Source of the DNA: a virus | Direction: 5' to 3' (one strand) | Length of the DNA stretch: 64,000 nucleotides | Virus record (IMG/VR): IMGVR_UViG_3300020429_000529 | Coordinates: 262,762-326,761 of that record | Shown: positions 1 to 64,000 of the stretch, one piece after another | How the letters are laid out: the number at the start of each line of letters is the position of its first letter | How positions within the stretch are numbered: the first letter of the stretch is position 1 | Program-made: the position numbers and the translations under genes | The notes under the pieces: generated by a model | The model's database searches: none | What the model saw: only the letters and a program-made list of their open reading frames with translations | What the model was told of the DNA's origin: nothing

Positions 1-1
1 C

Positions 2-1249
2 GATAGCGGCAAGTCTTCGCTGATTGATGTGTATCTCGAAGATATCCTCGAAGATGATTCGATCAACATTCAGGTTATCAACGCCCCTGAAGTTCTCGAT
101 GACTTTGCGTTCCTTGCGGTCAATCGATCGAATCTTGCTGGTTCGATGACCGAATCGCAGCAAGGTCGAGTATTTGGTCTTGTCCTTGATAACCGAGGCG
201 TTTGGGATGTTTTGATTGGTCCCGAGGCTATTCTGCGAGAGACAGATACCGGCGGTGTATTCTCATGGCTGAGCGAAGAGTATACAAGAGAACTCATCGA
301 TGACGATGAGGCGTATGACTTCGAGTTCAATAATCCTGCTGGCTTGCCTTCAGAGGTACGCAATGCGATCTCATTGATTCCTGTTCCTGGGTATCCTCAA
401 GTTTGGACGCTTCGTATAGAGAAAGGCGTCAAGGATTATCTGAGGGCTCAGCGAACGGGCGCTAATCGCAACTCAACAACAGGTTGTTCTGTTGATATTG
501 ACATTCTGGTAACAGGCAGATTTACCGGCGTTCAAGGCATCTGCAGAGTCACAGTCTTCTTTGACGTTTACTGCGTATTCGATACTGGACTTTGTGATGT
601 CTTCTGGAATCTCATCAATCCGCCAGAGCCTTCTGGTCCAGATTTGATTGAGAACACGCTGGCTTTCTCGTATCAGTCGCTTACTGACTGTAATAACTTG
701 ACCCAGGACGCCGATGGAGACAATACAGAGATCAATGCTCCTGTTCTTGTCAATGTCACAGGCGTTCCTGTCTTTGAGAATGGCAATGGTCTGCTTCTTC
801 TTAAGTCCTACTATTCTGCCGAAGTTCAAGGCTTCTACTTCCCGAGAGGCGAAGACCTCACTGGTGTTCAGTATGAAGACTGTTCGTCTATTGGAGACAA
901 CTTGCAGCTTGCAACGAGGCTGAATACGCCTGCAATCTATCTGCCTGATGCGCCAGATCAACCGATTACGGACCCGTTTGAGATTGCTGCTCAGTTGGAG
1001 ACCGCGGATTCGTACATGTACGTCAAGCCTGCTTTCCAGTTCCCCTCTTCAGATCCCCAGAGAGATTGCGGGGCCGAAGAGATTGTCATTATTGGCGTAG
1101 GCTACCAGTTCAAGAACTGGACCGCAAGTTCGGGAACTCGTTCGGACGATATCATGTTTGGAGTCAATCTTGTTCTGCCAGGCGGCGTGTTTGCCTCGCC
1201 TGATTTGGACCTTTGTTACCGATACTACTACAACAGAGAGGAAAGCTAA
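2..1249 (+). CDS. hypothetical Cys-containing protein, 5' partial (frame open to window edge; track start 29 is GTG)
   Basis: 406-aa ORF with no upstream in-frame stop to position 2; no recognisable motif. Confidence 0.45.
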   Translation, partial: DSGKSSLIDVYLEDILEDDSINIQVINAPEVLDDFAFLAVNRSNLAGSMTESQQGRVFGLVLDNRGVWDVLIGPEAILRETDTGGVFSWLSEEYTRELIDDDEAYDFEFNNPAGLPSEVRNAISLIPVPGYPQVWTLRIEKGVKDYLRAQRTGANRNSTTGCSVDIDILVTGRFTGVQGICRVTVFFDVYCVFDTGLCDVFWNLINPPEPSGPDLIENTLAFSYQSLTDCNNLTQDADGDNTEINAPVLVNVTGVPVFENGNGLLLLKSYYSAEVQGFYFPRGEDLTGVQYEDCSSIGDNLQLATRLNTPAIYLPDAPDQPITDPFEIAAQLETADSYMYVKPAFQFPSSDPQRDCGAEEIVIIGVGYQFKNWTASSGTRSDDIMFGVNLVLPGGVFASPDLDLCYRYYYNREES

Positions 1250-1253
1250 GTAG

Positions 1254-3092
1254 ATGGGCGCAGGGTTTGACGAACGCAAATGGTGGCACACGGTCCTCAA
1301 GGTTGGGTCCGTAGAGTTCGGTACGCGAAGCGGAGCCGCTAACGAAAACCCTAATGACCGCATCACGGCCCGAGTTCAAGACACCTGCGATCTCACAGAC
1401 ATTCCTGTTCCCGCATGGGATGGTCTTGAATCGCCAGGCTTCTTTATCTACCGTCCTGCTTTTTCTGATGTTTCCGGTGCTGCCAAATCGATTGATTCCT
1501 ATGAGGCCGCTCTGGACCTTGCAAATAGAGAGCCGTTCACTTACGAACTCTACGTTGCGTATGATTCGTCGGATGCGGCCTGTACGTCCGTAGGGCCTCC
1601 TGACACTCATGATCCCGATGTCTTTGCCTCTCTTGTAGATGACTCAGGATTCGTTTTCACGCATCCCAATATCGCTTCCATCGATTCGATCGGCTGTTGC
1701 GAGATCGATCTTGACAATCCAGGCGACCCCATCGATCCAGGCGATCTTCAAGAGTGTTCTCGCATCTGGTATTTGAACATTGAGTCATCGCCGCAGTTGT
1801 ATTCGTATGACTTTGACAGAGATCCTGGACAAGAGATTCAGGATCGAGGGACTATGGCGTCTCAGCTTGGCGGCGGAACTAACTTCCATGACATCGCATG
1901 GGATGATGACGATCGCCTTTGGGCGCTTGAGTCAAACGGTATCCGTCAGGTTATTCCTGGTAGTTCTTCGGTCATTGCGAATGTTCTCGATTATGTCACT
2001 ATAAACGGCGATACATCAAACCTTTTCCCTATATCTGTGAGTTCTACGGGTTCTCCGGGTATGACTTACAATCAGCATAGCCAGCGCATGTATATCACTG
2101 CAAATGGTAGGCTGTTTGAGTTGGAGAAATCAGGAACAGGACAGCCCCCGACTCAGTGGACTGTTGTTAGAGAGGCGGAAGTAGGAAGCGATCTTCGAGA
2201 CCTGGCTGCAGACCCTTTCAATGTGATGTATTGCATCTACAACGATAGTCTTGCAACTGTAGACATTGCAGATGCCTTCGGCACCGTTCAGTATGTCAAT
2301 GGCGAAACAGGCGACTTTGCCAACTTCAATGGTCTTGATTTCATCCTAACCCTTGGAGGCGGTAGTCTCGCAACGCTATATGGTCTTGATGTAAACGGAG
2401 ATCTGGTTGAGATTGATTTTACTGATGGATCGAAGACGATCATATCGGATATCACGAGTAATCCTGGTTCAGTAGTTGGAGCATCAAGTTGTCAGGCTGG
2501 CGAAGACAATAGCCTTCCGGTCTTCCCGTTCTATCCCGGCGAATCTCCATGGATTTTCATGCTCGATGGTTCTACCTCTATGAATGGCATTCCTACTGGT
2601 CGAACCGATTCGAGGTGGGAGATTCTCATCAACGGTATGGTTGCCTTTATCGAGAACAATGTTCGTCTTGGAGAAAGGTTGTTCATGGTTATCTTCGGAC
2701 CAGAAAACAACCCAAGACTTTCGCCAGAGTTCACTTTCAACACAACAGGAGATATTCAGGCGGCGGCTGATTGGATTGCAAACCTTTCTGGTTTCCCAAA
2801 CAACTCCACGAACTTCTGCGAAGATGGACCCTTCAATACATCATGGCTTGATAGGCCCGAGTTCAACGGTATCAACAGCATCGTTGTTGTTGGAGACGGC
2901 GGATTCAGCGCGCCTTGCCCTGATGGAAGCGCGCTATTTGACTACTGTTTGAACGTTATCACGTTCTTCAGAGGGAACGGAAATCCCAACGCTATTGTTC
3001 GAGCGGTTGGCATCTACCCCAGTTCAGACGGACGAGCCGACTTGATGCAGTTGGGCGCGGCTGGCGACGGCGGTTACACGGAATGGATCTAA
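1254..3092 (+). CDS. hypothetical protein with C-terminal vWA-like domain
   Basis: 612-aa ORF; DxSxS-like motif IFMLDGSTSM followed by a Rossmann-like segment suggests vWA/MIDAS. Confidence 0.5.
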   Translation: MGAGFDERKWWHTVLKVGSVEFGTRSGAANENPNDRITARVQDTCDLTDIPVPAWDGLESPGFFIYRPAFSDVSGAAKSIDSYEAALDLANREPFTYELYVAYDSSDAACTSVGPPDTHDPDVFASLVDDSGFVFTHPNIASIDSIGCCEIDLDNPGDPIDPGDLQECSRIWYLNIESSPQLYSYDFDRDPGQEIQDRGTMASQLGGGTNFHDIAWDDDDRLWALESNGIRQVIPGSSSVIANVLDYVTINGDTSNLFPISVSSTGSPGMTYNQHSQRMYITANGRLFELEKSGTGQPPTQWTVVREAEVGSDLRDLAADPFNVMYCIYNDSLATVDIADAFGTVQYVNGETGDFANFNGLDFILTLGGGSLATLYGLDVNGDLVEIDFTDGSKTIISDITSNPGSVVGASSCQAGEDNSLPVFPFYPGESPWIFMLDGSTSMNGIPTGRTDSRWEILINGMVAFIENNVRLGERLFMVIFGPENNPRLSPEFTFNTTGDIQAAADWIANLSGFPNNSTNFCEDGPFNTSWLDRPEFNGINSIVVVGDGGFSAPCPDGSALFDYCLNVITFFRGNGNPNAIVRAVGIYPSSDGRADLMQLGAAGDGGYTEWI

Positions 3093-3096
3093 AGAC

Positions 3097-4098
3097 ATGA
3101 GAGACCCATTTGATGTAAGCCAATATAAGACCTCGTTCGGATTGAACGAGAACTATGCGCCGAATCCGTTTTCATTTGCGGACTTCACGGAATCTTTCGC
3201 GCTCGTCGCAGAGCAAATCCGAATCCGTCAAGCATGTATTCATGTTGGTTTCGGAGTCCCGCTTGATCTGTTTACCAATGTAGAAGCGTATGATGTTTCT
3301 ACTCCTGCTTCGTTGACCGCTGGTGTTGAGCTATTTCAAGATGCTGTGATTGAGCTTGTTGAAGGTACGATCGTCGATCAGTATGCCAAACTACCAGGCT
3401 GCGGTCTGTTTGTTGGCTTCTACACGTTTACCTCGAACGGGTTGCCGATTCTTGGCGAAGGCAGTATCGCTCCGGGAGGAGTCTTTACACCTCCGCCCAA
3501 TCCTGATGACATCACAGACATCATTGATTTTGCGAAAGCGATTGGCGAACGCCTCAATGACATCATCTTTGCGCTGAACAACCTCAGTTTCATTCATGGC
3601 AAGATGGTTTACGAGTATCCGTTCGATGATTCTTGCGGCGATGATTCGTCTCCTGGAACTACTGGTATTTCATCATCGCCAGGTTCATCGCCTGGTTCGT
3701 CAGTTGGTTCATCGGTTGGTTCATCGCCTGGTTCGTCAGTTGGTTCAACGCCTGGAACAGGATCTTCGCCTGGTTCGTCGGTTGGTTCGTCCCCGAACTC
3801 CTCGGTCGGATCATCCCCGAACTCTTCGGTCGGCTCTTCGCCTGGTTCTTCTCCGAACTCGTCGCCTGGTTCGTCTGGCGGTTCTACTCCATCAACAGGA
3901 ACCTCTGCCGGTTCGTCGCCTGGCTCCTCGCCCGGTTCCACTCCGGGAACTGGTTCGTCGCCTGGATCTTCGTCTGGTTCTCCGCCTCCAACGTCGCCAG
4001 GCTCTTCGTATGCTTCGTCTTACGGAAGCCCGCCCGTTTCGCCTGTCGGACCCGTTTCGCCGATCTTTGTCGGACCTGGTGTTGCTCCTGTTGTTTGA
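3097..4098 (+). CDS. Ser/Pro/Gly-rich tandem-repeat (mucin/collagen-like) protein with N-terminal globular domain
   Basis: Globular N-terminus of about 185 aa, then SSPGSSVGSSPN-type repeats encoded by a DNA tandem repeat. Confidence 0.6.
   Translation: MRDPFDVSQYKTSFGLNENYAPNPFSFADFTESFALVAEQIRIRQACIHVGFGVPLDLFTNVEAYDVSTPASLTAGVELFQDAVIELVEGTIVDQYAKLPGCGLFVGFYTFTSNGLPILGEGSIAPGGVFTPPPNPDDITDIIDFAKAIGERLNDIIFALNNLSFIHGKMVYEYPFDDSCGDDSSPGTTGISSSPGSSPGSSVGSSVGSSPGSSVGSTPGTGSSPGSSVGSSPNSSVGSSPNSSVGSSPGSSPNSSPGSSGGSTPSTGTSAGSSPGSSPGSTPGTGSSPGSSSGSPPPTSPGSSYASSYGSPPVSPVGPVSPIFVGPGVAPVV
3655..4020 (+). repeat. coding tandem repeat (about 18-36 nt units, ggttcatcgcctggttcgtcagtt-like)
   Basis: Direct repetition visible in the sequence; encodes the S/P/G repeats of the 3097..4098 protein. 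Confidence 0.7.
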
Positions 4099-4140
4099 TG
4101 TTTTGGCCGATACACATGATGAAGCCTTTTGGGATGATGA

Positions 4141-5187
4141 ATGTCAGAAGAGAAGCCTATACAAGTCAAGGTTCCCCCGCCGCGTAAGCGTACTGATCCG
4201 AATGCGGCCTACGTCAACAAAGGCGCAGTTCCGGGCAACCCTGACAATCTAACAGTTGAAGACGAAAAAGCCTTCAAGGGATTCATCCCTAAGAGAGGCG
4301 AGATGGCTCTGTATGATTCGCAAGGCCACAACTTCAACATGCGAGATATGTATCGAGGGTCTCAGGCCTTTCTCGTACTTTCAGGCCCATCCCTCAATGA
4401 TCTTGATCTCTCGCAACTAAGAGAGCGACGAGGCATTGTGACAATGGGAGTCAACAACTCATGGGTTGTTTACAAGCCTCAACTGTGGGTTGGAGTAGAT
4501 GATCCTGGTAACTTTGTAGACATTGGATGGAAAGACCCGTCCATAACAAAATTCGCGCCCGCTGGACATTGGCATAAATGGCTTGTTGTCAAAGAAGACA
4601 ACGGCACATTCCGCCGTAGCCAGTTTAGAGTAGATGACATGCCTAATGTCTACTACTTCCGTCGAAATCACAACTTCGATGTCAAGAAGTTTCTTCATGA
4701 ACCAACCGTCAACTGGGGCAACGAAGACAAGGGCATTGATGCTCTTGGCATCAAGGGCGGGCGGAGCGTTATGCTCTCTGCCATCAAGATTCTCTACTAC
4801 CTTGGCTTTCGAACAGTCTATATGCTCGGCGCTGATTTCAACATGTCATCGGAAGCAGACCAGAACTATGCTTTCAAGCAGCACAGAGACAGCGTAAGCG
4901 TTTCGGGAAACAACGCAACCTATGCAAAGCTCAACAAGCGATTCACTGCCTTGCTGCCAGAGTTTGCGGAAGAAGGCATGCGAATCTACAACTGTTACCA
5001 GAAGAGCGGACTAACAGCCTTCCCGTACATGAGCTACAACGAAGCATTGGATCGAGCCAGCGCAACTTGTAGTAAGCCCATTGACACTGAGGGTTGGTAC
5101 GATCGCAAGGAACGAGAACGAGCAGCAGAGAAGGCTCGCAAAGAGCAAGAAAAGAAGGCAACTGAAGAAGATGAAAGCGATCGCTGA
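4141..5187 (+). CDS. hypothetical protein, possibly glycosylation-associated
   Basis: 348-aa ORF co-oriented with two glycosyltransferase-like genes; basic/acidic charged C-terminal tail. Confidence 0.45.
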   Translation: MSEEKPIQVKVPPPRKRTDPNAAYVNKGAVPGNPDNLTVEDEKAFKGFIPKRGEMALYDSQGHNFNMRDMYRGSQAFLVLSGPSLNDLDLSQLRERRGIVTMGVNNSWVVYKPQLWVGVDDPGNFVDIGWKDPSITKFAPAGHWHKWLVVKEDNGTFRRSQFRVDDMPNVYYFRRNHNFDVKKFLHEPTVNWGNEDKGIDALGIKGGRSVMLSAIKILYYLGFRTVYMLGADFNMSSEADQNYAFKQHRDSVSVSGNNATYAKLNKRFTALLPEFAEEGMRIYNCYQKSGLTAFPYMSYNEALDRASATCSKPIDTEGWYDRKERERAAEKARKEQEKKATEEDESDR

Positions 5188-5882
5188 TGGCTTTGTACGT
5201 TTCACTCTATACGAAGAACACCGCTTACGAGCGCATTGCAGGTCAGCTTGAAGAATCGCTGAAGAAGTTCGACCTTCGATACAGGATCTACGCTGTCGAA
5301 GATCAGGGTTCTTGGACAAAGAACACCTATCTCAAGCCAGAGATCATTCTCGATGCCTTAGAAGGCGAAGAAGACATCGTATGGATTGATGCAGACAACA
5401 TTGTGTTGAGGCGTCCTGAAATCTTCGATGACGGTATGGATTGCGATCTGGCTTTTCATAGTCGCATTGTAGATGATGGAGGTTGGAGTCCGTTGTCATC
5501 GGTCATGTATTGGAAGCAGACCCAGGCTTCTTTAGAGCTTGTTCGCCTCTGGCTTCAAAAATCTCAACAAGGCGAGCTTGGCAAAGCAGGCATGAAGATC
5601 CCTATTGAGCCTGGTTTTGTTACTCGCATGTATACAGACAAGCAAAACGATCAACATACGTTTGCAAATGCCCTTTGGGAACTGGTCAACGAAGGTCGAG
5701 ACATTCGCATTGCTGACCTTTCCAAGGAGTATGCCATGAAGTACGACTCTGTGAATCGAAGCTTCCATGATCCATACATCATCATGAATCAGGCGGGTCG
5801 TATCTTCAACAAGGAAGAAGGATCAAAGCTAAGAAAGAAGCGCCTAAATACCGATAGAGATAGATGGGAAGGCGCTGTCTGA
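5187..5882 (+). CDS. nucleotide-diphospho-sugar transferase-like protein
   Basis: WIDADNIVL DxD-type motif; start ATG overlaps upstream stop (ATGA). Confidence 0.5.
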   Translation: MALYVSLYTKNTAYERIAGQLEESLKKFDLRYRIYAVEDQGSWTKNTYLKPEIILDALEGEEDIVWIDADNIVLRRPEIFDDGMDCDLAFHSRIVDDGGWSPLSSVMYWKQTQASLELVRLWLQKSQQGELGKAGMKIPIEPGFVTRMYTDKQNDQHTFANALWELVNEGRDIRIADLSKEYAMKYDSVNRSFHDPYIIMNQAGRIFNKEEGSKLRKKRLNTDRDRWEGAV

Positions 5883-5894
5883 GAAGGAGCAAAC

Positions 5895-6566
5895 ATGGAC
5901 GCAGTAAGGATTTTCATTGGTAGCGACATCTACAATGTCAAAGCCGAACGAGCATTGATTTTCTCGATCAAGCATCACGCTTCAGTCCCGACTGAATGCA
6001 ACATCATGAGTCGCTTTGACCAGCATGACACATGGACAGGTTGGCAATGCACCGATCAATGGGCTACCTGTTTTAGCTGCTTCCGTTGGGGCATCCCTGC
6101 GGCATGCGGATTCGAGGGTCGAGCGATCTACCTTGATAGCGATCAGATCGTTCTTGCTGACATTGCAAAGCTTGCAAACATCGATCTCAAGGGGAAGGCG
6201 ATTGGAACAACGCCAAAGCGGGAATCAAGCGTTGCTGTATTTGATTGCGCCAAGTTCAAGGATTGGGATCAGTTCCAGCTTGATGATCTGAAGCAGAACG
6301 CTGCCAAGACCAATCAATACTACAAGTGGCTACGAGATGCTGGCGAGGTAGAGTTTATCTCTCAGCAATGGAACTGTCTCGACGGAGAGGGCTACGATCC
6401 TGTTGAAACGAAGCTCATCCATTACACAAAGCTCACAACGCAGCCTTGGCATCCTGCTCCGCACCGATTCCAATACAAGCCGCATGATCGACCTGATCTT
6501 GTTGAAATCTGGCGTCGTTACTATGAGCTATCCTACGATCATCCCGAAGTTCTTGAGAAGCCCTGA
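5895..6566 (+). CDS. glycosyltransferase family 8-like (glycogenin/LPS glucosyltransferase fold)
   Basis: GT8 signatures YLDSDQIV (DxD) and HYTKLTTQPWHP (HxxGxxKPW-like). Confidence 0.6.
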   Translation: MDAVRIFIGSDIYNVKAERALIFSIKHHASVPTECNIMSRFDQHDTWTGWQCTDQWATCFSCFRWGIPAACGFEGRAIYLDSDQIVLADIAKLANIDLKGKAIGTTPKRESSVAVFDCAKFKDWDQFQLDDLKQNAAKTNQYYKWLRDAGEVEFISQQWNCLDGEGYDPVETKLIHYTKLTTQPWHPAPHRFQYKPHDRPDLVEIWRRYYELSYDHPEVLEKP

Positions 6567-7255
6567 GGCTTCGCCGATAGTTCTCGGCACTTGTGATGGT
6601 CATGGTAGTTGGGCTGCTTGAGTTCATCTGAGCCGCTCGGAGCCATAATACCGACAAGGGCATGCTTATCGCCTCGAAGAACCGGCGCTCCTTGATGGAG
6701 CATCCAGGAATCGAACAAAACTCCGTGACCTCTCTTGACAGGCAAGGATAGAACCTTGCCTTTTTCATTGATGCGGAACTGAGTTTCTCCGCCAATGAGG
6801 TTGTGACTTTGAAAGTCAGATAGGTAGACAAGGAATGTCCCGATTCTATCAGGCATGAGGTCATTGGCATCAGAATGCCAAGTAAACTTCATTTCGGGCT
6901 TGTACCAGAGATATTGCCAGAGAGCATAGTTGAGATCCCAGGGATCCTGATCGGACTTGAGAAGATCCGTAACCAATGGCCTCATGTCTTCAAGCATTCT
7001 TGCAAAGTAGAGTTGTTCGGGAGTCATTCTGGATGCCTCAAGACAAAGCACATCTCGACGCTTCTTCTTGATCTTCATCTCTTTGTAATGATTGCCAACT
7101 CCGCCTTCGACGTAGGATTCTTTGGCGTTGTCTCCAATGAGATTCAAGATGTAGTCGCACTCTTCCGGAGTGAGAAGCTCAAAGGTCCATATCTTACCAG
7201 GCAAGACCTCTTTCATCTTGAGTTTTTTGATATCTACCTTGAAGTGTTCTCCCAT
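6539..7255 (-). CDS. 2OG-Fe(II) oxygenase, prolyl 4-hydroxylase-like (track ORF extends to 7468 with a low-complexity N-terminal extension)
   Basis: HSDANDL...TFLVYL...GGET.F....PK.G.LFDS..LHQG matches the P4H HxD...H/R-x-S core; ATG at 7253-7255. Confidence 0.6.
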   Translation of the reverse strand: MGEHFKVDIKKLKMKEVLPGKIWTFELLTPEECDYILNLIGDNAKESYVEGGVGNHYKEMKIKKKRRDVLCLEASRMTPEQLYFARMLEDMRPLVTDLLKSDQDPWDLNYALWQYLWYKPEMKFTWHSDANDLMPDRIGTFLVYLSDFQSHNLIGGETQFRINEKGKVLSLPVKRGHGVLFDSWMLHQGAPVLRGDKHALVGIMAPSGSDELKQPNYHDHHKCRELSAKPQGFSRTSG

Positions 7256-7515
7256 GGAATCTCTATCGGCTGGCCGATATAGATCACATGAGCGGATGCC
7301 CTTTTCACAACAAATCTCAAGGCAAGTTCCCAGAGCAGGATAAATTCGAGTTGTCGATTTATCGTCTTCACCCTGACGGGGCTCGTTTTGAGAACGCAGA
7401 ACCGACTCGGAAGGGCGAGGCTCACAAAAGTCAGAATGAAGTTGGAGCCCTGAGATTCTGCGGACCATTTGTCCATGCTGGCTCTTGCGGAGTTTGGGCT
7501 TATCCGCCTGTTGAT

Positions 7516-8133
7516 ATGGACATCACATATCTCGGAGATGGTCAATGGGATATCGAGCAACTCTCTGAGTATACGCCGCTTGACGGAATCGTTATCAAGA
7601 ACAACTTGAGAACAGAAGACAAGTTTCGATCGATCTATCGAGGCGGTCGGATCAGCGTGGGTAAAGTTGAACCTGATCTGATTCAGATTTGGACTGGTTG
7701 CATATTCAGAACTCCGCCAGGTTGGGGACTGCATGTTCGTCAGCCGATCAACTTCCCCGAGGCCTACAACAGGCCATATCACATACAAGAGGGGATCATT
7801 GAGTCAGACTGGCTTTGGTATGACATCTGGTTCAATATCAGATTTCATCGCGCAAATGAAAAAGCAGAACTACGCAGAGACATGTGGCCTCCTCTTGCTC
7901 AGCTTGTCCCCGTGAGAAAAGAAGCCTACGCAAAATGCGAAATCCAAGATCAGATCCTTGACAGGAAAACTGAGGATGGCGGCGAGGTTTGGGATTTCTG
8001 GCAAGAATACAACTACCAGAAATGGTACGCAAAGAACGAAAAAGACTCACGAACGTATAATCGGACCAGGAAGCTTCTCAGAGGCGAGGAGCGAAGAAAT
8101 AAAAGCCCCGGAGACGGTTCCACAAAGGAATGA
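7516..8133 (+). CDS. hypothetical protein (alternative longer start at 7288 would overlap the oxygenase gene)
   Basis: First ATG that clears the divergent gene is at 7516; no motif recognised. Confidence 0.35.
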   Translation: MDITYLGDGQWDIEQLSEYTPLDGIVIKNNLRTEDKFRSIYRGGRISVGKVEPDLIQIWTGCIFRTPPGWGLHVRQPINFPEAYNRPYHIQEGIIESDWLWYDIWFNIRFHRANEKAELRRDMWPPLAQLVPVRKEAYAKCEIQDQILDRKTEDGGEVWDFWQEYNYQKWYAKNEKDSRTYNRTRKLLRGEERRNKSPGDGSTKE

Positions 8134-8163
8134 ACCGGCCTCCCTCAACTCGAAGTTAAGGGT

Positions 8164-8790
8164 ATGAGGAAGAGCTTTGAGAATGTCAAAAGTATAACTC
8201 TCAGAGGCAGACGATATCGGGTTTATCTGGTCACAAGGATGGGGACCGAAGATAACCCGATCTATGGTCTTTGCTCTCCGCCCAGCGAAAAAGGGCGATG
8301 CATATCCTACTACATTGGCTTGAAAGGCGAGAGGCGTCTTGATGTTCTCATTCATGAGATGCTGCATGCCTGTTTCTGGGACATCGCAGAAGAAGGCATC
8401 CAGTTCGGCGCAACATCGATAGCGAAGGCGCTTTGGCGTATGGGGTATCGCCTCAGCACAGACGAAGAAGTGCCCGTTGTCCCGCCCGACGTTGATTACG
8501 TCACGATCCGAGGTCGGCGATACAGGTTTGAACGAGTCTCAACGAAGGAAGTATGGTTTCATGCAGGATACCATACTTGGACTTCTGCTCCGCATGAGAA
8601 GAACAAGTTCATGAGGATCAAGAAGGGGATCAAGAAAGAGACAGAGCTTCAAGCGATTCTTAAGAGTCTCATCACAGCATGCTACTGGGACATGGATAGC
8701 GAGTCTGTTCGAGAAACGGCCAAGGACATTGGTCATGCTCTTTGGAGAATCGGATATCGTCGTCGAGCCAAGGACATTGATAGCAAATAG
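8164..8790 (+). CDS. internally duplicated two-domain protein, first copy with HExxH motif
   Basis: Two copies of about 95 aa (ITLRGRRYRV...WRMGYR and VTIRGRRYRF...WRIGYR); HEMLH only in copy 1. Confidence 0.5.
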   Translation: MRKSFENVKSITLRGRRYRVYLVTRMGTEDNPIYGLCSPPSEKGRCISYYIGLKGERRLDVLIHEMLHACFWDIAEEGIQFGATSIAKALWRMGYRLSTDEEVPVVPPDVDYVTIRGRRYRFERVSTKEVWFHAGYHTWTSAPHEKNKFMRIKKGIKKETELQAILKSLITACYWDMDSESVRETAKDIGHALWRIGYRRRAKDIDSK

Positions 8791-8803
8791 TCGAAGAACA
8801 GGT

Positions 8804-9160
8804 ATGAACTGGTACAAAACTCTCAAAATGGCTCAGATCGGCGCGCCTGTAGACATGAATGCTACTGAAGCGGTCTATCAAAGACTTCTTCAAGCGGATC
8901 GCTCACAAGCCGATGGAGCGTCCGCTGTGGACGACCTCTACGGACAGGGCTACGACCCAGCCTCGATCGAGGGAGCCATTCAGGAGGCTGTCAGACGCAT
9001 CGTGGGGCCTAATGCTGACGAGACCATGCTATCGCCTGCTCAGCAGAGCGTTTTGATGGCTCTGAGGTCTCAATCCCAGGCACCTCAGCCGCCTGGTCTT
9101 CCTATGGAGCCTATTGATGCTCCGATGGATGAGCCCATTGGCGAAGCATGGTACAATTGA
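8804..9160 (+). CDS. hypothetical protein, MNWYK N-terminal family
   Basis: ATG 8804 preceded by gaagaacaggt; N-terminus MNWYKTLK shared with three ORFs at 40.5-42.4 kb. Confidence 0.5.
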   Translation: MNWYKTLKMAQIGAPVDMNATEAVYQRLLQADRSQADGASAVDDLYGQGYDPASIEGAIQEAVRRIVGPNADETMLSPAQQSVLMALRSQSQAPQPPGLPMEPIDAPMDEPIGEAWYN

Positions 9161-9195
9161 AAAAAGGCCCCGCCCGAAGGCGAGGCCTTTGTTTG
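9160..9195. terminator. bidirectional rho-independent terminator between convergent genes
   Basis: aaaaaGGCCCCGCCcgaaGGCGAGGCCtttgttt, with A-tract 5' and T-tract 3'. Confidence 0.7.
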
Positions 9196-9213
9196 TATCA
9201 GCTTGGCTGAGAG

Positions 9214-10866
9214 TTAGTCGGTCAGCGATCCCGACATGAACGACGAGATGACGTTCGGAGTCGCCGTGTCGAAGCCAACAACATCGAGCATTCCCGGGTC
9301 GCTGGGGTCAGCGATCGAGAAGCCGTTGGAGTTCATCGCAACGACTGCGAGCTTTGCATCCTCAACCCTCTTGGCGCGGTAGCGCTTGAGAGCCTCGAAC
9401 GGGTGGATCGAGCCGTAGTAAGTCTCCGAGTCCGTGAGGACCATGAAGGAGTCGAAGTCATCCTGCAGCGACATGGCGTGCGTCATGGGCAGAGAGCAGT
9501 CCGTGCCGCCGTAGGTGAGACCCGACATCTTCTTGAGAACCTGGTCAAGACGCATACGCGGAGTGATTCCAGCGTCCTTGATTCCCGTATCGAAGACCGT
9601 GATCTCGTAGTTGTTCTCGACGCGAGCCGTGACCATGCTGAGTACCGCCGCAGCCTCCGCGCAGGAGACGTTTTCGATACCGCTGCAAGCAACGCCCATC
9701 GAGCCCGAGGCGTCGATTCCGATGAAGTAGTTCTTACCCGTCGCCTCGACGTTGCCGAACGACGCGTAGAAGGCCTCATCCAGAGCATCAACGATGCGCT
9801 GGTCCGCCTGCCAGGTAAGCTTGCCTCGGAATCCTCCGCCCTGCGAGTAGGTCTTGAGCGCTACAAGGACCGAGAGCGGGTGCACTCGGCTCTTGCGCAG
9901 GTACGACTCGTCCGTGAGCTTGTCAAGAACGATCGCACGGTTCGCGCTCTTACCCGTACCAAGCACGCCGTAGCTCGTCAGACGACCGAGCGAACGGATC
10001 AGCGCCGTGAGCGGCATGCCCGGAAGCATGACCTCCCAAACCTCGCCCTTCGAAGCGAACTCCTTCGGGATCAGTTCGTGCGGCAGGTTGATCTTGTCCG
10101 CGCGGTACTTCTCGATGAGGTCAGCGACCTCCTGAGCCGAACCCGCAGCCTTCATCTGCTCCGCAGCGCGGAGAATCTTCAGGTCTGCAGCGATACGCCC
10201 CGGAAGCTTGCCCTTCGTGACGTAATCGTAGACGCGGTTGTGCTTGGTGTCGCCGAACGGGTGAGCCTTACGCATCAGGTCGCGGTGCGACCAGCGAGAC
10301 TGCGTAACGCCCTCCTCGGTAACGCGCTGCGGGTACTTCACAACCTGGTACGCCAGGCGCGAAGCATCCATCTCGTTGTACCAGCGAGCGATCGCCTTAC
10401 GGAGGCCCGTACCCCAGCCGCGCATCGCCGAAACGTACTGCGCGAACTGGAACAGGTGCGTACCGATACGAGCGACCTTCGGCAGCGAAGCGAGCGCGTA
10501 GGAACGCACTTCGGCGTCCTCAGACGCAGCCGCGATCGCAAGAGCGAAGAGCGCAGGCTCGTTCTTCGGAGCGCGTCCGGCGTCAGAGATCGCGACGATC
10601 TCATCGACCACTCGCTTTCCGTCCTCCTTGAGGCAGCGCAGGATGCAGTTGGCGTTGTCGATCGTGAGCTTGCGCTCGCCGACGTAGTAAGTACCGCCCT
10701 CTGAGCCGAGGATCAAGAATCGGCTGAGCCGATCCCAATCGGAGACCTGAAAGACGTACCCGCCTGCGTTGTTCTTGACCTGATTCTTCCCAAGAGCCTT
10801 GCGGGTCTGAGGAGTCGTTCGCATTCCAAAGTGAGTTGAGTACGCCATTTCTGTCACCCCTTTCAA
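9214..10866 (-). CDS. rsr: Ro60/TROVE-domain ribonucleoprotein (Rsr) with C-terminal vWA domain
   Basis: 550 aa; TROVE-like N-terminal region and C-terminal vWA with DxSGS MIDAS (IGIDASGSM); same architecture as Ro60/Rsr. Confidence 0.8.
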   Translation of the reverse strand: MKGVTEMAYSTHFGMRTTPQTRKALGKNQVKNNAGGYVFQVSDWDRLSRFLILGSEGGTYYVGERKLTIDNANCILRCLKEDGKRVVDEIVAISDAGRAPKNEPALFALAIAAASEDAEVRSYALASLPKVARIGTHLFQFAQYVSAMRGWGTGLRKAIARWYNEMDASRLAYQVVKYPQRVTEEGVTQSRWSHRDLMRKAHPFGDTKHNRVYDYVTKGKLPGRIAADLKILRAAEQMKAAGSAQEVADLIEKYRADKINLPHELIPKEFASKGEVWEVMLPGMPLTALIRSLGRLTSYGVLGTGKSANRAIVLDKLTDESYLRKSRVHPLSVLVALKTYSQGGGFRGKLTWQADQRIVDALDEAFYASFGNVEATGKNYFIGIDASGSMGVACSGIENVSCAEAAAVLSMVTARVENNYEITVFDTGIKDAGITPRMRLDQVLKKMSGLTYGGTDCSLPMTHAMSLQDDFDSFMVLTDSETYYGSIHPFEALKRYRAKRVEDAKLAVVAMNSNGFSIADPSDPGMLDVVGFDTATPNVISSFMSGSLTD

Positions 10867-10878
10867 TCGACTCAGAGC

Positions 10879-11424
10879 CTATTCTCTGAGTATGTGAGTG
10901 ATCTCACAAACTAAATCTTCAATGTGCCTGACATTGCCTCTCGGCAACGCAAACCTGTCTCTGTTCCGTCTAATGAATGACCTTATGCGTTGCAGGTCAT
11001 TCTTGTCAAGTTCCCTCGACGAAATTTCTGCCCGAACTGCTTCCTTCCACTCTTTCAGGTCAGATTTCCGAATCTCCAAGCGAGGATCAAACGGAGTCAT
11101 CCAACCAGCTTCGATGTTCGCCTCCATGAAGTCGCTATAAACCCAACTGCTGATCTCGTATTCATCCTCATGGAGGAAATCTCGACCGGCCTTGTGGATC
11201 GAAAGCGCTCGATGGTGCCCGTCTCGTATGTAGAGGGCCTCGTCTTCGAAGCGAGCGATCTGAATCAGTTGTAGGTGCCCTTCTCCTGTTTCATTCAAAT
11301 GGCGCTGAAGCTCTGCAAGGTTGAACCTGCCTCCCTTGCGGACATGTTCGATCATCCGAGAGATTTGGTCAGTGTCTCTCAGATCGGCATGAGTCGGCAA
11401 CAATTCAGCAATGCGCAGCATCAT
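10879..11424 (-). CDS. ParB/sulfiredoxin-like nuclease domain protein
   Basis: IRDGHHR motif (ParB N-terminal DGHHR signature); stop lies 13 nt upstream of the rsr start. Confidence 0.6.
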   Translation of the reverse strand: MMLRIAELLPTHADLRDTDQISRMIEHVRKGGRFNLAELQRHLNETGEGHLQLIQIARFEDEALYIRDGHHRALSIHKAGRDFLHEDEYEISSWVYSDFMEANIEAGWMTPFDPRLEIRKSDLKEWKEAVRAEISSRELDKNDLQRIRSFIRRNRDRFALPRGNVRHIEDLVCEITHILRE

Positions 11425-11490
11425 ACTGCCATTGTATCATGGTCCTATTCACATTGTTCGGAGGAACGTGGGATTCCTCATGTCAGTAAG

Positions 11491-11565
11491 CGGGGTACAC
11501 GGGGATCGAACCCGCAGCCTCCGGATCGACAGTCCGGTGTTCTTCCATGTGCGAACTCCTACCCC
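11491..11565 (-). tRNA. tRNA-Asp(GTC)
   Basis: Manual cloverleaf: GGGGTAG acceptor, anticodon loop CTGTCGA, T-arm GCGGGTTCGATCCCCGT, discriminator G; 75 nt; no encoded CCA. Confidence 0.65.
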
Positions 11566-11579
11566 GAGTTCTATGTAAG

Positions 11580-11653
11580 CGAGGCCGAAGGGACTCGAAC
11601 CCTCAGTCTCCGGATCGACAATCCGGGGCATTCACCAATTATGCTACGACCCC
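11580..11653 (-). tRNA. tRNA-Asp(GTC), second copy with U32 anticodon-loop variant
   Basis: Cloverleaf GGGGTCG...; loop TTGTCGA; T-arm GAGGGTTCGAGTCCCTT; 74 nt. Confidence 0.6.
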
Positions 11654-11799
11654 AAGTTTTCAAGACGGCAGACTGGTCTTTCACCAATCACGCAGCACAA
11701 CAGAGCGCAGTATCAGAAGGTCTTGGCGTCCGATCAAGGACAGATCCTTATGAGTAACCCCGATGTCGCATGCGGTTGTCCCGCATCGCTACCGTCAAA

Positions 11800-11927
11800 A
11801 GCCGCTGGCAGGATTCGAACCTGCATCCTCCCGCTCCATATGCGATAACCGTTTGTCATCGACTCCTTCGCAGGAGTATGGGTTCGACGAACGACCGTTA
11901 GGCGCTCTACCGTTGAGCTACAGCGGC
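11800..11927 (-). ncRNA. tRNA-like RNA (128 nt): canonical acceptor, D-arm and T-arm, but anticodon arm replaced by a structured domain of about 80 nt
   Basis: GCCGCTG/CAGCGGC acceptor, GCTCAACGGTAGAGC D-arm, GCAGGTTCGAATCCTGC T-arm; no 5-bp/7-nt anticodon hairpin; insert has a CTCCT-GCGA-AGGAG GNRA hairpin inside a CCATA/TATGG stem. Confidence 0.5.
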
Positions 11928-11947
11928 AATCAGTATTCAGTTGTAAA

Positions 11948-12073
11948 TGGCCGGGGCAGGATTCGAACCTGCAAGATCAATTTATGAGATTGATGTGTTG
12001 ATAACCTTCATTCATTCGGCTCATTGCTGAGCATGTTATCGACAAAGGGTTGGTGCCATTACACTACCCGACC
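11948..12073 (-). tRNA. tRNA with CAT anticodon (Met/Ile2-type) carrying a D-loop insertion of about 52 nt (126 nt total)
   Basis: Acceptor GGTCGGG/CCCGGCC; D-stem GTGT...ACAC enclosing the insert (GATAAC/GTTATC stem plus GCTCA-GCAA-TGAGC hairpin); anticodon arm TCAAT-CTCATAA-ATTGA; T-arm GCAGGTTCGAATCCTGC. Confidence 0.45.
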
Positions 12074-12087
12074 TAAGTTCCTTTCAA

Positions 12088-12161
12088 TAGCGGATACGGG
12101 GATCGAACCCGTCTCTGCGGCTTATGAAACCGCCCTCTGCACACCAGCCGAGTCATCCGCA
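12088..12161 (-). tRNA. tRNA with CAT anticodon (Met-type); 1:72 is U-U unpaired
   Basis: Anticodon arm GCGGT-TTCATAA-GCCGC; T-arm ACGGGTTCGATCCCCGT; acceptor 6 bp GCGGAT/ATCCGC plus T1/T72 mismatch; 74 nt. Confidence 0.5.
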
Positions 12162-12380
12162 ATCTAAACACGGTTTGCAGGTCATTCTCCTGCCGGGCCT
12201 ACCCTCGGATCAGTCCGAGATCGGTCAGCGTTTGCAACCGCTCCTGCTTCTCGCAGGCGGAACCGTAAAACGTAGCGCCGTCTTTCGACGAGCGCTACAT
12301 GGGGCCGGTTGCGGGTGCCGAAGCACCAGCGTGGCCTCCACCACTTGCTCTTTTGCTTGAGAAGCAAGAAACTCGTTCAA

Positions 12381-12454
12381 TAGCGGGGGAAGGATTCGAA
12401 CCTCCGACCTTTTGGTTATGAGCCAAATGAGCTACCAGACTGCTCTACCCCGCA
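12381..12454 (-). tRNA. tRNA-Met(CAT), initiator-like
   Basis: Near-identical to bacterial tRNA-fMet: GCGGGG-TA-GAGCAGTCTGGTAGCTC...CTCATAA...GGTTCGAATCC; 1:72 U-U mismatch; 74 nt. Confidence 0.6.
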
Positions 12455-12532
12455 ATCAATAAAACAGATATGTTGGCGTTGCTTGGACCTTTGTGTGAGA
12501 TAAGTTAACCAATCAACTTCGACCTGTTTTAA

Positions 12533-12604
12533 TCAGAGTGACAGGAATCGAACCTGCTTAGACCTGGCCCCAAACCAGGCGACCTGCCAATGGCCCACAC
12601 TCTG
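12533..12604 (-). tRNA. tRNA-Pro(TGG)
   Basis: C1-G72, A73; anticodon arm CCTGG-TTTGGGG-CCAGG; T-arm GCAGGTTCGATTCCTGT; 72 nt. Confidence 0.65.
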
Positions 12605-12780
12605 TAATCGATGCTTGCTCCGTCCTCACAACCTCTTACTCTTGGACAGAATCGGGAGCTTACCCCGACAGACTTGCCTTCTTAGGGCGTGCGATCGTGC
12701 GCCGAGGTTTGGTAACGCCGATCTTATCTCCCCGCCTAAACGGGTCTCTGCAAACATCATCTGCTATTCGATTGTCAAAG

Positions 12781-12855
12781 TCGGAGTGATTGGATTCGAA
12801 CCAACGACCTTCTGTCCCCCAGACAGACGCGCTCACCAAGCTGCGCCACACTCCG
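12781..12855 (-). tRNA. tRNA-Pro(GGG)
   Basis: C1-G72, A73; anticodon arm TCTGT-CTGGGGG-ACAGA; T-arm GTTGGTTCGAATCCAAT; 75 nt. Confidence 0.65.
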
Positions 12856-13059
12856 AAACAAGAACAAGTATGGGGTGCCAAGGGAGACCCGACAGATAAT
12901 GTAAGCTCCTGCCTTTGACAGCAGTACGAGACACTTTGCGATTCGCTGGGCTCTGCCGATCTCAGCAAGCTGAGATTTACCCGAGAATCATGTCTCAAGC
13001 TTTTCGCGTAATTGATAACCCTACAGCTTCGACCTGTTCTTCTTATTCAGTTTTCAAAG

Positions 13060-13133
13060 TCAGGATGAAAGGATTTGAACCTTCGACCTCTTACTCCCGA
13101 AGCAAGCGCTCTGCCAAGCTGAGCTACACCCTG
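13060..13133 (-). tRNA. tRNA-Pro(CGG)
   Basis: C1-G72, A73; anticodon arm CTTGC-TTCGGGA-GTAAG; T-arm GAAGGTTCAAATCCTTT; 74 nt. Confidence 0.6.
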
Positions 13134-13247
13134 ATGATTCGCAAGTATGGGGCGGCAGAAGAGTTTGGCTTTCGCCACTTTGTGATCAATACAAGGTGTT
13201 AACCTTCAAACCTTCGACCTGCGAGTCGTTCTTATTCAGTTGTCAAG

Positions 13248-13353
13248 CGCCCTCGATTGGATTCGAACCAACTGTAACCAGGATAACCGTTAACTGTCGG
13301 CCCAATCGGGCATGTTGTCGCCAACGGATCGTGACCCTTGCGGGTCCGAGGGC
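13248..13353 (-). ncRNA. tRNA-like RNA (106 nt): acceptor stem and T-arm present, GNRA hairpin immediately after 5' acceptor strand, no anticodon arm identified
   Basis: GCCCTCG/CGAGGGC acceptor; GTTGGTTCGAATCCAAT T-arm; GACCC-GCAA-GGGTC hairpin; GCCC-GATT-GGGC hairpin. Confidence 0.45.
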
Positions 13354-13894
13354 ATTCTAAAAAAAAGCAGGTATGGGTCGCAGAAGGCGTTACGTTTCAA
13401 GTTAACCTTGTTGCATCGACCTGCAATCGTTCTGTGTTTTGTACGAGGCGTGGGATTCCTCGGTCTGTCAGTGTCTCATCTATCGATCATCGGCAGAGAA
13501 GACTCCCAAGATTCCACGCAGTTTCCTACGAAAATCTTGGACTTTATTCAGTTGTGGAAGTGAGATCGACCTGCTTAGGGGCTCAGATTAGGCCGCCGTA
13601 TCAGTAAACCCGAACGGCGGCAATGCAGGGTCTTCTGCACTTCCGTGGCGATTCGGTTGATCGCCAATCATCTTGTTGATGGTCCGTTCCATGGTCTCCT
13701 CGGTCGTTCAGAGAGGGGCTGTCCCCTCATATAACGCAGAGCTTAGCAGTTTGTTCCGCCCTGTCAAGAGCCTCTATCGACTTTTTTCGCTCTCGACATG
13801 AATGGCAGTATACCAACTCAGTCGTCACCTGCAACCACTTCTTCGTCAGTGGCCAGAATTCCTTCTTGAATATCCAAAAATCTGCCGAACAAGG

Positions 13895-14530
13895 TCATTG
13901 GGTCGTCATGCCGACTTCGGCGATCCCCATTTCTTTGCGGATCTCGGTCGAAGACAACCCGATCAGCGCATCATTGAGAGGCTCTTCGGGTACAAAGTTG
14001 ATCGGCAACTGACCTGGCAGATCGTTGATCGTCCAGAGCTTGTCGTTCATGCGCCTCGGGTAGACATGGAACAAAGCTCTGATGCCCTGCGTCCCGACTG
14101 TCGAGTGCATGGAGACGATCCGCAGCGCCGTATCGATACCGATATGGATATGGATGTCTCGGACAGCAGCAAGAACGCCAGTCTTGTCGTAGAAGAGAGG
14201 ATGCTTCGAGACGATCAGCGGACCTTCGTCGTTGAACTGAGTCGCTCGCCCTTCCATGATCTTCGACTCGATCGTGCCCTTGTTGGCTCGGTCGATTGAC
14301 ATCTCGTAGCAGACATGGGCCGTAGGACCGGCGATCTCCGCTGCTCGCTGGTAGATGGCTCGATGGCCGTCATGGATGGGATTGAAAGATCCTGGTACGA
14401 GATGCAGTACCGAATCGCCGAACGGATGTTCGTCGCCGTTGATCGGATCGATCGCGCCGTTGGGATGGCGGACAAAAGCAAACAACGGGTCGTTCTGACA
14501 GGTGTGGTATGCGATCTCAAAGGTATACAT
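13895..14530 (-). CDS. nicotinamide/nicotinate mononucleotide adenylyltransferase (NMNAT, cytidylyltransferase superfamily)
   Basis: GSFNPIHDGH, the (H/T)xGH nucleotidyltransferase motif; start overlaps the upstream stop. Confidence 0.65.
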   Translation of the reverse strand: MYTFEIAYHTCQNDPLFAFVRHPNGAIDPINGDEHPFGDSVLHLVPGSFNPIHDGHRAIYQRAAEIAGPTAHVCYEMSIDRANKGTIESKIMEGRATQFNDEGPLIVSKHPLFYDKTGVLAAVRDIHIHIGIDTALRIVSMHSTVGTQGIRALFHVYPRRMNDKLWTINDLPGQLPINFVPEEPLNDALIGLSSTEIRKEMGIAEVGMTTQ

Positions 14531-15217
14531 TCAACCCTCTCCGTCAAGCCAGTGGTTGTGGTCTTCGGTCAGACCTCCGCTGCCAGAATCGTAGAGACGA
14601 GCAATATACTCGCCATTATTCAAGCTGGCAAACGACGGGTCATTGAGAAGCAGCGACATAACGGCGCGAGAGATAGATTCATCTTCCGCTCGACGCCGAC
14701 CGGCGAGCGCCTGCATGTTGACGCCTCCGTCAACAATGTAGAGAGCTTCCCATTCGGCCTTCTCTTGCTTCGAGATGGCGATCTTGTAGAACTCTCGGCT
14801 TCCGTCAGGTCGATGGATGCCTACAAAGGCTCGGTTATCGCCTCGACGCCAGCGCGTCGTCGTCAGCGCCGCTGAAATTACGATGCTGATGATCGGAGCA
14901 ACGCTGTTGCCCCTGTTGCGATGTTCGAGCGCTTGCAGGTACTTGGAGATGGTCTTCTCGGAGCAGAAGTCGAACTTGTCGAGCGCTCCAAGCGTCGGCT
15001 CAAGGAACCTCAGCGTTTCGCCCTGCTCGTAAGGCATATGCATGCCCAGGATCCTCGCAGAGGCTCCAGGAACGATCAGAAGCTCTCCGAGGCTCATGCC
15101 GCCGCCCGTAGCGAACAGCGACAGCAGAGGAGCCTTAGAGCCGTCTCCTACCTCGTCCAGATACCTCTCAGAGAACTGGACGACGGCTTCGGGATAATCG
15201 AGTACCCATTGACTCAT
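14531..15217 (-). CDS. CinA C-terminal domain-like protein (possible NMN deamidase PncC-like)
   Basis: LFATGGGMSLGELLIVPGASARILGMHMPY resembles the CinA_C ESCTGG...PGSS...GG.V.Y signature; lies between NAMPT and NMNAT. Confidence 0.4.
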   Translation of the reverse strand: MSQWVLDYPEAVVQFSERYLDEVGDGSKAPLLSLFATGGGMSLGELLIVPGASARILGMHMPYEQGETLRFLEPTLGALDKFDFCSEKTISKYLQALEHRNRGNSVAPIISIVISAALTTTRWRRGDNRAFVGIHRPDGSREFYKIAISKQEKAEWEALYIVDGGVNMQALAGRRRAEDESISRAVMSLLLNDPSFASLNNGEYIARLYDSGSGGLTEDHNHWLDGEG

Positions 15218-15225
15218 GATCGCTC

Positions 15226-16788
15226 CTAAGCGGCGGCTGCCGCCTTCATTGCAACGATCTCGGGCAGTTCGGCTCGTTCGCGGACCTCAGCAAAAGTCCA
15301 TTCCTGAACGATCTCCCCGTCTCGGAAGACCTCAACAAGCAGGTCTCCGCCGAAATCATCAACATTCTCATTGAGGGTATTGATGGTCCGCAGCGTACCG
15401 CCATCGTTGACGAGCGCCAGCAGACCTCGCTTGCTGTTCTTGCTGCTGCCGGTCTTGGGTTGCTTGTAGACCTCAAAGCCTTCGCCGTTGATCTCGCTGT
15501 AGCAAGCCTTGAAAGCGCAAGCGTAGGTGTCTCGGTTCATCTTCTGCAACAGAGCGCCGCCGCTGCCGAAGGCCAGGTTCTCGACAGACCATCCGGCATC
15601 GACAACCGCTTGCAGAATCGCTCGGAGGCTTCGCCAGTTGATACCATCGCCCTGAATGACTCGAATCGAGTCATGCAGAACCTTGTAGCCCTTGGCGTTT
15701 TCGGTGTACCCGAACTTCTCGCCGAGGACTTCGAGAACCTTGGGGACGATCTCGGTCGGTTCGCCCGAATCGGGACGAACAACCAGAACGCCCTCTCGTT
15801 CCATGATCTGTTCCTTGAGTTCTCCGCCCCAGACATCGGCGCAGAGTCCGAACAGGTCATAGGAATCAGAAACGCAGGCAACAAAGCCCGTTGGGAACTG
15901 TTCGACCAGACGGCGACAGATTTCTCGTTCGCCTTGCGGACCCTTGATGGTCATGATCGAGTGTTCGGTTGCGGGGATGCTGTAGCCGCTCATTGTTCGG
16001 CTGTAGAACTCGTCCCATGCTCGGAACGAATCATCTGCATCCCAGTCGCCATGAGGAGTAATGCCAATTCGATCGTATTCGAGCAGCTTCTCGAACTCGT
16101 CGCCCTGGTAGAACTGCGTTGTCATCTCGATCGCAGCCATCGTATCGGTGCCTGCAAAGTTGACGAGATGGGCCGCTCCGCCCAGCGCTGCGCTTTCGAC
16201 GCTCGATACGCCTCGGTAGCCGAAGTCATGCAGGCGACTCGGCATGAGGATGGGGATCAGATGATCCTCGGTCGTCATCTGCATGAACTCGAAGATGGTC
16301 TGCTTGCAGGAGCGAGACAGCGAGGCGACGGTCATTGGATACCAGACTTGTACGAGAATGGTTTCCAAGAAGTTCGTCAGCCAGAAGCAGTTCGGGTCGG
16401 TGTTCTCGATCATCATGAGGACATTCGAGACCGGAACGACCGTACCTTCGGGGACGGCCCGAATCGTTACCGGCAGTCGTCCGCCATGGTTCTTGATGAT
16501 GTATCGCCAGCCCTCTTCATTGAAGAGCGTTTCATCGCCCATGAAGTGGTGCTTACAGAAGGCCTTGATGCGAGGCAGATCATGGTAGCCAACGACGCCG
16601 CCTCGGAAGAACCGCTTGAGGAAGTATTGCAGACCGAAGAAGACGGTTTCGTCAGAGAAGTCTGAACCCGCCCTCGCCTCGAAATACGAGACCAGCCGCT
16701 CAACGCCTTCAACATAAAGACGATGATGCGTGATCTTGTAGCTGTCGGTAAAGTTGGGCAACGAAAGATGAAGTGCCTGCGCTACCAT
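15226..16788 (-). CDS. nadV: nicotinamide phosphoribosyltransferase (NAMPT)
   Basis: 520 aa; N-terminal SYKITHH...YFLKRF and overall NAMPT/NadV-like sequence; adjacent to NMNAT as in phage NAD salvage modules. Confidence 0.75.
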   Translation of the reverse strand: MVAQALHLSLPNFTDSYKITHHRLYVEGVERLVSYFEARAGSDFSDETVFFGLQYFLKRFFRGGVVGYHDLPRIKAFCKHHFMGDETLFNEEGWRYIIKNHGGRLPVTIRAVPEGTVVPVSNVLMMIENTDPNCFWLTNFLETILVQVWYPMTVASLSRSCKQTIFEFMQMTTEDHLIPILMPSRLHDFGYRGVSSVESAALGGAAHLVNFAGTDTMAAIEMTTQFYQGDEFEKLLEYDRIGITPHGDWDADDSFRAWDEFYSRTMSGYSIPATEHSIMTIKGPQGEREICRRLVEQFPTGFVACVSDSYDLFGLCADVWGGELKEQIMEREGVLVVRPDSGEPTEIVPKVLEVLGEKFGYTENAKGYKVLHDSIRVIQGDGINWRSLRAILQAVVDAGWSVENLAFGSGGALLQKMNRDTYACAFKACYSEINGEGFEVYKQPKTGSSKNSKRGLLALVNDGGTLRTINTLNENVDDFGGDLLVEVFRDGEIVQEWTFAEVRERAELPEIVAMKAAAAA

Positions 16789-16811
16789 TGGTTGTTCCTT
16801 GCTCTTGCGGC

Positions 16812-16982
16812 TTAGCTGCCGACCGTGTACCTGATTCCCTTGACGATCAGTCCCTTGGGCGAGATCAGGGCGACTTGGGACTTGGCGTCATCCAGATCGC
16901 ATCCATTTTCTCGTACAAGGATCTCGATGAGTTCATCCTTGCTGACCGTCTTGATTTCCATGGTGGGTGTTTCGTCGCTCAT
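16812..16982 (-). CDS. small hypothetical protein (56 aa), absent from ORF track
   Basis: ATG(16980-16982)...TAA(16812-16814) in the gap between NAMPT and the channel gene, co-oriented. Confidence 0.3.
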   Translation of the reverse strand: MSDETPTMEIKTVSKDELIEILVRENGCDLDDAKSQVALISPKGLIVKGIRYTVGS

Positions 16983-17016
16983 GGCTGTTCCTCCCTAATG
17001 CTCCACGCAGCCCTTG

Positions 17017-18129
17017 TCAGTGGCCGAAGTATTTCATGCTGATTTCCTTGATCTCGTCCTGGGAGGCAAGGATAGCAAGATTCGCCTGTTCAACGAGAGG
17101 GCTTCCTTGACGGAAAGCGATGCCGTAGTTCTGCGGGGCGAATGTCGTATCCGCCATGACGACGACATCTTGACCTTCTCCGTTCGCGAAAAACGCCAGG
17201 TTCGGGACATCGCCAACAACAGCCTCGACTCGGCCCATGATAAGAGCAGCGATACACTGGTCGTAGTTGTCGTACTCCCTGACGATGCCATTGTAGAACT
17301 CAACCTCATCGACGCTGGTCGTTCCGCTGACGACAGCGATCTTCTTGCCCTTGAGATCGGAGGGACCATCGATCCGAGCTTCAAACTGCTGAACAACATT
17401 GAACGAGGTAATCGAAGCAGTCAGCGAACTGACGAGGATTGCAACGCAGAAGAAGCAGAGGACAGCAACGATTCGAGCGGCAACGCGCTTGGGGTAAACA
17501 TCGCCGTAGCCGATTGTCGAACCTGTTGTAAAGGCGAGCCAGACAGAGTTTGCGCTGCCCTTCATGACTTCCATAAAGGTCAGTCCGTCGTCGTCATTAG
17601 CATCTTGCTTGCGCTGATCGTCTGTAATGTAGAGAAGAAAACCAAAGACGCAGAGAGCCGCCAAGAACAATGCGCAGATGACGAGAAGGTTGACGATCAG
17701 GGGGATGCGGACTTCGATCCATGCTTGAATCGATGAAACAAAATCCTGGTTCGATTCTTCGGCGATCATAATGCCGAGACCCGTATTCATGTACGGTTGA
17801 GAGAAGTCGTAGATCTGCTCTCGTTCGAGATTGATCGTAATCCCGTTCATGATGCCGTCGATCTGATTGTCGCCCTGAAGCGCCGTGAACAGGTCGGCAA
17901 AGCGATCAAAATGAACAACCTCGACTTGCCAGTTGGCTGTGTCGCCGATCGTTGACAGAACTTCTGCATCGAAACCAGACATTGAGCCGTTTTCGCCTTC
18001 GATGAAGAAGGGTTCTTCGGCGACGATACCGATTCGAACAGTTCTCGGTTCAGAGACCTGAATGGGATCGCTCTGCGCCGATGCGACTGTTGCAAAGAGT
18101 GCGATGACTGCAAGAACGAGAGTCTTCAT
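17017..18129 (-). CDS. GluR0-like ligand-gated potassium channel (SBP lobe 1 - M1-P-M2 with TIGYGD filter - SBP lobe 2)
   Basis: Signal peptide MKTLVLAVIALFATVASA; family-3 SBP-like halves interrupted by two TM helices and pore helix with TTGSTIGYGDVYP; AGGAGA 7 nt upstream of ATG 18129. Confidence 0.65.
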   Translation of the reverse strand: MKTLVLAVIALFATVASAQSDPIQVSEPRTVRIGIVAEEPFFIEGENGSMSGFDAEVLSTIGDTANWQVEVVHFDRFADLFTALQGDNQIDGIMNGITINLEREQIYDFSQPYMNTGLGIMIAEESNQDFVSSIQAWIEVRIPLIVNLLVICALFLAALCVFGFLLYITDDQRKQDANDDDGLTFMEVMKGSANSVWLAFTTGSTIGYGDVYPKRVAARIVAVLCFFCVAILVSSLTASITSFNVVQQFEARIDGPSDLKGKKIAVVSGTTSVDEVEFYNGIVREYDNYDQCIAALIMGRVEAVVGDVPNLAFFANGEGQDVVVMADTTFAPQNYGIAFRQGSPLVEQANLAILASQDEIKEISMKYFGH

Positions 18130-18144
18130 CTCGGGTCTCCTGAG

Positions 18145-18180
18145 TTTGAAAAAGCCCCTCGTCCTGCGGAACAGGACGAG
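18145..18180 (-). terminator. rho-independent terminator downstream of the PspA-like gene
   Basis: CTCGTCCTG-cggaa-CAGGACGAG hairpin followed on the minus strand by GGGGCTTTTTC. Confidence 0.7.
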
Positions 18181-18200
18181 AGGCAAAGTGAGGGGGTGAT

Positions 18201-18899
18201 TCAGAAGTCTACGGACGACCCGCTGCCGCCGTACTTGTCTTCGAGGCTCTCGGCGTTGCCAACGCCAGCCATTTCCTCGAAGCTCTCGGCCTCGGCTTCG
18301 GACTGCTCGACGCTGCGCTCCAGGTCGTCGAGAGCCGAAAGGCCCTTGCCCTCGCTGAGGCCGTTCTGCGCCTTGGCGAACTTCGTGCGGATTGCCGCCG
18401 ACCGCTGGCGAGCGGCAAGGCTGACGACATTCTGCTCGGCGTTGCTGACCTTCTGGCGAGCCTGTTGCAGACGGGTCTGCATCTGCTCGAACAGCGCGCC
18501 GTCTCGCTTGATGTCCGCTTCGAGGCGAGAGACCGTCTTCTGCGCCGTTTCGAGCGCATCGAGGGCCTGCTGACCATCCTTGCGAGCCGCGGCGAGTTCA
18601 TCGGCCTTGCCTTCGAGAGCTTCGCCGGTGTTGCCGTCCTTGAGAGTGCCCGCATGGGCCTTGATCTTGTCGTAGATGCCCTGGTACTTGGCGACATCGG
18701 CCTTGGCAGCATCGAGCGCCCTGGTGTTCTGCTTCTGCGCGGCGCGAAGGGAAGCGATCTCGCTTGTGAACTTGGCGATCTCTTTCTTGGAGTCTTCGAT
18801 CGCCATCTTGCCCTTCGTTACATCATCGACATCGATCGCCTTGGCAACATCGTCAGATGCTTTGCGGCCTCGGCGGAAAATTGCGTCCATCAGTCCCAT
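18201..18899 (-). CDS. PspA/IM30/Vipp1 family protein (paralog 1)
   Basis: MGLMDAIFRRG... N-terminus and extended coiled-coil composition typical of PspA. Confidence 0.6.
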   Translation of the reverse strand: MGLMDAIFRRGRKASDDVAKAIDVDDVTKGKMAIEDSKKEIAKFTSEIASLRAAQKQNTRALDAAKADVAKYQGIYDKIKAHAGTLKDGNTGEALEGKADELAAARKDGQQALDALETAQKTVSRLEADIKRDGALFEQMQTRLQQARQKVSNAEQNVVSLAARQRSAAIRTKFAKAQNGLSEGKGLSALDDLERSVEQSEAEAESFEEMAGVGNAESLEDKYGGSGSSVDF

Positions 18900-18972
18900 T
18901 GTATTCTCCTGGGAAGTTGAGTTCTTCGTGTTCGGGTTTGTTTCGAGTTCAGACGTTCAGCGGCGGAGACGT

Positions 18973-19467
18973 TCAGCCGTTGCTGATGATCGCCTGCATG
19001 GTCAGGTTCGTCAGGTTGATTGCCGACTGCAGCTTGAGGAGCGAATGCTCCAACTCCTCGCGGGAGAAGTCGCCGAGCGGAACCGAATCGATGACCGTGA
19101 TGGGAGACTCGTCGAGATCGCTGATCTGATCCGTCGCTGCGGGTTCATCGATGTTCGTTGCGAAGGGCTTGATCTCGCTGTTGATGCTGACCAGACGCAT
19201 GAAGAGCGCCAGTGCCGTGTCGTTGTCGGGGATGTCAGCGAGCTTGCCGATCTGCGATTCGATGACGAGTTCGCTGTCATCGTCGGAGATGTCGAGGATT
19301 GCGACGAAGTTCTCGTCGCCAACGGGAAGAACGATCGAAACGCTCTTCTCCGCTTCGTCAGTCTCGATGATCCCGTACCCGAGATCCTGAACCGCCTCCG
19401 CCAGTCCGGCGATGTCGGCGATTTTGGTTGATGCCTCAGTTGCAGGCGTTGCCGTGGCCGTCGTCAT
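18973..19467 (-). CDS. acidic hypothetical protein
   Basis: 164-aa D/E-rich ORF co-oriented downstream of PspA. Confidence 0.4.
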   Translation of the reverse strand: MTTATATPATEASTKIADIAGLAEAVQDLGYGIIETDEAEKSVSIVLPVGDENFVAILDISDDDSELVIESQIGKLADIPDNDTALALFMRLVSINSEIKPFATNIDEPAATDQISDLDESPITVIDSVPLGDFSREELEHSLLKLQSAINLTNLTMQAIISNG

Positions 19468-19538
19468 GATTGACTCCTTCGTCGTTTTTCGCGCTGTCCG
19501 CTTCAGCGCTGATGTTCAGCGGATTGGGGTTCTTCTGG

Positions 19539-20243
19539 TCAGCGTTTGATGACCATCATTTCATGCGAGCCGATACTTGTTCCGAAGAACAGTTGAATCA
19601 ACCCGCCGTCGTCGTTGTCGGGATTGCCCATCTCAAGGATGAGCGCCTCGGGGCTATGCGCTCCCTCGGCTTCTGTGTCGTATTGAACGACAGTCGTCAA
19701 GAGCCGATCGCCCTGCGGAGGGTTGCGGCTTGCCCATGCTTGCAGGGGCGAAAAGCTCTTTCTGATGAACTGACACTCGACCGCAGGACCATCTTCAGGA
19801 ACCTGGTCATAGAAGAACTCATTAGCGTATTCGAGACTTCCGATTTCAAAGTCATCGGTGTCTTCGGGTTCTTCGAAGATGTATTCCTGCTCTGCGTCAA
19901 GAATGTCTTGACGGTTGCCGCTATCAAAGCCGCCAGCTTCGTAGAAGATGGTGAAATCAGGCTCGGCATCGGGAACGATGGTAACGAGCAGGTAAACCTC
20001 GGTTCCGTCATTATCGAGCTTGAAGAACAGCCATTCGCAAAGGCCGTCCATCTGTCTGATTTCGTAGACAGAGCGAACAACGCACTCTTGCCCTCGTAGC
20101 CCAACGCCCTGACCGAGAGACGCCATGAGCGCTTCGGTGTCGTTGATGGTGATGAAGCTTTCTGGTCGAACTTCTCGCCAGAAATCAGCTTTGGATTGAT
20201 CGAGTATCTCTGACATGGTTTCTCCGAATCGTAGGTCGTTCAC
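19539..20243 (-). CDS. hypothetical protein
   Basis: 234-aa ORF, same strand block. Confidence 0.4.
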   Translation of the reverse strand: MNDLRFGETMSEILDQSKADFWREVRPESFITINDTEALMASLGQGVGLRGQECVVRSVYEIRQMDGLCEWLFFKLDNDGTEVYLLVTIVPDAEPDFTIFYEAGGFDSGNRQDILDAEQEYIFEEPEDTDDFEIGSLEYANEFFYDQVPEDGPAVECQFIRKSFSPLQAWASRNPPQGDRLLTTVVQYDTEAEGAHSPEALILEMGNPDNDDGGLIQLFFGTSIGSHEMMVIKR

Positions 20244-20252
20244 CCGTTAGGG

Positions 20253-21041
20253 TCAACTCCCTTTGACGACAGCGATGACGACAACAATGATGACAGCGAT
20301 GACGACAACGCTGATGATGACGCCGAGGATGCCGAAGCCGCCGCCCGAGGCGTGATAGACCTGCGGCTGACCATAGGCGTAGCCGTACTGTCGCATCTGC
20401 GTGTTCATGAACATCGCATCAGTCATCATGTCGTACAGAATGAATGTCCCCAGAGCGTCCATGTACCCGTAGCCGCCGTGGGATTGATTGTAGGTGATGT
20501 TGTAGGTTTTCCCTCCGACGCTTGTCGATTGAGGGATATAGTCTGGTCGGGTCGAGGGTTGAGATGAGAAGCTCGTGGGATACTTCTGTTTGATCTCAGC
20601 GCCCTTCTGTTGCTTGAACGCAGCCGTCGCATCGGACCTGCTGTTGAAATGCGTGCCTTGCTTCTTGGCTCGATCGTGGAGAGCCTTCTCCGCCGCCGTC
20701 TTCTGCCTGGCTTCGGCCTTCGACATGCGAGGCTTTGTTGAACCCTTCTTGCTGCCCCAGCCGCTCTTGCTGCTGGTCGCCTTGTCGTTCTTCTTGTCGT
20801 TTTTGTTCCAGTTGTTGTTCTTGTTGGACTTCTGAGTCGTCTTCTTCGGCTGAGAAGCCTTCGGCTTGCTGTACGATCGGCTGCTGCTTCTGCTGCCGCC
20901 TCGCTGACCGTAGGCATCAGCAGGAACCGCAGCGCACACCGTGAAGGCGAGCAAAGCGCAAGCCAGAAGCTTGCCAGGTTTCGAAATGTCCGGCAGCTTC
21001 GGGAGTCCGAGGGCTGCTCTCTTTTTGATCCAAGTCAACAT
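20253..21041 (-). CDS. basic low-complexity protein with C-terminal TM anchor
   Basis: N-terminal signal/TM, K/S/N-rich linker, C-terminal VIISVVVIAVIIVVVIAVV helix. Confidence 0.4.
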   Translation of the reverse strand: MLTWIKKRAALGLPKLPDISKPGKLLACALLAFTVCAAVPADAYGQRGGSRSSSRSYSKPKASQPKKTTQKSNKNNNWNKNDKKNDKATSSKSGWGSKKGSTKPRMSKAEARQKTAAEKALHDRAKKQGTHFNSRSDATAAFKQQKGAEIKQKYPTSFSSQPSTRPDYIPQSTSVGGKTYNITYNQSHGGYGYMDALGTFILYDMMTDAMFMNTQMRQYGYAYGQPQVYHASGGGFGILGVIISVVVIAVIIVVVIAVVKGS

Positions 21042-21190
21042 CGTCGTCTCCTTATGAGGAATCTGAGCCGATCGATTTTCAACCGACTCCTACAGTATGA
21101 CAGCTTTCCTCTTCACCTGCAAAGGCGAAGCGGTCAGTGGCTCGCAGATACAACTATAAGGGAAGCGTTTCGGGAGATTCTGGTTGCAGA

Positions 21191-21781
21191 TTAGCTGCGA
21201 ATAAACCATGAATCATCAACCTGCGTTTTTACGCGATCTTTGATCTGCTCCATAAACCATCGCAGAGGCCTGTTGCTCTTGCCTGCAGTATGGTTGTCAA
21301 TGATGTTGAAGATCAGGAAGAGATCCCAATCTTCAATCTCGTTGACCAGCCGATCAAGACGATCCTGATTGAAGGAACCCTTCTTTTCGAATCGCCGGTA
21401 CAAAGCAAAACTTTCATCATGGTATTGCACCATGTTGAGCATGTCTTCATCATCAAGGAACTTCGACAAGAACTCTCTTGCAAGAGAGGCATGACTGTAC
21501 GGGCTATCAATGGAAGAACCAGGCGTTGCATGGATCTTGCGAATATCATGAACATGAATCAGAATGAGCAGCTTCATGCGCTGAACATCATCGATCATGT
21601 TCTTCCCGTAGAAGTAATCGAGGTTCGATTCAAGCTCTTGAATGTGCGCTCTGATGGTTCCTTCATTATGCCCAGAGCGAGGCTTGCCCCAGTCAAGTCC
21701 AGCCTGGTAGAGTTCGTCTTCGATAATTTGATCGAAAGCGAACCGCAGAGTTTCAAGGCTCTGATCCGTTTCCGTTGACAT
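21191..21781 (-). CDS. hypothetical protein, possible HD-domain phosphohydrolase
   Basis: LILIHVHDIRK resembles the HD motif; weak. Confidence 0.3.
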   Translation of the reverse strand: MSTETDQSLETLRFAFDQIIEDELYQAGLDWGKPRSGHNEGTIRAHIQELESNLDYFYGKNMIDDVQRMKLLILIHVHDIRKIHATPGSSIDSPYSHASLAREFLSKFLDDEDMLNMVQYHDESFALYRRFEKKGSFNQDRLDRLVNEIEDWDLFLIFNIIDNHTAGKSNRPLRWFMEQIKDRVKTQVDDSWFIRS

Positions 21782-21802
21782 ATCGTGTTGTCTTTCTGTT
21801 GC

Positions 21803-22153
21803 TCAAAGCAATCGCATGGGGTCAAGAATGTCCCTGATACGGTTTGCTGCTTTTAGACGATCTTGGGCTGTCATCTCTGGTATGATAAGCGCAGCATAGG
21901 ACTCAAGAAGGCACATGAGTACCTCTTTTAGAGCCGCTCCATCAATAGCTATTCCTTCCATCTTTTTTGTCTGGACGAGTTTCAAAACATCGGGTCTTTC
22001 GTATGCATCGAAATACTCCGAATCATCGTACAAGACAATATGACCATGGTCGCCCTGGTAATCATCATTCTCATCGAACACGCCTACAAATGCGTTCTTG
22101 AGATCAATGTTGATCGGCGGCTCTTGCATATGTTCGAGCAGGTCCATGGTCAC
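21803..22153 (-). CDS. hypothetical protein
   Basis: 116-aa ORF. Confidence 0.35.
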   Translation of the reverse strand: MTMDLLEHMQEPPINIDLKNAFVGVFDENDDYQGDHGHIVLYDDSEYFDAYERPDVLKLVQTKKMEGIAIDGAALKEVLMCLLESYAALIIPEMTAQDRLKAANRIRDILDPMRLL

Positions 22154-22254
22154 CTCCCTGAAAAGGTATCCGCGCCGTATCCGACGCGGACACCTCGACG
22201 AAGAACTCCAACGAAGAGATTCTACCTCAAAACGCTTTCACTTTGTTCGAGAAA

Positions 22255-23523
22255 CTACGCACCTGGAATTTCGGAGATCTTTTCCCCGATAACAAACCTA
22301 TGTTCGCCTGGTGCAATCTCATGCTGACCAATCTGAGTGGGCTCATCCGATAGATTGCTGACGAGCAGTATCTCGATACCAGCTACCTTCACGCCTGACC
22401 ATTGGACTCCGCTCTCCTTGTCTGTTTCGACGTTCATGATCTCTTTTTCGATCGGTAGTCTGAACAGAGCATCAAGAGAGTGCCATGCCTCCATAGCGAG
22501 ATCCATGTAGTCTCTCTGGAATGACTGAGCGAAGCAGTAGAAACAATCAGCGCCTCGCATACGGAAATGCATCATCAGAGCTTTGTTGTCTGTTTCTGAT
22601 GGCTTGGGAGCGTGGTAAAGATTTTCTCCGCCCGAATGGTAAATGTATTCGCCGACCCACGGGATAAGCATATGGCCTTCGGGTAGATGTCTCTTTGCAG
22701 CGCTCAGTCTTTCGAGTCCCTGCCAGAAGATCGCAGCGCGAGGGTTCGGAGCGACTATCCCATTCTGGATCCAGTCGATGCAATGCACCGATGCTGTTTC
22801 ATACGGGTAGGTTGATGGCATAGAAACATCAAGGCAGTCAAGATACATTGAAACCGGGTTGTATCCTTCCTCTTCCCACCTTGTTAGGAGATCTCTTCTG
22901 TCGGGCCAAATCATGCCCTCGTCGCGAGAGTTTGCCGAGTTGCCATAGTTTCCAAGGCGTGCCTGATTGATGCGAGGATCAGGATGTTCTCGAATCATGC
23001 GATGAATCTCTCGCACGTTCTTCTCAATCATCTCGACATCGCCCTCAAGATCCATGAAGACGTAATCAAGTTGAGCGATGTTATCGAGCGCCAGTTGCAG
23101 CGAATCTGGCTGACCTCGCCTGTCTACGTCATCGCCGTAGGGGAAGGGCGAGTTGTATTGGCGCATCATGATGCCAATCGGCTCTCCTCGCTCTTTCATC
23201 ACGCGAGAGAGTTCGATTGCGTACCAGCCGTACCAGCCGTCGTCGCTATAGCGAGGACCGCCATGAAAGCCGCCTGTATGGGGTACGGGCGAATAGCCAA
23301 GAGGATGCTGTTCGTATTGAATATCAGGTACATCCGAGCCGTTGAGCCTTGACGGGAAGTCTGCTCTGTTTTCGGGATGACCGTAGAAGAAGTCAGGAAA
23401 GATGATCGGCTTTTTGCCGAAAGTCGCCTTCTTCTGCTTGTCGATTTCGACTTTCTTGCCTGGTTGCAGCTTGACATTCGCTGCTTCGACTGCTTTTATT
23501 ACCTGAGCTTGTGTTGGTTTCAT
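22255..23523 (-). CDS. hypothetical protein (422 aa)
   Basis: Long ORF with W/Y-rich content; no motif recognised. Confidence 0.45.
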   Translation of the reverse strand: MKPTQAQVIKAVEAANVKLQPGKKVEIDKQKKATFGKKPIIFPDFFYGHPENRADFPSRLNGSDVPDIQYEQHPLGYSPVPHTGGFHGGPRYSDDGWYGWYAIELSRVMKERGEPIGIMMRQYNSPFPYGDDVDRRGQPDSLQLALDNIAQLDYVFMDLEGDVEMIEKNVREIHRMIREHPDPRINQARLGNYGNSANSRDEGMIWPDRRDLLTRWEEEGYNPVSMYLDCLDVSMPSTYPYETASVHCIDWIQNGIVAPNPRAAIFWQGLERLSAAKRHLPEGHMLIPWVGEYIYHSGGENLYHAPKPSETDNKALMMHFRMRGADCFYCFAQSFQRDYMDLAMEAWHSLDALFRLPIEKEIMNVETDKESGVQWSGVKVAGIEILLVSNLSDEPTQIGQHEIAPGEHRFVIGEKISEIPGA

Positions 23524-23609
23524 TGCTCTCCTTGGTTGAGGTATGTTGATACCTCATTTTTCGAGAGACAATGATACCTGTCCTTGCGAGAACAGTTCAG
23601 GTCGCAAAA

Positions 23610-23882
23610 TTAGGCAAAGTTCTTAGCGAGTTGATCGGTCATGAACGCTGAGTAATGCGTTAGCCGATCAACAATCCGAGTGTCCGGTCGGAAGTCGCTG
23701 CAGATACCGGATTTATGAACGCTGAGACTGCGATCTTCGCCCGTATGCTTGCGATGAGAGTACGAATGATGACCGCAGGTTCCCCAATCGTCGTTCGGGA
23801 ACTGACCATGCGCGCAGAGGCCGCAACTCGGTTGGAGTTGGTATTCAATCTGCTTGAGTTTGATGGTCTTGTTGGCGTCCAT
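23610..23882 (-). CDS. small Cys/His-rich (zinc-ribbon-like) protein
   Basis: CGLCAHG...WGTCGHH; ATG at 23880-23882 lies 2 nt after the GluQRS-like stop (longer track start 23915 would overlap). Confidence 0.4.
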   Translation of the reverse strand: MDANKTIKLKQIEYQLQPSCGLCAHGQFPNDDWGTCGHHSYSHRKHTGEDRSLSVHKSGICSDFRPDTRIVDRLTHYSAFMTDQLAKNFA

Positions 23883-23884
23883 TT

Positions 23885-24727
23885 TTACGCTCTCGCTCGG
23901 TACTTCCTGTCCCATGCCTTGAGCTTGTCAAGGTCAAAGTTGGCGTTGTTGTTTCGCAGCTTCCCTTTGCCCCAGAACATCTCGATCATCCGATCCTTCG
24001 GTAACAGCTTCGTCGTCTTGTCGTCAGTGGTCGGAGACCATCCGAGACGAGCAACGCAGTTGAGTATAGCGTCGGGATGGTAGGATTTCATCAACTCGTC
24101 AAGAGATAGTCCATCGTCTCGCTTTGACAGTTTTCTGCCCTCGTGCATGATAAGACCGACATGGTAGAAGTCTGGCAGATCAGCGCCGAGCGCAGCAAAC
24201 AGCATCGCCTGGAATGACGTATTCGTCGTATGGTCCTTGCCTCGGATGACGCAATCGATTCCAAGCTCTATGTCGTCGATGACGGTTGCGAAGTTGTAAG
24301 TCGGCGTCCCGTCTTGTTTTCGTAGGATCTTGTTGCCAGCAATGCTCTTGTCGGTATCAGAGATACAGATCTGACCAGCGATGCCGTCTGTCCAGTGATC
24401 GAGATCGACGCCTCGGAGATCGCTCAGAACAACTCCGTAACCATTGTCGCTTGCCCATCCATCTGCGATGAGCCGATCGATGTAGCTGTTGTAGATGTCG
24501 ATACGATCGCTTTGATGAACGAGATCATCGTAGTCGAGACCAAAGTGCCCGAGCATGCTGACGATCTCTTTTGTATGGATCGCTTTTGATCGAGATTTAT
24601 CGGTGTCATCGATCCGTACAACAAAAGAGCCGCCCGTTGAACGAGCGGCTAACCAGTTTTGGTATGCTGTTCTAAGCGAGCCGAGATGCGGCGATCCCGT
24701 TGGCGATGGTGCGAATCTCGTTTTCAT
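23885..24727 (-). CDS. truncated class-I glutamyl-tRNA synthetase paralog (glutamyl-Q tRNA(Asp) synthetase-like, catalytic domain only)
   Basis: HIGH-type RFAPSPTGSPHLGS; KLSKR (KMSKS-type, as AKLSKQ in GluQRS/YadB); 280 aa with no anticodon-binding domain. Confidence 0.7.
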   Translation of the reverse strand: MKTRFAPSPTGSPHLGSLRTAYQNWLAARSTGGSFVVRIDDTDKSRSKAIHTKEIVSMLGHFGLDYDDLVHQSDRIDIYNSYIDRLIADGWASDNGYGVVLSDLRGVDLDHWTDGIAGQICISDTDKSIAGNKILRKQDGTPTYNFATVIDDIELGIDCVIRGKDHTTNTSFQAMLFAALGADLPDFYHVGLIMHEGRKLSKRDDGLSLDELMKSYHPDAILNCVARLGWSPTTDDKTTKLLPKDRMIEMFWGKGKLRNNNANFDLDKLKAWDRKYRARA

Positions 24728-24743
24728 GGCTCAATCTCCTGAA

Positions 24744-24818
24744 TGACGCTGAAGGGAATCGAACCCTCGGACTTCTCCTTGAGAGGGAGAGATTTCTACC
24801 AGCAGAAACTACAGCGCC
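24744..24818 (-). tRNA. tRNA-Glu(CTC)
   Basis: Acceptor GGCGCTG/CAGCGTC; anticodon arm TCTCC-CTCTCAA-GGAGA; T-arm GAGGGTTCGATTCCCTT; 75 nt; 17 nt upstream of the GluRS-like start. Confidence 0.6.
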
Positions 24819-24823
24819 TCGAA

Positions 24824-24895
24824 TGACCCCTACGGGACTCGAACCCGTATTACAGCCTTGAAAGGGCCGCGTCCTAACCATTAGACGAAGGGGCC
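24824..24895 (-). tRNA. tRNA-Glu(TTC)
   Basis: GGCCCCT...; D GTCT-AATGGTTA-GGAC; anticodon arm CGGCC-CTTTCAA-GGCTG; T-arm ACGGGTTCGAGTCCCGT; 72 nt. Confidence 0.6.
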
Positions 24896-24905
24896 AGATT
24901 GTAAA

Positions 24906-24980
24906 TGACGCTGACGGGACTCGAACCCGCGAACTTCGGGATGAAAACCCGAGATTTCTGCCCACAGAAACTACAGCGCC
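24906..24980 (-). tRNA. tRNA-Glu(TTC), U32/U38 loop variant
   Basis: Same acceptor as 24744..24818; anticodon arm TCGGG-TTTTCAT-CCCGA; T-arm GCGGGTTCGAGTCCCGT; 75 nt. Confidence 0.55.
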
Positions 24981-24987
24981 ATGTAAA

Positions 24988-25062
24988 GTGACCCCACCGG
25001 GATTCGAACCCGGATTCCGACCTTGAGAGGGTCGTGTCCTAAACCTGCTTAGACGACAGGGC
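24988..25062 (-). tRNA. tRNA-Glu(CTC)
   Basis: GGCCCTG...; anticodon arm CGACC-CTCTCAA-GGTCG; T-arm CCGGGTTCGAATCCCGG; three G-U pairs in acceptor; 75 nt. Confidence 0.5.
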
Positions 25063-25075
25063 CAAAATTTGAAAG

Positions 25076-25150
25076 CACTCCCAAGGGGATTCGAACCCCT
25101 ATCGCTTGGATGAGAACCAAGTATCCTGAACCAGATTAGACGATGGGAGC
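25076..25150 (-). tRNA. tRNA-Glu(CTC), U32/U38 loop variant
   Basis: GCTCCCA...; anticodon arm CTTGG-TTCTCAT-CCAAG; T-arm AGGGGTTCGAATCCCCT; 75 nt. Confidence 0.5.
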
Positions 25151-25210
25151 GTCTACCAGCGAGGACGGTTCACTCTTCAGTTGTGTTGGGAACGGAGAGC
25201 GACCGCGGCG

Positions 25211-25399
25211 TCAGTGAACCTGACGTTCCTGTTCTTCGAAGTGTTCTCGAAATGCGGTCATAGCTCGATCCATAAGGGGTTCTTCGGCGAGTATAGCAGT
25301 AATCCTCTTCACTTCCACGCTATTCCCCAAGATTTTTTGCGTTAGGGAGATTTTTGCTATGGCTTGACCCCTTGCAGGTGATAGCCTATTATGCTCCAA
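25211..25399 (-). CDS. small hypothetical protein (62 aa)
   Basis: ORF in the divergent intergenic region; weak. Confidence 0.2.
   Translation of the reverse strand: MEHNRLSPARGQAIAKISLTQKILGNSVEVKRITAILAEEPLMDRAMTAFREHFEEQERQVH
25364..25392 (+). promoter_or_regulatory. sigma-70-like promoter (TTGACC-17-TATTAT)
   Basis: ttgacc ccttgcaggtgatagcc tattat about 30 nt upstream of the plus ORF. Confidence 0.55.
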
Positions 25400-25421
25400 T
25401 GGCTACTCTTGACTCAAACTT

Positions 25422-26528
25422 GTGGAGGTCGTTTTGGCAATAGGCATCTCAACAGAGAGGGCTACCGAGCTTCTTTCGACAGTCGCTACGCCCAAAGTCC
25501 GTATGAAGGCTATCGGCGGCGCTCAACACCGATCTACAGCAGTTCTCAAAGAGGTTCAAGGCGATCATGCAATCGTCTTGCCCCACGGTCATCGGAGAAC
25601 AGAGCGCATTCCTCTCTCGGACCTGTCGGAATGGAAGGCCGCAAACGAATCAGGACACAAGAGGAAGACGCCTCCTCCGAAAGGGAAGCCGCAACGCCAA
25701 CCTCGTCTTCCATATCAGTCAGTGCAGCATGGTTCAGGAACAGAGCAGGCGACGAAGCATGTTGTCTTCAGCCGCAAACAGAAGGGCATGTTCGGAGGAA
25801 CCAAGCGCCGATGGACATCGCAGACCACGATGTGCATCCAATACGAGACAGAGGCAGGCGCAAAGAGATCGGCAGCCAAGCTTCGCAGAAACAACGAGTC
25901 AGACGACGCCGAGGTTATGACGGTTGTTGCAGGTCGCCAACTCGCAATCGAACTGCATCAGAAAGAGCCTGAGTCAATAGTTGTCGAGGAAGAGAAGCCT
26001 TCTGTCTCTTTCCCTTTCGACCAGTTTGCGGGAGATCTTCTCGAACCTTCGATCGCATCGATTCTGTCTCTCGACTTTGAACGCATGCAGTCTTTGGACG
26101 CTGGAAAATTTACTGCGGCCATGGACAAGCGGACCAAAGCAATCAGCGATCTTCTCGAAGTCAAAGACATGATGGTCGATGCCATTAATGCCGTCAAAGC
26201 AGCAGACGCAGAAGTACGAGAGGCAGCAAGGTCGGTCCTGGTCAGCGGCGACATCGATTTGGCAGAAGCCAATGGCAAGGCGAAATCGACGGTTGAAAAG
26301 CCAACCGCGCCAAAGATAACCGTCAAGGCAGTTGTCGAGGGGATTCTTCTTGAAGAGCCCAACTCGCTCTTCAAGAAACACCTGGTTACAAAGGTTGTTG
26401 ACACTGGAATTAGCAAGGCTAAGCATCCTCGTACCAGCGTCGGCATTGCCATCGGCAAGATGATCGAGAATGGGATTATCAAAGTCAACGGCAACAGGAC
26501 CCTGCAGTGGGTTGGCGATGGCGCATGA
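25422..26528 (+). CDS. hypothetical protein (start ambiguous: GTG 25422, TTG 25434 after GGAGG, or ATG 25503)
   Basis: 368-aa ORF; GGAGG at 25423-25427 favours TTG 25434. Confidence 0.45.
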   Translation: MEVVLAIGISTERATELLSTVATPKVRMKAIGGAQHRSTAVLKEVQGDHAIVLPHGHRRTERIPLSDLSEWKAANESGHKRKTPPPKGKPQRQPRLPYQSVQHGSGTEQATKHVVFSRKQKGMFGGTKRRWTSQTTMCIQYETEAGAKRSAAKLRRNNESDDAEVMTVVAGRQLAIELHQKEPESIVVEEEKPSVSFPFDQFAGDLLEPSIASILSLDFERMQSLDAGKFTAAMDKRTKAISDLLEVKDMMVDAINAVKAADAEVREAARSVLVSGDIDLAEANGKAKSTVEKPTAPKITVKAVVEGILLEEPNSLFKKHLVTKVVDTGISKAKHPRTSVGIAIGKMIENGIIKVNGNRTLQWVGDGA

Positions 26529-26552
26529 AAAAGGCGGCTTTCGCCGCCTTGA
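26528..26552. terminator. hairpin terminator between convergent genes (stronger for minus strand)
   Basis: aaaaaGGCGGCtttcGCCGCC; the minus-strand reading gives a T-run after the stem. Confidence 0.55.
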
Positions 26553-26572
26553 GTAGATTGCCTTGAAACGAG

Positions 26573-27262
26573 TTAGACTTCGTTCTGCGTGATGACGATT
26601 CGTCCGTTAGACTTGGACTCCGTATACTTCGGGTTTGTCCAGAAAACGCCGATTGTTCCGTCGCTGTTCTGACGCTCAACATAGCGGCGCTTGTAGTCGG
26701 GACCAACCGATCTCATCTTTGTTGAGGTCAGAAGGTTCTTCCATTCGCTCCATGTCTTGCCGTTCTCTCGGATACGGAACTCATAGCTATAGGTTCGGTT
26801 CAGGTCAATATCGATCTGACTCTTGTTGACGCTTTGCAGAACCTCAAGAGATGGGACAGCGAAGCCGTCATACGCTCGGAACGAGTAGATCAGAACAGAG
26901 TCGTTCTTGCGACGAATCTGCCAATCTGTGTAGGTATGGCTCGCGCTATCTGTAGAAACGGCAATGCGAGTTTCGTTGGGACGAGAAATCGGGTTTGCGC
27001 CAAGCGCTCCCCTTGCAACAGAGGTCGAGGACAGGAACTTATGGCTGATGGTAAAGGCCCTGAGCGGAACGCCGCCTGAGCCGCCTTCGCCTGCTCCAAC
27101 GCCGCCCTCTTCGCCTACCTGTCCTCCCATTCCTGGTTCGATCTCGCCGCCGCTAACCTCGCCGCCTTCAAGATCTCCGCCGCCAATGCTTCCTCCGCCG
27201 AGACTTCCTCCGCCGCCAACGCCTTTACCAAATACTGGCATAGCTCTGCCCTCCGAATACAC
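26573..27262 (-). CDS. Gly-rich N-terminal region plus C-terminal beta-rich domain protein (start likely internal MPVFG)
   Basis: GGGGSLGGGS repeats then a globular C-terminus. Confidence 0.4.
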   Translation of the reverse strand: MYSEGRAMPVFGKGVGGGGSLGGGSIGGGDLEGGEVSGGEIEPGMGGQVGEEGGVGAGEGGSGGVPLRAFTISHKFLSSTSVARGALGANPISRPNETRIAVSTDSASHTYTDWQIRRKNDSVLIYSFRAYDGFAVPSLEVLQSVNKSQIDIDLNRTYSYEFRIRENGKTWSEWKNLLTSTKMRSVGPDYKRRYVERQNSDGTIGVFWTNPKYTESKSNGRIVITQNEV

Positions 27263-27313
27263 ATAAGTTGAAGACTATGCCTCACTTTATTGCTTCCAGA
27301 GAACTATTCCTTC

Positions 27314-27871
27314 TTATTCAACGTAGATCGGGTCGATCTCATAGCCGGAAATGGCGCTGAGATTGGCCCAATCTCTTGATACAAGATATCCGGCTATAGA
27401 CAAGAACTCGTTGATATTTTCTTCATCGCTACTATTCAATGCGTGTTGATTCAGTCTCTTGGCTGCTGAAACAAGCGAGTTGTATCTGCCGTTGTCAAAC
27501 CTGTTGTATGTGTCTCTGAATGAGGCGAGCAGTTCCATCTTGACATCCGGGTCATCAATTTCAACGACATTTTGAAGGCCGAAGAAGATGCTATCAAAAC
27601 CTTCTTCGATAGCCTTTGTCGCTTGACCATAAATATCAGATACTATTTTGTAGATAGATACAGTTGCAGGAACTTCTTCTGATGCAAGAAGAACATATTC
27701 AGGATTGCAATCTGGTTCCATATCGGCATAGATAGCATCGATGCCATCCATTATGATTTGCATCTGCGATGTTCCAAGAGATCCTTCGGCGATCAAAAAT
27801 GGATCATCAATCGAACCGATGCCGTCTGGATATGTTTCGCTTACCAAGAAGTAGTAGATATCGCAAGCCAT
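27314..27871 (-). CDS. hypothetical protein sharing a C-terminal module with 29190..29915
   Basis: C-terminus SLVSAAKRLNQHAL...RDWANLSAISGYEIDPIYVE parallels GMLAAVKTLNRHVL...RSWQSLSRAAGFSISDDYVEG. Confidence 0.45.
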   Translation of the reverse strand: MACDIYYFLVSETYPDGIGSIDDPFLIAEGSLGTSQMQIIMDGIDAIYADMEPDCNPEYVLLASEEVPATVSIYKIVSDIYGQATKAIEEGFDSIFFGLQNVVEIDDPDVKMELLASFRDTYNRFDNGRYNSLVSAAKRLNQHALNSSDEENINEFLSIAGYLVSRDWANLSAISGYEIDPIYVE

Positions 27872-29187
27872 TATGGTGCTACTCCTGTCCTGATAAACTG
27901 CAAATGCCCCATGACCTCATCATAGAGAGTTTCAATTGTGCCGCCTCCGTCAAACCAGCTTCTAACAAAGACGATAGGTATTACTTCATTATGCAACAGG
28001 TCTGCAATGTAATACGATATGTTGGTAGAATCATTGCCGCTGTTTATCCAAACCAGATTTTTACCAAGAACGCTATCGGGAGAACTTGTAGCATCAGAAT
28101 ACCATTCAGGATTGGATCTCCACCAGCTTCGATCGACCATAACCCGATCCCATCCGTTATCACTATTCCAGTGAGTTTCCGATGTCGGATGTCTTGGTTC
28201 GCAGTAAACCTTTCTACCCTGAAGGGCCAAAAGTTTGCGGATCATGTCCTGCGCTTCATATCGAGCCTCTCCTGGTTCAATCCTTGGATTATCTTCAGTT
28301 GAGCTTGCTCTATACGGAACATCAAGACATAGTTCTAAGCGAGGATACCTGAGAATAGGCTTAAGCGATTTGAAGAATCGTTCAATAAAACTTCGCGCGT
28401 TTTCTCCTGATCTTTGCTCTATGTAGTTGTTGTCGCCTCTTAGCGTTCCCATGTAAACAAAAATTCTTACATTAGGATTGAGGCTAAACAAATACTCCAT
28501 TGCATCAAACCATTCATCTCTCCAAATACCTTGCTCTGGGTATAACTCTTCTGATTCAACAAACTGGTCAAATTGAAAGTCTGTATCGCCTGTATATTCT
28601 TGAGTTCTACCAAAAGGTGTCCATATGAACTGTTGATATACTCCTTCTTCAATACTTGGTCCAGGATTCGTGGTTGCAAAGTTCATATGACCATTACTTG
28701 CTCCCCATCCGAGACCAAGCGGATTTTGATCCGATGCAGAGTTTGCTCCAACGTTCCAGTATTGGATGAGCTTATTGCGACGAAAATCTTCGAATGACAT
28801 CTCGATTTCTTGGCCGCCAGTTGTCCCGATGCGACCTACAACCCGAAAAGTAAATTCAAGATCAGGTCCGCCTTCATCGTAGTTTATTGTGAACTCTTGC
28901 CAATATGCTCCAATATAATCACCGTCATGGATGTCTCCTCTTCTTGAGGCTGGTGTAATCGGTAACTCGTGAACATCTGGCGTTACAAAAGTGACAGGCA
29001 AAGAGTCTGAATCGACGCTTACGCCCCTCCCCCAAGAAGCGCTGCTAACGCTTTGCAAGGTTGTGCCTGCAGAGACAAATAATCGGATGGTCGATGGGCT
29101 TATCCCTGATTCAACAACAGCATCAGGCATGACATATGTCTCGCCATTGGCAACCGCATCATTATCGATTGTTATTGTGATTGGCAT
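27871..29187 (-). CDS. hypothetical protein (438 aa), W/Y-rich
   Basis: Long ORF; start overlaps the stop of the downstream gene. Confidence 0.45.
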   Translation of the reverse strand: MPITITIDNDAVANGETYVMPDAVVESGISPSTIRLFVSAGTTLQSVSSASWGRGVSVDSDSLPVTFVTPDVHELPITPASRRGDIHDGDYIGAYWQEFTINYDEGGPDLEFTFRVVGRIGTTGGQEIEMSFEDFRRNKLIQYWNVGANSASDQNPLGLGWGASNGHMNFATTNPGPSIEEGVYQQFIWTPFGRTQEYTGDTDFQFDQFVESEELYPEQGIWRDEWFDAMEYLFSLNPNVRIFVYMGTLRGDNNYIEQRSGENARSFIERFFKSLKPILRYPRLELCLDVPYRASSTEDNPRIEPGEARYEAQDMIRKLLALQGRKVYCEPRHPTSETHWNSDNGWDRVMVDRSWWRSNPEWYSDATSSPDSVLGKNLVWINSGNDSTNISYYIADLLHNEVIPIVFVRSWFDGGGTIETLYDEVMGHLQFIRTGVAP

Positions 29188-29189
29188 AT

Positions 29190-29915
29190 TTAGCCCTCAA
29201 CATAATCGTCGCTAATAGAGAATCCAGCAGCCCTTGAGAGCGATTGCCAGGATCTTGGGACCAAGATACCTTGATCGAAGAGAAAGGCATCCAGATTGCC
29301 GTATCCGCCCCTCAGGAGAACATGACGATTGAGAGTCTTGACTGCTGCCAGCATACCAGTAGGATTGCGATACGCATCGCTTACGATCTGGTAAGAATTG
29401 TAAAAAGGCGTCAGCAGATCGGCTTCTGGTATAAGATCGTTCAATCCAACAATTTCGTAGACTGCGCTGAAGAACTGCTCGACAGCTTGGCTGGTGTTCG
29501 TTCTTGTTTGGGCGTAAAGGTTGGCAACAGATTCGTATGTGTCTCGGTTGATGAGATTTTCATCAACGCCAATCACGACCACGTTGAACGTGAAGATAAA
29601 TGGAGTTGGGTTTGTCCCGTTGTGAGGAATGGAAATGTTTGCGAGGAAGCTGCCTTCGGTAGACAAATCAAATGTCAGAGTTCTCCCCAGGCTTCCTCCT
29701 CCAAAGATAAGCGCGCCGCTCGTTGTCCCATTAATGGAAAGAGGGCTTTCAACAGTGGTTTGACCGAGAGCAATAACAGAGTTTCCTACGCTCCGAATCC
29801 GAATTTGAATGGTATCGGTTCCTTCGGGTATATGCGGGAAAACATAGATACGCTGCCCGTTTTGAGGCAGGTCAAATCCGTTGGTATTGTCGAGTAAGGC
29901 GAGTTCACTTGGCAT
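29190..29915 (-). CDS. hypothetical protein (paralogous C-terminal module)
   Basis: See 27314..27871. Confidence 0.45.
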   Translation of the reverse strand: MPSELALLDNTNGFDLPQNGQRIYVFPHIPEGTDTIQIRIRSVGNSVIALGQTTVESPLSINGTTSGALIFGGGSLGRTLTFDLSTEGSFLANISIPHNGTNPTPFIFTFNVVVIGVDENLINRDTYESVANLYAQTRTNTSQAVEQFFSAVYEIVGLNDLIPEADLLTPFYNSYQIVSDAYRNPTGMLAAVKTLNRHVLLRGGYGNLDAFLFDQGILVPRSWQSLSRAAGFSISDDYVEG

Positions 29916-29965
29916 GGCTTAGCTCCATATCGTCTATACGACGATTTAAGCTTTGATGCCTTCGG

Positions 29966-30814
29966 TCAATTGAAGCAATCGTCGCCTCGATCGTCTGCCC
30001 ATTCGCTTTCATGAACAATCAAGACTTCGATCGCCGAATCCTTTGATCCGCCGGTCTGCATGTGCTTTTTGACTGTTCTGGTATGGAATGTGCAATCCAG
30101 ATCTTTGTAGAGATCCCGAATGACCTCGCCGTCGTAATAGCTGATTGCCCAACTCCCTTGGAGTTCCGCTACAGCATCTCTCATCGCCACATGATCGAAA
30201 CCGTCTTTCTTGTTGACATGGTAGAAGTCTTTTTCGACTCCCTCATAAGGAGGATCGAGATAGAAGCACGCCTGAGGCGAGTCCCACTTCTTGAGTAGCT
30301 CCCGATAGTCCAGGCACTCGATGTAAGCATCCTTCAGACTCGTTGCGGTTTTCTGGATGAGAGGCGGCAGCGTAGCCCATGTCATGCAGATATTTTCGCC
30401 ATGAAGAGAGATACACCAGTTACCTGTTTCTTTGCCGAAGATCGACTGACGGTTATAGATCAGGTAGTTTCTGGCCCACTCGACAGGATCCCCGTCTTTC
30501 CATGGCTCGGCAGGATCTTCGATGTAGGCGACAGCATTCGAAAACTCTTCTCGACTGTACGGAGTCAAGGCAACTTGATCGACAAGCTCAGTAGGGTTAT
30601 CTCGAAGGACTCGAAAGAAGTTGACAATATGACCGTCCAGATCATTGTAGATCTTGCGATACTTGCTCTTGTTGGATTCCTGACTCAGAGCAAGGCCAAC
30701 AGCGAATGAGCCGCCGAACGGCTCTACATAGATCGTATGGGAGGGGAGAAGTCCCCTGATCCATTGAGCCAGTTTAGCCTTACCTCCGACTCGCTTCACG
30801 ATCGTGTCTGCCAT
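29966..30814 (-). CDS. N6-adenine DNA methyltransferase, Dam/D12 class
   Basis: VEPFGGSFAV (motif I) and DPPY (motif IV). Confidence 0.7.
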   Translation of the reverse strand: MADTIVKRVGGKAKLAQWIRGLLPSHTIYVEPFGGSFAVGLALSQESNKSKYRKIYNDLDGHIVNFFRVLRDNPTELVDQVALTPYSREEFSNAVAYIEDPAEPWKDGDPVEWARNYLIYNRQSIFGKETGNWCISLHGENICMTWATLPPLIQKTATSLKDAYIECLDYRELLKKWDSPQACFYLDPPYEGVEKDFYHVNKKDGFDHVAMRDAVAELQGSWAISYYDGEVIRDLYKDLDCTFHTRTVKKHMQTGGSKDSAIEVLIVHESEWADDRGDDCFN

Positions 30815-31329
30815 CAGTTCCCGTCCCAGTTCTGCCAGTCAGCGTCTCGACGCTTGCGCTTCATGTAGAACCTGCCGGGCATCGTTGAATACTTGATGAT
30901 CGACTGAAACGCCTCGGTCGTGCCATGATTGGCGCATTTCTTGTAAACCGTCTGAGCGCGTTCTACGATGCTTCTATCGACAAAGAAGATGCCGTTTTCG
31001 TCAGCAGACACGATCGCATGTAGCGTGATGCCATCGTACTCTTGCTTCAGTTTTCTCTCAGGTATATGGAACGATTGAAACGAGAAAGGCTGCGTACCGT
31101 CTTTCCATTCTCCTTTGACCTCTACTTCGACCCGGTGAACAGTGTCATTGGTCAAGGGATCAAGAATGAGAATGTCAGCATACTCGCCTGATCCTATCTT
31201 GTCCTGGTGAGGGACTGCTTTCCACATCGGGAAGCGTGCCTGCAGCGCCTCGATGACGGCAAGCTTGCCCCGAGCATCATTATCTCGATGAGAGGTTGGA
31301 TCGAATGGCTTGTGAGAACATGACATCAT
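30814..31329 (-). CDS. PD-(D/E)xK-type nuclease-like protein, candidate restriction partner
   Basis: ADILILD...VEVEVKGE fits D-(D/E)xK; stop overlaps the MTase start (ATGA). Confidence 0.4.
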   Translation of the reverse strand: MMSCSHKPFDPTSHRDNDARGKLAVIEALQARFPMWKAVPHQDKIGSGEYADILILDPLTNDTVHRVEVEVKGEWKDGTQPFSFQSFHIPERKLKQEYDGITLHAIVSADENGIFFVDRSIVERAQTVYKKCANHGTTEAFQSIIKYSTMPGRFYMKRKRRDADWQNWDGN

Positions 31330-31369
31330 ACTGAATCATCGACCGATCCTAAATCGGGTGATTCAGAAG

Positions 31370-31804
31370 TCACTCTGATGAGTTGAGAGCGTTGAGCTTC
31401 TGTACCATTCTCTCAATCTTCACCCGAGTTTCTGCGATAGTCCGTGCCTCATCGAGCAAGTATGAAACATCAATATGACTCTTGTCGATGACGCCAGAGA
31501 TTCCGCATTTGAACAGCTTTTTCAGGAAGTCGTAGTCATTGAATTCCAAGATGACAAACACCGAAGCCTCGGGTTCGTGATCTTTGATCTTCTTGATTTG
31601 ATCGATGCAGGATTGCTGACTGTCCACATGCTGAGCGCATACATACAGGTCATGATCGAAGCTGCAGTTCTCAAAGTTGTCAGCGATCTGGATTCCAAGA
31701 TCAAGACCTTGAGAATGGCTCTCGATTTCTTCCAACAGTTCTTTGCGGAACTGCTTGTCATCATCGATTATGAGAACTTGTACGCCGTGAGGAGTCTTAG
31801 ACAT
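31370..31804 (-). CDS. stand-alone response-regulator receiver (REC)-like domain protein
   Basis: VLIIDDD acidic pocket, conserved Lys region; 144 aa. Confidence 0.45.
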   Translation of the reverse strand: MSKTPHGVQVLIIDDDKQFRKELLEEIESHSQGLDLGIQIADNFENCSFDHDLYVCAQHVDSQQSCIDQIKKIKDHEPEASVFVILEFNDYDFLKKLFKCGISGVIDKSHIDVSYLLDEARTIAETRVKIERMVQKLNALNSSE

Positions 31805-31854
31805 CGTTTCTTCATCCTTTAGGTTCTTCTTTGCAGATCCAAGGGTAAATACCT

Positions 31855-32331
31855 TTACGGGCCCTGCGTTGGGTTGGATGTCGAAGGCTGAGACTGAGGC
31901 TGAACTACCGTTGTATCAGGATCTTTTACAAGATTTGGCAAACGATACACAATTGTTGCAACGCCTCCGACAAGTCCTGTTAGACCGATAATGGCGCTGA
32001 CAATCAGAGCGATCCAGGTCTTTGGACTTTTTACGGTTTCGATAAACTTGTCAACCTTCTTGTAGAACTCTTTCCGCTCTTTGGCGTCGTCTTTGGTCTC
32101 AAGACGGCTCAGAATGTCCCTGAGCAGGTCGTTCTGTCTTTCATGAAGGTCGTTGAGCTTGTTTGTGACGGAGCCTCTGTTGTCTCGAATCTCTTTTGTG
32201 AGTTCGTCAACTTCGACTCGTTGTTCAGCGATCGCGGAACGCAACTGAGACAACGCATCAGCGTGTTTGACATTTTCATCGATCATACGATCGAGGAAGT
32301 TCAAAATGACCTGGTTCATTGAGTCTGACAC
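31855..32331 (-). CDS. coiled-coil protein with one TM helix
   Basis: Heptad-rich N-terminus, WIALIVSAIIGLTGLVGGVATIV helix. Confidence 0.4.
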   Translation of the reverse strand: MSDSMNQVILNFLDRMIDENVKHADALSQLRSAIAEQRVEVDELTKEIRDNRGSVTNKLNDLHERQNDLLRDILSRLETKDDAKERKEFYKKVDKFIETVKSPKTWIALIVSAIIGLTGLVGGVATIVYRLPNLVKDPDTTVVQPQSQPSTSNPTQGP

Positions 32332-32419
32332 TTGCCACCCCCGCGCCTGAAAACAACGTAGGCTACAAATGGGTCTTACGAGCGGGAAGGCTTAGATCCC
32401 TTCGCCCGAGTGTCAGCGG

Positions 32420-34006
32420 TTATTCAAATTGTGACAGCTTATAGATATGGCTTCCTTCGGGTATATGGTCTTCGGTAGACCACCCGTCGCTGAGGAACCA
32501 ATACCACTTGGTCGGATCTTGAGGATGGACATCATCTCCCATGCCGTCCGTGATAACGAAGACAGCATCAGGATATCTCTTGAGTTCGCCTTGCTTCAAG
32601 AGTTTTTGGACGTGCTTCTCAAGAATCCTGAACGACGTACCGCCTCCTCCTCGCAGATCTCCGCCATCGAGATCTACGGGATTTACCTCAGTGTCAAAGC
32701 AGAAAGTCTTGACATTGAACCTGTCAGTCGGCAATGATTTCGCGGCCTTGAAGAATCGTTCGGCAAGATGGAAGCATGATCCGCTGAAGTCCTGGTAAAA
32801 CACAACATCGATGCGTTCAACATCTTTGTGTTCGTCCGTATGCTCCGAAGGAACCATGAGATCCAGATCCAATGCCATCAGCCTTCGATTTTGTCTTGCC
32901 CATTGTTCAACAGAAGACTCATCAGACAAGTAGCGACGAGACCATTTCTTGATGATGGTCTCCCACTTGCGCTTCTTTTTGACTCTGCGAGACTCAGGAT
33001 GGAAGACGATATTTCCTGCGATGCTGCCAGCTTCTCGTCCGCCAACATCGCCGCCCTCGCCCTTATCCTTGTCCTGACCCTTCTTGTTGGCTGCGTTGCC
33101 TTCCTCGGTCTTGTTGATGCGCTTGTTTACGTCTTCCTTTTCTTCGTCGCTTAGACGCTCGTTGAGAGCATCGGAGATTTCCTTCTTGACATCCCCGTTA
33201 CTGAAGTCTTCGAGACCCGAGTGATCGTCAAGGACTCGACCCCCGACATCGCTGCCGAGACCGTCTCCCTGCTCATCGCCCTGATCTTCTCCGCCTTTGC
33301 CGCCAGAGCCCGATCCCTTGCCTTTGCCCTTGCCGAACTTGCCTCTGAGCTTCATTCCGCCGGATTCTTGGATGACGACATTTTGTTCGAGCAGATGGTA
33401 GTAATACTCGAACGGCTTGTTCGCCATAACCTGCGAAGCATGCTCTTTGAAGACGGTATCGATCCAGCAGAGAACCGTATCATCGCCTCTGTCGTTTGTT
33501 GTTGGTTCTCCTGGCTCGCACAGAGGGCTCATATCGATCGAAGCTCGATTGAAGCCAAACTTGCTGACCAGCATATGATTGACAACGATATCAAGAGCGA
33601 TATTGGCAAGCTGCGGAATGGGGCAATCTTTGCTCCGAATACCGTGATTGAGCATGACATGGAGACATTCATGACAGATGATGAATGCCTTGGTGTACGC
33701 GTTCAATCTCTCCCATGCAACGGGATTGAACATGAAGTCAGTGTTGTGGCCTTCTTGGTTGAACGCAACAGCAGCGGTAGGAACCCTAAACGTCAGAGAC
33801 GGCGTTCCCATGTCAAACAACTGGTAGAAAACGCCATGAAAATCTTCAAGATCGTTGGCGATCTCGCTTAGCTCATCATCGATGTTGAGGCGCAGCAGCC
33901 TCTCCCGCTCTTGTGGCGGCATCTTCTCAGGAGCATAGTTGACATGGAAGTCTTCGAACGAGTTGGCCGAAGGCAAGCCGTCTTTGACTGCAGGTTTCGC
34001 GCTCAT
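32420..34006 (-). CDS. VWA-domain protein with N-terminal putative HExxH metallopeptidase domain (DUF2201-like MoxR partner)
   Basis: CHECLHVMLNH HExxH; C-terminal YQDFSGS MIDAS-like and ITDGMGD; start overlaps the MoxR stop. Confidence 0.55.
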   Translation of the reverse strand: MSAKPAVKDGLPSANSFEDFHVNYAPEKMPPQERERLLRLNIDDELSEIANDLEDFHGVFYQLFDMGTPSLTFRVPTAAVAFNQEGHNTDFMFNPVAWERLNAYTKAFIICHECLHVMLNHGIRSKDCPIPQLANIALDIVVNHMLVSKFGFNRASIDMSPLCEPGEPTTNDRGDDTVLCWIDTVFKEHASQVMANKPFEYYYHLLEQNVVIQESGGMKLRGKFGKGKGKGSGSGGKGGEDQGDEQGDGLGSDVGGRVLDDHSGLEDFSNGDVKKEISDALNERLSDEEKEDVNKRINKTEEGNAANKKGQDKDKGEGGDVGGREAGSIAGNIVFHPESRRVKKKRKWETIIKKWSRRYLSDESSVEQWARQNRRLMALDLDLMVPSEHTDEHKDVERIDVVFYQDFSGSCFHLAERFFKAAKSLPTDRFNVKTFCFDTEVNPVDLDGGDLRGGGGTSFRILEKHVQKLLKQGELKRYPDAVFVITDGMGDDVHPQDPTKWYWFLSDGWSTEDHIPEGSHIYKLSQFE

Positions 34007-35673
34007 TAGATAGACATCTCTTCCAACTCGGAGTTAGAACGTTGCTTTGGGGAGACAGCGTTTCCCTTGGGCTTGATGATGAGTTCTCCCGTGATCTTTG
34101 AGTAGTTTTTGTGACTTGCGCTGCTATTGTGGCCGTAGTAGATGTAGAAGATGTAGGGAGCCAAATCAAAGACCTGCTGAGTAGTGATCGTAGGATCGGC
34201 TTCTCTGAGGTTATGGATAACCGTGTTGACCATTCTGTGGTAGTTCTGATTGCCAAAAATGGTGTTTGGGTTTGAGCGAGAGGCGTAGAACTCCAAAATA
34301 GAAAGACACGCCTTTGCTTCAACTTCGCTCATATCGGGCTTGGTTATCAGCGGTTCCAACTCTTCAAAGACCCGAGTTCGGTAGTAGTTGTTGACCGCAG
34401 AAATTCGGCAGAAGTGGGCGATTTTACGAATGGCAGTATCGAAGTTACCCGAAAACTCGGTTTCGGACTCGTACATCTCGTAGCCCTTGTCAACAATCTC
34501 GTAATCAGAGACAAGCGAATCCTTCTTCTTGCCGCTCAGGCTCTTCGGAAGTTCCTTGGTCCCGAGATCCAGATTTTCGATACTCTGGTCATTGTTCTCG
34601 GATATGAATTCCAGCGCTTCCTTTGCTCGCTTCTTGAGACGGATGTTCTGACCGCCATTAGCGATGATCTCGATGATGTCTTTGTAGGTTGCAGGATTGG
34701 AGAAGAGATCTTCTTGAATCTCTCGATGAGAGGAAACCAAAGAGATCAGTTTCTCTTGGTCAAGCAGAGGCATGGCGAATTGACGGGATGCATCATCCTT
34801 GACGATACGATCCTTGACCGCTTCGTAGTTGTTCTCTTTGCCAAGCCACTTGCGAGCTTCATCGATATTGCTACTCTTCATGAGTTCGGCAAACTCTTCA
34901 TCAGGAATACCTGATCGAATAGACTGATGCAGCTTGTTGGGATTTGAAGCCTGAGGAAGAATAGATCGCAGACTCAGACCAACCCGATTGGCCTTGATCG
35001 CGTACTCAAGACGACGAGGCGATACTTCGAGCTTGACAGTATCGGGAAGAGAATTCCACCAATCGCATGCAGCCTTAGCGACCGAGTTGCCATACTCCGA
35101 AGACAGGTAGCCTTCATCTGGCTTGTATGGAATTTCGATCTGAACTTCGAAGCGATCCTTCTGAGCAGGATCGAGCGCTTCAACATCGAATTCGAGGTCA
35201 TCGTCCTCTTCGGGGTTGATAGCCGCCCAGATTACCTCAAGATTCGGCATGGGATTGCCGTTGATGGTTCCGAACTGAAGAAGCTCCATGACGGCGTTAC
35301 GAACCTTCTTGTGGGCTCGGTTCAACTCGTCAAACATGATGCCTCGAACAGAGGCAAGAGCCAAAGCCCTTGGCCTCACAAAGTCAAGAATCTCGGTCTT
35401 CTTGCCATCGATTTCAACTTCTACAGGTCGAGGAACGCCAACAAGGTCTGCCCACGGATCAAGAGTGGCTGCTGAGAAGTAAAGCCATTCTTGATTGATG
35501 CGACCTGGCTTCTCGTTGCCATCGTCGTCGGTGTAAGGGAAGTTGCGCTCGAAAGCGGCTTTTACTTTGCTCGTCTTGCCGACACCATGACGCCCCTCAA
35601 ACAGGACATTCAGACCTGCTTTGATGAAGGAATCAAGCTCTCGATCTTGCGGCATCTTCTTTGAAAAGGCCAT
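34006..35673 (-). CDS. MoxR-like AAA+ ATPase (AAA_5 type)
   Basis: Walker A GRHGVGKTS; Walker B IMFDELNRA. Confidence 0.65.
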   Translation of the reverse strand: MAFSKKMPQDRELDSFIKAGLNVLFEGRHGVGKTSKVKAAFERNFPYTDDDGNEKPGRINQEWLYFSAATLDPWADLVGVPRPVEVEIDGKKTEILDFVRPRALALASVRGIMFDELNRAHKKVRNAVMELLQFGTINGNPMPNLEVIWAAINPEEDDDLEFDVEALDPAQKDRFEVQIEIPYKPDEGYLSSEYGNSVAKAACDWWNSLPDTVKLEVSPRRLEYAIKANRVGLSLRSILPQASNPNKLHQSIRSGIPDEEFAELMKSSNIDEARKWLGKENNYEAVKDRIVKDDASRQFAMPLLDQEKLISLVSSHREIQEDLFSNPATYKDIIEIIANGGQNIRLKKRAKEALEFISENNDQSIENLDLGTKELPKSLSGKKKDSLVSDYEIVDKGYEMYESETEFSGNFDTAIRKIAHFCRISAVNNYYRTRVFEELEPLITKPDMSEVEAKACLSILEFYASRSNPNTIFGNQNYHRMVNTVIHNLREADPTITTQQVFDLAPYIFYIYYGHNSSASHKNYSKITGELIIKPKGNAVSPKQRSNSELEEMSI

Positions 35674-35733
35674 GCTTACCTCGTCATAGTGAGTTTACGG
35701 CATCATTGTAACACGAAAAGTCTTCACATACAG

Positions 35734-36192
35734 TTAGAGAAGACTGCTCATCACTCGGAAATGTTCTTCTTCATCTGCAAGTAGATCGCTTGCGAGATCG
35801 GCAGTTGCAGGATCGTTTGCGAGTTCTGCTTGTTCGATGAGCGCCTTGTAAATCTCGATTGCTTCGAGTTCGGCTTTCATGATAGCAGATACGCTGAGTT
35901 CAGGGCTTGAGGCGTTGCTCATTTCATTCTGCCCCTCGGAGAACTCAGCATTTCTCACATCAAAGGCAGATGGCACCGGATAGCCGAGAGCAAAAAGACG
36001 ACTGGCGAGTTTCTTGGCGTGCCCGAACTCTTCATCAATATCAGGCTCAATCAAATCCCGGACAATCTGACCATTGAAGCCTTTCAGATTGTGAGAGAGT
36101 TGGATATACGCAAGAGCGGTGTTGATCTCTGCGAAGTATCCTTCACGAAGCAGGCGATGAACTTCAGCTTGTGGCTTGGACGACGCTTCCAT
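35734..36192 (-). CDS. ferritin-like diiron protein (bacterioferritin/Dps/rubrerythrin superfamily)
   Basis: Paired E..H helices: EEFGHAKK, LLADEEEHF. Confidence 0.55.
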   Translation of the reverse strand: MEASSKPQAEVHRLLREGYFAEINTALAYIQLSHNLKGFNGQIVRDLIEPDIDEEFGHAKKLASRLFALGYPVPSAFDVRNAEFSEGQNEMSNASSPELSVSAIMKAELEAIEIYKALIEQAELANDPATADLASDLLADEEEHFRVMSSLL

Positions 36193-37252
36193 CTACTTCT
36201 CCTCGGGCGTATGCCCCGCAAACGGTTTCAAGAAGGACTCCGCATACGAGATACGGATCGATGTTTGCTGCTGGTCGTCGGTCCTCAAGGTATCCCTTGC
36301 CTTCTTTGACGATTGCAGGCGGAACTCGGATTGAAGCCCCTCTGTCCGATTCTCCAAATCGGTATTCTTCAATACTACAAGTCTCGTGTTCACCTGTGAG
36401 TCTTTCGTGATTTTGATGTCCGTAGACTTTCAGGTGTTCATCAACTCGCTCTCCGATGGCTTCGCAGATCGCCGTCCAATGTTCCGCAGGGCACTTGTTC
36501 CGCATCTGTCGAGTGCTGAAGTTCGTATGACAACCAGCGCCGTTCCAGTCGCCCTTGATTGGTTTGGGATCAAGCTTGATGGTGCATCCGTGCTGTTCGC
36601 CAACTCGATTCAGAAGGAAACGGGCAAGCCAGAGATTGTCGGCGGCATCAAGAGCCTCAAGCGGTCCTGTTTGGAACTCCCATTGCGACGGCATAACCTC
36701 AGCATTGGTTCCAACGATGCTCATATCTGCCCAGAGACAGGCTTCAAGATGATCGTTGCTGATATCTCGGCCCCACGCAACATCATCTCCTACGCCGCAG
36801 TAGTATTTACCTTGCGGAGAAGGAAAACCAGAGATAGGCCAACGGTAAGGAGCGGTTCCTTCTCCGTCATAGATGGTGTATTCTTGCTCGAAAGCAAACC
36901 ACATTTTATGGCTTTCGTACTTCTCAGCAAGTTCAACAAGACCTGCTCGGGTGCTTGTTTCATGGGGCTTGCCATTAGGGTTGGCAACATCGCACAAGAC
37001 AATCAGAGACATGTCACCTGATGAAGCATTGGGACGGTAGAGAGGATTTTCGATTACTCGCACGGGCTTGAGAATTATATCGCTCTTGTTCCCAGGAGCC
37101 TGGTTGGTGCTTGACCCATCGAAACCCCAGTCGGGATAGTGTTCGGGCTCGAAGCTTCGAAACTCTTCAACATTCATCACCTTGATCTTTGATCTCAGGT
37201 TCTTGACAGCGTTACCATCAAGCCATACATACTCAAGCACCAGCCGAATCAT
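36164..37252 (-). CDS. glutamine synthetase type II (track ORF extends to TTG 37363)
   Basis: MIRLVLEYVWLDG N-terminus, GKYYCGVG and NGAGCHTNFS motifs typical of GSII. Confidence 0.7.
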   Translation of the reverse strand: MIRLVLEYVWLDGNAVKNLRSKIKVMNVEEFRSFEPEHYPDWGFDGSSTNQAPGNKSDIILKPVRVIENPLYRPNASSGDMSLIVLCDVANPNGKPHETSTRAGLVELAEKYESHKMWFAFEQEYTIYDGEGTAPYRWPISGFPSPQGKYYCGVGDDVAWGRDISNDHLEACLWADMSIVGTNAEVMPSQWEFQTGPLEALDAADNLWLARFLLNRVGEQHGCTIKLDPKPIKGDWNGAGCHTNFSTRQMRNKCPAEHWTAICEAIGERVDEHLKVYGHQNHERLTGEHETCSIEEYRFGESDRGASIRVPPAIVKEGKGYLEDRRPAANIDPYLVCGVLLETVCGAYARGEVDGSVVQATS

Positions 37253-37733
37253 TCTTGTTCTCCTCCGCGAGAAATACGCTCTCGACATCCGGCTGAATGA
37301 AGTCAGCAGGTATGTCATCTGTTTTTGTCGGTAGTCTAATGAGATCGCTTGCGAGACTGCCAATGGCTCTTTCTCGGAACCGCTTGGACCGCTGCAGGGC
37401 TTCTTCTATGGAACTGTCTCGAAACGCCATGACCTCTTCTCCTCAACGACCATATCGGTCTTCTGTGGCCAGTAATTCACTGGCTCTACAGCGATTTGAG
37501 GCAAAAGCCTCTTTGATGCGTGTAGTTCTCTTATCCGATGACAGAGTTGGCCGAAAGAACACATTGGCTCTTGGAGGACCGCCTTGTGAGGCTCCCCATA
37601 ATCGATCTCAACTTCTCGGACTGCTCCGTTTGCGAGGAACGAATACGGTTGTCGTTCGCGAACACGCTGACCAGCTTCAGGTGCCGCCGATTTAGGGTAC
37701 AATGAGGTTGCAGTATAAGTCAAAGGTGACATC

Positions 37734-38252
37734 ATGAGCGACCAGGCGATTGCCGAAAAACAACGCAACTACTCGTTTCTCTCGAAGAAGGCCGACTCGC
37801 TCGATTCGGTTGAGATCGATGGTCAAGAGTTTGTTGTTCCAGCGCAGAACGGTTCATGCTATTGGGCCATCATTAAAATCGGGTATCTTCATCATGATGA
37901 GCCCCTCTCACTCGATACTTTCATCGATGAGGTGGCCGAGCTTCTCGAAGAACGAGACCCCATCAAGTGGGACAAGTTCAAGAATAAGAAGCGAGTCAAG
38001 ACGCTGAAGAACGGAGAGGTTGTCGAGAAGCCCGCAAACTGTTGGCGGAAGAGAATCGAGACCAATATCAAAACTTTGACCAGAGATGGCGGCAGCAATC
38101 CTTATGGTCAAAGGCTGATTGAAAGAGGTCACATTCTTCGCTATGAGCCCTTCCACTTCGGAGGCAGAGGGGCTTTTGTGTTGCGCACGAATACCAATAG
38201 GCCGCTTGAACTCAAGAAGGGACGATCATCTCGCGACTCCGAGAAGGAGTAA
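37734..38252 (+). CDS. hypothetical protein
   Basis: 172-aa ORF with aaggtga SD-like upstream. Confidence 0.4.
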   Translation: MSDQAIAEKQRNYSFLSKKADSLDSVEIDGQEFVVPAQNGSCYWAIIKIGYLHHDEPLSLDTFIDEVAELLEERDPIKWDKFKNKKRVKTLKNGEVVEKPANCWRKRIETNIKTLTRDGGSNPYGQRLIERGHILRYEPFHFGGRGAFVLRTNTNRPLELKKGRSSRDSEKE

Positions 38253-38308
38253 CGCAGTCGTTCCCGTAAAGCAACATACGCAATGTCGCGGATAACAGGA
38301 GAGCCAAA

Positions 38309-38497
38309 ATGGGATTCATTCTTGGACTGATCGTAGGCGTCGTCGTTGGCGGCGGTCTTGTCATCGTTTTTGGCAAGAACAACAAGAAGAAGGTAGAGGC
38401 TGCTCGTTCGGCAATCGTCGATGCATATGAGAAAATCAAAGACAAGTTTGATGGCGATGAGGACGATGCAAAGCAGGCAGTTGACAAGATTCGCTAA
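38309..38497 (+). CDS. small single-TM protein
   Basis: acaggagagcc SD; GFILGLIVGVVVGGGLVIVF helix. Confidence 0.4.
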   Translation: MGFILGLIVGVVVGGGLVIVFGKNNKKKVEAARSAIVDAYEKIKDKFDGDEDDAKQAVDKIR

Positions 38498-38578
38498 CTT
38501 ACCAGGCGATGACTGAACAGATAGACCGTCGCCTGTTGAGAAGCAGGCGGCGGTTTTCGCATATAGCCGATATAGACC

Positions 38579-38764
38579 ATGGTTGATCGATGCATCTGTT
38601 TTGATACCACCTTCAAGGAAATCCTTGAGCTTGTTGAGAGCGGTAAGACGCTTGAAGAAGTAATGGAAGAGACAGGGGCGGGCCAAGGTTGCGGAATGTG
38701 CATTCCATACATACAGCTAACCATTGAAACAAAACAGGTCGATCATCCTGTGACTAAGTTCTGA
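38579..38764 (+). CDS. BFD-like [2Fe-2S]-binding domain protein (bacterioferritin-associated ferredoxin-like)
   Basis: CxC...GCGxC pattern: CICFDTT...GAGQGCGMC. Confidence 0.5.
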   Translation: MVDRCICFDTTFKEILELVESGKTLEEVMEETGAGQGCGMCIPYIQLTIETKQVDHPVTKF

Positions 38765-38774
38765 GGAGACAGTT

Positions 38775-39101
38775 ATGGCAATGACATGGGAAGAGGCGCA
38801 GCAAGGCGCTCTCGCTAATCTGATGACTGCGCTGGTTGAGCTTTCACTCAACGGGGCTACGCTTGATTCCAACGCAAGAGATGATCTTGAGGAAGTAATC
38901 GATGATGCCAAGACTGACCTGAATACGCTCGGCGGTCAAGATCTGGATTCAAATATCGATGGCTCCCTTGAGACAGCAATTGAAACTCGCGCTACTGAAA
39001 TCGGAAACATTCAAGCGGGCAAGCTCAAAGATGGAACCCTTATCATCGGCGGCGGCAAGGGCGGCGAAATCGGAGGAGAGGGAGAAGGCGGCATTCTTTG
39101 A
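38775..39101 (+). CDS. hypothetical protein
   Basis: 108-aa ORF. Confidence 0.35.
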   Translation: MAMTWEEAQQGALANLMTALVELSLNGATLDSNARDDLEEVIDDAKTDLNTLGGQDLDSNIDGSLETAIETRATEIGNIQAGKLKDGTLIIGGGKGGEIGGEGEGGIL

Positions 39102-39117
39102 ATCAGGTGACTTTCTG

Positions 39118-39555
39118 ATGGATAGAATGAAGCAGAAGGAGAATGCGATGTTTGGATGGTTTGTGGTAGCTACAAACGCAGTTCAACTTGCGATACTGGG
39201 CAGAGATACAGCGAACCGAGCCCGGAAAACCAAGCTCGGTCGCAATATCGAAAAGAATGTCCGATCTATACCTGAAACTCAGCCTGTCAAAGCAATCCGC
39301 TCGACGAGAGTGGTCCGTTCCTTGGAGGATGGTTGTTCGAAGCTCGTCTCTGCGGTAGGAGATCAGTTGTCAACTGACGAGGCAGAACCGCAGAAGACTG
39401 AAGAGGGCGCTGCGGTTGATTGTCAGGAACATTCGAGTTCAGATAACCAGAGTCCAAAGCAGGCTGAACAACCCGCTGTTGCCAAAACTCCTCAATCGAA
39501 AGACCGCTCAACGGAACAAACATGTCCAACAACTGATTCCTGCCAGCAAAAATAA
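39118..39555 (+). CDS. hypothetical protein, conflicts with convergent ORF on the opposite strand
   Basis: ATG 39118; 3' 270 nt overlap with 39287..40354(-); both overlap regions are low-complexity. Confidence 0.2.
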   Translation: MDRMKQKENAMFGWFVVATNAVQLAILGRDTANRARKTKLGRNIEKNVRSIPETQPVKAIRSTRVVRSLEDGCSKLVSAVGDQLSTDEAEPQKTEEGAAVDCQEHSSSDNQSPKQAEQPAVAKTPQSKDRSTEQTCPTTDSCQQK

Positions 39556-40354
39556 CCGCATCGGTTATCCCAAGATCCCTACATGCAGTAAACCAGATTT
39601 CAAGCGTTCGAGGACCATGCGCTCCTGCTGTACCGTCGCTTGATGTACCTTGAAGCCAGAACGAAGGTATTGCTTGCTTTCCGAGCGAACGAGCATACTC
39701 CTGTATGCGTCGGATGTTCTTGTAGTGGTAATCGTATTTGCCCTCATCAGTATCTTGGTCGGCTATTGATTCATTGACCTGATACGAATGAACATCGATG
39801 AAATCTTGGTATTCAAGAAGAGGAGCAAGCTTCTCTTCTTCTCCATCAACTCTTTCAAGCCCTCGCCTTGACTTTGTGACAAAGCTACAGCCCGGCAGAT
39901 GATACCAAGCATGCTTTGCTTTCGGGTATTTCTTTTTCATCATCTCAAGGAATACAATCATTGCTGGTTGAACAATGTCGGTTATCCGTTCAATCTCTTC
40001 GGGATCTTCGATAGAGTCAGCCGATTGCGTTTGCCCCCAAGTCCCCCAATACTCGCCGATTGGAGGTAGGGTCTCGTTGTCATATAGCATATACCCGTCC
40101 CAGTCGGGAGGAAGAAAGTCTACTCCATCAAGATTACGCTGGGCTTCTTCTACCCAATCCATAGTCCTGCCGGCGGCAAGATCATCGATGTCATAGAAAT
40201 GGGGAGCTAAACTTGTTCCGTAGTGGCGAAAGGCTCGGATTTTGAGATTAGTCTGAGTAAACCAGACGTAATCTTTCTTGGTGTGCGGCCCGAGGTCTAA
40301 CGATCTCAGTTGCTCTACGGGCAAGTTGATACCAAAATGAATACGAGCGGTCAT
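39287..40354 (-). CDS. hypothetical protein (possible glycoside hydrolase-like), C-terminal tail uncertain
   Basis: ATG 40354 preceded by caGGAGcgaac; W/Y-rich globular region, Q/P-rich tail. Confidence 0.4.
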   Translation of the reverse strand: MTARIHFGINLPVEQLRSLDLGPHTKKDYVWFTQTNLKIRAFRHYGTSLAPHFYDIDDLAAGRTMDWVEEAQRNLDGVDFLPPDWDGYMLYDNETLPPIGEYWGTWGQTQSADSIEDPEEIERITDIVQPAMIVFLEMMKKKYPKAKHAWYHLPGCSFVTKSRRGLERVDGEEEKLAPLLEYQDFIDVHSYQVNESIADQDTDEGKYDYHYKNIRRIQEYARSLGKQAIPSFWLQGTSSDGTAGAHGPRTLEIWFTACRDLGITDAVIFAGRNQLLDMFVPLSGLSIEEFWQQRVVQPALDSGYLNSNVPDNQPQRPLQSSAVLPRQLTTDLLPQRRASNNHPPRNGPLSSSGLL

Positions 40355-40499
40355 GGTTCGCTCCTGTTGAAAAGGTTGATGCTGTTGCTGTAGCACTACA
40401 GGGGCACAGATAAAACCCCTTGCGAAAACCAGTTTCGTTAGGGATAAACCTGATGTAAATCTGATTCAGATAGGGAAAACGACCCACCCGAACGGAGGG

Positions 40500-41561
40500 T
40501 TAGAAGCCGGTACTCTCGTTATTCGGATATCTTGTTCCGTAGATCGATGATCGCCAGTCTGTAGAGTATTCGGCCTTTTGTCGGGCATAGTTAATGTGGG
40601 GGATGTTGGTTTTTGCAAGCCTTGATCGATCGATTGCATCCCATGTATTGACAATCAAGTAACGAGTGATGATGCTGTTCGGAGCTTCTTCAAAGTCTCC
40701 ATCCGTAAACTTCTTGTGAGTCTCAGCAACAACATGCTTCAGTTTGTCGAAATCGGATCGAGCAACTGACTCTTCATCAGTGCCGTACTTCCAAAACTCT
40801 TCGCAAACCATGATACCATTGTGCCAGTTCCAGGCATTGAGAGTAAGAACAATCAACTCTCTGGTCTTTGTGTAGCGACACGAAATCTCGTAGGCATCGA
40901 TGACCCATCTCTTGTAATCGCCAAATGACCAAGTAACCTGTTCTTGCTTGAAGTTAGGATAGTCAGTGATCTCTTCGTGATTGCCGTTTTCCATTGCCTT
41001 CTGCGAAGCCGCTGTCTTCTCTCGACCGTAACTACTGGTCAGATCGCGAACAGTTCCGGTCTCGCCGAAACTCGTATCGCCATCGTATTCAAGATATTGC
41101 TTGTAGTATCCCTCAAGGCGACCCTTGGCAAAGACTTCGAGGTCTTTCCAGATCTTTTTGTCATCGCAGTATTCGCAGTCGAACTCTGCATTATCTCTGG
41201 GGTATGCTTTGCCGCTGTCATCGGGATCGGATAGGTTTGGATTATTCTCAGGTATGACAATGAACTTGATACCTATCGAGAACGTACTGTCCTCATCATG
41301 CTTGTAGAACTCTTGGCAACGGAAGTAGTATGTCGGGCATTGCCAGTCTCCGCCCGCTGAGCGAAGTTCGGCATAGACAACCGTCTTGGCATGGTTGCCG
41401 ATGTTGCCCATGTCAATCTCTTTGTCTGCGACAACATCGTCGTTCTCGGTATCAAAGCTGATGCCTGATCGCTCCATTTCGTCGCGCAACAAATCTCGCC
41501 AGAGACTCTGAATCTCTTCGTTATACTCGAAGTCTCGTTTTGCGATCTTGTACCAGTTCAA
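40500..41561 (-). CDS. MNWYK-family protein (353 aa)
   Basis: TTG start overlapping upstream stop; N-terminus MNWYKIAK. Confidence 0.5.
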   Translation of the reverse strand: MNWYKIAKRDFEYNEEIQSLWRDLLRDEMERSGISFDTENDDVVADKEIDMGNIGNHAKTVVYAELRSAGGDWQCPTYYFRCQEFYKHDEDSTFSIGIKFIVIPENNPNLSDPDDSGKAYPRDNAEFDCEYCDDKKIWKDLEVFAKGRLEGYYKQYLEYDGDTSFGETGTVRDLTSSYGREKTAASQKAMENGNHEEITDYPNFKQEQVTWSFGDYKRWVIDAYEISCRYTKTRELIVLTLNAWNWHNGIMVCEEFWKYGTDEESVARSDFDKLKHVVAETHKKFTDGDFEEAPNSIITRYLIVNTWDAIDRSRLAKTNIPHINYARQKAEYSTDWRSSIYGTRYPNNESTGF

Positions 41562-42085
41562 CGTAGCTTCCTATACCAGTTAGAACTCGTCTTTGGCTGA
41601 AGGCCTTCGTTGACCTCTTTACCTTGGTCTTGCCAGTCGATTTTCTCGCGGCTCTTGGATTCGGCAATCTCTTTGAACTCGTCGAAAGGAACTTCGGTCA
41701 TTCCGCCAAAGAAATCGCTTCGATCATAATGATGCAGGTATGCTGTTTTCGCAGCTTCAGCATCATCAAATCCAAGCATAACCTTCTCTTCGTCAAACTC
41801 GTGATCTTTGTACGGATTGACTTGGTGAACAACGTAAGCGTTCTTCGCTTCCCAGTTGGGGCCAAGGTAGACATCGAGCCCTTCCTCGTCGCCGCCCTTC
41901 TGAGAAAAGATGAAGCCGTAATCGTACTTCATCTTGGTTCGCCATTCATGACCATCAGGATCTACGCCGATACGTTCTGTACCAGCGGGATTCTCTACAT
42001 TGATGCGAAGTCCGTTGAAGTCTCGGATCATACCAAGATCTTCTTCGGGCACTTCTGCATGTTTGATGGTCTTATACCAGTTCAT
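41558..42085 (-). CDS. MNWYK-family protein (175 aa), also ends SNWYRKLR
   Basis: ATGA overlap with upstream stop; N-terminus MNWYKTIK. Confidence 0.5.
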   Translation of the reverse strand: MNWYKTIKHAEVPEEDLGMIRDFNGLRINVENPAGTERIGVDPDGHEWRTKMKYDYGFIFSQKGGDEEGLDVYLGPNWEAKNAYVVHQVNPYKDHEFDEEKVMLGFDDAEAAKTAYLHHYDRSDFFGGMTEVPFDEFKEIAESKSREKIDWQDQGKEVNEGLQPKTSSNWYRKLR

Positions 42086-42369
42086 AGTAATGTCTTCTTT
42101 GCCAGAGGCAGGTCAAATTTCCCAAGGTATCCGCCGTCCAAAGATACGTCGCACTTATCTGTTACGGCTCTGCCTGAATGATCTGCTGCATCAGTTTGAG
42201 CAAGAACATTGTGAAGAGCAACGGTCATGCCGCATCGACTGCATCTATTGGTCAGAAAAGCGGTCCATGGACCAAGCGAATGACCAAGATCTTTCGCTTT
42301 ACTCTCAGCAGCGGCAATGTGACTGTCTCTGACAGAATGGACTTCCTTGAGCTTGTGATACCAGTTCAT
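42082..42369 (-). CDS. MNWYK-family protein (95 aa)
   Basis: N-terminus MNWYHKLK; first gene of a three-gene coupled unit. Confidence 0.45.
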   Translation of the reverse strand: MNWYHKLKEVHSVRDSHIAAAESKAKDLGHSLGPWTAFLTNRCSRCGMTVALHNVLAQTDAADHSGRAVTDKCDVSLDGGYLGKFDLPLAKKTLL

Positions 42370-42454
42370 GCTATGAGAGTATTTCGTCTAACTTTCAACA
42401 ATCCCTTCAAGTGTTTAGCGGCAATGGGTCGCAGAAAAAGACGATAGAAGAACC

Positions 42455-43102
42455 ATGAGCCAGCTTGAAGTTATTGATGATCTGTCTCCGTCTATGCCGA
42501 GTATCGGATCTTGGCCCTTTGAGAAGTGGCATTCCACCAACAATACAGGATACTATCACAAGTCATCCGAAGCCCCTTCTCCAAAATATGACAATGAGTC
42601 ATATGCCTTGCTCGATCCCATTCTCCGCCCCCTCTGTTTGTCCTTGCATCAGCAGAACATCTTGACGACTCCGAGCCGCTCAGGCTCTTTCTACGAGCGT
42701 TCGGATCTCAAGCAAGTATGGAATCAACTCAAGGCGGAAGAGCGCCTCATACGCCGTCGAGGGCTCTCTGTGACGAATGCAGATACCAAAGAGCAAGTCT
42801 TGTTTACAAACAAGCGGTATCAGTTGCCGTGGAATACGTTTGAGGATTTTGAGAAAGAAGCCGATGCAAGTCACAGGATCGGATGTCTCGGGATCATAGT
42901 TCCCGAAAACTTGCAGCGACTCAGCGAAAAGTTGAAGGAATTCAACTACTCGACTTCGTATACGAAGGTTGAACACGCCGCTGATTTGGATGGCGGTTCT
43001 CAGCTATTCCATGTCACTGTTCAAGCGCCGGATGAGGATCAGCAGACTCAAGAGTGGCGTCTTGTGACAGTTTTCTTTCTGAAGCTGCTGAACGAGAAGT
43101 AA
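42455..43102 (+). CDS. hypothetical protein
   Basis: 215-aa ORF. Confidence 0.4.
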   Translation: MSQLEVIDDLSPSMPSIGSWPFEKWHSTNNTGYYHKSSEAPSPKYDNESYALLDPILRPLCLSLHQQNILTTPSRSGSFYERSDLKQVWNQLKAEERLIRRRGLSVTNADTKEQVLFTNKRYQLPWNTFEDFEKEADASHRIGCLGIIVPENLQRLSEKLKEFNYSTSYTKVEHAADLDGGSQLFHVTVQAPDEDQQTQEWRLVTVFFLKLLNEK

Positions 43103-43103
43103 C

Positions 43104-43430
43104 ATGGCAGAGTTCAAAAAGACGTTGCGTATTGGGGCAGCCGTTTTTCTCGTCCTCACAGGACTGTCGATCATGGTGTCGTCGCTTGCCCTTGGCGCAG
43201 GCGTTATCTCCCTGACATCATCTGAGATCAGCGTTCAAAAGTACCGAGAAGGCTTCATTGAAGGATACGATCGAGGCTATGACCAGGGATTAGAGGACAC
43301 GATCAGGGCTCTTCTCGGGACTGGTCTGTTGCCCGATAGCGGCGAAGGCGTCATTCCGATTGATCCCAATGGTCCGAAGATTTACCCCGAGATCCCGAAT
43401 CTCGAAGACGAAGTAGAAAGCCAAACATGA
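43104..43430 (+). CDS. small membrane protein
   Basis: N-terminal TM helix AAVFLVLTGLSIMVSSLALGAGVI. Confidence 0.4.
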   Translation: MAEFKKTLRIGAAVFLVLTGLSIMVSSLALGAGVISLTSSEISVQKYREGFIEGYDRGYDQGLEDTIRALLGTGLLPDSGEGVIPIDPNGPKIYPEIPNLEDEVESQT

Positions 43431-43810
43431 AAACGATCATCGCAGGCAGCAGAGACATCGCAGACTACGAAGCCCTTTGTCAGGCTATCGAAGGCGCTCC
43501 GTTCGGAGTAACTCACTTTATCTCAGGCGGAGCAAGAGGCGTTGACTCAATGGCAGAGCGATATGCCAAAGAGAACGAGATGCCGATTACGATTTTTCCC
43601 GCGCAATGGTCGAAACACGGAAGAAGGGCCGGACCCATTCGTAACTCTCAAATGGCTGCGGAGGCAGAAGCCCTAATCGCCCTTTGGGATGGAGAGTCTC
43701 GGGGAACCGCTCACATGATCGAGACTATGAAGAAACAGAACAAGGCAACTCATGTTGTCATTTTACAGTCATCGGGTAAAGTTCCCCTCGATGACGACAT
43801 ACTTTCTTAG
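43427..43810 (+). CDS. SLOG/DprA-like Rossmann-fold protein (DUF2493-like)
   Basis: IIAGSRD...GGARGVD...WDGESRGT pattern. Confidence 0.4.
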   Translation: MKTIIAGSRDIADYEALCQAIEGAPFGVTHFISGGARGVDSMAERYAKENEMPITIFPAQWSKHGRRAGPIRNSQMAAEAEALIALWDGESRGTAHMIETMKKQNKATHVVILQSSGKVPLDDDILS

Positions 43811-43820
43811 GAGGAAGACA

Positions 43821-44042
43821 ATGGCTTTTTACAAGACAACGACTGCGGATCACAAGCCGTCAATTGGCGTGCTTGCTGATTTGATTCGCAAGCATGGCGC
43901 TCACTCAGGAGAGGTAGAAGCGTACATGACCCGTTTCCAAGACGACACTTCATTCTGCAAGAGAGCCAATCTATTGATCGGCGCTGGCGGAATTGTCGAT
44001 GTGATTGCAGAGGGCACAAGCGATGCCCAAGATGAGGAGTAA
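43821..44042 (+). CDS. small hypothetical protein
   Basis: AGGAGGAAGACA-ATG strong SD. Confidence 0.4.
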   Translation: MAFYKTTTADHKPSIGVLADLIRKHGAHSGEVEAYMTRFQDDTSFCKRANLLIGAGGIVDVIAEGTSDAQDEE

Positions 44043-44045
44043 GGA

Positions 44046-44807
44046 ATGATTTCGACCGAAGAACTACAAGAGACGCTGAATATCAAACTCGCCGAAGAAG
44101 TTGCAGCAGAAATCGCAAACACCTTTGAGACAAGGGCAAATAACGAGAACCTTGAGCTTGAGTTCCGAATTCCTGCGGGACAAGGGCGAATGGAAGGTAC
44201 TCTGGACGGTCCTAACACCTGGTTCAAGTTCGATGCCGAAGAAGGCACGACTCTTGCGAGGGTCAGAGACATCATTGTTGATGTGTTCTCAGAGGATTTC
44301 GATCTGAATGACGGTAAGGCGTCGGCCCGTATGGATGCCCGCCGCAACATCATTGATGGTTTCGTCGATCAGGTCAGAACCGTTCTCAACAGCGGTCAGT
44401 TCCATGAGGAGATTGCTGGCACGATCCGTCGAGTTTGTTTGCAGAACATCCCCGAAGAGATCCATCCGCTCGATGTCATTCGTTTCTTGGAGATCGAGAT
44501 CGGAGACGGCAATCCCGATGAGGTTCTGCTCATCATCGAAAAGAAAGCGCTCGTTGACTCTGCGACAGGGCAGTTCATAAACCCGCCTGTCTCCGTGCAA
44601 GAAGTTCTGCATGAAGAGCATCGAGAGACTGGTAAGGATTTCAATCAGATCATCGAAGAGAAGAAGGCAGCAGGCGACGAGCGATTCGACCTTGTTACAG
44701 GTGCCAGAACTGTACGGTATGCTTTCGAGGTCCATTGCGATATCGCCGTAGACTACTCTCTTGCGGAGCGATCTGATGTCCCAAAGCCTCGTATTGCCCA
44801 AACCTGA
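44046..44807 (+). CDS. hypothetical protein
   Basis: 253-aa ORF. Confidence 0.4.
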   Translation: MISTEELQETLNIKLAEEVAAEIANTFETRANNENLELEFRIPAGQGRMEGTLDGPNTWFKFDAEEGTTLARVRDIIVDVFSEDFDLNDGKASARMDARRNIIDGFVDQVRTVLNSGQFHEEIAGTIRRVCLQNIPEEIHPLDVIRFLEIEIGDGNPDEVLLIIEKKALVDSATGQFINPPVSVQEVLHEEHRETGKDFNQIIEEKKAAGDERFDLVTGARTVRYAFEVHCDIAVDYSLAERSDVPKPRIAQT

Positions 44808-45348
44808 AGAACTGAAGATTCGTCTTAGTCCGTATTCGACTCTGTACGAAAGAGCCCAAGAAGTACCCGTCTCCAAAGAGGGTTTCGAGGACGCTGATTC
44901 TACGCGAGCATACTGCGATCGACTTATTGCTCTTCTCGAATCAACAGGCAACAGAGGTATTGGCCTGGCTGCAAATCAGGCAGGACTATTGTTGCGCATC
45001 TTCATCTGTCGAGACAATCTCAACGATCCTGCTGCAAAAGATCGCCCTTGCCGAGCATATATCAACCCGAAGATTTTGAGCGGCTATGGGGGCAAGATCG
45101 CCGAAACAGAAGGATGCTTGAGTTTTCCAGGCGTCAATGGACCCGTCGAAAGATATCAGACAATCGATGCGGAATGGTACGATATTAATGGAGCGAAGCA
45201 TCATCAGCCTTTGACGGGTCTGCATGCACGGTGTTTCATCCATGAAGTCGATCATTTGGATGGGGTAAATATCCCCGACCGTTTCGACGATGCCGCCCTC
45301 AAGAGGAACAGAGCGGCCCTCAAGCGGCTCGGATATCGCCGCCACTGA
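44776..45348 (+). CDS. def: peptide deformylase
   Basis: GIGLAANQ, EGCLSFPG and HEVDHLDG motifs. Confidence 0.75.
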   Translation: MSQSLVLPKPEELKIRLSPYSTLYERAQEVPVSKEGFEDADSTRAYCDRLIALLESTGNRGIGLAANQAGLLLRIFICRDNLNDPAAKDRPCRAYINPKILSGYGGKIAETEGCLSFPGVNGPVERYQTIDAEWYDINGAKHHQPLTGLHARCFIHEVDHLDGVNIPDRFDDAALKRNRAALKRLGYRRH

Positions 45349-45357
45349 CTCCCGCCG

Positions 45358-45386
45358 TTGCAGGTGTAACGATATGAGGCTATGAT
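45358..45386 (+). promoter_or_regulatory. sigma-70-like promoter (TTGCAG-17-TATGAT) with TTGCAGGTG extended -35
   Basis: ttgcag gtgtaacgatatgaggc tatgat upstream of AAGGAG-ATG 45461. Confidence 0.5.
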
Positions 45387-45460
45387 AGTGAAGCCTCAAT
45401 ATGGGACAGCCTTCGTAGGGCAGACCCATGGAGATCGAACACCGACGAAGGAGTCAAACG

Positions 45461-47356
45461 ATGCTGACGCGAGTGATTCTGGGGATCTTCGCCATGGTCC
45501 TGACGACCGTGGCGAACGTCGCCCATGCGCAAGACGGAAAGAGTTTCACCGATCAGTTGGGCCGAGCGCCCATCGGCGATGTCGAACAGGACGGGCCCTG
45601 GAATGTCGGCTACATTCTTTGGGGCGCAGACCTCATTACCTTCAACGCCAATGGCAACAACCTGACGACGCAGCGAGGTTCGCTCTTCGACGAGAAGGGA
45701 CTGAACATCAACCTGGTGTCTTGCGATGATCCCTACGAGGCGATCCGCAGGTACATGGCTGGCGATCTTCATGTCCTTCGCATGACGGGCACCATGGCGG
45801 CGCTCGCTGCGGATGTCATCAATGCCGACCCGAGAACGAGGACGCATTACCTCCTGCAGATGTCATGGAGCGGCGGCGACCACCTTGTGGTTCGAGGCAA
45901 CATCAAGACGGTCGGCGACATGAAGGGCAAGACCTTCGCTGTTCAGCGGGGCGGTCCTCATATCAAGCTGATGAACGATGCGCTCGCCACGGACGGGTTG
46001 ACCTGGGGCGATATCAATGTCGTTTGGGCCGACACCATCACGGGGCCTGGCAGCGCCGCTGAGTTGTTCAAGAATGACCCGAACATCGATGGCTGCACCG
46101 TTGTTACTCCCGACATGTTCGGTCTGACCGGCGGTTTGCAGGCGATCGGCGACGGTCGAGATGGAACGATCAACGGTTCGAGAGTTCTGGTCTCAACGGC
46201 TGAACTGTCCCGTTCGATCGCCGACTGCTTCTTCATTCGCGCCGATTTCTGGGACTCGAACCGAGCCGAGGTCGAGGCGTTCGCTGCCGCTTGGCTCAAG
46301 TCTGCCGAACAGATGGTTCAGATGTCTGCCGAGTACGACGATCGAGGCAATGCCGACTACGAGGATGTTCTTCGGTTTGCCGTCGAGACCTACGGCAAGG
46401 TAGCGCTTCCTAATGAAGCCGAAGCGCATGGTCTCTTTCTCGATGCTCGTATCGTTGGGTATCCTGGTCAGATCGTCTTCTTTGAAGAGTCGAACAACCC
46501 TGTCGGCTTCGACAAGTTCTCTGACGAAACGATCGGCATTGCTCGTACTCTCGGGTATGTTCGCAATCCCAACTCCTTCCTGCCCACTCCGCTGAACTGG
46601 GGCTCTCGTTCGTTCGTCGGCTACCTCGACAACACGAATGTTCAGCGCAAGGAGCGCTTCAACGAGGAAATCGTTGCGGAGATCGAGAACTTCGACCTGG
46701 GCGATTTCGACGATCGAACCATCACGAAGTTCGAGATCAACTTCGATGTTGGTCAGGCAGACTTCCCTTACGCTCGCTTCGCTTCATCGTTCGATCGAGT
46801 TCTTGAGCAGCTTCCTCGATACGGTTCTGCTGCGATCGTCATTCGAGGTCACGCTGACCCGACTGCTACGCTGCGAGACATCGTTCGAGCGGGCAAGGAA
46901 CTTGGCGTCATTACCAATCAGCAGGGCGAGGGAGCGGATGCGGTCTACACGATCAGCGGTCGTCCTGTTCGCATCACCAGCATCGAGAACCTGATTCAGC
47001 TTGTCGAAGGCGGCGCTTTCGACGGAGCGGGCGTTGCGAATCCTCGGGAGACCTTCTCTGCGGCTATTCGTCTTGCAAGCAACCGAGGCGAATCGGTTCG
47101 GCAGATTCTCATCGAAGAGGCCGAGAAGCGAGGCGTCTACCTTGATCCTTCTCAGATCCAGGTTCAGGGCGTCGGCATTCGAGAGCCGTTGTACGCTCGT
47201 CCTTCCGGTTCGGGTTCGATGCCCGCTCGCGGTACGCCCGAGTTCAATCAATGGATGGACGAGGCAAGGCGTCAGGCGGCTGCCAACCGTCGTATCGAGT
47301 TCCGTCTGATCCGAGTCTCTGCTGAAGCGCAGAACGCTCAGGACTTCGACTTCTGA
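45461..47356 (+). CDS. secreted NitT/TauT-type substrate-binding-like domain fused to C-terminal OmpA-like domain
   Basis: Signal peptide MLTRVILGIFAMVLTTVANVAHA; SBP-like core; C-terminus VIRGHADPTAT...NRGESVRQILI OmpA_C-like. Confidence 0.5.
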   Translation: MLTRVILGIFAMVLTTVANVAHAQDGKSFTDQLGRAPIGDVEQDGPWNVGYILWGADLITFNANGNNLTTQRGSLFDEKGLNINLVSCDDPYEAIRRYMAGDLHVLRMTGTMAALAADVINADPRTRTHYLLQMSWSGGDHLVVRGNIKTVGDMKGKTFAVQRGGPHIKLMNDALATDGLTWGDINVVWADTITGPGSAAELFKNDPNIDGCTVVTPDMFGLTGGLQAIGDGRDGTINGSRVLVSTAELSRSIADCFFIRADFWDSNRAEVEAFAAAWLKSAEQMVQMSAEYDDRGNADYEDVLRFAVETYGKVALPNEAEAHGLFLDARIVGYPGQIVFFEESNNPVGFDKFSDETIGIARTLGYVRNPNSFLPTPLNWGSRSFVGYLDNTNVQRKERFNEEIVAEIENFDLGDFDDRTITKFEINFDVGQADFPYARFASSFDRVLEQLPRYGSAAIVIRGHADPTATLRDIVRAGKELGVITNQQGEGADAVYTISGRPVRITSIENLIQLVEGGAFDGAGVANPRETFSAAIRLASNRGESVRQILIEEAEKRGVYLDPSQIQVQGVGIREPLYARPSGSGSMPARGTPEFNQWMDEARRQAAANRRIEFRLIRVSAEAQNAQDFDF

Positions 47357-47384
47357 TCGTTGGGCATCGAGCAATAGGAGACTC

Positions 47385-48311
47385 ATGATGAAGATCATCG
47401 CAACACTCATCGCGTTCATTCTCGCGCCGCTTTGTATGGCGCAAGATTCGACGCCCAACGCCTTCTACCAGGACAATGTTGTCGTCGTCTTCGACGCCAG
47501 CGGTTCCATGGAGTGGGAGTTCAAGGGCGGAGGCACCGGCGAAGACCGCATCACGGTCGCTCGCAGGTCTCTCAAGGCCGTTCTGCAGCAAATCCCTTCG
47601 ACCACGAATGTCGGCATTCTCGTCTTCGGCGGGCAGCGAGGATGGATCTACGAGCTTGGACCCGCTGATCCGCAGAAGCTCGCTGAGGCTGTCGATCGCA
47701 TCAGAACGGGCGGAGGTACGCCTCTCGGTTCGTACATCAAGCAAGGCTGCGATATGCTGCTCTCTCAAAGAGACCAGCAAAACAACAACGGCAACTACAA
47801 GCTGCTGATCGTAACGGACGGCGATGCTGATGATGGGCGAGAAGCTCGACTGATGAACGAGTACGCCCCCATGGTCAAGCAGCGGGGCATCGTTCTTGAT
47901 GTCATCGCTCTCGACTTCGAGGGAGGTAATCGCCATGCGTTGTCGCAGCATGCTTCGATCTATCGTCCGGCGAATGACCCGAATGCAATGACTCAGCAGT
48001 TGCAGGAGGCTTTTGCTGAGGTCGGCGGTACGGATACGGTTGCATTCGAGGAAGCCATTGAAGAGATTGCTTTCCTTGACAGCGACAGGGCTCTTGCGCT
48101 GATTCAGGGGTTTGCGAATCCTCCGAATCAACCGCTCGGACAGAATGCTATTCCGACTAATGCGAGACGACAGGTCAATGGTTCTTCTGCTCAGCAGTCT
48201 CAATCGCAGCAGACGCAGGGGGCCGCTCCGATCGGAGCTATCTTCGGAATCGGAGCCATTGTCGTTGTCGTCATCATTGTGATCGTCATCCTCTCTGCCA
48301 TGAGGTACTGA
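47385..48311 (+). CDS. secreted von Willebrand factor A domain protein with C-terminal TM anchor
   Basis: Signal peptide; VVVFDASGSM MIDAS; GGTPLG; C-terminal IGAIVVVVIIVIVIL helix. Confidence 0.6.
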   Translation: MMKIIATLIAFILAPLCMAQDSTPNAFYQDNVVVVFDASGSMEWEFKGGGTGEDRITVARRSLKAVLQQIPSTTNVGILVFGGQRGWIYELGPADPQKLAEAVDRIRTGGGTPLGSYIKQGCDMLLSQRDQQNNNGNYKLLIVTDGDADDGREARLMNEYAPMVKQRGIVLDVIALDFEGGNRHALSQHASIYRPANDPNAMTQQLQEAFAEVGGTDTVAFEEAIEEIAFLDSDRALALIQGFANPPNQPLGQNAIPTNARRQVNGSSAQQSQSQQTQGAAPIGAIFGIGAIVVVVIIVIVILSAMRY

Positions 48312-48312
48312 T

Positions 48313-49896
48313 ATGCCCAGCAAAGGACCAGCAAGAACGCTGGCGATTGCGGGCGTATGGATTGTCGTCATCCTCGCAATCGTCCTGACCGTCAAGTTCA
48401 TCGTCTTTCCATCGCAGAAGCAGGCGGCGATCGACGAGACCAGCGCATCAAGCCGCTACAAGGAAGAGGTTCGTTTCGGCCTCGACAACTTTTCGTCCTA
48501 CGCGACAATCCGTTCCGAAGATATGGCGAACGATCTCGGACAGTCGGGTATCCGCTTGGAGCTTGTCTCCGACAATGCCGACTACACCGATCGTCTGAAG
48601 CGCATCAAGAACGGCGATCTTGATATGGCGGCGTTTACTCTTGACGCCCTTATCCTCGCTACGATCGAGTTGGGCGAAGCTCCCGCTGTTGCGGTCGCCA
48701 TGATCGATGCGACGGTCGGCGCTGATGGGATCGTTGCATGGGAGTCATCTGTCGCCAGTCTTGACGACCTGAATACGGCTGATGCGAGAATCCTCGGTAC
48801 GCCCCTGTCTCCGAGCGAAACCGTCAGCCGTATCACCAAATCGCACTTTCTGCCCAACATGCCAGATAACAACTGGTTTCTTGAGGCAAATGGCGCGCAA
48901 GATGTTTTCAACAGAATGCGACAGTATCGAGGAAAGCGGGTCGCATTTGCTCTCTGGGAGCCTTGGCTATCGAAGGCTGTTGCTGATCCTGGTATTCATG
49001 TCCTGATTGACAGCGGCAACATGCCCGATGCCATTGTTGATGTCATCGTTGTTCGCCGTCAGTTCCTTATCTCGAATCCGAGCGCTACAAGAGCGGTAGT
49101 CGAATCGTACCTGAGATCAGCTTACTCGCATCAGTCTGATATGCCCGCTCTTCTCATGGCCGATGCCAAGCAGCATGCAGATGAAATAACTCTCGACCAG
49201 GCTAAGTCGATTGTCAAGGGCATTCTTTGGAAGCGAACGATTGAGAACTACGCTCATTTCGGCTTGCTGCCAAGGCATGAGGCTGGCGGTCTGACCCATA
49301 TAGAGGACATGATCGCCAATATCACTCGGGTTCTGGTAGATACTGGCGCTATCTCTGCGGACAACATTGTCTATGGCAGAGAGAACACGCTCTACAACGA
49401 CAGCATCTTGCAGGCGATGCGAGAGAACAACTTCCATCCCGGCGATCGCAGTACCGTTGTCCAGAACTCGGGCGGTCGAGCAACCCTTGGAGACCTGGCA
49501 ACGGGCGCTCGTCCTGATCTTGGAAGCGTTCGAGGCGTTGAACAACTGCCGCCATTGTCCGAAGAGGAATGGAACTCCCTTATCGCTGTTGGAAGCCTCA
49601 AGGTCGAAGAACTCGATTTCCGTCGAGGAAGTTCTGACCTGAGCGGTTCGAGCAAGCGAGAGCTTCGGACGTTGGCGACGACGCTTGAAAACTTCCCTCG
49701 GTACTACTTGCTCGTCATCGGTAAGTCTCAGGGCGAGGATTCGGAATCGAATCGAACGTTTGCCCAAGAAAGAGCGCAGTCTGCGCTGGACTACCTTACC
49801 GATCTCGGCGTCAACCCCAATCGTCTCCGAGCGATCGGAACCGTAACCAGCGATTCATCTTCAGTTCAGTTCGTCGTAGGACAAAGGTCGTACTAA
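48313..49896 (+). CDS. membrane-anchored SBP-like domain fused to C-terminal OmpA-like domain (paralog of 45461..47356)
   Basis: N-terminal TM; C-terminus YYLLVIGKSQGEDSESNRTFAQERAQSALDYL OmpA_C-like. Confidence 0.5.
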   Translation: MPSKGPARTLAIAGVWIVVILAIVLTVKFIVFPSQKQAAIDETSASSRYKEEVRFGLDNFSSYATIRSEDMANDLGQSGIRLELVSDNADYTDRLKRIKNGDLDMAAFTLDALILATIELGEAPAVAVAMIDATVGADGIVAWESSVASLDDLNTADARILGTPLSPSETVSRITKSHFLPNMPDNNWFLEANGAQDVFNRMRQYRGKRVAFALWEPWLSKAVADPGIHVLIDSGNMPDAIVDVIVVRRQFLISNPSATRAVVESYLRSAYSHQSDMPALLMADAKQHADEITLDQAKSIVKGILWKRTIENYAHFGLLPRHEAGGLTHIEDMIANITRVLVDTGAISADNIVYGRENTLYNDSILQAMRENNFHPGDRSTVVQNSGGRATLGDLATGARPDLGSVRGVEQLPPLSEEEWNSLIAVGSLKVEELDFRRGSSDLSGSSKRELRTLATTLENFPRYYLLVIGKSQGEDSESNRTFAQERAQSALDYLTDLGVNPNRLRAIGTVTSDSSSVQFVVGQRSY

Positions 49897-50669
49897 TGCC
49901 TCGTCGAGAAGCCTTCAAGCAAAGAGTCATGATTGAGACAGCGGCATCGCTGCCGGTCCTGATTCCGACTGTTCTCGGAGTCACGGCGGGTATCGCTGGT
50001 ATCATCACGACTCCCCTTGTCGCCGCAGGCGGAGGCATTCTCGTCCTGATCGGCGGTGGTATCTGGGCGACTCGGATGATGAGCCCTCAAAGCGATATCC
50101 ATGAGAAGACCTGGAAAAAGATGGCAGAGGAAGAAGAGCGCAAAGAACAGGCTCGACTCGATGCTCTAAGCGAACATCTTGAACAGGACGGCGACCATCG
50201 AACAGAAAGCGCTCTTTCGGATATGCGGCAACTGATCCATTCGCTTAAGACTTCTGAGTTGTCAGCGAATGTCGTTCAGTCAGAAGGAATTGTTGACAAG
50301 GCGGAGCGCCTGTTCGAGGCTTCGGTAGACATGCTCGAAAAGACCCTTGGCGTCAATGCGACGATCTCGGGTTTGAGCAGAGGAAGCTCGGCTCGGGCGA
50401 GACTGGAAGAACAGCGCGAGCATATGGTAACGGAGGTACTGACCAATGTAGACCGACTAAGCAGCATCGTTGCCAAGATGCAGACCCTCGGAGCAACAGG
50501 AGACTTTGATTCTGCTGAGGGTCTTCGCGCTGAACTTGAATCGGATTTGGAAATCGTCGCGGAAGTCGAAGAACAGACTCGGCGCTGGGCGCGTGGCGAT
50601 TTTAGCCCCACATCGGGTATAGATTACGATGCCCTCGCCGAGGAAGGAGAACTCCATGGGACTCATTAG
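49896..50669 (+). CDS. membrane protein with cytoplasmic coiled-coil
   Basis: Gly-rich TM hairpin then heptad-rich region. Confidence 0.4.
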   Translation: MPRREAFKQRVMIETAASLPVLIPTVLGVTAGIAGIITTPLVAAGGGILVLIGGGIWATRMMSPQSDIHEKTWKKMAEEEERKEQARLDALSEHLEQDGDHRTESALSDMRQLIHSLKTSELSANVVQSEGIVDKAERLFEASVDMLEKTLGVNATISGLSRGSSARARLEEQREHMVTEVLTNVDRLSSIVAKMQTLGATGDFDSAEGLRAELESDLEIVAEVEEQTRRWARGDFSPTSGIDYDALAEEGELHGTH

Positions 50670-51495
50670 AGCATTTGGACGACTGTGGCGAGCGATTATT
50701 CTTCGTATCTCTGGTAACGCAGAGAACAAGGCTGATCGCATGATGGAAAACGCAAGCGCCATCCGTCAGGAATATCGAGAGATCAGCACCGAACTGCAGG
50801 GCGAACTCACCACCTTCCGAGATTCTGTTGGGCGCATGCTCGCTCAGAAAAAGTCGTTCGAGAAGAAGTCTGACCAGCATGCGACTGAAGCTGAGCGTTT
50901 CGGCAGAATCATGCGAGGCGCTCAGGCGAAGGCCAAGGCGTATGCCGACGAGAAGGGGCTTACGAAGGAACAGGCGCAGTCTGATCCCCAGTTCGTTACG
51001 CTCATGTCGGCGTATCAGGACGCCAAGACCAGTTTCGACCAGGAAACTGCGGCTGCCACAAACTACGCCAACGACGCTGCTGACATGCAGAAGAATCTCG
51101 ATTCGTACATGATCCAACTGCAGCAGAAGCAGCGCATGGTCGAGCAGGTCGCCCGAGAAGGTTCGACGGCGGAGGCTCGGGCGCAAGCGGCGCAGGAGAA
51201 GCAGCGTCTCGCCGAACTGCAGGCGGGAATGTCTTCGCAGAGCAGCACGACAGATCGCCTCAACAAGATCCGAGGCATCGTCGATCAGGTCGAGAGCCGA
51301 GCGGAAGTTACCGCCGAACTGGCGGGCACCAACACGACGGCGCTCGATGCGGAACTCGAACACTACGGCGAGCATGGCGCTGCCGCAGATCAGTTCATGG
51401 GGGACATCTTCGGCACTGACGGAGCCGACGATACCTCAAGGGCTGAGCATATCGAGATCGGGGGCGGAAGCGGCGACGGTAAGCCGAACGCCTGA
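50656..51495 (+). CDS. PspA/IM30/Vipp1 family protein (paralog 2)
   Basis: GAAGGAGAACTCC-ATG; MGLIRAFGRLWRAII N-terminus and coiled-coil. Confidence 0.65.
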   Translation: MGLIRAFGRLWRAIILRISGNAENKADRMMENASAIRQEYREISTELQGELTTFRDSVGRMLAQKKSFEKKSDQHATEAERFGRIMRGAQAKAKAYADEKGLTKEQAQSDPQFVTLMSAYQDAKTSFDQETAAATNYANDAADMQKNLDSYMIQLQQKQRMVEQVAREGSTAEARAQAAQEKQRLAELQAGMSSQSSTTDRLNKIRGIVDQVESRAEVTAELAGTNTTALDAELEHYGEHGAAADQFMGDIFGTDGADDTSRAEHIEIGGGSGDGKPNA

Positions 51496-51556
51496 GCGGA
51501 GCGGCTTGTTGCCGCCGGTAAGAACACACTTCTCAATGACGAAGGAGTCAAAGAAC

Positions 51557-52741
51557 ATGAGACTGTCAAGCATCATCATCGGGACCATTGCAGCCGCCGT
51601 TATCGGCTGCGGCGGTCAGGTCGCTGCCAGCACGAACGAGAGCGCCGATTACCCCGTCGTTACTCACCTGTGGAGCGAGTACCCGTCCTGGTCTGTCTTC
51701 GGCGTTGCGGGCAACCGCGCCGTCGCTCCTGACGAGGGCATCACCTTTGTCGGCAACGGCAAGAGCATCACCATCGAGGCTGGCGAGAGGTATGTCCTCG
51801 TCAATCCGAAGACCGGCGGGTCGATGGGCGTCCTCGAAGATCTCTATGAGATCGACTACAACTTCAGTCAGAAGGATTACGACCCGTGCATGCAGTTGTA
51901 CGGCAACGGCAATGCCGATTCCGTCTGCCTGACCAACATCGACATCCTTCCTTCTTCTCTCAGTCGCCCGTCTGTCATGATCCTCGCTACTTCGACGAGC
52001 GACAGCGCTGATGCGTTCATCGTCGAAGAGAGTCTGGTCGGCGAAAACCTTCTCGCAACTCTCGACAACATCCGCAAGGCGGGCATCGAGGTTCGAGGTC
52101 TCGACAAGTCGGTTTCCGACTTCACTCTGTTCCGCGCCATCGAGGAGGCGGGCGGCAATTGGGAAGACTACGCTGATCTCTGGTCCTACGCTGATCCCGC
52201 CGTCGCTGCTACCGGCATGCAGCAGCGCGATGACAAGTTCCAGGCGATCGTCGTTTGGAATCCCTTCAAGATGGAGACGCTTGCTCGTCGAGGCGACAGC
52301 GTTCGGGTCGTCGTCGATTCTGGCATCATCCCCAATGAGATCATCGACAGCGTATTCATGTCTCAGGCGCTTCTCGATCAGCCCCACGGCGAGCGAGCGG
52401 CGCAGGGCATCATCCATTCGTTCTACGCTGTCTGCGACCGCATGAACGCCTCGACGACAAGGGATGACACTCTCATCGCTATCGGCGAGCGGTTCAGCAA
52501 TCTCAGCCTTGGCGCTATGCGTCAGGTCGTTCGCGAGACCGTCTTCTACGATACCCCGGCGAAGAGCTTCGGCCTCATGACCGATCCGAACTTCCCCGCC
52601 ACCATGGATCGAGTTACGCAGTTCTCGCTCGACCGCGATGCCACGGACCAGCGAGCTACGGTCAGCTTCGGCAATGAGCGAGGCTCCAACCTCCGCATCG
52701 ACGCTTCGTTCATCGAGGCGTACCAGCAGAGCCAGCCCTGA
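51557..52741 (+). CDS. ABC transporter substrate-binding lipoprotein (NitT/TauT-like)
   Basis: GAAGGAG SD; lipobox AVIGC; SBP-like. Confidence 0.5.
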   Translation: MRLSSIIIGTIAAAVIGCGGQVAASTNESADYPVVTHLWSEYPSWSVFGVAGNRAVAPDEGITFVGNGKSITIEAGERYVLVNPKTGGSMGVLEDLYEIDYNFSQKDYDPCMQLYGNGNADSVCLTNIDILPSSLSRPSVMILATSTSDSADAFIVEESLVGENLLATLDNIRKAGIEVRGLDKSVSDFTLFRAIEEAGGNWEDYADLWSYADPAVAATGMQQRDDKFQAIVVWNPFKMETLARRGDSVRVVVDSGIIPNEIIDSVFMSQALLDQPHGERAAQGIIHSFYAVCDRMNASTTRDDTLIAIGERFSNLSLGAMRQVVRETVFYDTPAKSFGLMTDPNFPATMDRVTQFSLDRDATDQRATVSFGNERGSNLRIDASFIEAYQQSQP

Positions 52742-52810
52742 TCTGCGGCCACTCGCGTCGGCTTCGGCTGATGCACTCGCTGCGCCTCGCCCCCAGCGGG
52801 GCGCAGTTTT

Positions 52811-53632
52811 ATGATACGAGGCAGTATTTCAAAACGACGAAGCCTCTTCTTTAGCCTCCTCGCTGTGGCGATCATTGCGATCGGGTATGTTTCCCTATCG
52901 TGGATCATGAACAGTCGAGCCGAGGCAAGGGGAGAGTCCCTAAGCACGATGCCCAACGTCCAACAGTTGTGGGGAGGCTTCAAGGAAGTCTTTACGCCGC
53001 ACTACAGGTCGGGCGAGATTTGGGCCAAGCAAGACGCCATCGCTACGGGCACTCGCTTTGGCCTCGGTCTGTTGGCAACGATTGTTGGATCGATTTCGAT
53101 CGGTCTGATCTCTGGTTGCTTCCGAAGCATCGATGCTTTCTTTACTCCGATCCTTGTATGGATCGCCAAGATTCCGCCTACGGCTGCGCTACCAGTATTT
53201 TTCGCGCTGCTCGGAGCCGACAACACCATGTTCATCGGCCTCGCCATCTTCGGAACCGTTACTGGTTTGTATATGACGAGCCGCAACTCGGTCCTCAACA
53301 TCCCCGAACAGTTGATCCACAAGTCATACATCCTTGGCATCGATCATACAACGGCTGTTACGACGATTGCCGCACGAATGAGCCTCCCGCATATCATCGA
53401 AGGCATCCGTCTCTCCATCGGTCCTCTCATGGTCTATCTGATCGCTGCTGAAGCGCTGAGCGCTGATGTCGGCTTCGGATACACCATTCGAGTCCAGGCT
53501 CGCATCAATGACATGAAGGTCGTTTATCCTTACCTGTTGATGCTCTCGATGTTCGGGCTCTTTGTTGACTGGATCTTTGTTTGGCTCAAGCGGCTTCTCT
53601 GCTCATGGGCTATTGAGAAGCAGGAGAAATAA
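52811..53632 (+). CDS. ABC transporter permease
   Basis: Six TM segments, binding-protein-dependent permease-like core. Confidence 0.6.
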   Translation: MIRGSISKRRSLFFSLLAVAIIAIGYVSLSWIMNSRAEARGESLSTMPNVQQLWGGFKEVFTPHYRSGEIWAKQDAIATGTRFGLGLLATIVGSISIGLISGCFRSIDAFFTPILVWIAKIPPTAALPVFFALLGADNTMFIGLAIFGTVTGLYMTSRNSVLNIPEQLIHKSYILGIDHTTAVTTIAARMSLPHIIEGIRLSIGPLMVYLIAAEALSADVGFGYTIRVQARINDMKVVYPYLLMLSMFGLFVDWIFVWLKRLLCSWAIEKQEK

Positions 53633-53634
53633 TC

Positions 53635-54615
53635 ATGCCAAACAGAAAGCCCATTCTAAGCATCAAGAACCTCAGCCAATGGTTCGGCGATGTTCATGTT
53701 CTTGACAACCTGAACATTGACATCTATCCCGGAGAAATTGTTGCCCTTGTTGGACCAAGCGGTTGCGGCAAGTCTACGGTCCTCAACTGTATCACGGGGA
53801 CGTTACGGCCTAAGCGCGGCGAGGTCGTCCTTAGAGAGGCTGACGGCTCTCTCGTAAGCGTCAAGGGGCCGAGCCGAAGCCTTGGGCGAGTCTATCAGAA
53901 CTACTCGCTGTACCCCTTCTGGTCCGCTCGCAAGAATGTCGCCGCTGGACCGATGTTCAGAGAATCCAATCCCATCACCCGATGGACAGGGCATCCTTCC
54001 CTCAAAACCGGATGGAGAGGCGGTATTTGGTGGTGGTGGAAGGCCCGCAAGCGGCACCTTCTTCAAGCCGACCAGGAACTTGCTCGTCTTGGCCTTGGGG
54101 GACATGAGCGAAAGCTACCCAAACAACTCTCAGGCGGGCAGCAACAGCGAGTCGCAATTGCTCAAGCGCTTATCAACAAGCCAAGGGTTCTCCTGATGGA
54201 TGAGCCTTTCGGCGCTCTTGATGAAGCGACCCGAGAAAGGGAGCAGAAGTTTCTTCTGTCTCTCTACCTTGAGAACAAACGGGCTATTGCCGCTGGTCAA
54301 GAGCCTCCGAATACTGTCATCATCGTGACGCATGAGTTGAGCGAGGCAATCTATGTCGGCTCTCGCATCATTGGACTCAGCCAATGGAGAGATTCGAACG
54401 GAGACGGAGAGAGAACCGAGCATCCGAACGGTGCTGCCGTTCTACTCGACGAACCGTGTCCCATCTTTGATCCTCATGACACAAAGGACAAAGATGCTTT
54501 TATTGACCTGAGTCATCGCATTCTCGATGAGGTTTACGAGCCCAAGGAAGCGAACATGGTCAAGGATCTGCAAGAGACTCGTAAGCAGGTCAGCAGGATG
54601 GATGCCGAGTCATGA
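53635..54615 (+). CDS. ABC transporter ATP-binding protein
   Basis: Walker A GPSGCGKST; signature LSGGQQQR; Walker B VLLMDEP. Confidence 0.75.
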   Translation: MPNRKPILSIKNLSQWFGDVHVLDNLNIDIYPGEIVALVGPSGCGKSTVLNCITGTLRPKRGEVVLREADGSLVSVKGPSRSLGRVYQNYSLYPFWSARKNVAAGPMFRESNPITRWTGHPSLKTGWRGGIWWWWKARKRHLLQADQELARLGLGGHERKLPKQLSGGQQQRVAIAQALINKPRVLLMDEPFGALDEATREREQKFLLSLYLENKRAIAAGQEPPNTVIIVTHELSEAIYVGSRIIGLSQWRDSNGDGERTEHPNGAAVLLDEPCPIFDPHDTKDKDAFIDLSHRILDEVYEPKEANMVKDLQETRKQVSRMDAES

Positions 54616-54977
54616 GACCCGATGAAGTCGAAGTCGGTCAAGAGGTATGGATCAAGAACCCATGGGTTGATTCCATGGGCAACAACCCCATGCTTCCAAT
54701 CCTGAAAGGAAAGATCGAACAGATCAATGAAGCCAACGCCAGAAGAGCGTGTTGGGTATCAGGCGTCAACAGGTGGCTCTATCCCGAAGCCCTGCATCGA
54801 ACAAGGGAAGAAGCGGATAGCGTGCCTGCGGCAACTGTACCTGCGTATTCTTTCGTAGCAACAGTCAACGCCAATGTTGATAATGAAAAGTTGACTGATG
54901 CGGAGTTCAGAGAGTTCGTTCGCAATTCGCTACCGCTGGTCAGAGAGCTATTCGTGGAGCCTCTGTCGTCGGTATAA
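54612..54977 (+). CDS. hypothetical protein
   Basis: 121-aa ORF overlapping the upstream stop. Confidence 0.4.
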   Translation: MRPDEVEVGQEVWIKNPWVDSMGNNPMLPILKGKIEQINEANARRACWVSGVNRWLYPEALHRTREEADSVPAATVPAYSFVATVNANVDNEKLTDAEFREFVRNSLPLVRELFVEPLSSV

Positions 54978-54998
54978 GCATTCGGAGTTGTAGCCATC

Positions 54999-56219
54999 AT
55001 GCAGTTTGCTTTCGATGGAATCGATATCGCCAAGCCGTCTAATCTTCGTCGCATGAACCTCAACCGAGACGAAATTGATCGTCTGCGCATGTTTTGTTCA
55101 TCGGAGGAACTCCGATTCATCCCGCATCCTGCTTTTGAGTCGGGCACCGAGTTCCCCGACCCTATGCCAGAGTACCATCCGGACATTACCTGGTTTGTGA
55201 ATCTTGTTTCTTCGGATGCAACTGATGTCCACAGAGTTCGCCCTCCTGTGGATATTATTCGTTTGACTGCTGCTGAAGAGGACATGCTCTTTAGCCGGTA
55301 CAACTTCCATCGACGCCGACTGTATCTTGTTCAGGAAGAATGGATCAAGAACGGTCGCAGAAGCATGTTGATTCGAGACATTCGAGCGATTCTCCATGAC
55401 ATGCTTATGGTTGAACAGATCGAGGAGCGAATCTCGCATTTCAACCTGGGACTCTGCGTTGCGATGGCGAAGAAGATTCGACGAGAGGGCGACTACGAAA
55501 CGATGTCTGAGTTGTGGAGCGAATGCAACATCGCTCTTCTTCGGGCGATCAGAGGATTCGATTCCAGTCGAGGTTTCAAGTTCAGCACCTACGCTTGTCG
55601 AGCCATGCTCAAGGCCATGAGCAGAGAAAGGCAGCGCAACGCCAAGCATCGCAGCAGGTTTATCCCCGCTTCGTGCTTTGGCAGAGAAGGCTCTGATGCC
55701 GAAGAGCGTCATGCCTTCATGAATGCCATGGGCGAGTCTCCTGATGAGTTAGGCGATATCGTTGACTCGAATCATGATTCCTTCATTCACGATCAGGTTC
55801 AATTCCTTCTAACCAATCGCCTTGATTTCGGTCCTGAGCATTCTCTGACCGATCAAGAGAGAACTGCTATCCTTCACAGGTTTGATCCTAATGGAGGTAG
55901 CGGTATGCAGGGGCTCGTGACGCTTGAGAACATCGGCGAGATCATGGGCGTTACGAAGGAACGAGTCAGGCAAGTTATCAACAGCGGACTTTCCAAGATC
56001 CGCGACATCATCATGCACTTTGACCCGACTTCTGATTTTGAACTCGAAATTCCGCCCAAGCAGGAAGAAATCTCTGACGAAGATGATGTCAGAAGCGTCT
56101 TTACTGTTGTGGCGACAAACCAGGAGCCTTACGATGACGGATCTCTCGCTGCCACAGTTACACAAGACGATGATTTCGGAGTTTCAATGCTCGGGATGCT
56201 CTCGGGGGTTGAATCCTGA
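54999..56219 (+). CDS. sigma-70 family RNA polymerase sigma factor
   Basis: Region 2 RGFKFSTYACRAMLKAM; region 4 HTH LVTLENIGEIMGVTKERVRQVINSGLSKIR. Confidence 0.7.
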   Translation: MQFAFDGIDIAKPSNLRRMNLNRDEIDRLRMFCSSEELRFIPHPAFESGTEFPDPMPEYHPDITWFVNLVSSDATDVHRVRPPVDIIRLTAAEEDMLFSRYNFHRRRLYLVQEEWIKNGRRSMLIRDIRAILHDMLMVEQIEERISHFNLGLCVAMAKKIRREGDYETMSELWSECNIALLRAIRGFDSSRGFKFSTYACRAMLKAMSRERQRNAKHRSRFIPASCFGREGSDAEERHAFMNAMGESPDELGDIVDSNHDSFIHDQVQFLLTNRLDFGPEHSLTDQERTAILHRFDPNGGSGMQGLVTLENIGEIMGVTKERVRQVINSGLSKIRDIIMHFDPTSDFELEIPPKQEEISDEDDVRSVFTVVATNQEPYDDGSLAATVTQDDDFGVSMLGMLSGVES

Positions 56220-56726
56220 CGAGTGCGACAGCTTCAAGTACCATAAGCATGATGAAGGCAATGCTGGTTTCGGTTGCCATAATCATTCGCCTGGTACTAT
56301 GCTCGCTGGCGTGATTGTTACGGGAGGGAAGCAGGCGATTCAGAATGTCGTTCTTGGCTTGCCCAAGGGCTTCGATCGTTGCGGCCCTGTCGATTTCAAC
56401 AAGCAAGGCGTTTTCGTTCGCTTGTTCGACAGCACCGATCAGCTTGAGGGTCATTGGAACGAACTGAATATCCCCGTTTGGGCGATGGAGCGGGACGGCT
56501 TTTTGTTCGTTCGGACCTACATGCCTCGCATCAATACCTGCTATGTCGATGTCATTCACAACGGCAGCAGGGAAGCTCTTGTTCCGAGCGCTGTTGATGT
56601 CGGCGTTTTTGCCGATCAGATCGATTGAAAATTCGTCATGGCTTGCAGGTGCCGTATTTACTCGGTACACTAAAGATGAGCCCAAGCAGGCACTTCACCC
56701 GAAACGCCCGAAACGGAGGCAATCCA

Positions 56727-57299
56727 ATGACAGCATGTACGAGTCGATACACGCCCGACCAGGCAATCAATGCCGTCTGGCATCACTACATCCAACTGGG
56801 CGGTTTGCCTGCTCTGAGCATGGATGGTCGCAAGCTGTACCACATCGATGGCAACGGCTGCGCCATCACCGTTCTCGCAACGCCCGCCATGCGAGAGATG
56901 CTCGCCCTCACAGACCACCATGTCTCGCCCGCCTGCGAGCTTTCGAACCAGAACATCAACATCGCCGAGATCATCGATGCGCCGGATTGGTGTCGAGGCA
57001 GAGTTCTTGAGTTCCTGCAGTCCATCCAGAGCGCCCACGATGCCGCTGGCGACGAGTACCGCTTGAATCTTCTGGGCGGCGAGCCGAGGGGTCTCTGCCA
57101 CGACATCTTCTGCACTCGTCTCGCCCGCGAACTGGCGAATGTCTGTCGAGAGTTCGATCTCACCAAGCTGGCGCAGGATCTCAAGCTGCGCGATCGACCT
57201 GTTCGCCGAGACATCCCTGCGAAGCAGATCATCGACGACGCTCCGAAGTTCGATGTCCAGGAGTCCGAGGCTCCGTCCGAACTCGTCGGCGCTCTCTGA
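56727..57299 (+). CDS. hypothetical protein
   Basis: aacGGAGGc SD then ATG 56727. Confidence 0.4.
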   Translation: MTACTSRYTPDQAINAVWHHYIQLGGLPALSMDGRKLYHIDGNGCAITVLATPAMREMLALTDHHVSPACELSNQNINIAEIIDAPDWCRGRVLEFLQSIQSAHDAAGDEYRLNLLGGEPRGLCHDIFCTRLARELANVCREFDLTKLAQDLKLRDRPVRRDIPAKQIIDDAPKFDVQESEAPSELVGAL

Positions 57300-57366
57300 A
57301 CAGCAAGTCGCTTCATCTCTTTTCTCCCCACGCAAGGCTTCGCCAATCGGCGGAGCCTTGTTTCTT

Positions 57367-57395
57367 TTGCAGGTGTCGTTCGTAAGCAGTAGAAT
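57367..57395 (+). promoter_or_regulatory. sigma-70-like promoter (TTGCAG-17-TAGAAT) with TTGCAGGTG motif
   Basis: ttgcag gtgtcgttcgtaagcag tagaat upstream of GAGGG-GTG 57430. Confidence 0.5.
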
Positions 57396-57429
57396 GAAGG
57401 CGGCTCTGCCAAGATAGCGAGGGTTACAG

Positions 57430-58110
57430 GTGTACGACCTATTCTTTGACGGATACGCTTCAGTTTTCTCTGTACCAGCAATGCTGGCAACGTTTTTCTT
57501 GGGCATCAAGTTCGTCTTGATGATGACGGGCGGCTCGGAAGACGGTAGCGAAATTGATGCGGATGGCGTTGATATCGATGTTGACGCCGACGTTGATGTA
57601 GATGCTGGCGATATCGATGCGGATGCGGCTGAGATCGATCATGACTCGGCTGAGTTTACCTCCAAGAGCCACAGCCACAACAAACAGGCTCGTCCATCGG
57701 GTTTCAAGCTGCTGACGACCATGACGCTTGCCGCTGCCATTATGGGAGGCGGCTTTGCTGGTCTCGCAACTTTCCGCTCAACAGGAGATAACCTGTTTGC
57801 GGCAATCATCGCTGCTGGCATCTTCGGGTTCATCTTCATGTTTACCTTCGCATGGCTCATGCGATTCATCTTTACCTTGAGCGAGCATGGAACCATCACG
57901 GTTGGCGATGCTTTGTATGAGACTGCTGTTGTCTACATTTCTGTACCTGGCAAAAGAGGCGGCAGAGGCGAAGTCAAGGTTCTCGTAAACGGACGTATTC
58001 GGTATTTCCGCGCCGAGACTGACGAAGAAACAATCCCTTCCGGTGAGGAAGTATACATCATCGATGACCAGCCTGCGGATGGACTGGTTATTGTTGCCCG
58101 CAAGGACTGA
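57430..58110 (+). CDS. NfeD/YqiJ-like membrane protein with OB-fold C-terminus and Asp-rich linker
   Basis: TM-acidic repeat-TM-OB fold; immediately upstream of a flotillin gene as in yqiJK. Confidence 0.6.
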   Translation: MYDLFFDGYASVFSVPAMLATFFLGIKFVLMMTGGSEDGSEIDADGVDIDVDADVDVDAGDIDADAAEIDHDSAEFTSKSHSHNKQARPSGFKLLTTMTLAAAIMGGGFAGLATFRSTGDNLFAAIIAAGIFGFIFMFTFAWLMRFIFTLSEHGTITVGDALYETAVVYISVPGKRGGRGEVKVLVNGRIRYFRAETDEETIPSGEEVYIIDDQPADGLVIVARKD

Positions 58111-58124
58111 GCAAGGAGCAAGCT

Positions 58125-59792
58125 GTGGACAAAATAATGTCTGGACCCATTCTGTGGCTGATAGTTGGAGGAGCCTTCATCGGCCTCTTCATCTTTGTGA
58201 TGATGGTCATCAAATCGCTCTACAAGCGATGCCCCTCCAACAAGGTGCTGGTCATCTATGGTAAAGTCGGCGGCGACTCTGCCAAGTGCATGCACGGCGG
58301 CGGTTCGATGATTATCCCGCTGATTCAAGACTATGCCTACCTGAGTCTTGAACCGCTCGTCATCGACATCCCTCTTGAAGGCGCGCTCTCGCTCAACAAC
58401 ATCCGAGTCAATGTTCCGTCAACCTTCACGGTCGGTATCTCAACCGAACCGACCCTCATGGCGAACGCTGCCGAGCGTCTGCTTGGTCTGAACCAGAAGC
58501 AGATTCAGGATCAGGCGCAGGACATCATTCTCGGTCAGCTTCGTCTCGTGATCGCTACCTTGTCGATTGAAGAGATCAACAAGGACCGCGAGAAGTTCAT
58601 GAATCTCGTCAACGAGAACGTGACGCAAGAGATCAACAAGGTCGGTCTCGAACTTATCAACGTCAACGTTCGAGACATCACCGACGAAAGCGGGTACATT
58701 ACCGCTATCGGTCAGCGCGCTGCCGCCGAAGCTGTCAACAAGGCCCGAGTCGAAGTCGCTGAGCAGGAGCGAGACGGCGAGATGGGCGTTGCCAAGGCGA
58801 GCCGAGAGAGGGCCGTCAAGGTCGCTGAGGAAGATTCGCTCGCTGAACAGGGCCGTAAGACCGCTGAGCAGTCGCAGCGTATTCGGCTTGCTCAGCTTGA
58901 GGCTGAGGCTGTTTCTGGCGAAGCCGAATCTCAGCGGACCCGAGAGATTGCCGTTGCTCAGAGAGAGGCTGAGACGGCTTCTGCGATGGCCGAGGCTGCT
59001 CAGTCTCGTCGTATCAAGATCGCTACCGCTGAGGCGACTGCAAGACAGGGCGAAAACGAAAGCTCTGCTCTGGTCGCCAAGTCTGACGCCGAGCTTGCCA
59101 AGACGCGAGCCGAATCGTCGCAGACTGCTGAAACGGCGCAAGCCTCGGCTCGTCGAGCGATTCTCGAAGCCGAGGCTGAGGCCGAGACTGCTCGACTCCA
59201 CAAGGAACTGGTCGTTCCCGAAGAGGCCGAGAAGAGGCGAATCGAGATTGAGGCGGAAGCCGAAGCGGAACGAGAGCGTCGTCGAGCGAAGGGCGAGGCC
59301 GATGCGATCTTCGCTCGCTACGATGCCGAAGCTCGCGGTACGCAGGCGGTGCTTGAGGCGAAGGCCGAGGGCTATCGCAAGATGATGGAGGCTTGCGCTG
59401 CGAATCCTGACATCGCTCCGACGCTGCTGCTTATCGAGCAGTTGCCGACGCTTGTTGATGCTCAGGTCCAGGCGATCTCGAACCTCAAGATCGACAAGAT
59501 CACGGTTTGGGAAGGCGGCGGCGGAGCCAACGGTCAGACCTCGACCGCCAACTTCCTCCGCAACATTGTTCAGGTTCTTCCTCCGCTAACCGATCTCGCC
59601 CGTCAGGCGGGGATCAAGCTGCCTGACGCGCTCGGTCAGATCGAGGAGATGGCGAATATGAGCATCAAGAACCCGCAGGTTGTTGATGTTGATGCCATCG
59701 ACGAAGATGAAGAAACCGGAGAAGCCGTTTCGCCGGGTTCGACGGGCAACGCGAAACTTGCTGCTACTGTCATCGGCGGCAAGGACGACTAA
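58125..59792 (+). CDS. SPFH/Band-7 flotillin-like protein (YqiK-like)
   Basis: N-terminal TM, SPFH core, long EA-rich coiled coil. Confidence 0.7.
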   Translation: MDKIMSGPILWLIVGGAFIGLFIFVMMVIKSLYKRCPSNKVLVIYGKVGGDSAKCMHGGGSMIIPLIQDYAYLSLEPLVIDIPLEGALSLNNIRVNVPSTFTVGISTEPTLMANAAERLLGLNQKQIQDQAQDIILGQLRLVIATLSIEEINKDREKFMNLVNENVTQEINKVGLELINVNVRDITDESGYITAIGQRAAAEAVNKARVEVAEQERDGEMGVAKASRERAVKVAEEDSLAEQGRKTAEQSQRIRLAQLEAEAVSGEAESQRTREIAVAQREAETASAMAEAAQSRRIKIATAEATARQGENESSALVAKSDAELAKTRAESSQTAETAQASARRAILEAEAEAETARLHKELVVPEEAEKRRIEIEAEAEAERERRRAKGEADAIFARYDAEARGTQAVLEAKAEGYRKMMEACAANPDIAPTLLLIEQLPTLVDAQVQAISNLKIDKITVWEGGGGANGQTSTANFLRNIVQVLPPLTDLARQAGIKLPDALGQIEEMANMSIKNPQVVDVDAIDEDEETGEAVSPGSTGNAKLAATVIGGKDD

Positions 59793-59811
59793 GACTTTCT
59801 TTCGCAAGCGT

Positions 59812-59836
59812 CCCTCAACCGAGGGGCGTTTGTTTT
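59812..59836 (+). terminator. rho-independent terminator after the flotillin gene
   Basis: CCCTC-aacc-GAGGG then cgtttgtttt. Confidence 0.6.
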
Positions 59837-59837
59837 A

Positions 59838-60176
59838 ATGAACGCAAATCGCATGAAGATTCTAACCGAAGCGCTTAGGTCGGGTCGCTTTAAGCAATCT
59901 CAAGATCCTGAGATTCTAAATGAGAGATGCGACGATCCTGAGCAGTGCTGCGTCGGTGGAGTAGTCTTGAATCTTTTACAGGATTATGGACTGACTCGCA
60001 AGCCTATATGCGCAAGAAAATGGCTTGGCATGAGCGAAGCAGAAATAAGTCGATTTGCCGCATGGACAAGTCAAATGAACCTGCTAAAAACGTTCGATGA
60101 AATCGCAGATTTGATCGATGACGAGGTTCAGAAGCAGACCACTGACAGCGGATTCGCTATGGTATGGAGACCATGA
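59838..60176 (+). CDS. hypothetical protein
   Basis: 112-aa ORF. Confidence 0.4.
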   Translation: MNANRMKILTEALRSGRFKQSQDPEILNERCDDPEQCCVGGVVLNLLQDYGLTRKPICARKWLGMSEAEISRFAAWTSQMNLLKTFDEIADLIDDEVQKQTTDSGFAMVWRP

Positions 60177-61153
60177 TTCGTTACGGCCTTTGCTGCATCT
60201 CGAACGAGCTTCAACGCCAAGGCTCGAAGTTCCAGACAATGACCTTCAAGCGATTCAGCGCGCTTGATCGAGATGAAGCTGTCGCAACGCTCTGCGGACG
60301 GTACGCCAACAATCTCCGAGTCATCAGCGCCATTCTTGACCAATGCGCCGAGCATGGCTGGATCTATCGAGCTTCATCCGATATTTTTCCGCTGATGACT
60401 CATCCTGACTCTGGCCTCGTCTACGACGACCTGCCTAATGCTGCTGAACTCGATGCTCTGTTCGCAGAGTGCGCCGATAAGATCAGCAGGCACGGTATCC
60501 GAGTCTCTTGTCATCCAGATCAGTTCAATGTCCTCGCTTCCAAGAATGATCGGGCGGTCGAAAACACGATCCGAGAACTCGATCATCATGGTTGGTTCAT
60601 GGACAAGATCGGCGCTCCTCGGAGCTATGAAGCTCCCATCAACATCCATGTCAACTGCTCAAGCGACTCGCCCGAAGTCGTTGCTCGTCGCTTCGCCAGA
60701 AACCTCGCTCGCTGCTCTGAGGCTGTCCGTAGCCGCTTGGCCGTCGAGAACGAAGACAAGGGCATCTGGACCGCCGAAGCCCTCTGCGGCGTCCTCTCGC
60801 TCGAAGCGAACGTTCCTGTCACCTTCGACAATCTCCATCATGCCTGCAATCCCGGCAGCATCAGCGAACAGGCGGCTTTTGAGCTATGCTACCTGACTTG
60901 GCTGCATTATGGAGATATCGTTCCTCTCTTTCATTACTGCGAGGCGCTACCAGACCAGCCCAACCCTCGCAAGCATGCAGAGATGCCTGTTGGCTATCCG
61001 AACAACTACGGCATGCCCGTTGACTTCGATATTGAACTCAAGGGCAAGGACGATGCTATCAAGCAGCTTGAGATCAATGTCGCTCCTGTCCGGGAAGAGC
61101 AACGGGCGAGGGCCGCTGAGTTTGTCCGCCAGGCAGAAAGCATTGGAATATGA
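60164..61153 (+). CDS. uvdE: UV damage endonuclease (UvdE/UvsE family)
   Basis: MIRYGLCCISNEL N-terminus and TIM-barrel endonuclease-like length and pattern. Confidence 0.6.
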   Translation: METMIRYGLCCISNELQRQGSKFQTMTFKRFSALDRDEAVATLCGRYANNLRVISAILDQCAEHGWIYRASSDIFPLMTHPDSGLVYDDLPNAAELDALFAECADKISRHGIRVSCHPDQFNVLASKNDRAVENTIRELDHHGWFMDKIGAPRSYEAPINIHVNCSSDSPEVVARRFARNLARCSEAVRSRLAVENEDKGIWTAEALCGVLSLEANVPVTFDNLHHACNPGSISEQAAFELCYLTWLHYGDIVPLFHYCEALPDQPNPRKHAEMPVGYPNNYGMPVDFDIELKGKDDAIKQLEINVAPVREEQRARAAEFVRQAESIGI

Positions 61154-61659
61154 CGAAGATCGCTGTATATGCTGGTAGCTTTGATCCGCCTACGAACGGT
61201 CATCTTTGGATGATCGAGCAGGGCTCCAAGATGTTCGATCAACTGATCGTCGCTGTCGCTGTCAATCCAGAGAAGAAGTATTCCTTCGACATCGACCAGC
61301 GATTCGATTGGCTACAAGAGATTGTTGGACCCTTTGCTACTCATTACGGCGCAGAACTCTGCACGATCGGAGACTCGTTTCTGGTTGATTTCGCGCAGCA
61401 GATGAAAGCCTCATACATACTGCGAGGTATCCGAAACGAAGGCGACTTCCTTTATGAGCGAAGCATGAGGAATGTCAACGGAGACCTGCATCCTGACATA
61501 CAGACGGTCTTCCTGATGCCTCCCCGAAACCTATGCGAGATTTCTTCCAGTCTCGTCAAGGGCCTTGTTGGACCGAGGGGCTGGCAGAGAATTGTCCGAA
61601 ATTACGTCCCAGAATGCGTTTTCAGGGGCCTTGAAAAGGCTGCCGAAACCGACCACTGA
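61150..61659 (+). CDS. coaD: phosphopantetheine adenylyltransferase
   Basis: IAVYAGSFDPPTNGH, RGIRN, ISSSLVKG motifs. Confidence 0.8.
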   Translation: MTKIAVYAGSFDPPTNGHLWMIEQGSKMFDQLIVAVAVNPEKKYSFDIDQRFDWLQEIVGPFATHYGAELCTIGDSFLVDFAQQMKASYILRGIRNEGDFLYERSMRNVNGDLHPDIQTVFLMPPRNLCEISSSLVKGLVGPRGWQRIVRNYVPECVFRGLEKAAETDH

Positions 61660-61677
61660 CGGCTCCATCAGGATATC

Positions 61678-62907
61678 ATGGGTATGGGTAGCGAAGACAA
61701 AGTTCGGATCGCATCGGATTTTGCGACGTTTCCGTTCCGCCTGATGTCGCAGAATGCGCCTATCAACTGGGGACAAGGAGCAGAGCCGCAGATCCAACTG
61801 CGCCAGAAGGATGTAAATCTTCGTCTTGCTGAAGACCTGCTAAAGAGCAATGCTCCGATCCTCTACGCTGATGATGTTCTTCTGACCCACAGCGTCGAAG
61901 GCAAGGATCGTATCGATCTTCGCAAGATCCGAGACATCCCCACCGCTGTACCAGCATTCGACCGCATGTTCATCGAAGTCGATATCAGCGACAACATCGC
62001 CGAGACTGTCGATGCGCTCGCCGGATATGTCGTCAGCGACCCGTTCAACAGAGAGTTGACCGAGAAGCTGAGAGACACGATCTACTCTCATGCGAACAAG
62101 CTGAACAGCCGCAACATACCTGTTACCGAGGATGACATCAAAGGCATTGATGTCGAGAAGGCGGAAGGGAACGGCGACGACTCGATTGAGGAGTTGCAAA
62201 AGCTCTTTGCCGGATTCCGTATCCCCAAGTGGATTTTCCGCGCAGGTCCGATCGACAAGGAAAGCATTCCGATCATCGAGACCGCTCGCTTCATTGCCAT
62301 CTACCCGTATATCTATGGTCATCATATCAGCGACGACCGAGGCTCTCAATGCATCGGTCCTGTTGGATGCGTCTACTACATGGTCGATCCCAATAAGGGA
62401 CTCGTCCGCTCTCCCAATGGCGAGCCTTTCATGTTCTGGCTCGACCCGACAGAGGCCAATGAAGAGACGCACTACATCGAAAAGAATGCTGAGTATTTCC
62501 GAGACTGCGTAGAAACTGCGGCGGCTGTCTGTCTGCGATCCATGGCGCTGCTCAACTGCTCGAACGTCGAGATTGTCAAGACCGGCGAAACGAGCGAGGG
62601 CGGCAAGAAGGCGAGACAAGCTCGCCGCAAGCACGGCGGTCATCATCGAGGCGGCTTGAAGCACCATGAGCTTCGGGTCAAGGTCGGCAAGCAGTTGATC
62701 CGAGTCTCTGGCGACAAGGATTCGACAGGAGGCAGAGCCCTCGGTATGGTCCGCGGGCACTTCCGAGACTACAGTAGGGGCAAGGGCCTCTTTGGGCAGT
62801 TCAAGTATCCAGCGGTATGGGTTCCTCCCCATGCCCGAGGCAATGCAGAAAATGGCGTAGTCACCGCAGACTACGTTTTGACAGAAGGCAATAATGAAGA
62901 TTCATAG
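61678..62907 (+). CDS. hypothetical protein (409 aa)
   Basis: Long ORF; His/Arg-rich segment near the C-terminus. Confidence 0.45.
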   Translation: MGMGSEDKVRIASDFATFPFRLMSQNAPINWGQGAEPQIQLRQKDVNLRLAEDLLKSNAPILYADDVLLTHSVEGKDRIDLRKIRDIPTAVPAFDRMFIEVDISDNIAETVDALAGYVVSDPFNRELTEKLRDTIYSHANKLNSRNIPVTEDDIKGIDVEKAEGNGDDSIEELQKLFAGFRIPKWIFRAGPIDKESIPIIETARFIAIYPYIYGHHISDDRGSQCIGPVGCVYYMVDPNKGLVRSPNGEPFMFWLDPTEANEETHYIEKNAEYFRDCVETAAAVCLRSMALLNCSNVEIVKTGETSEGGKKARQARRKHGGHHRGGLKHHELRVKVGKQLIRVSGDKDSTGGRALGMVRGHFRDYSRGKGLFGQFKYPAVWVPPHARGNAENGVVTADYVLTEGNNEDS

Positions 62908-62950
62908 CAGATCTGGTAAACAGCAGTCAACTGTTCAAGACCGTCCGACG

Positions 62951-64000
62951 ATGGTCATGTATACCTGCGGCCCGACTGTTTATGACGATTCGCATATCGG
63001 CAATTTCCGCAGTTTTGTTATGGCTGATTCGCTCCGCAGATGGCTTGAATCGCCATTGCGTGTTGATAATCCTCCCAAAGTCCGACATGTCATGAACATT
63101 ACGGATATCGGTCATCTGACCGAAGATGATATCGACAGAATGACAATCGGTATTTCTCGGAGCGGAATGGCTTCTGTTGAACTGGTTGCCATTCATTACA
63201 CGAAGCGATTCATCGAAGATGCAAAGCTTTTGAATATCAAGGTGGCAAGCGAGGCAGATAACAATCCTCGTCTCATGCCTCGCGCATCCGATTATATTCA
63301 AGACATCATTGATGCAATCATGTCTATGATTGAAGTCTGCAAGGCTTATGTCACCGAGGACGGCGTGTTCTTCGACGTTTCAAGCTTTCCTCGACATGGA
63401 GAGGTTGCGGGAGATAGATTAAACGATCAACCAGGAATGGGCGGTCGTCTGACTTTTGAGCAGGCTGCCGGGAAAAGAAACCCCGAAGACTTTTTGCTTT
63501 GGAAGAAAGATTTCACGCATCTAATGACCTGGAAAAGCCCCTGGGGTAGAGGTTATCCTGGTTGGCATATTGAATGCTCGGTTATGGCCTCTGCAATGGG
63601 GCATGACGATATGACCGGCATCATTGATATCCATACCGGAGGCGAAGACAACGCCTTTCCTCATCATGAGGCAGAGAACGCTCAATCTTGCTCGATGTTC
63701 GGCAGAAACCCGCACAAGACCGTCTTCTCTCGCCACTGGTTCCATGTCGCTCATCTACAGATCAGCGACAAGAAGATGTCCAAGAGCGAAGGCACGTTCA
63801 TCCGCATCAAGGATCTGACGGAACTCGGCGTATCGGCTGCGGCGGTTCGCATGTTCCTTCTTTCCGCGCACTACAGAACAAACCTGCTCTACGATGGTAC
63901 AAGGTCAATCGCTCAGTACGAGCGCATGCTCGAAAAGTGGCGTCATATACCAGCGGCCCAAACAACGAGCGACGAGTTCAAGGAAGAGTTCGCAAGAGCC
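62951..64000 (+). CDS. cysS: cysteinyl-tRNA synthetase, 3' partial
   Basis: YTCGPTVYDDSHIGN (HIGH), KMSKS, WHIECS zinc motif; runs off the window end. Confidence 0.8.
   Translation, partial: MVMYTCGPTVYDDSHIGNFRSFVMADSLRRWLESPLRVDNPPKVRHVMNITDIGHLTEDDIDRMTIGISRSGMASVELVAIHYTKRFIEDAKLLNIKVASEADNNPRLMPRASDYIQDIIDAIMSMIEVCKAYVTEDGVFFDVSSFPRHGEVAGDRLNDQPGMGGRLTFEQAAGKRNPEDFLLWKKDFTHLMTWKSPWGRGYPGWHIECSVMASAMGHDDMTGIIDIHTGGEDNAFPHHEAENAQSCSMFGRNPHKTVFSRHWFHVAHLQISDKKMSKSEGTFIRIKDLTELGVSAAAVRMFLLSAHYRTNLLYDGTRSIAQYERMLEKWRHIPAAQTTSDEFKEEFARA

Follow-up and report, generated by a model that had tools for sequence, protein, structure and literature searches.

The 64,000-nucleotide stretch analysed here (the window) opens with the C-terminal 415 residues of an ORFan of 1358 aa whose start lies outside the window, upstream (2–1249, plus strand; gene table of L001), and which had no match in Pfam, PHROG, GenBank-phage or tblastn comparisons. 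A putative protein-modification cluster of mixed strand follows (1254–8133), comprising a 612-aa ORFan, a 333-aa Ser/Pro/Gly-repeat protein with 12-nt tandem repeats at 3673–4026, an MptE/sialyltransferase-like protein, a 231-aa protein with 28% identity to huge phage LR756500.1, a GT8 glycosyltransferase, a 2OG-Fe(II) oxygenase (minus strand) and a DUF6065 protein. The minus strand then carries the RNA-quality-control protein Ro60 (9214–10866; TROVE, E 5.8e-58; vWA_Ro60, E 1.6e-38) and a tRNA array (11490–13133) with two Asp, three Met and three Pro genes and a 128-nt tRNA-like element (11800–11927). Beside Ro60, a YrlA (Y RNA) match of 24 bits, where the threshold is 69, is probably an artefact, because it spans the junction of two adjoining tRNA genes. 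Next to the array, an NMNAT-like gene (13895–14530), a gene for a 228-aa protein (14531–15217) and NAMPT (15226–16788; Pfam, NCBIfam), all on the minus strand, form a predicted NAD salvage set (13895–16788). NAMPT is 36–42% identical to genes on the IMG/VR viral contigs L075, L062 and L072; the NMNAT named in the original prediction is present as a gene, but its assignment is weak, consisting only of the nucleotidyltransferase motif GSFNPIHDGH at 23 bits.

Further minus-strand genes encode a GluR0-type ligand-gated K+ channel whose binding-protein domain is split by a pore with TIGYGD (17017–18186), a PspA/IM30-like coiled-coil protein below the Pfam threshold (18201–18899), a 280-aa GluRS catalytic core without the anticodon-binding domain (23885–24727; Pfam), five tRNA-Glu (24744–25150; CTC three to four times, and TTC), a Dam-type N6-adenine DNA methyltransferase (29966–30814; Pfam), an adjoining pair of a DUF2201_N/VWA metallopeptidase-like protein and an AAA (MoxR-like) ATPase (32420–35673; phrog_1314, phrog_1297), a ferritin-like protein (35734–36192; Pfam), a GlnII-type glutamine synthetase (36164–37363; Pfam, NCBIfam) and a stand-alone InPase domain protein (41558–42085). 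On the plus strand lie a SLOG/YAcAr-family protein (43427–43810; phrog_289) whose counterpart on IMG/VR contig L033 shares 53% identity with it, a peptide deformylase (PDF; 44761–45348; Pfam) and an envelope/transport module (45428–54615; Pfam, NCBIfam). The module runs from an NMT1/OmpA-like protein through a VWA protein, an OmpA protein and two coiled-coil ORFs to a complete ABC transporter with a binding-protein-like ORF (51347–52741), a permease (52811–53632) and an ATPase (53635–54615), and its order is conserved at 30–49% identity in the relatives L011 and L015. It is followed on the same strand by a divergent sigma-70-family factor with regions 2 and 4 only, which passes only the superfamily model (54999–56219), and by a flotillin/SPFH protein (58125–59792) whose phage homologues are annotated as flotillin. 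The channel, the ferritin-like protein, the InPase, the flotillin, the PspA-like protein, the MoxR-ATPase/VWA pair and the GluRS core had not been named in the original prediction.

The last four genes, all on the plus strand, are those that the original prediction singled out as chromosomal in appearance (60164–64000): the UV-damage endonuclease UvdE (60164–61153) and CoaD (61150–61659), both identified by Pfam and NCBIfam and both with phage homologues, a 409-aa ORF of the PHROG family phrog_20769 (61678–62907), and the first 369 of the 478 residues of a CysRS (62894–64000) that ends at the equivalent of position 64330, 330 bases past the window. That appearance was not borne out. The tetranucleotide correlation of the block (r = 0.59) is like that of random blocks of the same size (0.63 ± 0.08), phrog_20769 is a phage-only family, and 24 tRNA genes come directly after cysS, followed by a short GlyRS-like gene. 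Homologues of the 409-aa ORF were found on IMG/VR viral contigs and in two sister genomes of ~487 kb and 502 kb, and among 185,579 GTDB species genomes the family had only one match, distant and partial. In a 53%-identical relative, PDF, M36 peptidase, CysRS, tRNA array and short GlyRS-like gene again occur in this succession. Phage-like content continues for 10 kb past the block, with the 24 tRNAs and a GlyRS-like marker known from IMG/VR viruses.

Of the genes described as more typical of a cellular chromosome, CysRS, UvdE and GlnII all score below the NCBI equivalog cut-offs and CoaD alone passes. CysRS reaches 304 bits against TIGR00435, where a canonical CysRS requires 340, and carries PF01406 only, while most of the listed matches of cellular length (about 500–560 aa) also carry PF23493; the enzyme is nevertheless of full length and plausibly active. 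Among GenBank phages there are homologues of GlnII, CysRS, UvdE, CoaD, flotillin and the transporter binding protein. These housekeeping-type genes are very probably divergent copies carried by a phage, and the replicon puzzle therefore has an ordinary answer.

The window is identical to bases 209,022–273,021 of the ENA Tara Oceans contig NODE_1289088_length_498610; between the window and the two contig ends are 209 kb and 225 kb. Its proteins were found on at least 11 further contigs of 0.2–1 Mb, with identical neighbours in every assembly; the longest contig bearing the CysRS measures 498,618 bp, and the sister genomes measure 502,461 bp and 486,961 bp, the latter from a 51%-identical relative. 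A discrete genome of more than 200 kb that recurs at the same size (498,610 and 498,618 bp, with sisters of 502,461 and 486,961 bp), genes shared with recognised phages and the lack of cellular core genes in the 80 kb examined (the window plus flanks) all agree with a huge phage. Phage-family matches in the window and flanks comprise phrog_20769, phrog_1314/1297, phrog_289, the InPase polyvalent-protein domain, a RuvC-like resolvase (phrog_1770) and a tRNA nucleotidyltransferase, and the phages in GenBank that match best are huge ones of 462–735 kb known from metagenomes. Coding density is 93%, gene density is 1.26 per kb, and a Pfam domain reaching the curated threshold was assigned to ~24 of the roughly 80 ORFs. 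The many ORFans (~70% of ORFs without any Pfam domain) and the overlapping start and stop codons (~10 same-strand pairs sharing 1 or 4 bases) noted originally were thereby confirmed, as was the presence, by Pfam and NCBIfam, of the tRNA arrays, NAMPT, Ro60, Dam, PDF, sigma factor, cysS, coaD, uvdE, GlnII and complete ABC transporter. We conclude that the window is very probably an internal accessory stretch of a complete or near-complete tailed huge phage of ~498.6 kb from the open ocean, which probably infects Planctomycetota (Phycisphaerae-like). Most ORFans match no known phage in PHROG and GenBank-phage comparisons.

Of the three options that had been left open, the megaphage is the one these data support, whereas the genomic island and the prophage edge found no support. 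An ordinary region or large genomic island of a bacterial chromosome, for example that of a planctomycete, would account for the CoaD that passes its equivalog cut-off, for the presence of a full-length CysRS, GlnII, an ABC importer, PDF and a sigma factor, and for Planctomycetota being the source of the nearest named cellular CysRS sequences; Planctomycetota also have many hypothetical genes. We consider it highly improbable, however, because the 80 kb contain no rRNA, ribosomal protein or core operon but 38 tRNA genes, many with duplicate anticodons, because ~70% of ORFs lack a Pfam domain, because CysRS, GlnII, UvdE and the sigma factor all fall below equivalog cut-offs, CysRS being only ~40% identical to any cellular sequence, because the 409-aa marker has no close GTDB relative, and because contig sizes recur at 498.6, 502.5 and ~487 kb without a compositional break. 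The combination of core operons, equivalog-grade orthologues and presence in reference genomes that marks a bacterial chromosome did not appear within the 80 kb. That the window spans a prophage edge, with 60164–64000 as host DNA, is extremely improbable: uvdE, coaD and cysS are cellular by name, but the block shares its tetranucleotide signature with the rest, contains a phage-family ORF and gives way to further phage-like content, its neighbours are the same in every assembly far from either contig end, and the proposed search for integrase and att sites yielded, in the 80 kb, neither an integrase or recombinase nor att-like direct repeats, nor were variable host junctions seen. The proposed check of the tetranucleotide profile likewise showed no compositional break.

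The other suggested check, for ribosomal as opposed to phage structural genes, covered 80 kb of the 498-kb contig. No rRNA was found there, Rfam at the gathering threshold giving no RNA family besides tRNA, and none of the ORFs of at least 60 aa proved to encode a ribosomal protein, an integrase or a plasmid function; but no capsid, terminase, portal or tail gene was found either, which would also be expected of a chromosome. A phmmer search with T4 TerL, portal, capsid, sheath and related proteins, covering the 80-kb region plus 1.19 Mb of relatives' DNA, gave 0 matches in the former; among the IMG/VR relatives the only strong match was TerL in L074, with weak matches to gp15 in L074 and L049 and to gp23 in L056. 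In the pooled PHROG scan, matches labelled ‘minor head protein’, ‘virion structural protein’ and ‘endolysin’ were rejected as structural evidence because all trace to the single InPase-domain ORF, whose ten PHROG matches are all domain-level; InPase domains occur in polyvalent, virion-packaged proteins of phages.

The missing structural genes in the 80 kb are also compatible with a non-viral giant extrachromosomal element of a marine bacterium (a megaplasmid or Borg-like element), as are the discrete recurrent size of ~0.5 Mb, the many auxiliary genes and the VIBRANT label ‘organism’ given to the probable published counterpart (PMC9123017). We regard this as very unlikely, since Pfam detected no genes for replication, partition or conjugation in 80 of the 498 kb, a PLSDB search with bases 40000–64000 gave no match, markers are shared with IMG/VR viruses, some of which carry T4-like TerL, gp15 or gp23 less than 10 kb away from the GlyRS-like marker, and, by the same source, 11 VirSorter2 phage hallmarks were counted in the counterpart, whose sister bin has a direct terminal repeat. 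Megablast gave no match to GenBank phages or to plasmids, and no paralogue families were found. Nucleocytoviricota also carry tRNAs and aminoacyl-tRNA synthetases, and the tRNA arrays, synthetase genes, Ro60 and eukaryote-like GlnII could suggest a giant virus of eukaryotes; this is scarcely conceivable given the bacterial-type features (sigma-70, PDF, OmpA domains, a binding-protein-dependent ABC importer, 93% coding density and overlapping stop and start codons), the relatives found, which are phages, and the 0 LAST matches to giant viruses listed for the probable counterpart (PMC9123017).

That counterpart is a jumbo-phage bin of Weinheimer & Aylward 2022 (PMC9123017), the single Tara contig ERX556134_59, of 498,491 bp with 630 proteins and 11 VirSorter2 phage hallmarks, a VIBRANT label of ‘organism’ and no CheckV completeness estimate; the authors excluded any bin with ribosomal-protein genes. 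The same study describes ERX556134_6, a single contig of 488,497 bp with a direct terminal repeat and a Planctomycetes host assigned by tRNA match. Both bins belong to cluster PGC_A and, like the present genome, come as single contigs from Tara Oceans (0.22–3 µm fraction); going by the figures there, ERX556134_59 is within 0.02% of 498,610/498,618 bp and has the same gene density of 1.26 per kb, ERX556134_6 is within 0.3% of the 486,961-bp relative, and the host hint agrees with the CysRS affinities seen here. The present genome is thus probably ERX556134_59, a likeness drawn from total length (0.02% difference) and gene density and not from sequence. Two further known phages of PGC_A are, by the same account, of the same size class with many tRNAs and auxiliary metabolic genes, and neither was among the matches listed in our similarity searches. 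The present genome is not of the ‘moraphage’ lineage (PMC12619734), whose genomes do not exceed 307 kb and which is predicted to infect Bacteroidota.

Genes in common were also found with the metagenomic huge phages of Al-Shayeb et al. 2020 (LR756500, LR756501-503, LR756511, LR745206; 462–735 kb), which similarly have many tRNAs, aminoacyl-tRNA synthetase genes and a large ORFan fraction. The MoxR/VWA pair is 37% identical and identically adjacent in the 595-kb LR756511.1 (E 2e-73), which also has the ABC binding protein (35%); GlnII is 42–46% identical to the 634–735-kb megaphages LR756501, LR756502 and LR745206 (59% to relative L014), and CoaD (38%) and a glycosyltransferase-like gene are shared as well. 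These phages differ in showing no nucleotide similarity, in lacking counterparts of most of the present ORFans and in coming from freshwater or the subsurface as opposed to the open ocean.

The housekeeping-like genes are very probably auxiliary genes that the phage took up long ago and that have since diverged, and their predicted functions would together maintain the productivity of the infected cell while redirecting it. Translation would be served by ~38 tRNAs in the 80 kb, CysRS, the truncated GluRS- and GlyRS-like cores, PDF and a CCA-adding enzyme found among the translation genes of the 80 kb, with Ro60 in RNA surveillance; NAMPT and the NMNAT-like protein would salvage NAD, GlnII, the ABC importer and the GluR0-type channel would handle nitrogen, and CoaD would contribute to CoA synthesis. 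Dam methylation and UvdE may protect and repair the genome, flotillin and the PspA-like protein may remodel membranes, and the phage's own sigma factor could redirect host RNA polymerase. Huge phages with tRNA arrays, aminoacyl-tRNA synthetases and metabolic genes have been known since 2019–2020, and the finding changes no concept; for classification, it means that, with phage genomes of half a megabase, a chromosome cannot be diagnosed from cysS, coaD, uvdE, glnII and a complete ABC importer alone. Attention is also drawn to a group of phages of roughly 0.5 Mb that recurs in the ocean and probably infects Planctomycetota, a phylum for which few viruses are known to us. The gene content of this group has not been described gene by gene, the available part of PMC9123017 giving no gene-level account of ERX556134_59 or ERX556134_6.

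IMG/VR scans returned neither the present genome nor its closest relatives, which are missing from the GenBank phages too, and a scan with the 612-aa ORFan gave no match; the short GlyRS-like family, however, occurs on 55 IMG/VR viral contigs, many of 455–561 kb. In the 20-kb stretches around it there are large tRNA arrays and genes for NAMPT, a GluRS-like protein and CysRS, and some of the stretches have T4-like TerL, gp15 or gp23 as well. In carriers such as UViG_3300028558_000016 (482,156 bp) and UViG_3300033067_001661 (333,623 bp) the marker is 60–68% identical; the local gene order differs, some have amber-suppressor tRNAs not seen in the present genome, and none is closely related across the whole region. 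Tentatively, the present genome and its relatives may form an undescribed family-level clade of 0.46–0.56-Mb oceanic Planctomycetota phages with a conserved translation island (20–40 tRNAs, CysRS and synthetase cores of 141–310 aa), in which the GluRS- and GlyRS-like cores might do something other than canonical tRNA charging and Ro60 might work with a tRNA-like, Y-RNA-type partner encoded in the adjoining tRNA array. For gltX, with a cut-off of 290, the GluRS core reaches a score of 240, and for GluQRS (YadB), with a cut-off of 277, it reaches 170. The window itself holds 14 tRNA or tRNA-like genes; very large arrays lie beside the marker in the IMG/VR carriers, as in L033, which has 33 tRNAs together with homologues of three other window proteins and of the window's ABC ATPase.

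Exact-protein look-ups placed the window at positions 209,022-273,021 of a contig from a Tara Oceans reassembly (ENA NODE_1289088_length_498610_cov_20), where the overlaps agree base for base, and recovered its proteins on at least 11 other contig sets of 0.2-1 Mb, as well as on NCBI MDTC01013350.1 and on Tara scaffolds such as TARA_128_DCM_0.22-3. Contigs with the identical CysRS reach 498,618 bp, a sister genome (409-aa ORF 98% and CysRS 86% identical) lies on a contig of 502,461 bp, and a more distant relative (51% identical) is found on contigs of up to 486,961 bp. Because these lengths are discrete and recurrent, the window appears to belong to a defined replicon of ~0.5 Mb, unlike an arbitrary fragment of a chromosome. 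The original prediction had left a megaphage, a genomic island and a prophage edge open; of these, a huge phage is the best explanation and very probably the correct one, although it is known here from 80 kb (window plus flanks) without structural genes.

Weinheimer and Aylward describe 85 Tara jumbo-phage bins, having thrown out every bin that encoded at least one of 27 ribosomal-protein COGs; one run supplied the two largest, each of them a single contig (PMC9123017). ERX556134_59 (498,491 bp, 630 proteins) comes within 0.02% of the size of the present replicon and has the same gene density as the window (1.26 per kb), while ERX556134_6 (488,497 bp) comes within 0.3% of the size of the 51%-identical relative; both likenesses are of size, not of sequence. 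By their account, ERX556134_59 scores 0.973 as a dsDNA phage in VirSorter2, shows 11 phage hallmarks, is labelled 'organism' by VIBRANT and received no completeness estimate from CheckV, whereas ERX556134_6 shows 12 hallmarks, a direct terminal repeat and, through a tRNA match, a predicted host in the Planctomycetes (PMC9123017). We give almost no credence to the replicon being a eukaryotic giant virus; for ERX556134_59 the paper reports ten LAST matches with phages but not one with a giant virus (PMC9123017). The genome is probably already present in a public dataset.

The window holds ~81 ORFs covering 93% of its 64 kb (ORF listing and greedy gene calling), with stops and starts sharing 1 or 4 bases in many same-strand neighbour pairs and a GC content of 46-58% without a step; only ~24 of 80 ORFs reach the curated threshold for a Pfam domain. 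Pfam, NCBIfam and PHROG scans bore out every gene that had been named from the sequence: on the minus strand Ro60 (9214-10866), a weak NMNAT-like protein (13895-14530), NAMPT (15226-16788), Dam (29966-30814) and a GlnII-type glutamine synthetase (36164-37363), and on the plus strand PDF (44761-45348), a complete ABC importer (51347-54615), a sigma-70-family factor (54999-56219) and, from 60164 onwards, UvdE, CoaD and CysRS. Also encoded are a GluRS catalytic core, a GluR0-type K+ channel, ferritin-like, InPase and SLOG proteins, flotillin, a PspA-like protein and a MoxR-ATPase/VWA pair.

Such housekeeping-like genes are what a bacterial chromosome or island would offer, yet judged by their model scores most do not appear to be of cellular grade. 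CoaD alone passes its NCBI equivalog cut-off (157 versus 103); GlnII (422 versus 500), CysRS (304 versus 340), UvdE (117 versus 124) and the GluRS-like protein on the gltX model (240 versus 290) fall short, and the sigma factor passes only a superfamily model (NCBIfam). CysRS identity runs at 100, 86 and 53% within its own lineage and then drops to ~40%; among the matches listed, those bearing a name are Planctomycetota/Phycisphaerales, and most of cellular length have a C-terminal domain that this CysRS lacks. GenBank phages hold precedents for GlnII (634-735-kb megaphages, 42-46% identical), CysRS (Sinorhizobium phage Phosso and others), UvdE (many Vibrio, Bacillus and Listeria phages), flotillin (Vibrio phage KIT04 and a crAss-like phage), CoaD (Lak megaphages and the metagenomic huge phage LR756500) and the ABC binding protein (LR756511, another such phage, whose MoxR/VWA pair is 37% identical and likewise adjacent). 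The uvdE-coaD-ORF-cysS block (60164-64000), singled out earlier as chromosomal in appearance, did not prove foreign: its tetranucleotide deviation profile is ordinary (r = 0.59 with the rest; 0.63 ± 0.08 for 40 random blocks of equal size) and its 409-aa ORF (61678-62907, +) belongs to phage family phrog_20769. A search of 5.8 billion proteins yielded 22 homologues of that ORF, none of them bearing a name; IMG/VR viral contigs hold two distant ones, and 185,579 GTDB species genomes gave a single partial match. We consider a bacterial chromosome or island highly improbable.

Two related loci (L011 and L015) share the upstream module in synteny at 30-49% identity (PDF, OmpA/VWA proteins, ABC importer, 409-aa ORF), lack sigma, flotillin, UvdE, CoaD and CysRS, and instead carry a T4-endonuclease-V-type Pyr_excise gene, HNH endonucleases and RNA ligase. 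A third relative (CysRS 53% identical) keeps PDF, M36 peptidase, CysRS, 22 tRNAs and a 142-aa GlyRS-like ORF in the order seen here. This matching order, together with the absence from L011 and L015, argues that cysS is in all likelihood a stable, though variable, part of the lineage's translation island. Pyr_excise (L011 11548-12120, L015 13411-13977) occupies the place equivalent to UvdE (60164-61153), so that the UV-repair function appears to be kept with the enzyme swapped. Within 61678-64000, the sister genome differs between adjacent genes (409-aa ORF 98% versus CysRS 86%), which may reflect either uneven divergence or exchange of cysS.

Further links lead to viruses. The family of the 141-aa GlyRS-like ORF in the right flank comprises proteins of 232-310 aa (407 matches, several on 458-482-kb contigs), and its profile found 55 IMG/VR viral contigs, including ones of 455, 461, 463, 482, 508, 519, 533 and 561 kb. 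The 20-kb stretches around these genes also hold NAMPT, a GluRS-like gene, CysRS, ABC ATPase and tRNA arrays of up to 33; one (L033) encodes three other window proteins, and three contain T4-like TerL, gp15 or gp23 genes. The left 10-kb flank carries a 1358-aa ORFan, a 900-aa CCA-adding enzyme (phrog_2244) and a RuvC-like resolvase (phrog_1770). Among ORFs of at least 60 aa, no match was obtained to capsid, portal, terminase or tail families, as a non-viral giant element would have it, nor to integrase, transposase, ribosomal protein or plasmid functions; such an element is very unlikely, if the least so of the alternatives. A prophage edge has only a very slim chance of being right, and att-like repeats were not found. 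Pooled PHROG hits to 'minor head protein', 'virion structural protein' and 'endolysin' were set aside, all stemming from one stand-alone InPase domain, a module of phage polyvalent proteins that is phage-typical and non-structural.

A huge phage of such make-up is a well-known kind, and we find its minimal aminoacyl-tRNA synthetase cores beside cognate tRNA arrays, its GluR0-type channel, the tRNA-like element near Ro60 and a recurrent N-terminal MNWYK motif more interesting than the replicon question. The only RNAs in the window are tRNAs (ARAGORN and Rfam): nine tRNA or tRNA-like genes (11490-13133, -) and five tRNA-Glu genes (24744-25150, -). With 24 more directly 3' of cysS, within 10 kb, the 80 kb hold 38, often with duplicated anticodons, and no rRNA. 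A 280-aa GluRS catalytic core without anticodon-binding domain directly adjoins the five tRNA-Glu (23885-25150, -), and the 24-tRNA array closes with the GlyRS-like fragment (right-flank stretch L005, 19976-20401), whose short form is kept in the relative L080 (142 aa) and whose longer forms (232-310 aa) occur on the 55 viral contigs; these minimal cores fall below every equivalog cut-off. Anticodon-CTA tRNAs (amber suppressors) occur in relatives and IMG/VR contigs with shared marker genes (L014 11266; L037 3472, 13728 and 19730; L033 14041), a hint that part of the group recodes TAG; the present genome, which reads well in its 80 kb with the standard code, showed none there.

At 11800-11927 (-), 0.9 kb from the Ro60 gene, a 128-nt tRNA-like gene scores 50.9 bits with Rfam tRNA, has normal acceptor, D and T arms, and carries 69 nt in place of the 13-nt anticodon-arm core; ARAGORN made no call there. 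Its folding energy is -53.9 kcal/mol (z -3.4), and it may represent either a tRNA with an intron or a partner of Ro60 resembling Y RNA. A YrlA match at 11904-11974 is probably an artefact (24 bits versus a threshold of 69), straddling two neighbouring tRNAs.

The GluR0-type ligand-gated K+ channel (17017-18186, -) has a signal peptide and a two-helix pore with a TIGYGD filter that splits the glutamine/amino-acid-binding lobes; no phage match was among the 15 records listed (61 more matched). The region 3097-8133 resembles a cassette for hydroxylating and glycosylating a protein that is rich in Ser and Pro and may lie at the surface: a 333-aa protein with ~30 tandem 12-nt units (3673-4026) encoding SSPG/SSVG-type tetrapeptides is followed by sialyltransferase-like, glycosyltransferase-like, GT8, 2OG-Fe(II) oxygenase and DUF6065 genes. 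Finally, the peptide NWY[KR] occurs seven times in the six-frame translation of the 80 kb versus 0.18 expected from shuffles (window 8807, 41558-41561, 41581 and 42082; left-flank stretch L001 2050 and ~5630). It is missing from ten relatives' loci checked, bar one L033 match. As M(x)NWYK[IT]xK it starts four unrelated ORFs, including the InPase protein and a 353-aa ORFan; it also stands ahead of the CCA-adding enzyme's C-terminal extension, terminates the InPase ORF, and may serve as a tag for targeting or for cleavage.

Follow-up and report, generated by a model that had tools for sequence, protein, structure and literature searches.

What is produced by a cluster in which a repeat protein, glycosyltransferase-like enzymes, and a prolyl 4-hydroxylase (P4H)-like oxygenase are encoded side by side in a virus? 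The cluster lies in a window of 64,000 nucleotides, the whole stretch of DNA analysed here. The genome that carries it belongs to a marine giant phage of ~500 kb, the host of which is probably a Gram-negative marine bacterium. All five open reading frames (ORFs) of the original prediction were recovered in place (Table 1). The four plus-strand genes are separated by 42, −1, and 12 nt, and the oxygenase gene is convergent to the GT8 gene and overlaps its 3′ end by 28 nt. We think it fairly probable that the region is a serine-O-glycoprotein module, similar in logic to the systems that glycosylate serine-rich repeat proteins and flagellin.

Table 1. Features of the cluster and its surroundings (positions in the window)
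Feature	Position	Strand	Remarks
Big protein, C-terminal 406 aa	29..1249	+	First gene of the conserved big protein–VWA–SRR block
VWA protein	1254..3092	+	612 aa; C-terminal von Willebrand A domain; directly 5′ of the repeat gene
Serine-rich repeat (SRR) gene	3097-4098	+	333 aa
SRR N-terminal domain	3097..3642	+	~182 aa; conserved, helical
SRR low-complexity C-terminal tail	3643..4098	+	~151 aa; about 25 imperfect SSxG/SSxN tetrapeptides
DNA tandem repeats coding part of the tail	3673..3833	+	TRF; imperfect, period 12/24
Maf-like gene	4141-5187	+	348 aa
DxD gene	5187-5882	+	231 aa
GT8 gene	5895-6566	+	223 aa
Oxygenase ORF	6539-7468	-	309-aa ORF; probable gene 6539-7255
P4H-family 2OG-Fe(II) oxygenase	6539..7255	-	PF13640, E 9e-11
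DUF6065 protein	7288..8133	+	PF19541, E 4e-12; beside the inverted oxygenase gene
tRNA-Pro triplet (tgg, ggg, cgg)	12533-13133	-	Within an Asp/Met/Pro tRNA array

The N-terminal domain of the SRR protein, presumed to serve in anchoring or assembly, defines an uncommon family, with 19 representatives among 1.84e9 proteins, in which C102 is among the invariant positions and C180 is nearly invariant. Its AF2 model (pLDDT 80.7) consists of three long helices, and fold comparisons match generic helical bundles only. The 151 residues of the tail include 58 Ser, 31 Gly, 27 Pro, 13 Val, and 10 Thr (38% Ser, 18% Pro), arranged in about 24–26 tetrapeptides such as SSPG, SSVG, and SSPN, and we propose this tail as a candidate acceptor for O-glycosylation. 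The original prediction described perfect Ser/Pro/Gly/Val repeats encoded by a DNA tandem repeat; the repeats and the tandem DNA are real, but they are imperfect, with 6.9 copies at 74% matches in 3673-3755 and 2.3 copies at 87% matches in 3778-3833. Repeat length, which the original prediction proposed to compare, varies among relatives: the orthologous tails (38–48% Ser) differ in length, and sizes range from 295 to 391 aa in the loci with tails of this serine-rich type and from 198 to 821 aa across the family.

The gene that follows, originally left without a function, encodes a protein with a Maf-like (MptE-like/GT42-like) glycosyltransferase fold, although its Pfam score falls below the family cut-off. 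Maf enzymes O-glycosylate serine and threonine in the cytoplasm, transferring Pse, Leg, Neu5Ac, or Kdo from CMP donors (PMC11339370; bioRxiv 10.1101/2020.06.03.131540; 10.1101/2023.12.03.569772). We propose that the phage protein is an initiating serine-O-glycosyltransferase, and its Maf/sialyltransferase-like fold points to a CMP-activated ulosonic or nonulosonic acid as the most likely donor. In the alignment of the Maf-like protein no residue clearly corresponds to the catalytic histidine of Cst-II, and no genes for nonulosonic-acid biosynthesis or CMP-sugar synthetases were found among the window ORFs scanned. The assignment of a later gene to GT8 stands, given a PF01501 match above the cut-off (27.2 versus 24.3 bits), as in six of six orthologues, and the invariant residues D81-S82-D83, H176, and Q183-P184-W185. 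Its best match in the PDB, a weak one (E 0.08), is the GT8 entry 5gvv, which we take to be pneumococcal GlyE, an enzyme acting on PsrP. We propose that the phage GT8 enzyme is retaining, hexosyltransferase-like, and glycan-extending. The intervening protein was described as DxD nucleotide-sugar transferase-like; the motif is genuine, with D68-x-D70 invariant in six homologues, but the family cannot be assigned, since neither Pfam nor the PDB yielded a family and hhalign probabilities are about 5%. This protein, with homologues directly after the Maf-like gene in L001, L002, L007, L010, and L013, is possibly a GT-A transferase. The DxD and H..PW motifs on which the glycosyltransferase calls turned are thus both present.

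The gene order 1270-aa protein, VWA, SRR, Maf-like, (DxD), GT8 is kept in the window and in five relatives (L001, L002, L006, L007, and L008) at 35–63% identity, and this synteny in five further genomes indicates that the clustering exceeds chance. The C-terminus of the big protein is 49–62% identical to its counterparts in the same relatives; full-length relatives are ~1265–1314 aa, and searches of Pfam, PHROG, and the PDB with the ~1270-aa protein gave zero matches. The VWA protein has a Pfam match to VWA_2 (E 0.0067) and profile matches to the VWA domain of CLCA1 (9e-4) and to the integrin alpha-M I-domain, and its MIDAS-like DxSxS motif reads DGSTS. Its gene is syntenic in 11 of 11 related huge-phage loci, always directly before the repeat gene.

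Beyond these genomes, the Maf-like gene has a low-complexity ORF rich in Ser/Thr no more than 3 kb away in all 12 of the first loci, Phycisphaerae prophages included, and a same-strand ORF of this kind adjoins it in 67 of the 67 IMG/VR loci with at least 250 nt beyond the Maf-like gene; the farther flank, 358 kb, holds only four such regions. The pairing is kept in about ninety viral genomes, which represent only about six independent contexts because 79 of the 80 IMG/VR loci belong to one lineage. The type of tail and the set of enzymes also vary together. Maf and GT8 accompany all six serine-rich tails, whereas in six loci with the same N-domain and a proline-rich tail (10–74% Pro) the Maf, GT8, DxD, and oxygenase genes are all absent; a DUF6734/GT2-like gene lies directly downstream of the tail gene in five of these. 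In the sixth (L099), whose contig stops within the tail gene, the only trace is a weak related match just upstream. Genes around the loci further encode FkbM-type and other methyltransferases, GT9, GT32, GT2, GT25, RMNT_CmcI, and sulfotransferases, kinds typical of glycan tailoring. The predicted glycoprotein-making cluster around a repeat protein is upheld by the Maf-like fold, the genuine GT8, and an adjacency far beyond chance, and adjacency and co-variation are what suggest the tail as the substrate of these enzymes.

Given that this link is indirect, the glycosyltransferases and the oxygenase might instead hypermodify bases of phage DNA or act on LPS or envelope glycans of the host or on a different virion protein, with the serine-rich protein an unglycosylated disordered linker or spacer. 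GT8 and GT9 are classically LPS-core enzyme families and would fit such a role. In prophages the module is placed at the prophage end, a frequent position of moron or lysogenic-conversion genes, and phage glycosyltransferases that glycosylate DNA or change host surface glycans are known (reviewed in PMC12619734). However, a Ser/Thr-rich ORF accompanies the Maf-like gene in every informative IMG/VR locus and every independent context, the tail and the enzymes switch together while the N-domain and upstream genes are unchanged, the oxygenase is of the P4H rather than a TET/JBP-like type, and enzymes of the Maf type O-glycosylate proteins on Ser/Thr (PMC11339370); we therefore regard this alternative as rather unlikely.

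The oxygenase raises another alternative. Its predicted P4H type and convergent orientation were borne out: the HxD...H...K motif is intact (H127, D129, H187, and K197 are invariant), and the closest solved structures in profile comparisons are the P4Hs of B. anthracis (4.7e-6) and PBCV-1 (6e-6). The ORF as called is over-extended, as four homologues align from the methionine at 7255 and the stretch 7288-7468 overlaps the DUF6065 gene; the latter, for which neither the five syntenic relatives nor the IMG/VR loci have a homologue, appears to be a window-specific insertion and a doubtful member of the module. The original prediction likened the combination of proline-rich repeats, P4H, and glycosyltransferases to the making of collagen-like or mucin-like surface fibres in the Bacillus exosporium and giant-virus fibrils. 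In such a model the oxygenase would hydroxylate the S-P-G prolines and the glycosyltransferases would modify hydroxyproline (or nearby serine), giving a collagen-, extensin-, or AGP-like fibre comparable to plant HRGPs or the Skp1 pathway, in which a cytoplasmic P4H acts together with glycosyltransferases, one of them GT8-like. Consistent with this, the 27 prolines of the window tail lie mostly within S-S-P-G/N units, the oxygenase accompanies the cluster in five of the six loci with serine-rich tails (the window, L001, L006, L008, and L007, where it is fused to Methyltransf_21), and 6mw5, presumably the Skp1 alpha-galactosyltransferase, is a weak match for both the DxD protein and GT8. Yet it is serine that is conserved: proline makes up 1–2% of the tail in all five orthologues, including the four with the oxygenase, and reaches 18% in the window only. 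L002 combines a serine-rich tail, Maf, and GT8 without the oxygenase, no oxygenase match was found in any of the six loci with proline-rich tails, and the repeats recur every 4 aa and show no Gly-X-Y pattern. Among relatives the oxygenase is also far more divergent than its neighbours (29–40% versus 55–63% identity) and varies in position and orientation, which fits an accessory gene, and we propose that it is an accessory tailoring enzyme. Nor does the suggested connection between the tRNA-Pro triplet and the repeats hold: the triplet is 5 kb from the cluster, no tRNA was found in the 5–11 kb of sequence available downstream of the cluster in the five syntenic relatives, the tail has 58 Ser codons but only 27 Pro codons, and no tRNA-Ser is present in the window. 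Hydroxylation of the repeats is thus an unlikely account, and the tail is probably sugar-coated on serines rather than a hydroxyproline-containing, collagen-like fibre. We consider it quite improbable that the Maf-like protein is instead an MptE/TPK-like (pyro)phosphotransferase or nucleotidyltransferase that adds phosphate-containing groups to the tail serines, with GT8 acting on that group or independently.

The serine-O-glycoprotein module that we favour has partial parallels in known systems. In the Maf flagellin systems of Campylobacter, Aeromonas, Shewanella, Clostridium, and Magnetospirillum the acceptor is folded flagellin, whereas here it would be a disordered serine-rich tail; the phage-encoded enzyme, apart from its low Pfam score and the lack of pathway genes seen nearby, has no N- or C-terminal flagellin-binding or TPR domains within its 348 aa, and the cluster has no GlfM-like partner (10.1101/2023.12.03.569772). 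The Gram-positive SRR glycoproteins (GspB, Fap1, and PsrP) share with the phage system long serine-rich, short-period repeats encoded beside dedicated cytoplasmic glycosyltransferases, a GT8-family extender, and hypervariable repeat number. The initiating enzyme there is GtfA/GtfB (GT4) rather than Maf-like, and the phage system lacks a signal peptide, an accessory Sec system, and an LPXTG anchor and has a novel helical bundle as N-domain. That a large virus encodes a P4H-family oxygenase together with glycosyltransferases and a repeat protein of low complexity recalls the PBCV-1 and B. anthracis P4Hs, plant HRGPs, Skp1, and giant-virus fibrils; these parallels are weakened by the features of proline, oxygenase, and repeat pattern discussed above, and hydroxyproline has never been detected in PBCV-1 virions (PMC7019647).

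O-glycosylation of mycobacteriophage virions has reportedly been described by Freeman et al. in Cell Host Microbe in 2023 (cited in PMC12619734). Phage glycosyltransferases encoded beside structural genes reportedly modify C-terminal extensions of virion proteins, a parallel to the Maf/SRR pair at the tail-module end in a related siphophage-like lineage. Capsid and tail-tube subunits serve as acceptors in that case, whereas the putative acceptor here is a dedicated repeat protein. To our knowledge, the mycobacteriophage enzymes are unrelated to Maf.

In the siphophage-like lineage the pair comes after the tape-measure gene and two more tail genes. The block of the huge phages adjoins CCA-adding enzyme and Ro60 genes, with no recognisable structural genes beside it, and neither PHROG nor structure comparisons match the SRR N-domain, the ~1270-aa protein, or the VWA protein to virion proteins. 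Based on the absence of a signal peptide from the SRR protein and the location of the equivalent gene in the second lineage, we infer that the SRR product is probably virion-associated. We hypothesize that its helical N-domain docks onto a partner, perhaps the preceding VWA protein and 1270-aa protein, while the Maf-like enzyme would place the first sugar on serines of the disordered (Ser-Ser-x-Gly/Asn)n tail in the host cytoplasm, as Maf does on flagellin, using host CMP-Kdo or a Pse/Leg-type sugar as candidate donors. GT8, and probably the DxD protein, would extend the glycan, and lineage-variable genes encoding methyltransferases, GT9, GT32, and the P4H-family oxygenase may tailor it. The end product would be a mucin-like glycoprotein that forms a flexible glycosylated fibre or coat of the virion.

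We classify the gene block at the start of the window (see table) as a putative module for cytoplasmic Ser-O-glycosylation in phages, in which a minimal Maf-like enzyme would act on a dedicated repeat acceptor. Six tightly packed ORFs occupy the plus strand from 29 to 6566. The repeat protein consists of an N-terminal region of ~182 aa with normal sequence complexity (the N-domain) and a 151-aa tail that contains 58 Ser, 31 Gly, 27 Pro, 13 Val, and 10 Thr, laid out in ~25 tetrapeptide units (SSPG, SSVG, SSPN, and the like) that repeat imperfectly. The original prediction spoke of perfect repeats, which overstates their regularity: TRF detects arrays of period 12/24 at 3673–3755 and 3778–3833 with matches of only 74–87%. 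As read from the sequence, the N-terminus (MRDPFDVSQY...) is free of a signal-peptide-like hydrophobic stretch and the C-terminus of an LPXTG motif. The N-domain, modeled with a pLDDT of 80.7, structurally matches only generic helical bundles, and its family is rare, with 19 representatives in 1.84 billion proteins (exhaustive HMMER search) whose C-terminal parts are hypervariable. Word-index homologue searches with the N-domain and the 231-aa DxD protein returned nothing or the query alone (an index miss), PDB, Pfam, and PHROG searches with the 1270-aa protein were without a match, and scans for promoters and terminators did not rise above chance, with a single convincing terminator at 9163–9190.

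Coding features of the repeat protein block (positions in the window)
Feature	Position	Strand	Remark
Gene of the 1270-aa protein	29–1249	+	window begins inside this gene
VWA protein	1254–3092	+	
Repeat protein	3097–4098	+	333 aa
Maf-like protein	4141–5187	+	348 aa
DxD protein	5187–5882	+	231 aa
GT8 protein	5895–6566	+	PF01501
Oxygenase ORF, convergent	6539–7468	−	overlaps 5895–6566 by 28 nt

The gene directly downstream of the repeat gene, which the original prediction left as a gene of unknown function, is now read as Maf-like. Its product matches PF01973 (MptE-like, the Maf central domain) over residues 187–236 only, with 23.3 bits (E 6.2e-5) and thus short of the gathering cut-off of 34.6, and some of its homologues carry a precomputed PF01973 match. 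It also matches phrog_4603 ("alpha-2,3-sialyltransferase"; E 1.6e-8), and a profile of 30 Maf-like sequences matches Cst-II (E 5e-3). The central domain of the protein shares its fold with Maf and the GT42/GT29 sialyltransferases. One main alternative to a glycosyltransferase is that this fold carries out a phosphoryl-type transfer, given that MptE and TPK share it. Maf enzymes O-glycosylate flagellin Ser/Thr residues in the cytoplasm, using as donors CMP-activated pseudaminic, legionaminic, or sialic acid, or Kdo (PMC11339370; bioRxiv 10.1101/2020.06.03.131540). The logic of the module is the same as in flagellin glycosylation; however, the PF01973 threshold is not reached here, and the protein is composed of the core and one C-terminal helix, the flagellin-recognition modules (extra N- and C-terminal domains, a TPR domain, or a GlfM partner) being absent. 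The block contains no flagellin or TPR gene, and the candidate acceptor beside the Maf-like gene is the Ser-rich tail. Genes of a donor-sugar pathway were not found among the ~40 window ORFs scanned. A CTP_transf_like gene at 13895–14530 was considered for this pathway and rejected; it lies near the NAMPT gene, with one gene between them, and more likely encodes an NMN adenylyltransferase. Single-sequence PDB searches with the four enzymes were uninformative.

The GT8 gene product is assigned to its family by a PF01501 match of 27.2 bits (gathering score 24.3), which covers residues 76–119 only; all six of its orthologues match PF01501 above the gathering score (best E 3.3e-7). All six orthologues keep D81-S82-D83 unchanged, and in alignments to UGGT and GT8 structures the motif falls on the DxD strand. 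Also invariant is a C-terminal motif, H176-Y-T-x-L-x-x-Q183-P184-W185, which relative to HxxGxxKPW keeps the His and the PW, is spaced one residue wider, lacks the Gly, and has Gln in place of Lys. The DxD protein has a D-x-D that is invariant in six homologues; it found no match in Pfam (including four members), NCBIfam, or PHROG and nothing below E 0.1 in a PDB profile search, and hhalign comparisons with a GT8-like profile and with a glycogenin sequence gave probabilities of ~5%; none of these searches placed it in a GT family. The oxygenase matches PF13640 with 43 bits (cut-off 27), and its H127-x-D129…H187…K197 residues are invariant in five homologues. The nearest matches of its profile are the prolyl-4-hydroxylases (P4Hs) of B. 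anthracis (3itq/5iax; 4.7e-6) and PBCV-1 (5c5t; 6.2e-6), with PiuC-type hydroxylases weaker (0.015), so that motif and nearest solved relatives place the enzyme in the predicted P4H family. These results bear out the gene identifications of the original prediction, namely GT8 by PF01501, a P4H-type oxygenase by motif and profile, and the invariant D-x-D; the DxD and H…PW residues are kept, and the oxygenase is nearest to P4Hs. The oxygenase ORF is over-extended: homologues align from a Met at 7255, and 7288–7468 overlaps a DUF6065 gene. The latter gene (7288–8133, plus strand; E 4e-12) occurs in this genome only, being absent from five syntenic relatives. It is oriented divergently to the oxygenase gene, whose direction here is the reverse of that in the syntenic contigs L001, L006, and L007; if the start at 7255 is right, ~32 nt separate the two starts.

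The order CCA-adding enzyme, ~1270-aa protein, VWA protein, repeat protein, Maf-like protein, variable genes, and GT8 is kept in five huge-phage contigs (L001, L002, L006, L007, and L008), with N-domain identities of 46–57% (four relatives by blastp; L002 added on alignment). All of the repeat proteins run on into (SSxx)n tails of differing length, the proteins of this Ser type measuring 295–391 aa; variation in repeat length between related genomes, in line with a check proposed in the original prediction, is seen. The real repeat gene was missed in two relatives, where callers put a mirror ORF on the opposite strand. Spurious reverse-strand ORFs lie within the Ser-rich repeat at L001:9331–9774(−) and L006:8741–9939(−). 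The accessory genes that separate Maf from GT8 or follow them differ among the six loci, with the DxD protein in four and the oxygenase in five; the oxygenase orthologues, only 29–40% identical, are variable in place and orientation, and the other variable genes encode further methyltransferases, GT9, GT32, and a 306–310-aa family without known function. This variability is the pattern of a glycan-tailoring island. At L007:12346–13776(+) a single gene combines the oxygenase with an FkbM-type methyltransferase (Methyltransf_21), and the same locus holds a methyltransferase–GT9 fusion and a GT32; the fusion and its neighbors hint that the oxygenase works inside a glycan-tailoring pathway.

Six further IMG/VR loci (L095–L100, among which L097 and L100 are apparent duplicates) keep the order CCA-adding enzyme, 1270-aa protein, VWA protein, and N-domain protein. 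Their tails are Pro-rich, with (SP)n, (PPPPS)n, or (PPPTA)n repeats, and the homologous protein P0130, from a contig of only 1.4 kb, has a (PPPTA)n tail. HMMs for Maf, GT8, the DxD protein, and the oxygenase found nothing in these six loci. The next gene in five of them encodes a ~500-aa DUF6734 protein (E 1e-28 to 1e-36; L096:9894–11393, L097:9867–11381, L098:10061–11599, and, outside these six loci, L094:1313–1438), and two of the three DUF6734 proteins scanned (L097 and L098) have a weak C-terminal GT2 match; in L099, the contig ends within the tail gene, and only a weak related match is found, just upstream. The DUF6734 protein is a candidate for a different glycosyltransferase that would go with tails of the (SP)n/(PPPPS)n type. 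The Ser-type tails, which go with Maf and GT8 in six loci, contain 38–48% Ser (38% in the window, 38–48% in its orthologues) and 1–2% Pro, with 18% Pro in the window only, and the Pro-type tails of the six DUF6734-type loci contain 5–17% Ser and 10–74% Pro. While scaffold and upstream genes stay constant, enzyme set and tail chemistry shift jointly, which is the strongest available argument that the tail would be the substrate of the enzymes and which speaks against the other main alternative, namely that the enzymes serve a target other than the repeat tail. In several Pro-tail proteins (P0128, P0139, L095:875–2665, L096:8001–9884, and L097:8001–9854), a Hint (intein/hedgehog-like) domain with the motifs C[FL][LA][AK]GT ... 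HN follows the tail, which suggests that the tail end is autoprocessed or becomes covalently attached; some Pro-tail relatives have a Cys-rich globular module too. The 488-kb IMG/VR genome of L098 encodes tandem N-domain paralogues (7998–9053 and 9053–10048), both with (PPPTA/PPPPT)n tails.

The pairing of a Maf-like gene with a Ser/Thr-rich ORF recurs in other contexts. Maf-like homologues of ~50% identity are found in Phycisphaerae/Planctomycetota genomes, and in two prophages (L004 and L011) the Maf-like gene lies directly 3′ of a tape measure, two tail genes, and a methyltransferase gene and is directly followed by the gene of a 325-aa or ~370-aa protein composed almost purely of Ser, Gly, Thr, and Asp; in L004, two GT32 genes come next, and then the prophage end. 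Each of the first 12 loci, among them four more contexts (L009, L010, L012, and L013), has a Ser/Thr-rich ORF no more than 3 kb from its Maf-like gene. A single Maf-like protein as IMG/VR query retrieved no related loci, and an alignment-based IMG/VR scan gave 80 more, 67 of which have a same-strand Ser/Thr-rich ORF within 2.5 kb, usually starting 26–1300 nt past the Maf match. Since 79 of these 80 loci belong to one siphophage-like lineage, they and the earlier loci amount to about six independent contexts, not ninety. The farther flanks have only four such Ser/Thr-rich regions in 358 kb. In the 13 loci without such an ORF (e.g., L019, L025, and L030), the contig ends less than 250 nt beyond the Maf gene, and it appears that the low-complexity gene breaks assemblies just past the Maf-like gene. 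With genes missed and assemblies broken in this way, protein databases contain too few of these proteins. The DxD-protein HMM matches the gene directly downstream of Maf in L010 and L013 (E ~1e-30), making the DxD protein a conserved Maf partner in three contexts. PHROG and Pfam scans of tail-module neighbors in L004, L013, L021, and L045 were largely empty.

The original prediction also joined the oxygenase to the prolines of the neighboring repeats. The assignment of the enzyme to the P4H family favors hydroxylation of these prolines; however, the oxygenase accompanies nearly Pro-free tails (1–2% Pro) in L001, L006, L007, and L008, is missing from L002, and is absent from all six loci with Pro-rich tails, so that enzyme and Pro-rich tail do not co-occur as this role would have it, and we regard the role as improbable. 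Given this distribution, we treat the oxygenase as a probable accessory tailoring enzyme, whose candidate substrates are a sugar, a residue other than proline, and prolines that only the window tail has. In PBCV-1, the viral P4H precedent, hydroxyproline has never been found in virions (PMC7019647), and the present case cautions against taking a P4H beside a low-complexity protein as evidence of hydroxyproline chemistry. A collagen-like fibre is not supported by the tail itself, which repeats every 12 nt, or 4 aa (SSxG), and has none of the Gly-X-Y triplets of BclA-type fibres. The suggested link of the repeats to three tRNA-Pro genes is rejected: the genes are real (12533–13133, minus strand) but lie 5 kb off inside an Asp×2/Met×3/Pro×3 array, five relatives have no tRNAs in the 5–11 kb of sequence available downstream of the cluster, Ser codons outnumber Pro codons in the tail (58 vs. 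27), and the window has no tRNA-Ser.

We read the window as part of a ~500-kb marine huge phage on the basis of the IMG/VR classification and PHROG matches, since it contains no capsid or tail gene. Positions 1–12000 have no DNA-level match among INPHARED phages (megablast). Exact window proteins also occur on public contigs of 498,618–502,461 bp, Tara Oceans material among them, and relatives with the same block are contigs of 192–265 kb and other IMG/VR viral genomes of 134–494 kb. The window also codes for NAMPT, a Ro60/TROVE protein, at least 12 tRNAs, a DNA methyltransferase, a sigma factor, flotillin, and others. The Ro60/TROVE gene (PF05731, PF25045, and phrog_850) adjoins an 8-tRNA array (region 9214–13133, minus strand), where a tRNA-like match of 128 nt at 11800–11927(−), found by Rfam only and not called by ARAGORN, could represent either a tRNA with an intron or a YrlA-like Y RNA that mimics a tRNA and partners Ro60. 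A CCA-adding enzyme (PolyA_pol+HD) lies upstream of the same block in relatives, and together with Ro60 and the tRNA array suggests an RNA repair or quality-control theme. A second array (24744–25150, minus strand) comprises four tRNA-Glu (ARAGORN) and a tRNA-like match at 24906–24980 (Rfam only). Unusual phage cargo at 13895–18186, 32420–37363, and 54999–59792 includes NAMPT with a nearby cytidylyltransferase-like gene that is probably NMNAT, a GluR0-like ligand-gated K+ channel, a glutamine-synthetase-like protein, a MoxR-like ATPase with a DUF2201 metallopeptidase/VWA pair, a sigma-70 factor, a flotillin/SPFH protein, and two OmpA-domain proteins with NMT1-like binding domains.

In the mechanism that we propose, the repeat protein would be synthesized without a signal peptide, and the Maf-like enzyme would place an ulosonic/nonulosonic acid on the tail serines in the cytoplasm, host CMP-Kdo being the simplest donor because no donor pathway is seen in the window. 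GT8, and probably the DxD protein, would extend the glycan, the variable enzymes would tailor it, and the N-domain would dock the glycoprotein to a partner; the VWA and 1270-aa proteins, whose genes are always adjacent, are possible partners. Display on the virion is suggested by the predicted cytoplasmic modification without an export signal and by the tail-module position in the siphophage lineage; against it stand neighboring proteins without structural-protein matches and an N-domain that resembles generic helical bundles only. We tentatively entertain, as a possibility somewhat against the odds, that huge marine phages and an unrelated Phycisphaerae siphophage lineage make a dedicated mucin-like virion glycoprotein, in which a minimal Maf-type enzyme would "sialylate" disordered-tail serines with Kdo or a nonulosonic acid, GT8/GT9/GT32 would extend these to an LPS-core-like or capsule-like glycan, and tail and enzymes would be replaced together, as matched cassettes (Maf and GT8 with a Ser-rich tail, DUF6734-GT2 with a Pro-rich one).

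The logic is also that of the Gram-positive Ser-rich repeat proteins (SRRPs), and the tails here are likewise long, Ser-rich, short-period repeats of hypervariable length; unlike in those systems, no GtfA/GtfB, accessory Sec, or LPXTG anchor is present, judging from the Pfam families in the block and a reading of the sequence. The nearest viral precedent is the O-glycosylation of mycobacteriophage virions; the module belongs to none of these three kinds of system. Our literature search found no description of a phage module of Maf and a Ser-rich protein; to our knowledge, the Maf-type enzymes described to date are linked to flagellins, and glycosylation of phage-particle proteins is known from few cases only. 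Phage glycosylation as such is not new; at the level of gene arrangement, the Maf-like/Ser-rich association is strong.

The compact pair of a Maf-like enzyme and a Ser-rich acceptor, kept in ~ninety viral contigs, is directly testable and could give a small, sequence-tolerant O-sialylation/O-Kdo tagging system for glyco-engineering. If the proposal is true, Maf-type glycosylation of proteins would have its first case outside flagella, viruses would have their first SRRP-like system, and the glycan coat could serve adhesion to host envelopes or marine particles, or virion shielding. The findings suggest that marine phages of ~500 kb devote resources to a mucin-like glycoprotein whose tail chemistry and enzymes are exchanged as matched cassettes, an exchange that would bear on host recognition, particle adhesion, and virion shielding.

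Follow-up and report, generated by a model that had tools for sequence, protein, structure and literature searches.

We analysed a window of 64,000 nucleotides from the genome of a marine phage of about 500 kb (498.6-kb contig). Four of its genes begin with variants of one short peptide, here called the tag, and the tag-bearing features are as follows.

8804..9160, plus strand: tagged gene 1, 118 aa, beginning MNWYKTLKMAQ (tag codons 8804-8833), with an orphan body
42082..42369, minus strand: tagged gene 2, 95 aa, beginning MNWYHKLKEV (tag codons 42340-42369)
41558..42085, minus strand: tagged gene 3, 175 aa, beginning MNWYKTIKHAE (tag codons 42056-42085), with an inorganic-pyrophosphatase (InPase) body
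41561..41584, minus strand: in-frame C-terminal tag copy of gene 3, SNWYRKLR, with the stop codon (41558-41560) next
40500..41561, minus strand: tagged gene 4, 353 aa, with a TTG start, beginning (M)NWYKIAKRDFEY (tag codons 41532-41561)
41547..41581, minus strand: duplicated tag-coding DNA at the junction of genes 3 and 4, AACTGGTATAGG followed 23 nt on by AACTGGTACAAG in a different frame

A preliminary description of this DNA had placed four MNWYK-type starts at 8804 on the plus strand and at 42369, 42085 and 41561 on the minus strand. These are confirmed, and public gene callers agree on them, including the TTG of the 353-aa gene and the ATG of gene 1, which is the start in the Tara gene call. 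Gene 2 leads a coupled operon of three genes and is called identically in public assemblies; the overlaps described for this strand are present, as ATGA at 42082-42085, where gene 3 starts over the preceding stop codon, and as TTGA at 41558-41561, where gene 4 does the same. The SNWYRKLR ending of the gene 3 product and the duplicated junction element are likewise as described, the element AACTGGTA(T/C)A(G/A)G occurring at 41570-41581 and again at 41547-41558, 23 nt apart. In a six-frame translation, NWY occurs five times in the window, four times after a start codon and once at the C-terminus of the 175-aa protein, and every copy fits NWY[KHR]xx[KR]. In 100 mononucleotide shuffles of the window, the means were 1.78 for NWY and 0.02 for NWY[KRH]..[KR]. 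The DNA pattern AAYTGGTAY is found nowhere in the window outside the tag copies, and a relaxed scan of the window yielded no more of them. Two further copies lie within the 10 kb upstream of the window in this genome: MRNWYKIAK at an N-terminus, and SNWYKKVKIAD inside a CCA-adding enzyme of 900 aa.

The bodies behind the four tags are as dissimilar as had been claimed, with no BLASTP similarity among them after residue 10 (all E > 1). Neither gene 1 nor gene 2 has a body that matches a Pfam or PHROG family, and an orthologue of gene 1 in a related phage (L167) retains the tag as MNWYKTIKLSQ. The body of gene 3 is a polyvalent-type InPase (PF18823, residues 22-140, E 5.6e-40), with a score of 136.8 bits that lies above the Pfam gathering cut-off of 26.8; its close homologues begin MNWYR, MNWYK, MSWYE or M.YF.L. 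Gene 4 joins two domain families (residues 1-177 and approximately 200-353) that elsewhere are mostly standalone. An exhaustive HMMER search found 218 relatives of this gene. A strict regular expression counts 32 of 85 homologues of its N-domain as beginning M[NS]W[YF]K, and most standalone homologues of its C-domain begin M.W[YF] when the listing is read by eye. The C-domain has a confidently predicted structure (pLDDT > 90), but its model has no fold match in the PDB.

The tag extends far beyond this genome. When viral and metagenome contigs were scanned with DNA patterns, approximately 300 ORFs beginning M-N-W-Y-K-x-(A/I)-(Q/K) came to light; the wider search that the preliminary description had proposed thus shows enrichment far beyond its four members, and its picture of a four-member family underestimated the scale. 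In the viral scans, some loci (L006 is one) carry 12-19 tagged genes in a row, and the metagenome scan contains at least 119 loci. Among the metagenome matches listed, 307 of 372 xNWY copies (approximately 83%) directly follow a start codon, and 237 are good ORFs. The 220 distinct tagged proteins form at least 105 clusters of unrelated bodies and come from approximately 100 loci. With a pattern that omits the start codon, 12 of 14 matches in viral sequences lie right after an ATG, whereas 596 Gb of bacterial genomes gave only chance-level matches, 1 of 16 of them after ATG. No cultured phage carries the tag, and we found no earlier description of the motif in the literature. Because the same peptide stands on four unrelated proteins here and on hundreds elsewhere, it looks like a previously undescribed address label on accessory proteins of uncultivated phages.

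The tag is under selection at the level of its amino acids. This conclusion follows from codon drift in step with GC content, from retention in orthologues, from survival at internal domain boundaries and from a position outside the fold. The choice between AAT and AAC and between TAT and TAC follows GC content, and the amino acids are kept from GC 0.23 to 0.52 while the codons change. Orthologues with 39-66% body identity keep the tag, and syntenic relatives carry M(A/G)WYKQA or MWYKxAQ. The internal copy SNWYKK(V/I)K(I/K)ADASS is identical at 16 of 21 positions between CCA-adding enzymes that are only 34% identical overall; these enzymes come from unrelated phages, and the copy sits just ahead of a small C-terminal domain. 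The tag serves also as a boundary element within fused multidomain proteins. An AF2 prediction, a check that had been suggested for the tag region, gave low pLDDT for both copies in gene 3 (mean 52 for residues 1-10, below 50 for residues 161-175 and above 90 in the core) with residues 3-6 as a short helix; the model thus places the tag outside the folded body. On such a helix, N2, W3, Y4, K5, I7, K8 and A10 would share one face, with an N-cap.

These data bear directly on whether the motif is a recombination footprint, as the preliminary description had offered as an alternative. A footprint fails to explain the tag, whose amino acids are kept while its codons follow GC content, although recombination does fit as a side effect. 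Syntenic relatives differ in which cassettes meet at tag boundaries and in what order: an AAA_33 cassette present in one (L072) is missing from another (L075), and a 165-aa domain that lies upstream of InPase in syntenic relatives is fused downstream of it in the window. Fusions and fissions occur at tags, and duplicated-tag junctions spaced 23-25 nt recur in other phages, a C-terminal copy directly preceding the next tagged start in L019/L145, L153 (twice), L091 and L175. Nonetheless, we estimate that only approximately 3% of junctions carry the duplication, the shared DNA is probably too short and degenerate for efficient homologous exchange between phages, and the motif is consistent in its helical face and N-cap. 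It is therefore highly unlikely that the tag is only a linker whose approximately 30 shared nucleotides promote cassette exchange with no role in the protein.

It is also unlikely that the tag is an expression element, that is, an N-terminal coding cassette acting as a nascent peptide or early-elongation ramp for re-initiation on acquired genes. Such a role would suit the preponderance of copies directly after a start codon and the arrangement of tagged genes, which lie end to end or overlap and have no obvious Shine-Dalgarno sequence ahead of them. Read directly, ATGAATTGGTATAA holds stop codons in both other frames, and any upstream gene therefore ends at the next start. The K-I-K core also resembles the SKIK translation-enhancing tag. 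However, translation-enhancing peptides and ramps depend on a place right after the start codon, and the conserved internal copies are free of that dependence. The wobble positions are free to vary, the spacing from the initiator Met differs (MSNWYK, MRNWYK, MWYK), C-terminal copies recur, and an invariant Trp-Tyr pair would be typical of binding hot spots rather than of ramps. A degron for a host AAA+ protease, limiting the lifetime of accessory proteins, would need an exposed and flexible N-terminal tag of this kind, and the polar-hydrophobic-hydrophobic-basic pattern of N-W-Y-K presumably resembles ClpX N-motif 1. We nevertheless regard a degron as very improbable: internal and C-terminal copies are conserved, such degrons would be expected in bacterial genomes, where the tag is missing beyond chance level, and the hosts are probably diverse across this range of GC content.

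The tag is probably a portable docking label, MNWYKx(I/A)(K/Q)xA, that works at the protein level. It is also reasonably probable, if less so, that one decapeptide, MNWYKx(A/I)(Q/K), addresses approximately 100 unrelated families to a single destination, either for co-injection from the capsid or to a phage-built intracellular hub, with modules fused, split and shuffled at the label, and that this previously undescribed system is widespread in large uncultivated phages. Such a tag would form a short N-capped amphipathic helix hanging off the body, by which many unrelated accessory proteins dock to one partner.

Tagged bodies include ART-PolyVal, GNAT, InPase, 2H/Acb1, PcfJ, kinases and lysozyme, and also DNA primase, RNA ligase, polynucleotide kinase, ATPase and HTH regulators; Pfam matches among the 105 cluster representatives comprise five each for ART-PolyVal and GNAT and one each for PcfJ, 2H/Acb1, lysozyme and AAA_33. 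The proteins range from approximately 90 to more than 800 aa and are slightly acidic (mean net charge −0.03 per residue). Tagged ORFs mostly hold a single module, though a minority are fusions with internal tags, and in loci retrieved for carrying the tag, tagged ORFs are a large minority. Their neighbours are accessory and RNA-repair genes (RNA ligase, PNKP, CCA enzyme, PhoH, DnaJ). We found no structural genes in the window, no head genes near the tagged arrays among the loci examined, and no MuF, portal or DarA domains in the listed top-25 Pfam families of tagged proteins or neighbours.

As a tentative proposal, possible but short of probable, the tag would dock to the phage head during assembly, at its core, scaffold or portal. 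In that case the tagged proteins would enter the head and be delivered along with the DNA, in a system that may resemble T-even capsid targeting and amount to an unbundled version of phage polyvalent proteins, with cassette shuffling at tag boundaries as a by-product of the shared sequence. InPase is the only body in the window that could be annotated. In cultured phages, it lies within minor-head, head or structural proteins and in a prohead-protease fusion that begins MNIYEKIKKAE, and polyvalent InPase has been predicted to be packaged in virions (PMC5512222). Against the head as destination, the tagged primase, RNA ligase, polynucleotide kinase, ATPase, HTH and CCA enzyme are expected to be cytoplasmic, and the slightly acidic bodies are unlike the basic internal proteins of T4. 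The preliminary description had suggested a targeting, packaging or protease-recognition signal. The part of that suggestion that stands is a portable, shared N-terminal element under protein-level selection on at least 105 clusters; the lack of a conserved cleavage site and of nearby head genes, the nature of bodies such as the primase and RNA ligase, and the internal copies in CCA enzymes tell against packaging and proteolytic processing.

The tagged primases and RNA-repair enzymes suit another hub equally well. Docking might instead tether accessory enzymes to a shared hub inside the cell, such as a replication or RNA-repair factory, the ribosome, nucleic acid or tRNA, or a chaperone of phage or host origin, a reading that we consider doubtful though far from negligible. 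The same protein-level evidence applies to such a hub as to the head. Tagged primase, RNA ligase, polynucleotide kinase, HTH and kinase bodies, the tag conserved within CCA-adding enzymes, the RNA-repair neighbours and the tRNA clusters in the window all point in this direction, and an aromatic-plus-lysine chemistry would suit contact with nucleic acid. However, no candidate hub gene co-occurs with the tag in the loci examined, we know of no phage example of a short universal label for a hub of this kind, and the enrichment of polyvalent-type effector domains, together with InPase in the heads of cultured phages, points to virions.

If the tag is a targeting signal, sequence alone would mark the genes of one delivered or co-localised toolkit in huge uncultivated phages, which would make many phage genes that now lack annotation interpretable. 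It would also carry the T4 capsid-targeting principle of a short peptide on hypervariable anti-defence proteins over to a broad and distant phage group. A destination outside the virion would point to an organising hub in megaphage infection. The tag could also give engineers a compact label for loading cargo, and it hints at the way in which polyvalent proteins and single-domain effectors turn into one another.

Among known systems, capsid-targeting peptides are the best available analogy. In T4, the capsid-targeting sequence MKTYQEFIAE heads hypervariable internal proteins (10.1101/2021.01.19.427310; PMC3012670), and the T-even sequence of IPI-III and Alt, like the tag, is a portable N-terminal peptide of approximately 10 residues (PMC3012670; 10.1101/2021.01.19.427310; PMC5694885). 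It is all that is conserved among a hypervariable group of small anti-defence proteins, whose genes lie in plastic accessory regions near tRNA genes. The tag shares this arrangement, a conserved peptide of approximately 10-20 aa on otherwise unrelated proteins and genes in accessory regions of this kind, and MKTYQEFIAE and MNWYKTIKHAE share a loose pattern, M-x-x-Y-x-x-hydrophobic-x-(x)-A-E. However, the consensus differs, and the tag does not end at an obligatory (L/I)-x-E prohead-protease site: there is no conserved cleavage site after it among the 237 ORFs in the matches listed, where position 11 is Glu in 21 (approximately 9%), with Q, S, N and D similarly common, although some tagged members read K-(L/F/H)-A-E. 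Nor are the bodies small and highly basic, and they span at least 105 families that include cytoplasmic enzymes. Because the T4-type sequence is N-terminal and is cleaved off, it would not explain conserved internal copies, and the tag has conserved C-terminal copies as well.

Polyvalent proteins share the domain repertoire of the tagged set (ART-PolyVal, InPase, PcfJ, 2H, GNAT, lysozyme, kinases), the fusion and fission of modules, and a predicted early delivery with the DNA for counter-defence and takeover (Iyer et al. 2017, PMC5512222). They differ in carrying 2-15 disparate domains per polypeptide anchored by MuF, portal or DarA, whereas a tagged module usually has a gene and a short label to itself, with no such linkage in the listed top-25 Pfam families. 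Encapsulin cargo-loading peptides are short, conserved sequences on unrelated cargo enzymes that dock inside an HK97-fold shell and lie at either terminus, outside the fold. The tag resembles them in its length, conservation, unrelated bodies and position outside the fold, but encapsulin peptides have another consensus, are usually C-terminal, belong to cargo genes beside the shell gene and involve no injection. Giant phages package approximately 50 head proteins, whose targeting is poorly understood (PMC5694885; PMC7411985), and in P1 Dar proteins and SPN3US/phiKZ propeptides, N-terminal regions steer anti-restriction or ejection proteins into heads (PMC9024508; PMC5694885; PMC7411985). Those signals run from 30 to more than 100 residues and are family-specific, whereas about a hundred families have the single decapeptide of the tag in common.

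Our results support a model in which a short N-terminal peptide, with the consensus MNWYKx(I/A)(K/Q)xA, probably acts as a portable docking label at the level of protein. In the six-frame translation of the window (64 kb, GC 52%), NWY occurs five times, each time within the extended motif NWY[KHR]xx[KR], against chance levels over 100 shuffles of 1.78 for NWY and 0.02 for the extended motif:

8804, + strand: MNWYKTLK, start of a 118-aa ORF
42369, - strand: MNWYHKLK, start of a 95-aa ORF
42085, - strand: MNWYKTIK, start of a 175-aa ORF
41561, - strand: TTG-NWYKIAK, start of a 353-aa ORF
41584, - strand: SNWYRKLR followed by a stop

The four tagged ORFs listed by the preliminary description at 8804, 41561, 42085 and 42369 are present as it had them, public gene callers pick the same starts, and the four bodies, as it also claimed, have no similarity past residue 10. 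Its further observations held as well: the 41558-42085 protein ends in SNWYRKLR, the copy at 41584 running into the stop codon; the three minus-strand genes are coupled through ATGA and TTGA overlaps; and the duplicated element, AACTGGTAY, occurs twice, at a spacing of 23 nt, where the 175-aa gene meets the 353-aa gene. Programmed frameshifting at this junction was rejected because direct reading found no slippery site. All asparagines of the window tags are encoded by AAC (5/5), a bias that was not significant relative to 64% AAC usage, and promoter and terminator scans gave results no better than shuffles. The motif might have been confined to these four genes, which the preliminary description named as grounds for refutation, but two additional copies lie in the same genome, within the 10 kb upstream of the window.

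Degenerate tag DNA patterns were scanned through public collections of viral contigs, metagenomes, and bacterial and archaeal genomes, with chance expectations that are our own estimates and assume equal base frequencies. Among viral contigs, one locus (L006) has 19 consecutive abutting genes starting with MNWY[KR]xIK or close variants, and L004, L005, L010, L019, L022, L035, L036, L039 and L044 carry 2-5 tagged genes each. The L006 array spans 387-8310 of IMGVR_UViG_3300022916_000010; 13 of its 19 genes are paralogues of an orphan domain of ~125 aa (motif pattern IGH...W...GRY...NP.I), and in one gene two copies are fused in tandem and the internal tag has decayed (YANKEIKTALPV). A tblastn search of cultured phages with this paralogue family returned no match. 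The metagenome scan yielded at least 119 loci (701 kb; GC 0.23-0.49), on contigs as long as 625 kb that are fragments and give lower bounds on genome size. These 119 loci contain 372 occurrences of xNWY, 307 of them directly after a start codon. The search for ORFs with the tag start that had been proposed for metagenomes gave at least 237 good tagged ORFs in 77 loci among the matches listed, with at most 11 per locus and with mechanical ORF calls in these foreign loci. The 220 distinct tagged proteins among the matches listed form 105 body clusters (BLASTP, 1e-5).

Since the loci were retrieved with tag-containing patterns, per-locus frequencies are conditional on one match, and we used secondary-tag counts and a start-codon-free pattern against this bias. 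Leaving out search-pattern matches, these loci contain 167 additional ORFs that begin M-(x)-W-[YF], and their consensus, free of search-pattern bias, is M-N-W-Y-K-(K/I/Q)-(A/S)-(Q/K). The start-codon-free pattern had 14 viral matches, 12 of them directly after ATG, whereas 596 Gb of bacterial and archaeal genomes gave 16 matches (~13 expected by chance, on our estimate), one after ATG and none tag-like. From this contrast, the tag is phage-specific and cellular genomes essentially lack it. No mention of the motif was found among the papers listed by a literature search, and a term search of PMC5512222 turned up nothing there about a linker motif or a peptide at the N-terminus; within the literature searched and the Pfam and PHROG libraries, the tag is undescribed.

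Several comparisons indicate that selection acts on the protein sequence of the tag. Its Asn, Tyr and Lys codons track the GC content of each genome. Relatives of the InPase (the 175-aa protein) at 47-66% identity start MNWYR, MNWYK, MSWYE, MSNWYKK or M.YF.L; the orthologue of the 118-aa protein in phage locus L167 starts MNWYKTIKLSQ; and relatives of the N-domain of the 353-aa protein, at ~40% identity, start M[NS]W[YF]K.A[KQ]. Because the syntenic relatives of the window locus, L072 and L075, start M(A/G)WYKQA and MWYKxAQ, the invariant core is W-Y-K. Close relatives differ in cassette order and content at tag boundaries. That the tag is purely a recombination linker is nevertheless very unlikely, because it is amino acids, not DNA, that are conserved; the recombination footprint raised earlier thus fails as a sole explanation.

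AlphaFold modeling of the tag region, suggested in the preliminary description, placed the tag outside the folded InPase core and at low pLDDT. With a 34-sequence alignment, AlphaFold2 gave the core pLDDT >90, whereas the N-terminal tag, in which residues 3-6 form a short helix, averaged 52 and the copy at the C-terminus stayed <50, so that both copies are predicted to be flexible appendages. On a helical wheel, N2 would be an N-cap and W3, Y4, K5, I7, K8 and A10 would share one face, and a Pro- or Gly-containing linker seems usually to lie behind the tag. Membrane-like segments occur in only 2 of the 105 tagged clusters, one of the two a false positive. A tagged 'TspO' protein was dismissed as a false positive (native TspO motif WYxxLxKP).

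The tag is not confined to protein starts. It stands at domain boundaries of long ORFs, with S, K, N or G in place of Met, most plainly in a CCA-adding enzyme. CCA-adding enzymes from the source genome (900 aa) and from an unrelated low-GC phage (902 aa), only 34% identical overall, share (A/G)SNWYKK(V/I)K(I/K)ADASS, 16/21 residues identical, in the linker ahead of a small C-terminal domain; two other lineages of the enzyme have the linker motif, and one lineage has lost NWYK and keeps KKADASS. In InPase relatives, the copies at the two protein ends change together, an N-terminal NWYK being paired with a C-terminal NWYR, and M.YF.L with (A/S)YF(K/R/N)L. Standalone InPase relatives (database proteins P0002-P0023) have a basic C-terminal tail, (I/V)NWK(K/R)KGKKV, which in the window protein (41585-41650) is degenerate (IDWQDQGKEV) and runs on into the additional copy, SNWYRKLR. 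An expression or translation element is an improbable account of the tag, given that internal copies are conserved and that spacing from Met varies. Where the C-domain of the 353-aa protein has standalone homologues, these have NWYK together with a second element, [LI][IV]KTA[SG], also present ahead of the C-domain within long multidomain proteins; the label thus seems to consist of two parts, NWYK and then hydrophobic-K-x-A.

At several loci, an in-frame tag copy ends the upstream ORF and the next tagged gene begins 23-25 nt on in another frame, exactly as happens between the 175-aa and 353-aa genes of the window. The commonest tag DNA, ATGAATTGGTATAA (window 42071-42085; L019, L153), contains TGA and TAA in its two other frames, so that an upstream gene in either of them ends at or within the next tag; this accounts for the ATGA overlaps, for how tightly the genes are coupled and for the '...ELV*' endings that recur.

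In our reading, the window is an accessory part of a megaphage genome of marine origin. Proteins identical to its own are found on Tara Oceans contigs of 498.6-502.5 kb, and it encodes at least 12 tRNAs (ARAGORN: Asp x2, Met x3, Pro x3, Glu x4), along with Ro60/TROVE, a YspA-type SLOG protein, NAMPT, a sigma factor, glutamine synthetase, ferritin and peptide deformylase:

11490-13133, - strand: tRNA cluster (ARAGORN)
24744-25150, - strand: tRNA cluster (ARAGORN)
9214-10866, - strand: Ro60/TROVE + vWA protein, 550 aa, adjoining a tRNA cluster
15226-16788, 54999-56219, ~36164-37363 and 44761-45348: auxiliary genes

Rfam added two tRNA candidates, one at 24906-24980 and one at 11800-11927 whose length of 128 nt may reflect an intron or a fused hit; at gathering thresholds it found no Y-RNA-like partner for Ro60/TROVE. 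NAMPT and the sigma-factor-like protein were placed through PHROG hits, whereas the Pfam table of locus L063 supplied glutamine synthetase, ferritin/rubrerythrin and peptide deformylase, their window coordinates being approximate and mapped by eye. These auxiliary genes are of kinds typical of huge phages. No structural genes were found in the window, and blastn of the locus against cultured phages gave no DNA similarity. Directly upstream of the tagged gene at 8804 lies an HExxH-type protein (8164-8790, + strand, 208 aa) of two repeats, with HEMLH in the first and the motif lost in the second, which may be a metallopeptidase; it recurs, at 49% identity, near the orthologous tagged gene in L167.

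Among the four window bodies, only the 175-aa InPase domain (PF18823, E 5.6e-40) could be annotated. For the 118-aa protein homologue searches were nearly empty, and the 95-aa protein had no family match in Pfam or PHROG. The 353-aa protein fuses two domain families, both of which occur mostly on their own in other proteins; its C-domain has a confident predicted fold that matches no solved fold, and a fold search with the model gave no match at E <0.1. Both families are widespread orphans (homologues P0066-P0213; N-domain AGGDWxCPxxYF, C-domain (D/N)(V/I)(Q/D)RY) that also occur within proteins of 500-950 aa, and in L197 the gene of an N-domain homologue that has no tag overlaps an S8 subtilase gene at the latter's stop codon. 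M[KR]LR.[LI].E on untagged N-domain homologues was considered as a second label; it is absent from neighbouring genes at two loci, and we treat it as family-specific.

Where the tagged proteins go can only be inferred, and we tentatively suggest that they would be addressed to the phage capsid. The tagged repertoire is of polyvalent type: among the 105 cluster representatives, Pfam matched ART-PolyVal (5), GNAT (5), DUF5661 (2), HTH families (1-2 members each), and one representative each of DUF5662, cREC_REC, PcfJ, AAA_33, phage lysozyme, 2H/Acb1-like, M14 peptidase and aldo-keto reductase. Iyer et al. place this InPase version in phage polyvalent proteins and predict that it is packaged in virions (PMC5512222). 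InPase sits in head proteins of cultured phages, its host proteins in 468 records often bearing annotations as portal, structural or minor head proteins. Tenacibaculum phage Larrie has InPase fused to the ClpP-type prohead protease, and the start of this fusion protein, MNIYEKIKKAE, is suggestive as a single case; the Larrie genome has no second tag-like start. Giant phages, moreover, package dozens of ejection proteins whose targeting is unknown (PMC7411985). Other findings weigh against the capsid: the tagged bodies are not basic but acidic, internal tag copies are conserved, and PHROGs adds DNA primase, polynucleotide kinase and RNA ligase, besides an ATPase and transcription regulators, to the tagged proteins. 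Nor is there a conserved cleavage site behind the tag; of the targeting, packaging or protease signal originally proposed, it is the portable protein-level label that finds support.

The neighbourhoods of tagged arrays, which are non-structural, also speak against the capsid. Untagged neighbours include radical SAM enzymes, S8 subtilases, NAD synthase, PhoH, ADP-ribosylglycohydrolase, DnaJ, ligases, RNA ligase, PNKP and CCA enzyme, with no head genes among them. Docking to a hub outside the virion is a possibility almost as likely as the capsid; as a candidate receptor, no conserved neighbour emerged, the only synteny being one with YAcAr and the HExxH protein that is specific to the lineage. 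A degron, which would mark tagged proteins for degradation, is the least likely reading. Within the tagged operons of L072 (10995-13244) and L075 (10534-12789) lie an untagged PAS-HisKA-HATPase histidine kinase and two response-regulator genes, a phage-encoded two-component system.

The closest analogy to the tag is the T-even capsid-targeting sequence, a peptide of ~10 residues (MKTYQEFIAE) that is the sole conserved part of hypervariable anti-defence internal proteins and suffices for loading foreign proteins into heads (10.1101/2021.01.19.427310; PMC3012670; PMC5694885). The tag has the architecture that defines this family, although two of the family's features, tested here, were not found in it. 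Tagged proteins likewise have a domain repertoire in common with polyvalent proteins, but do not share their defining single-polypeptide architecture. We would file the tag with the short common targeting peptides carried by diverse phage accessory proteins.
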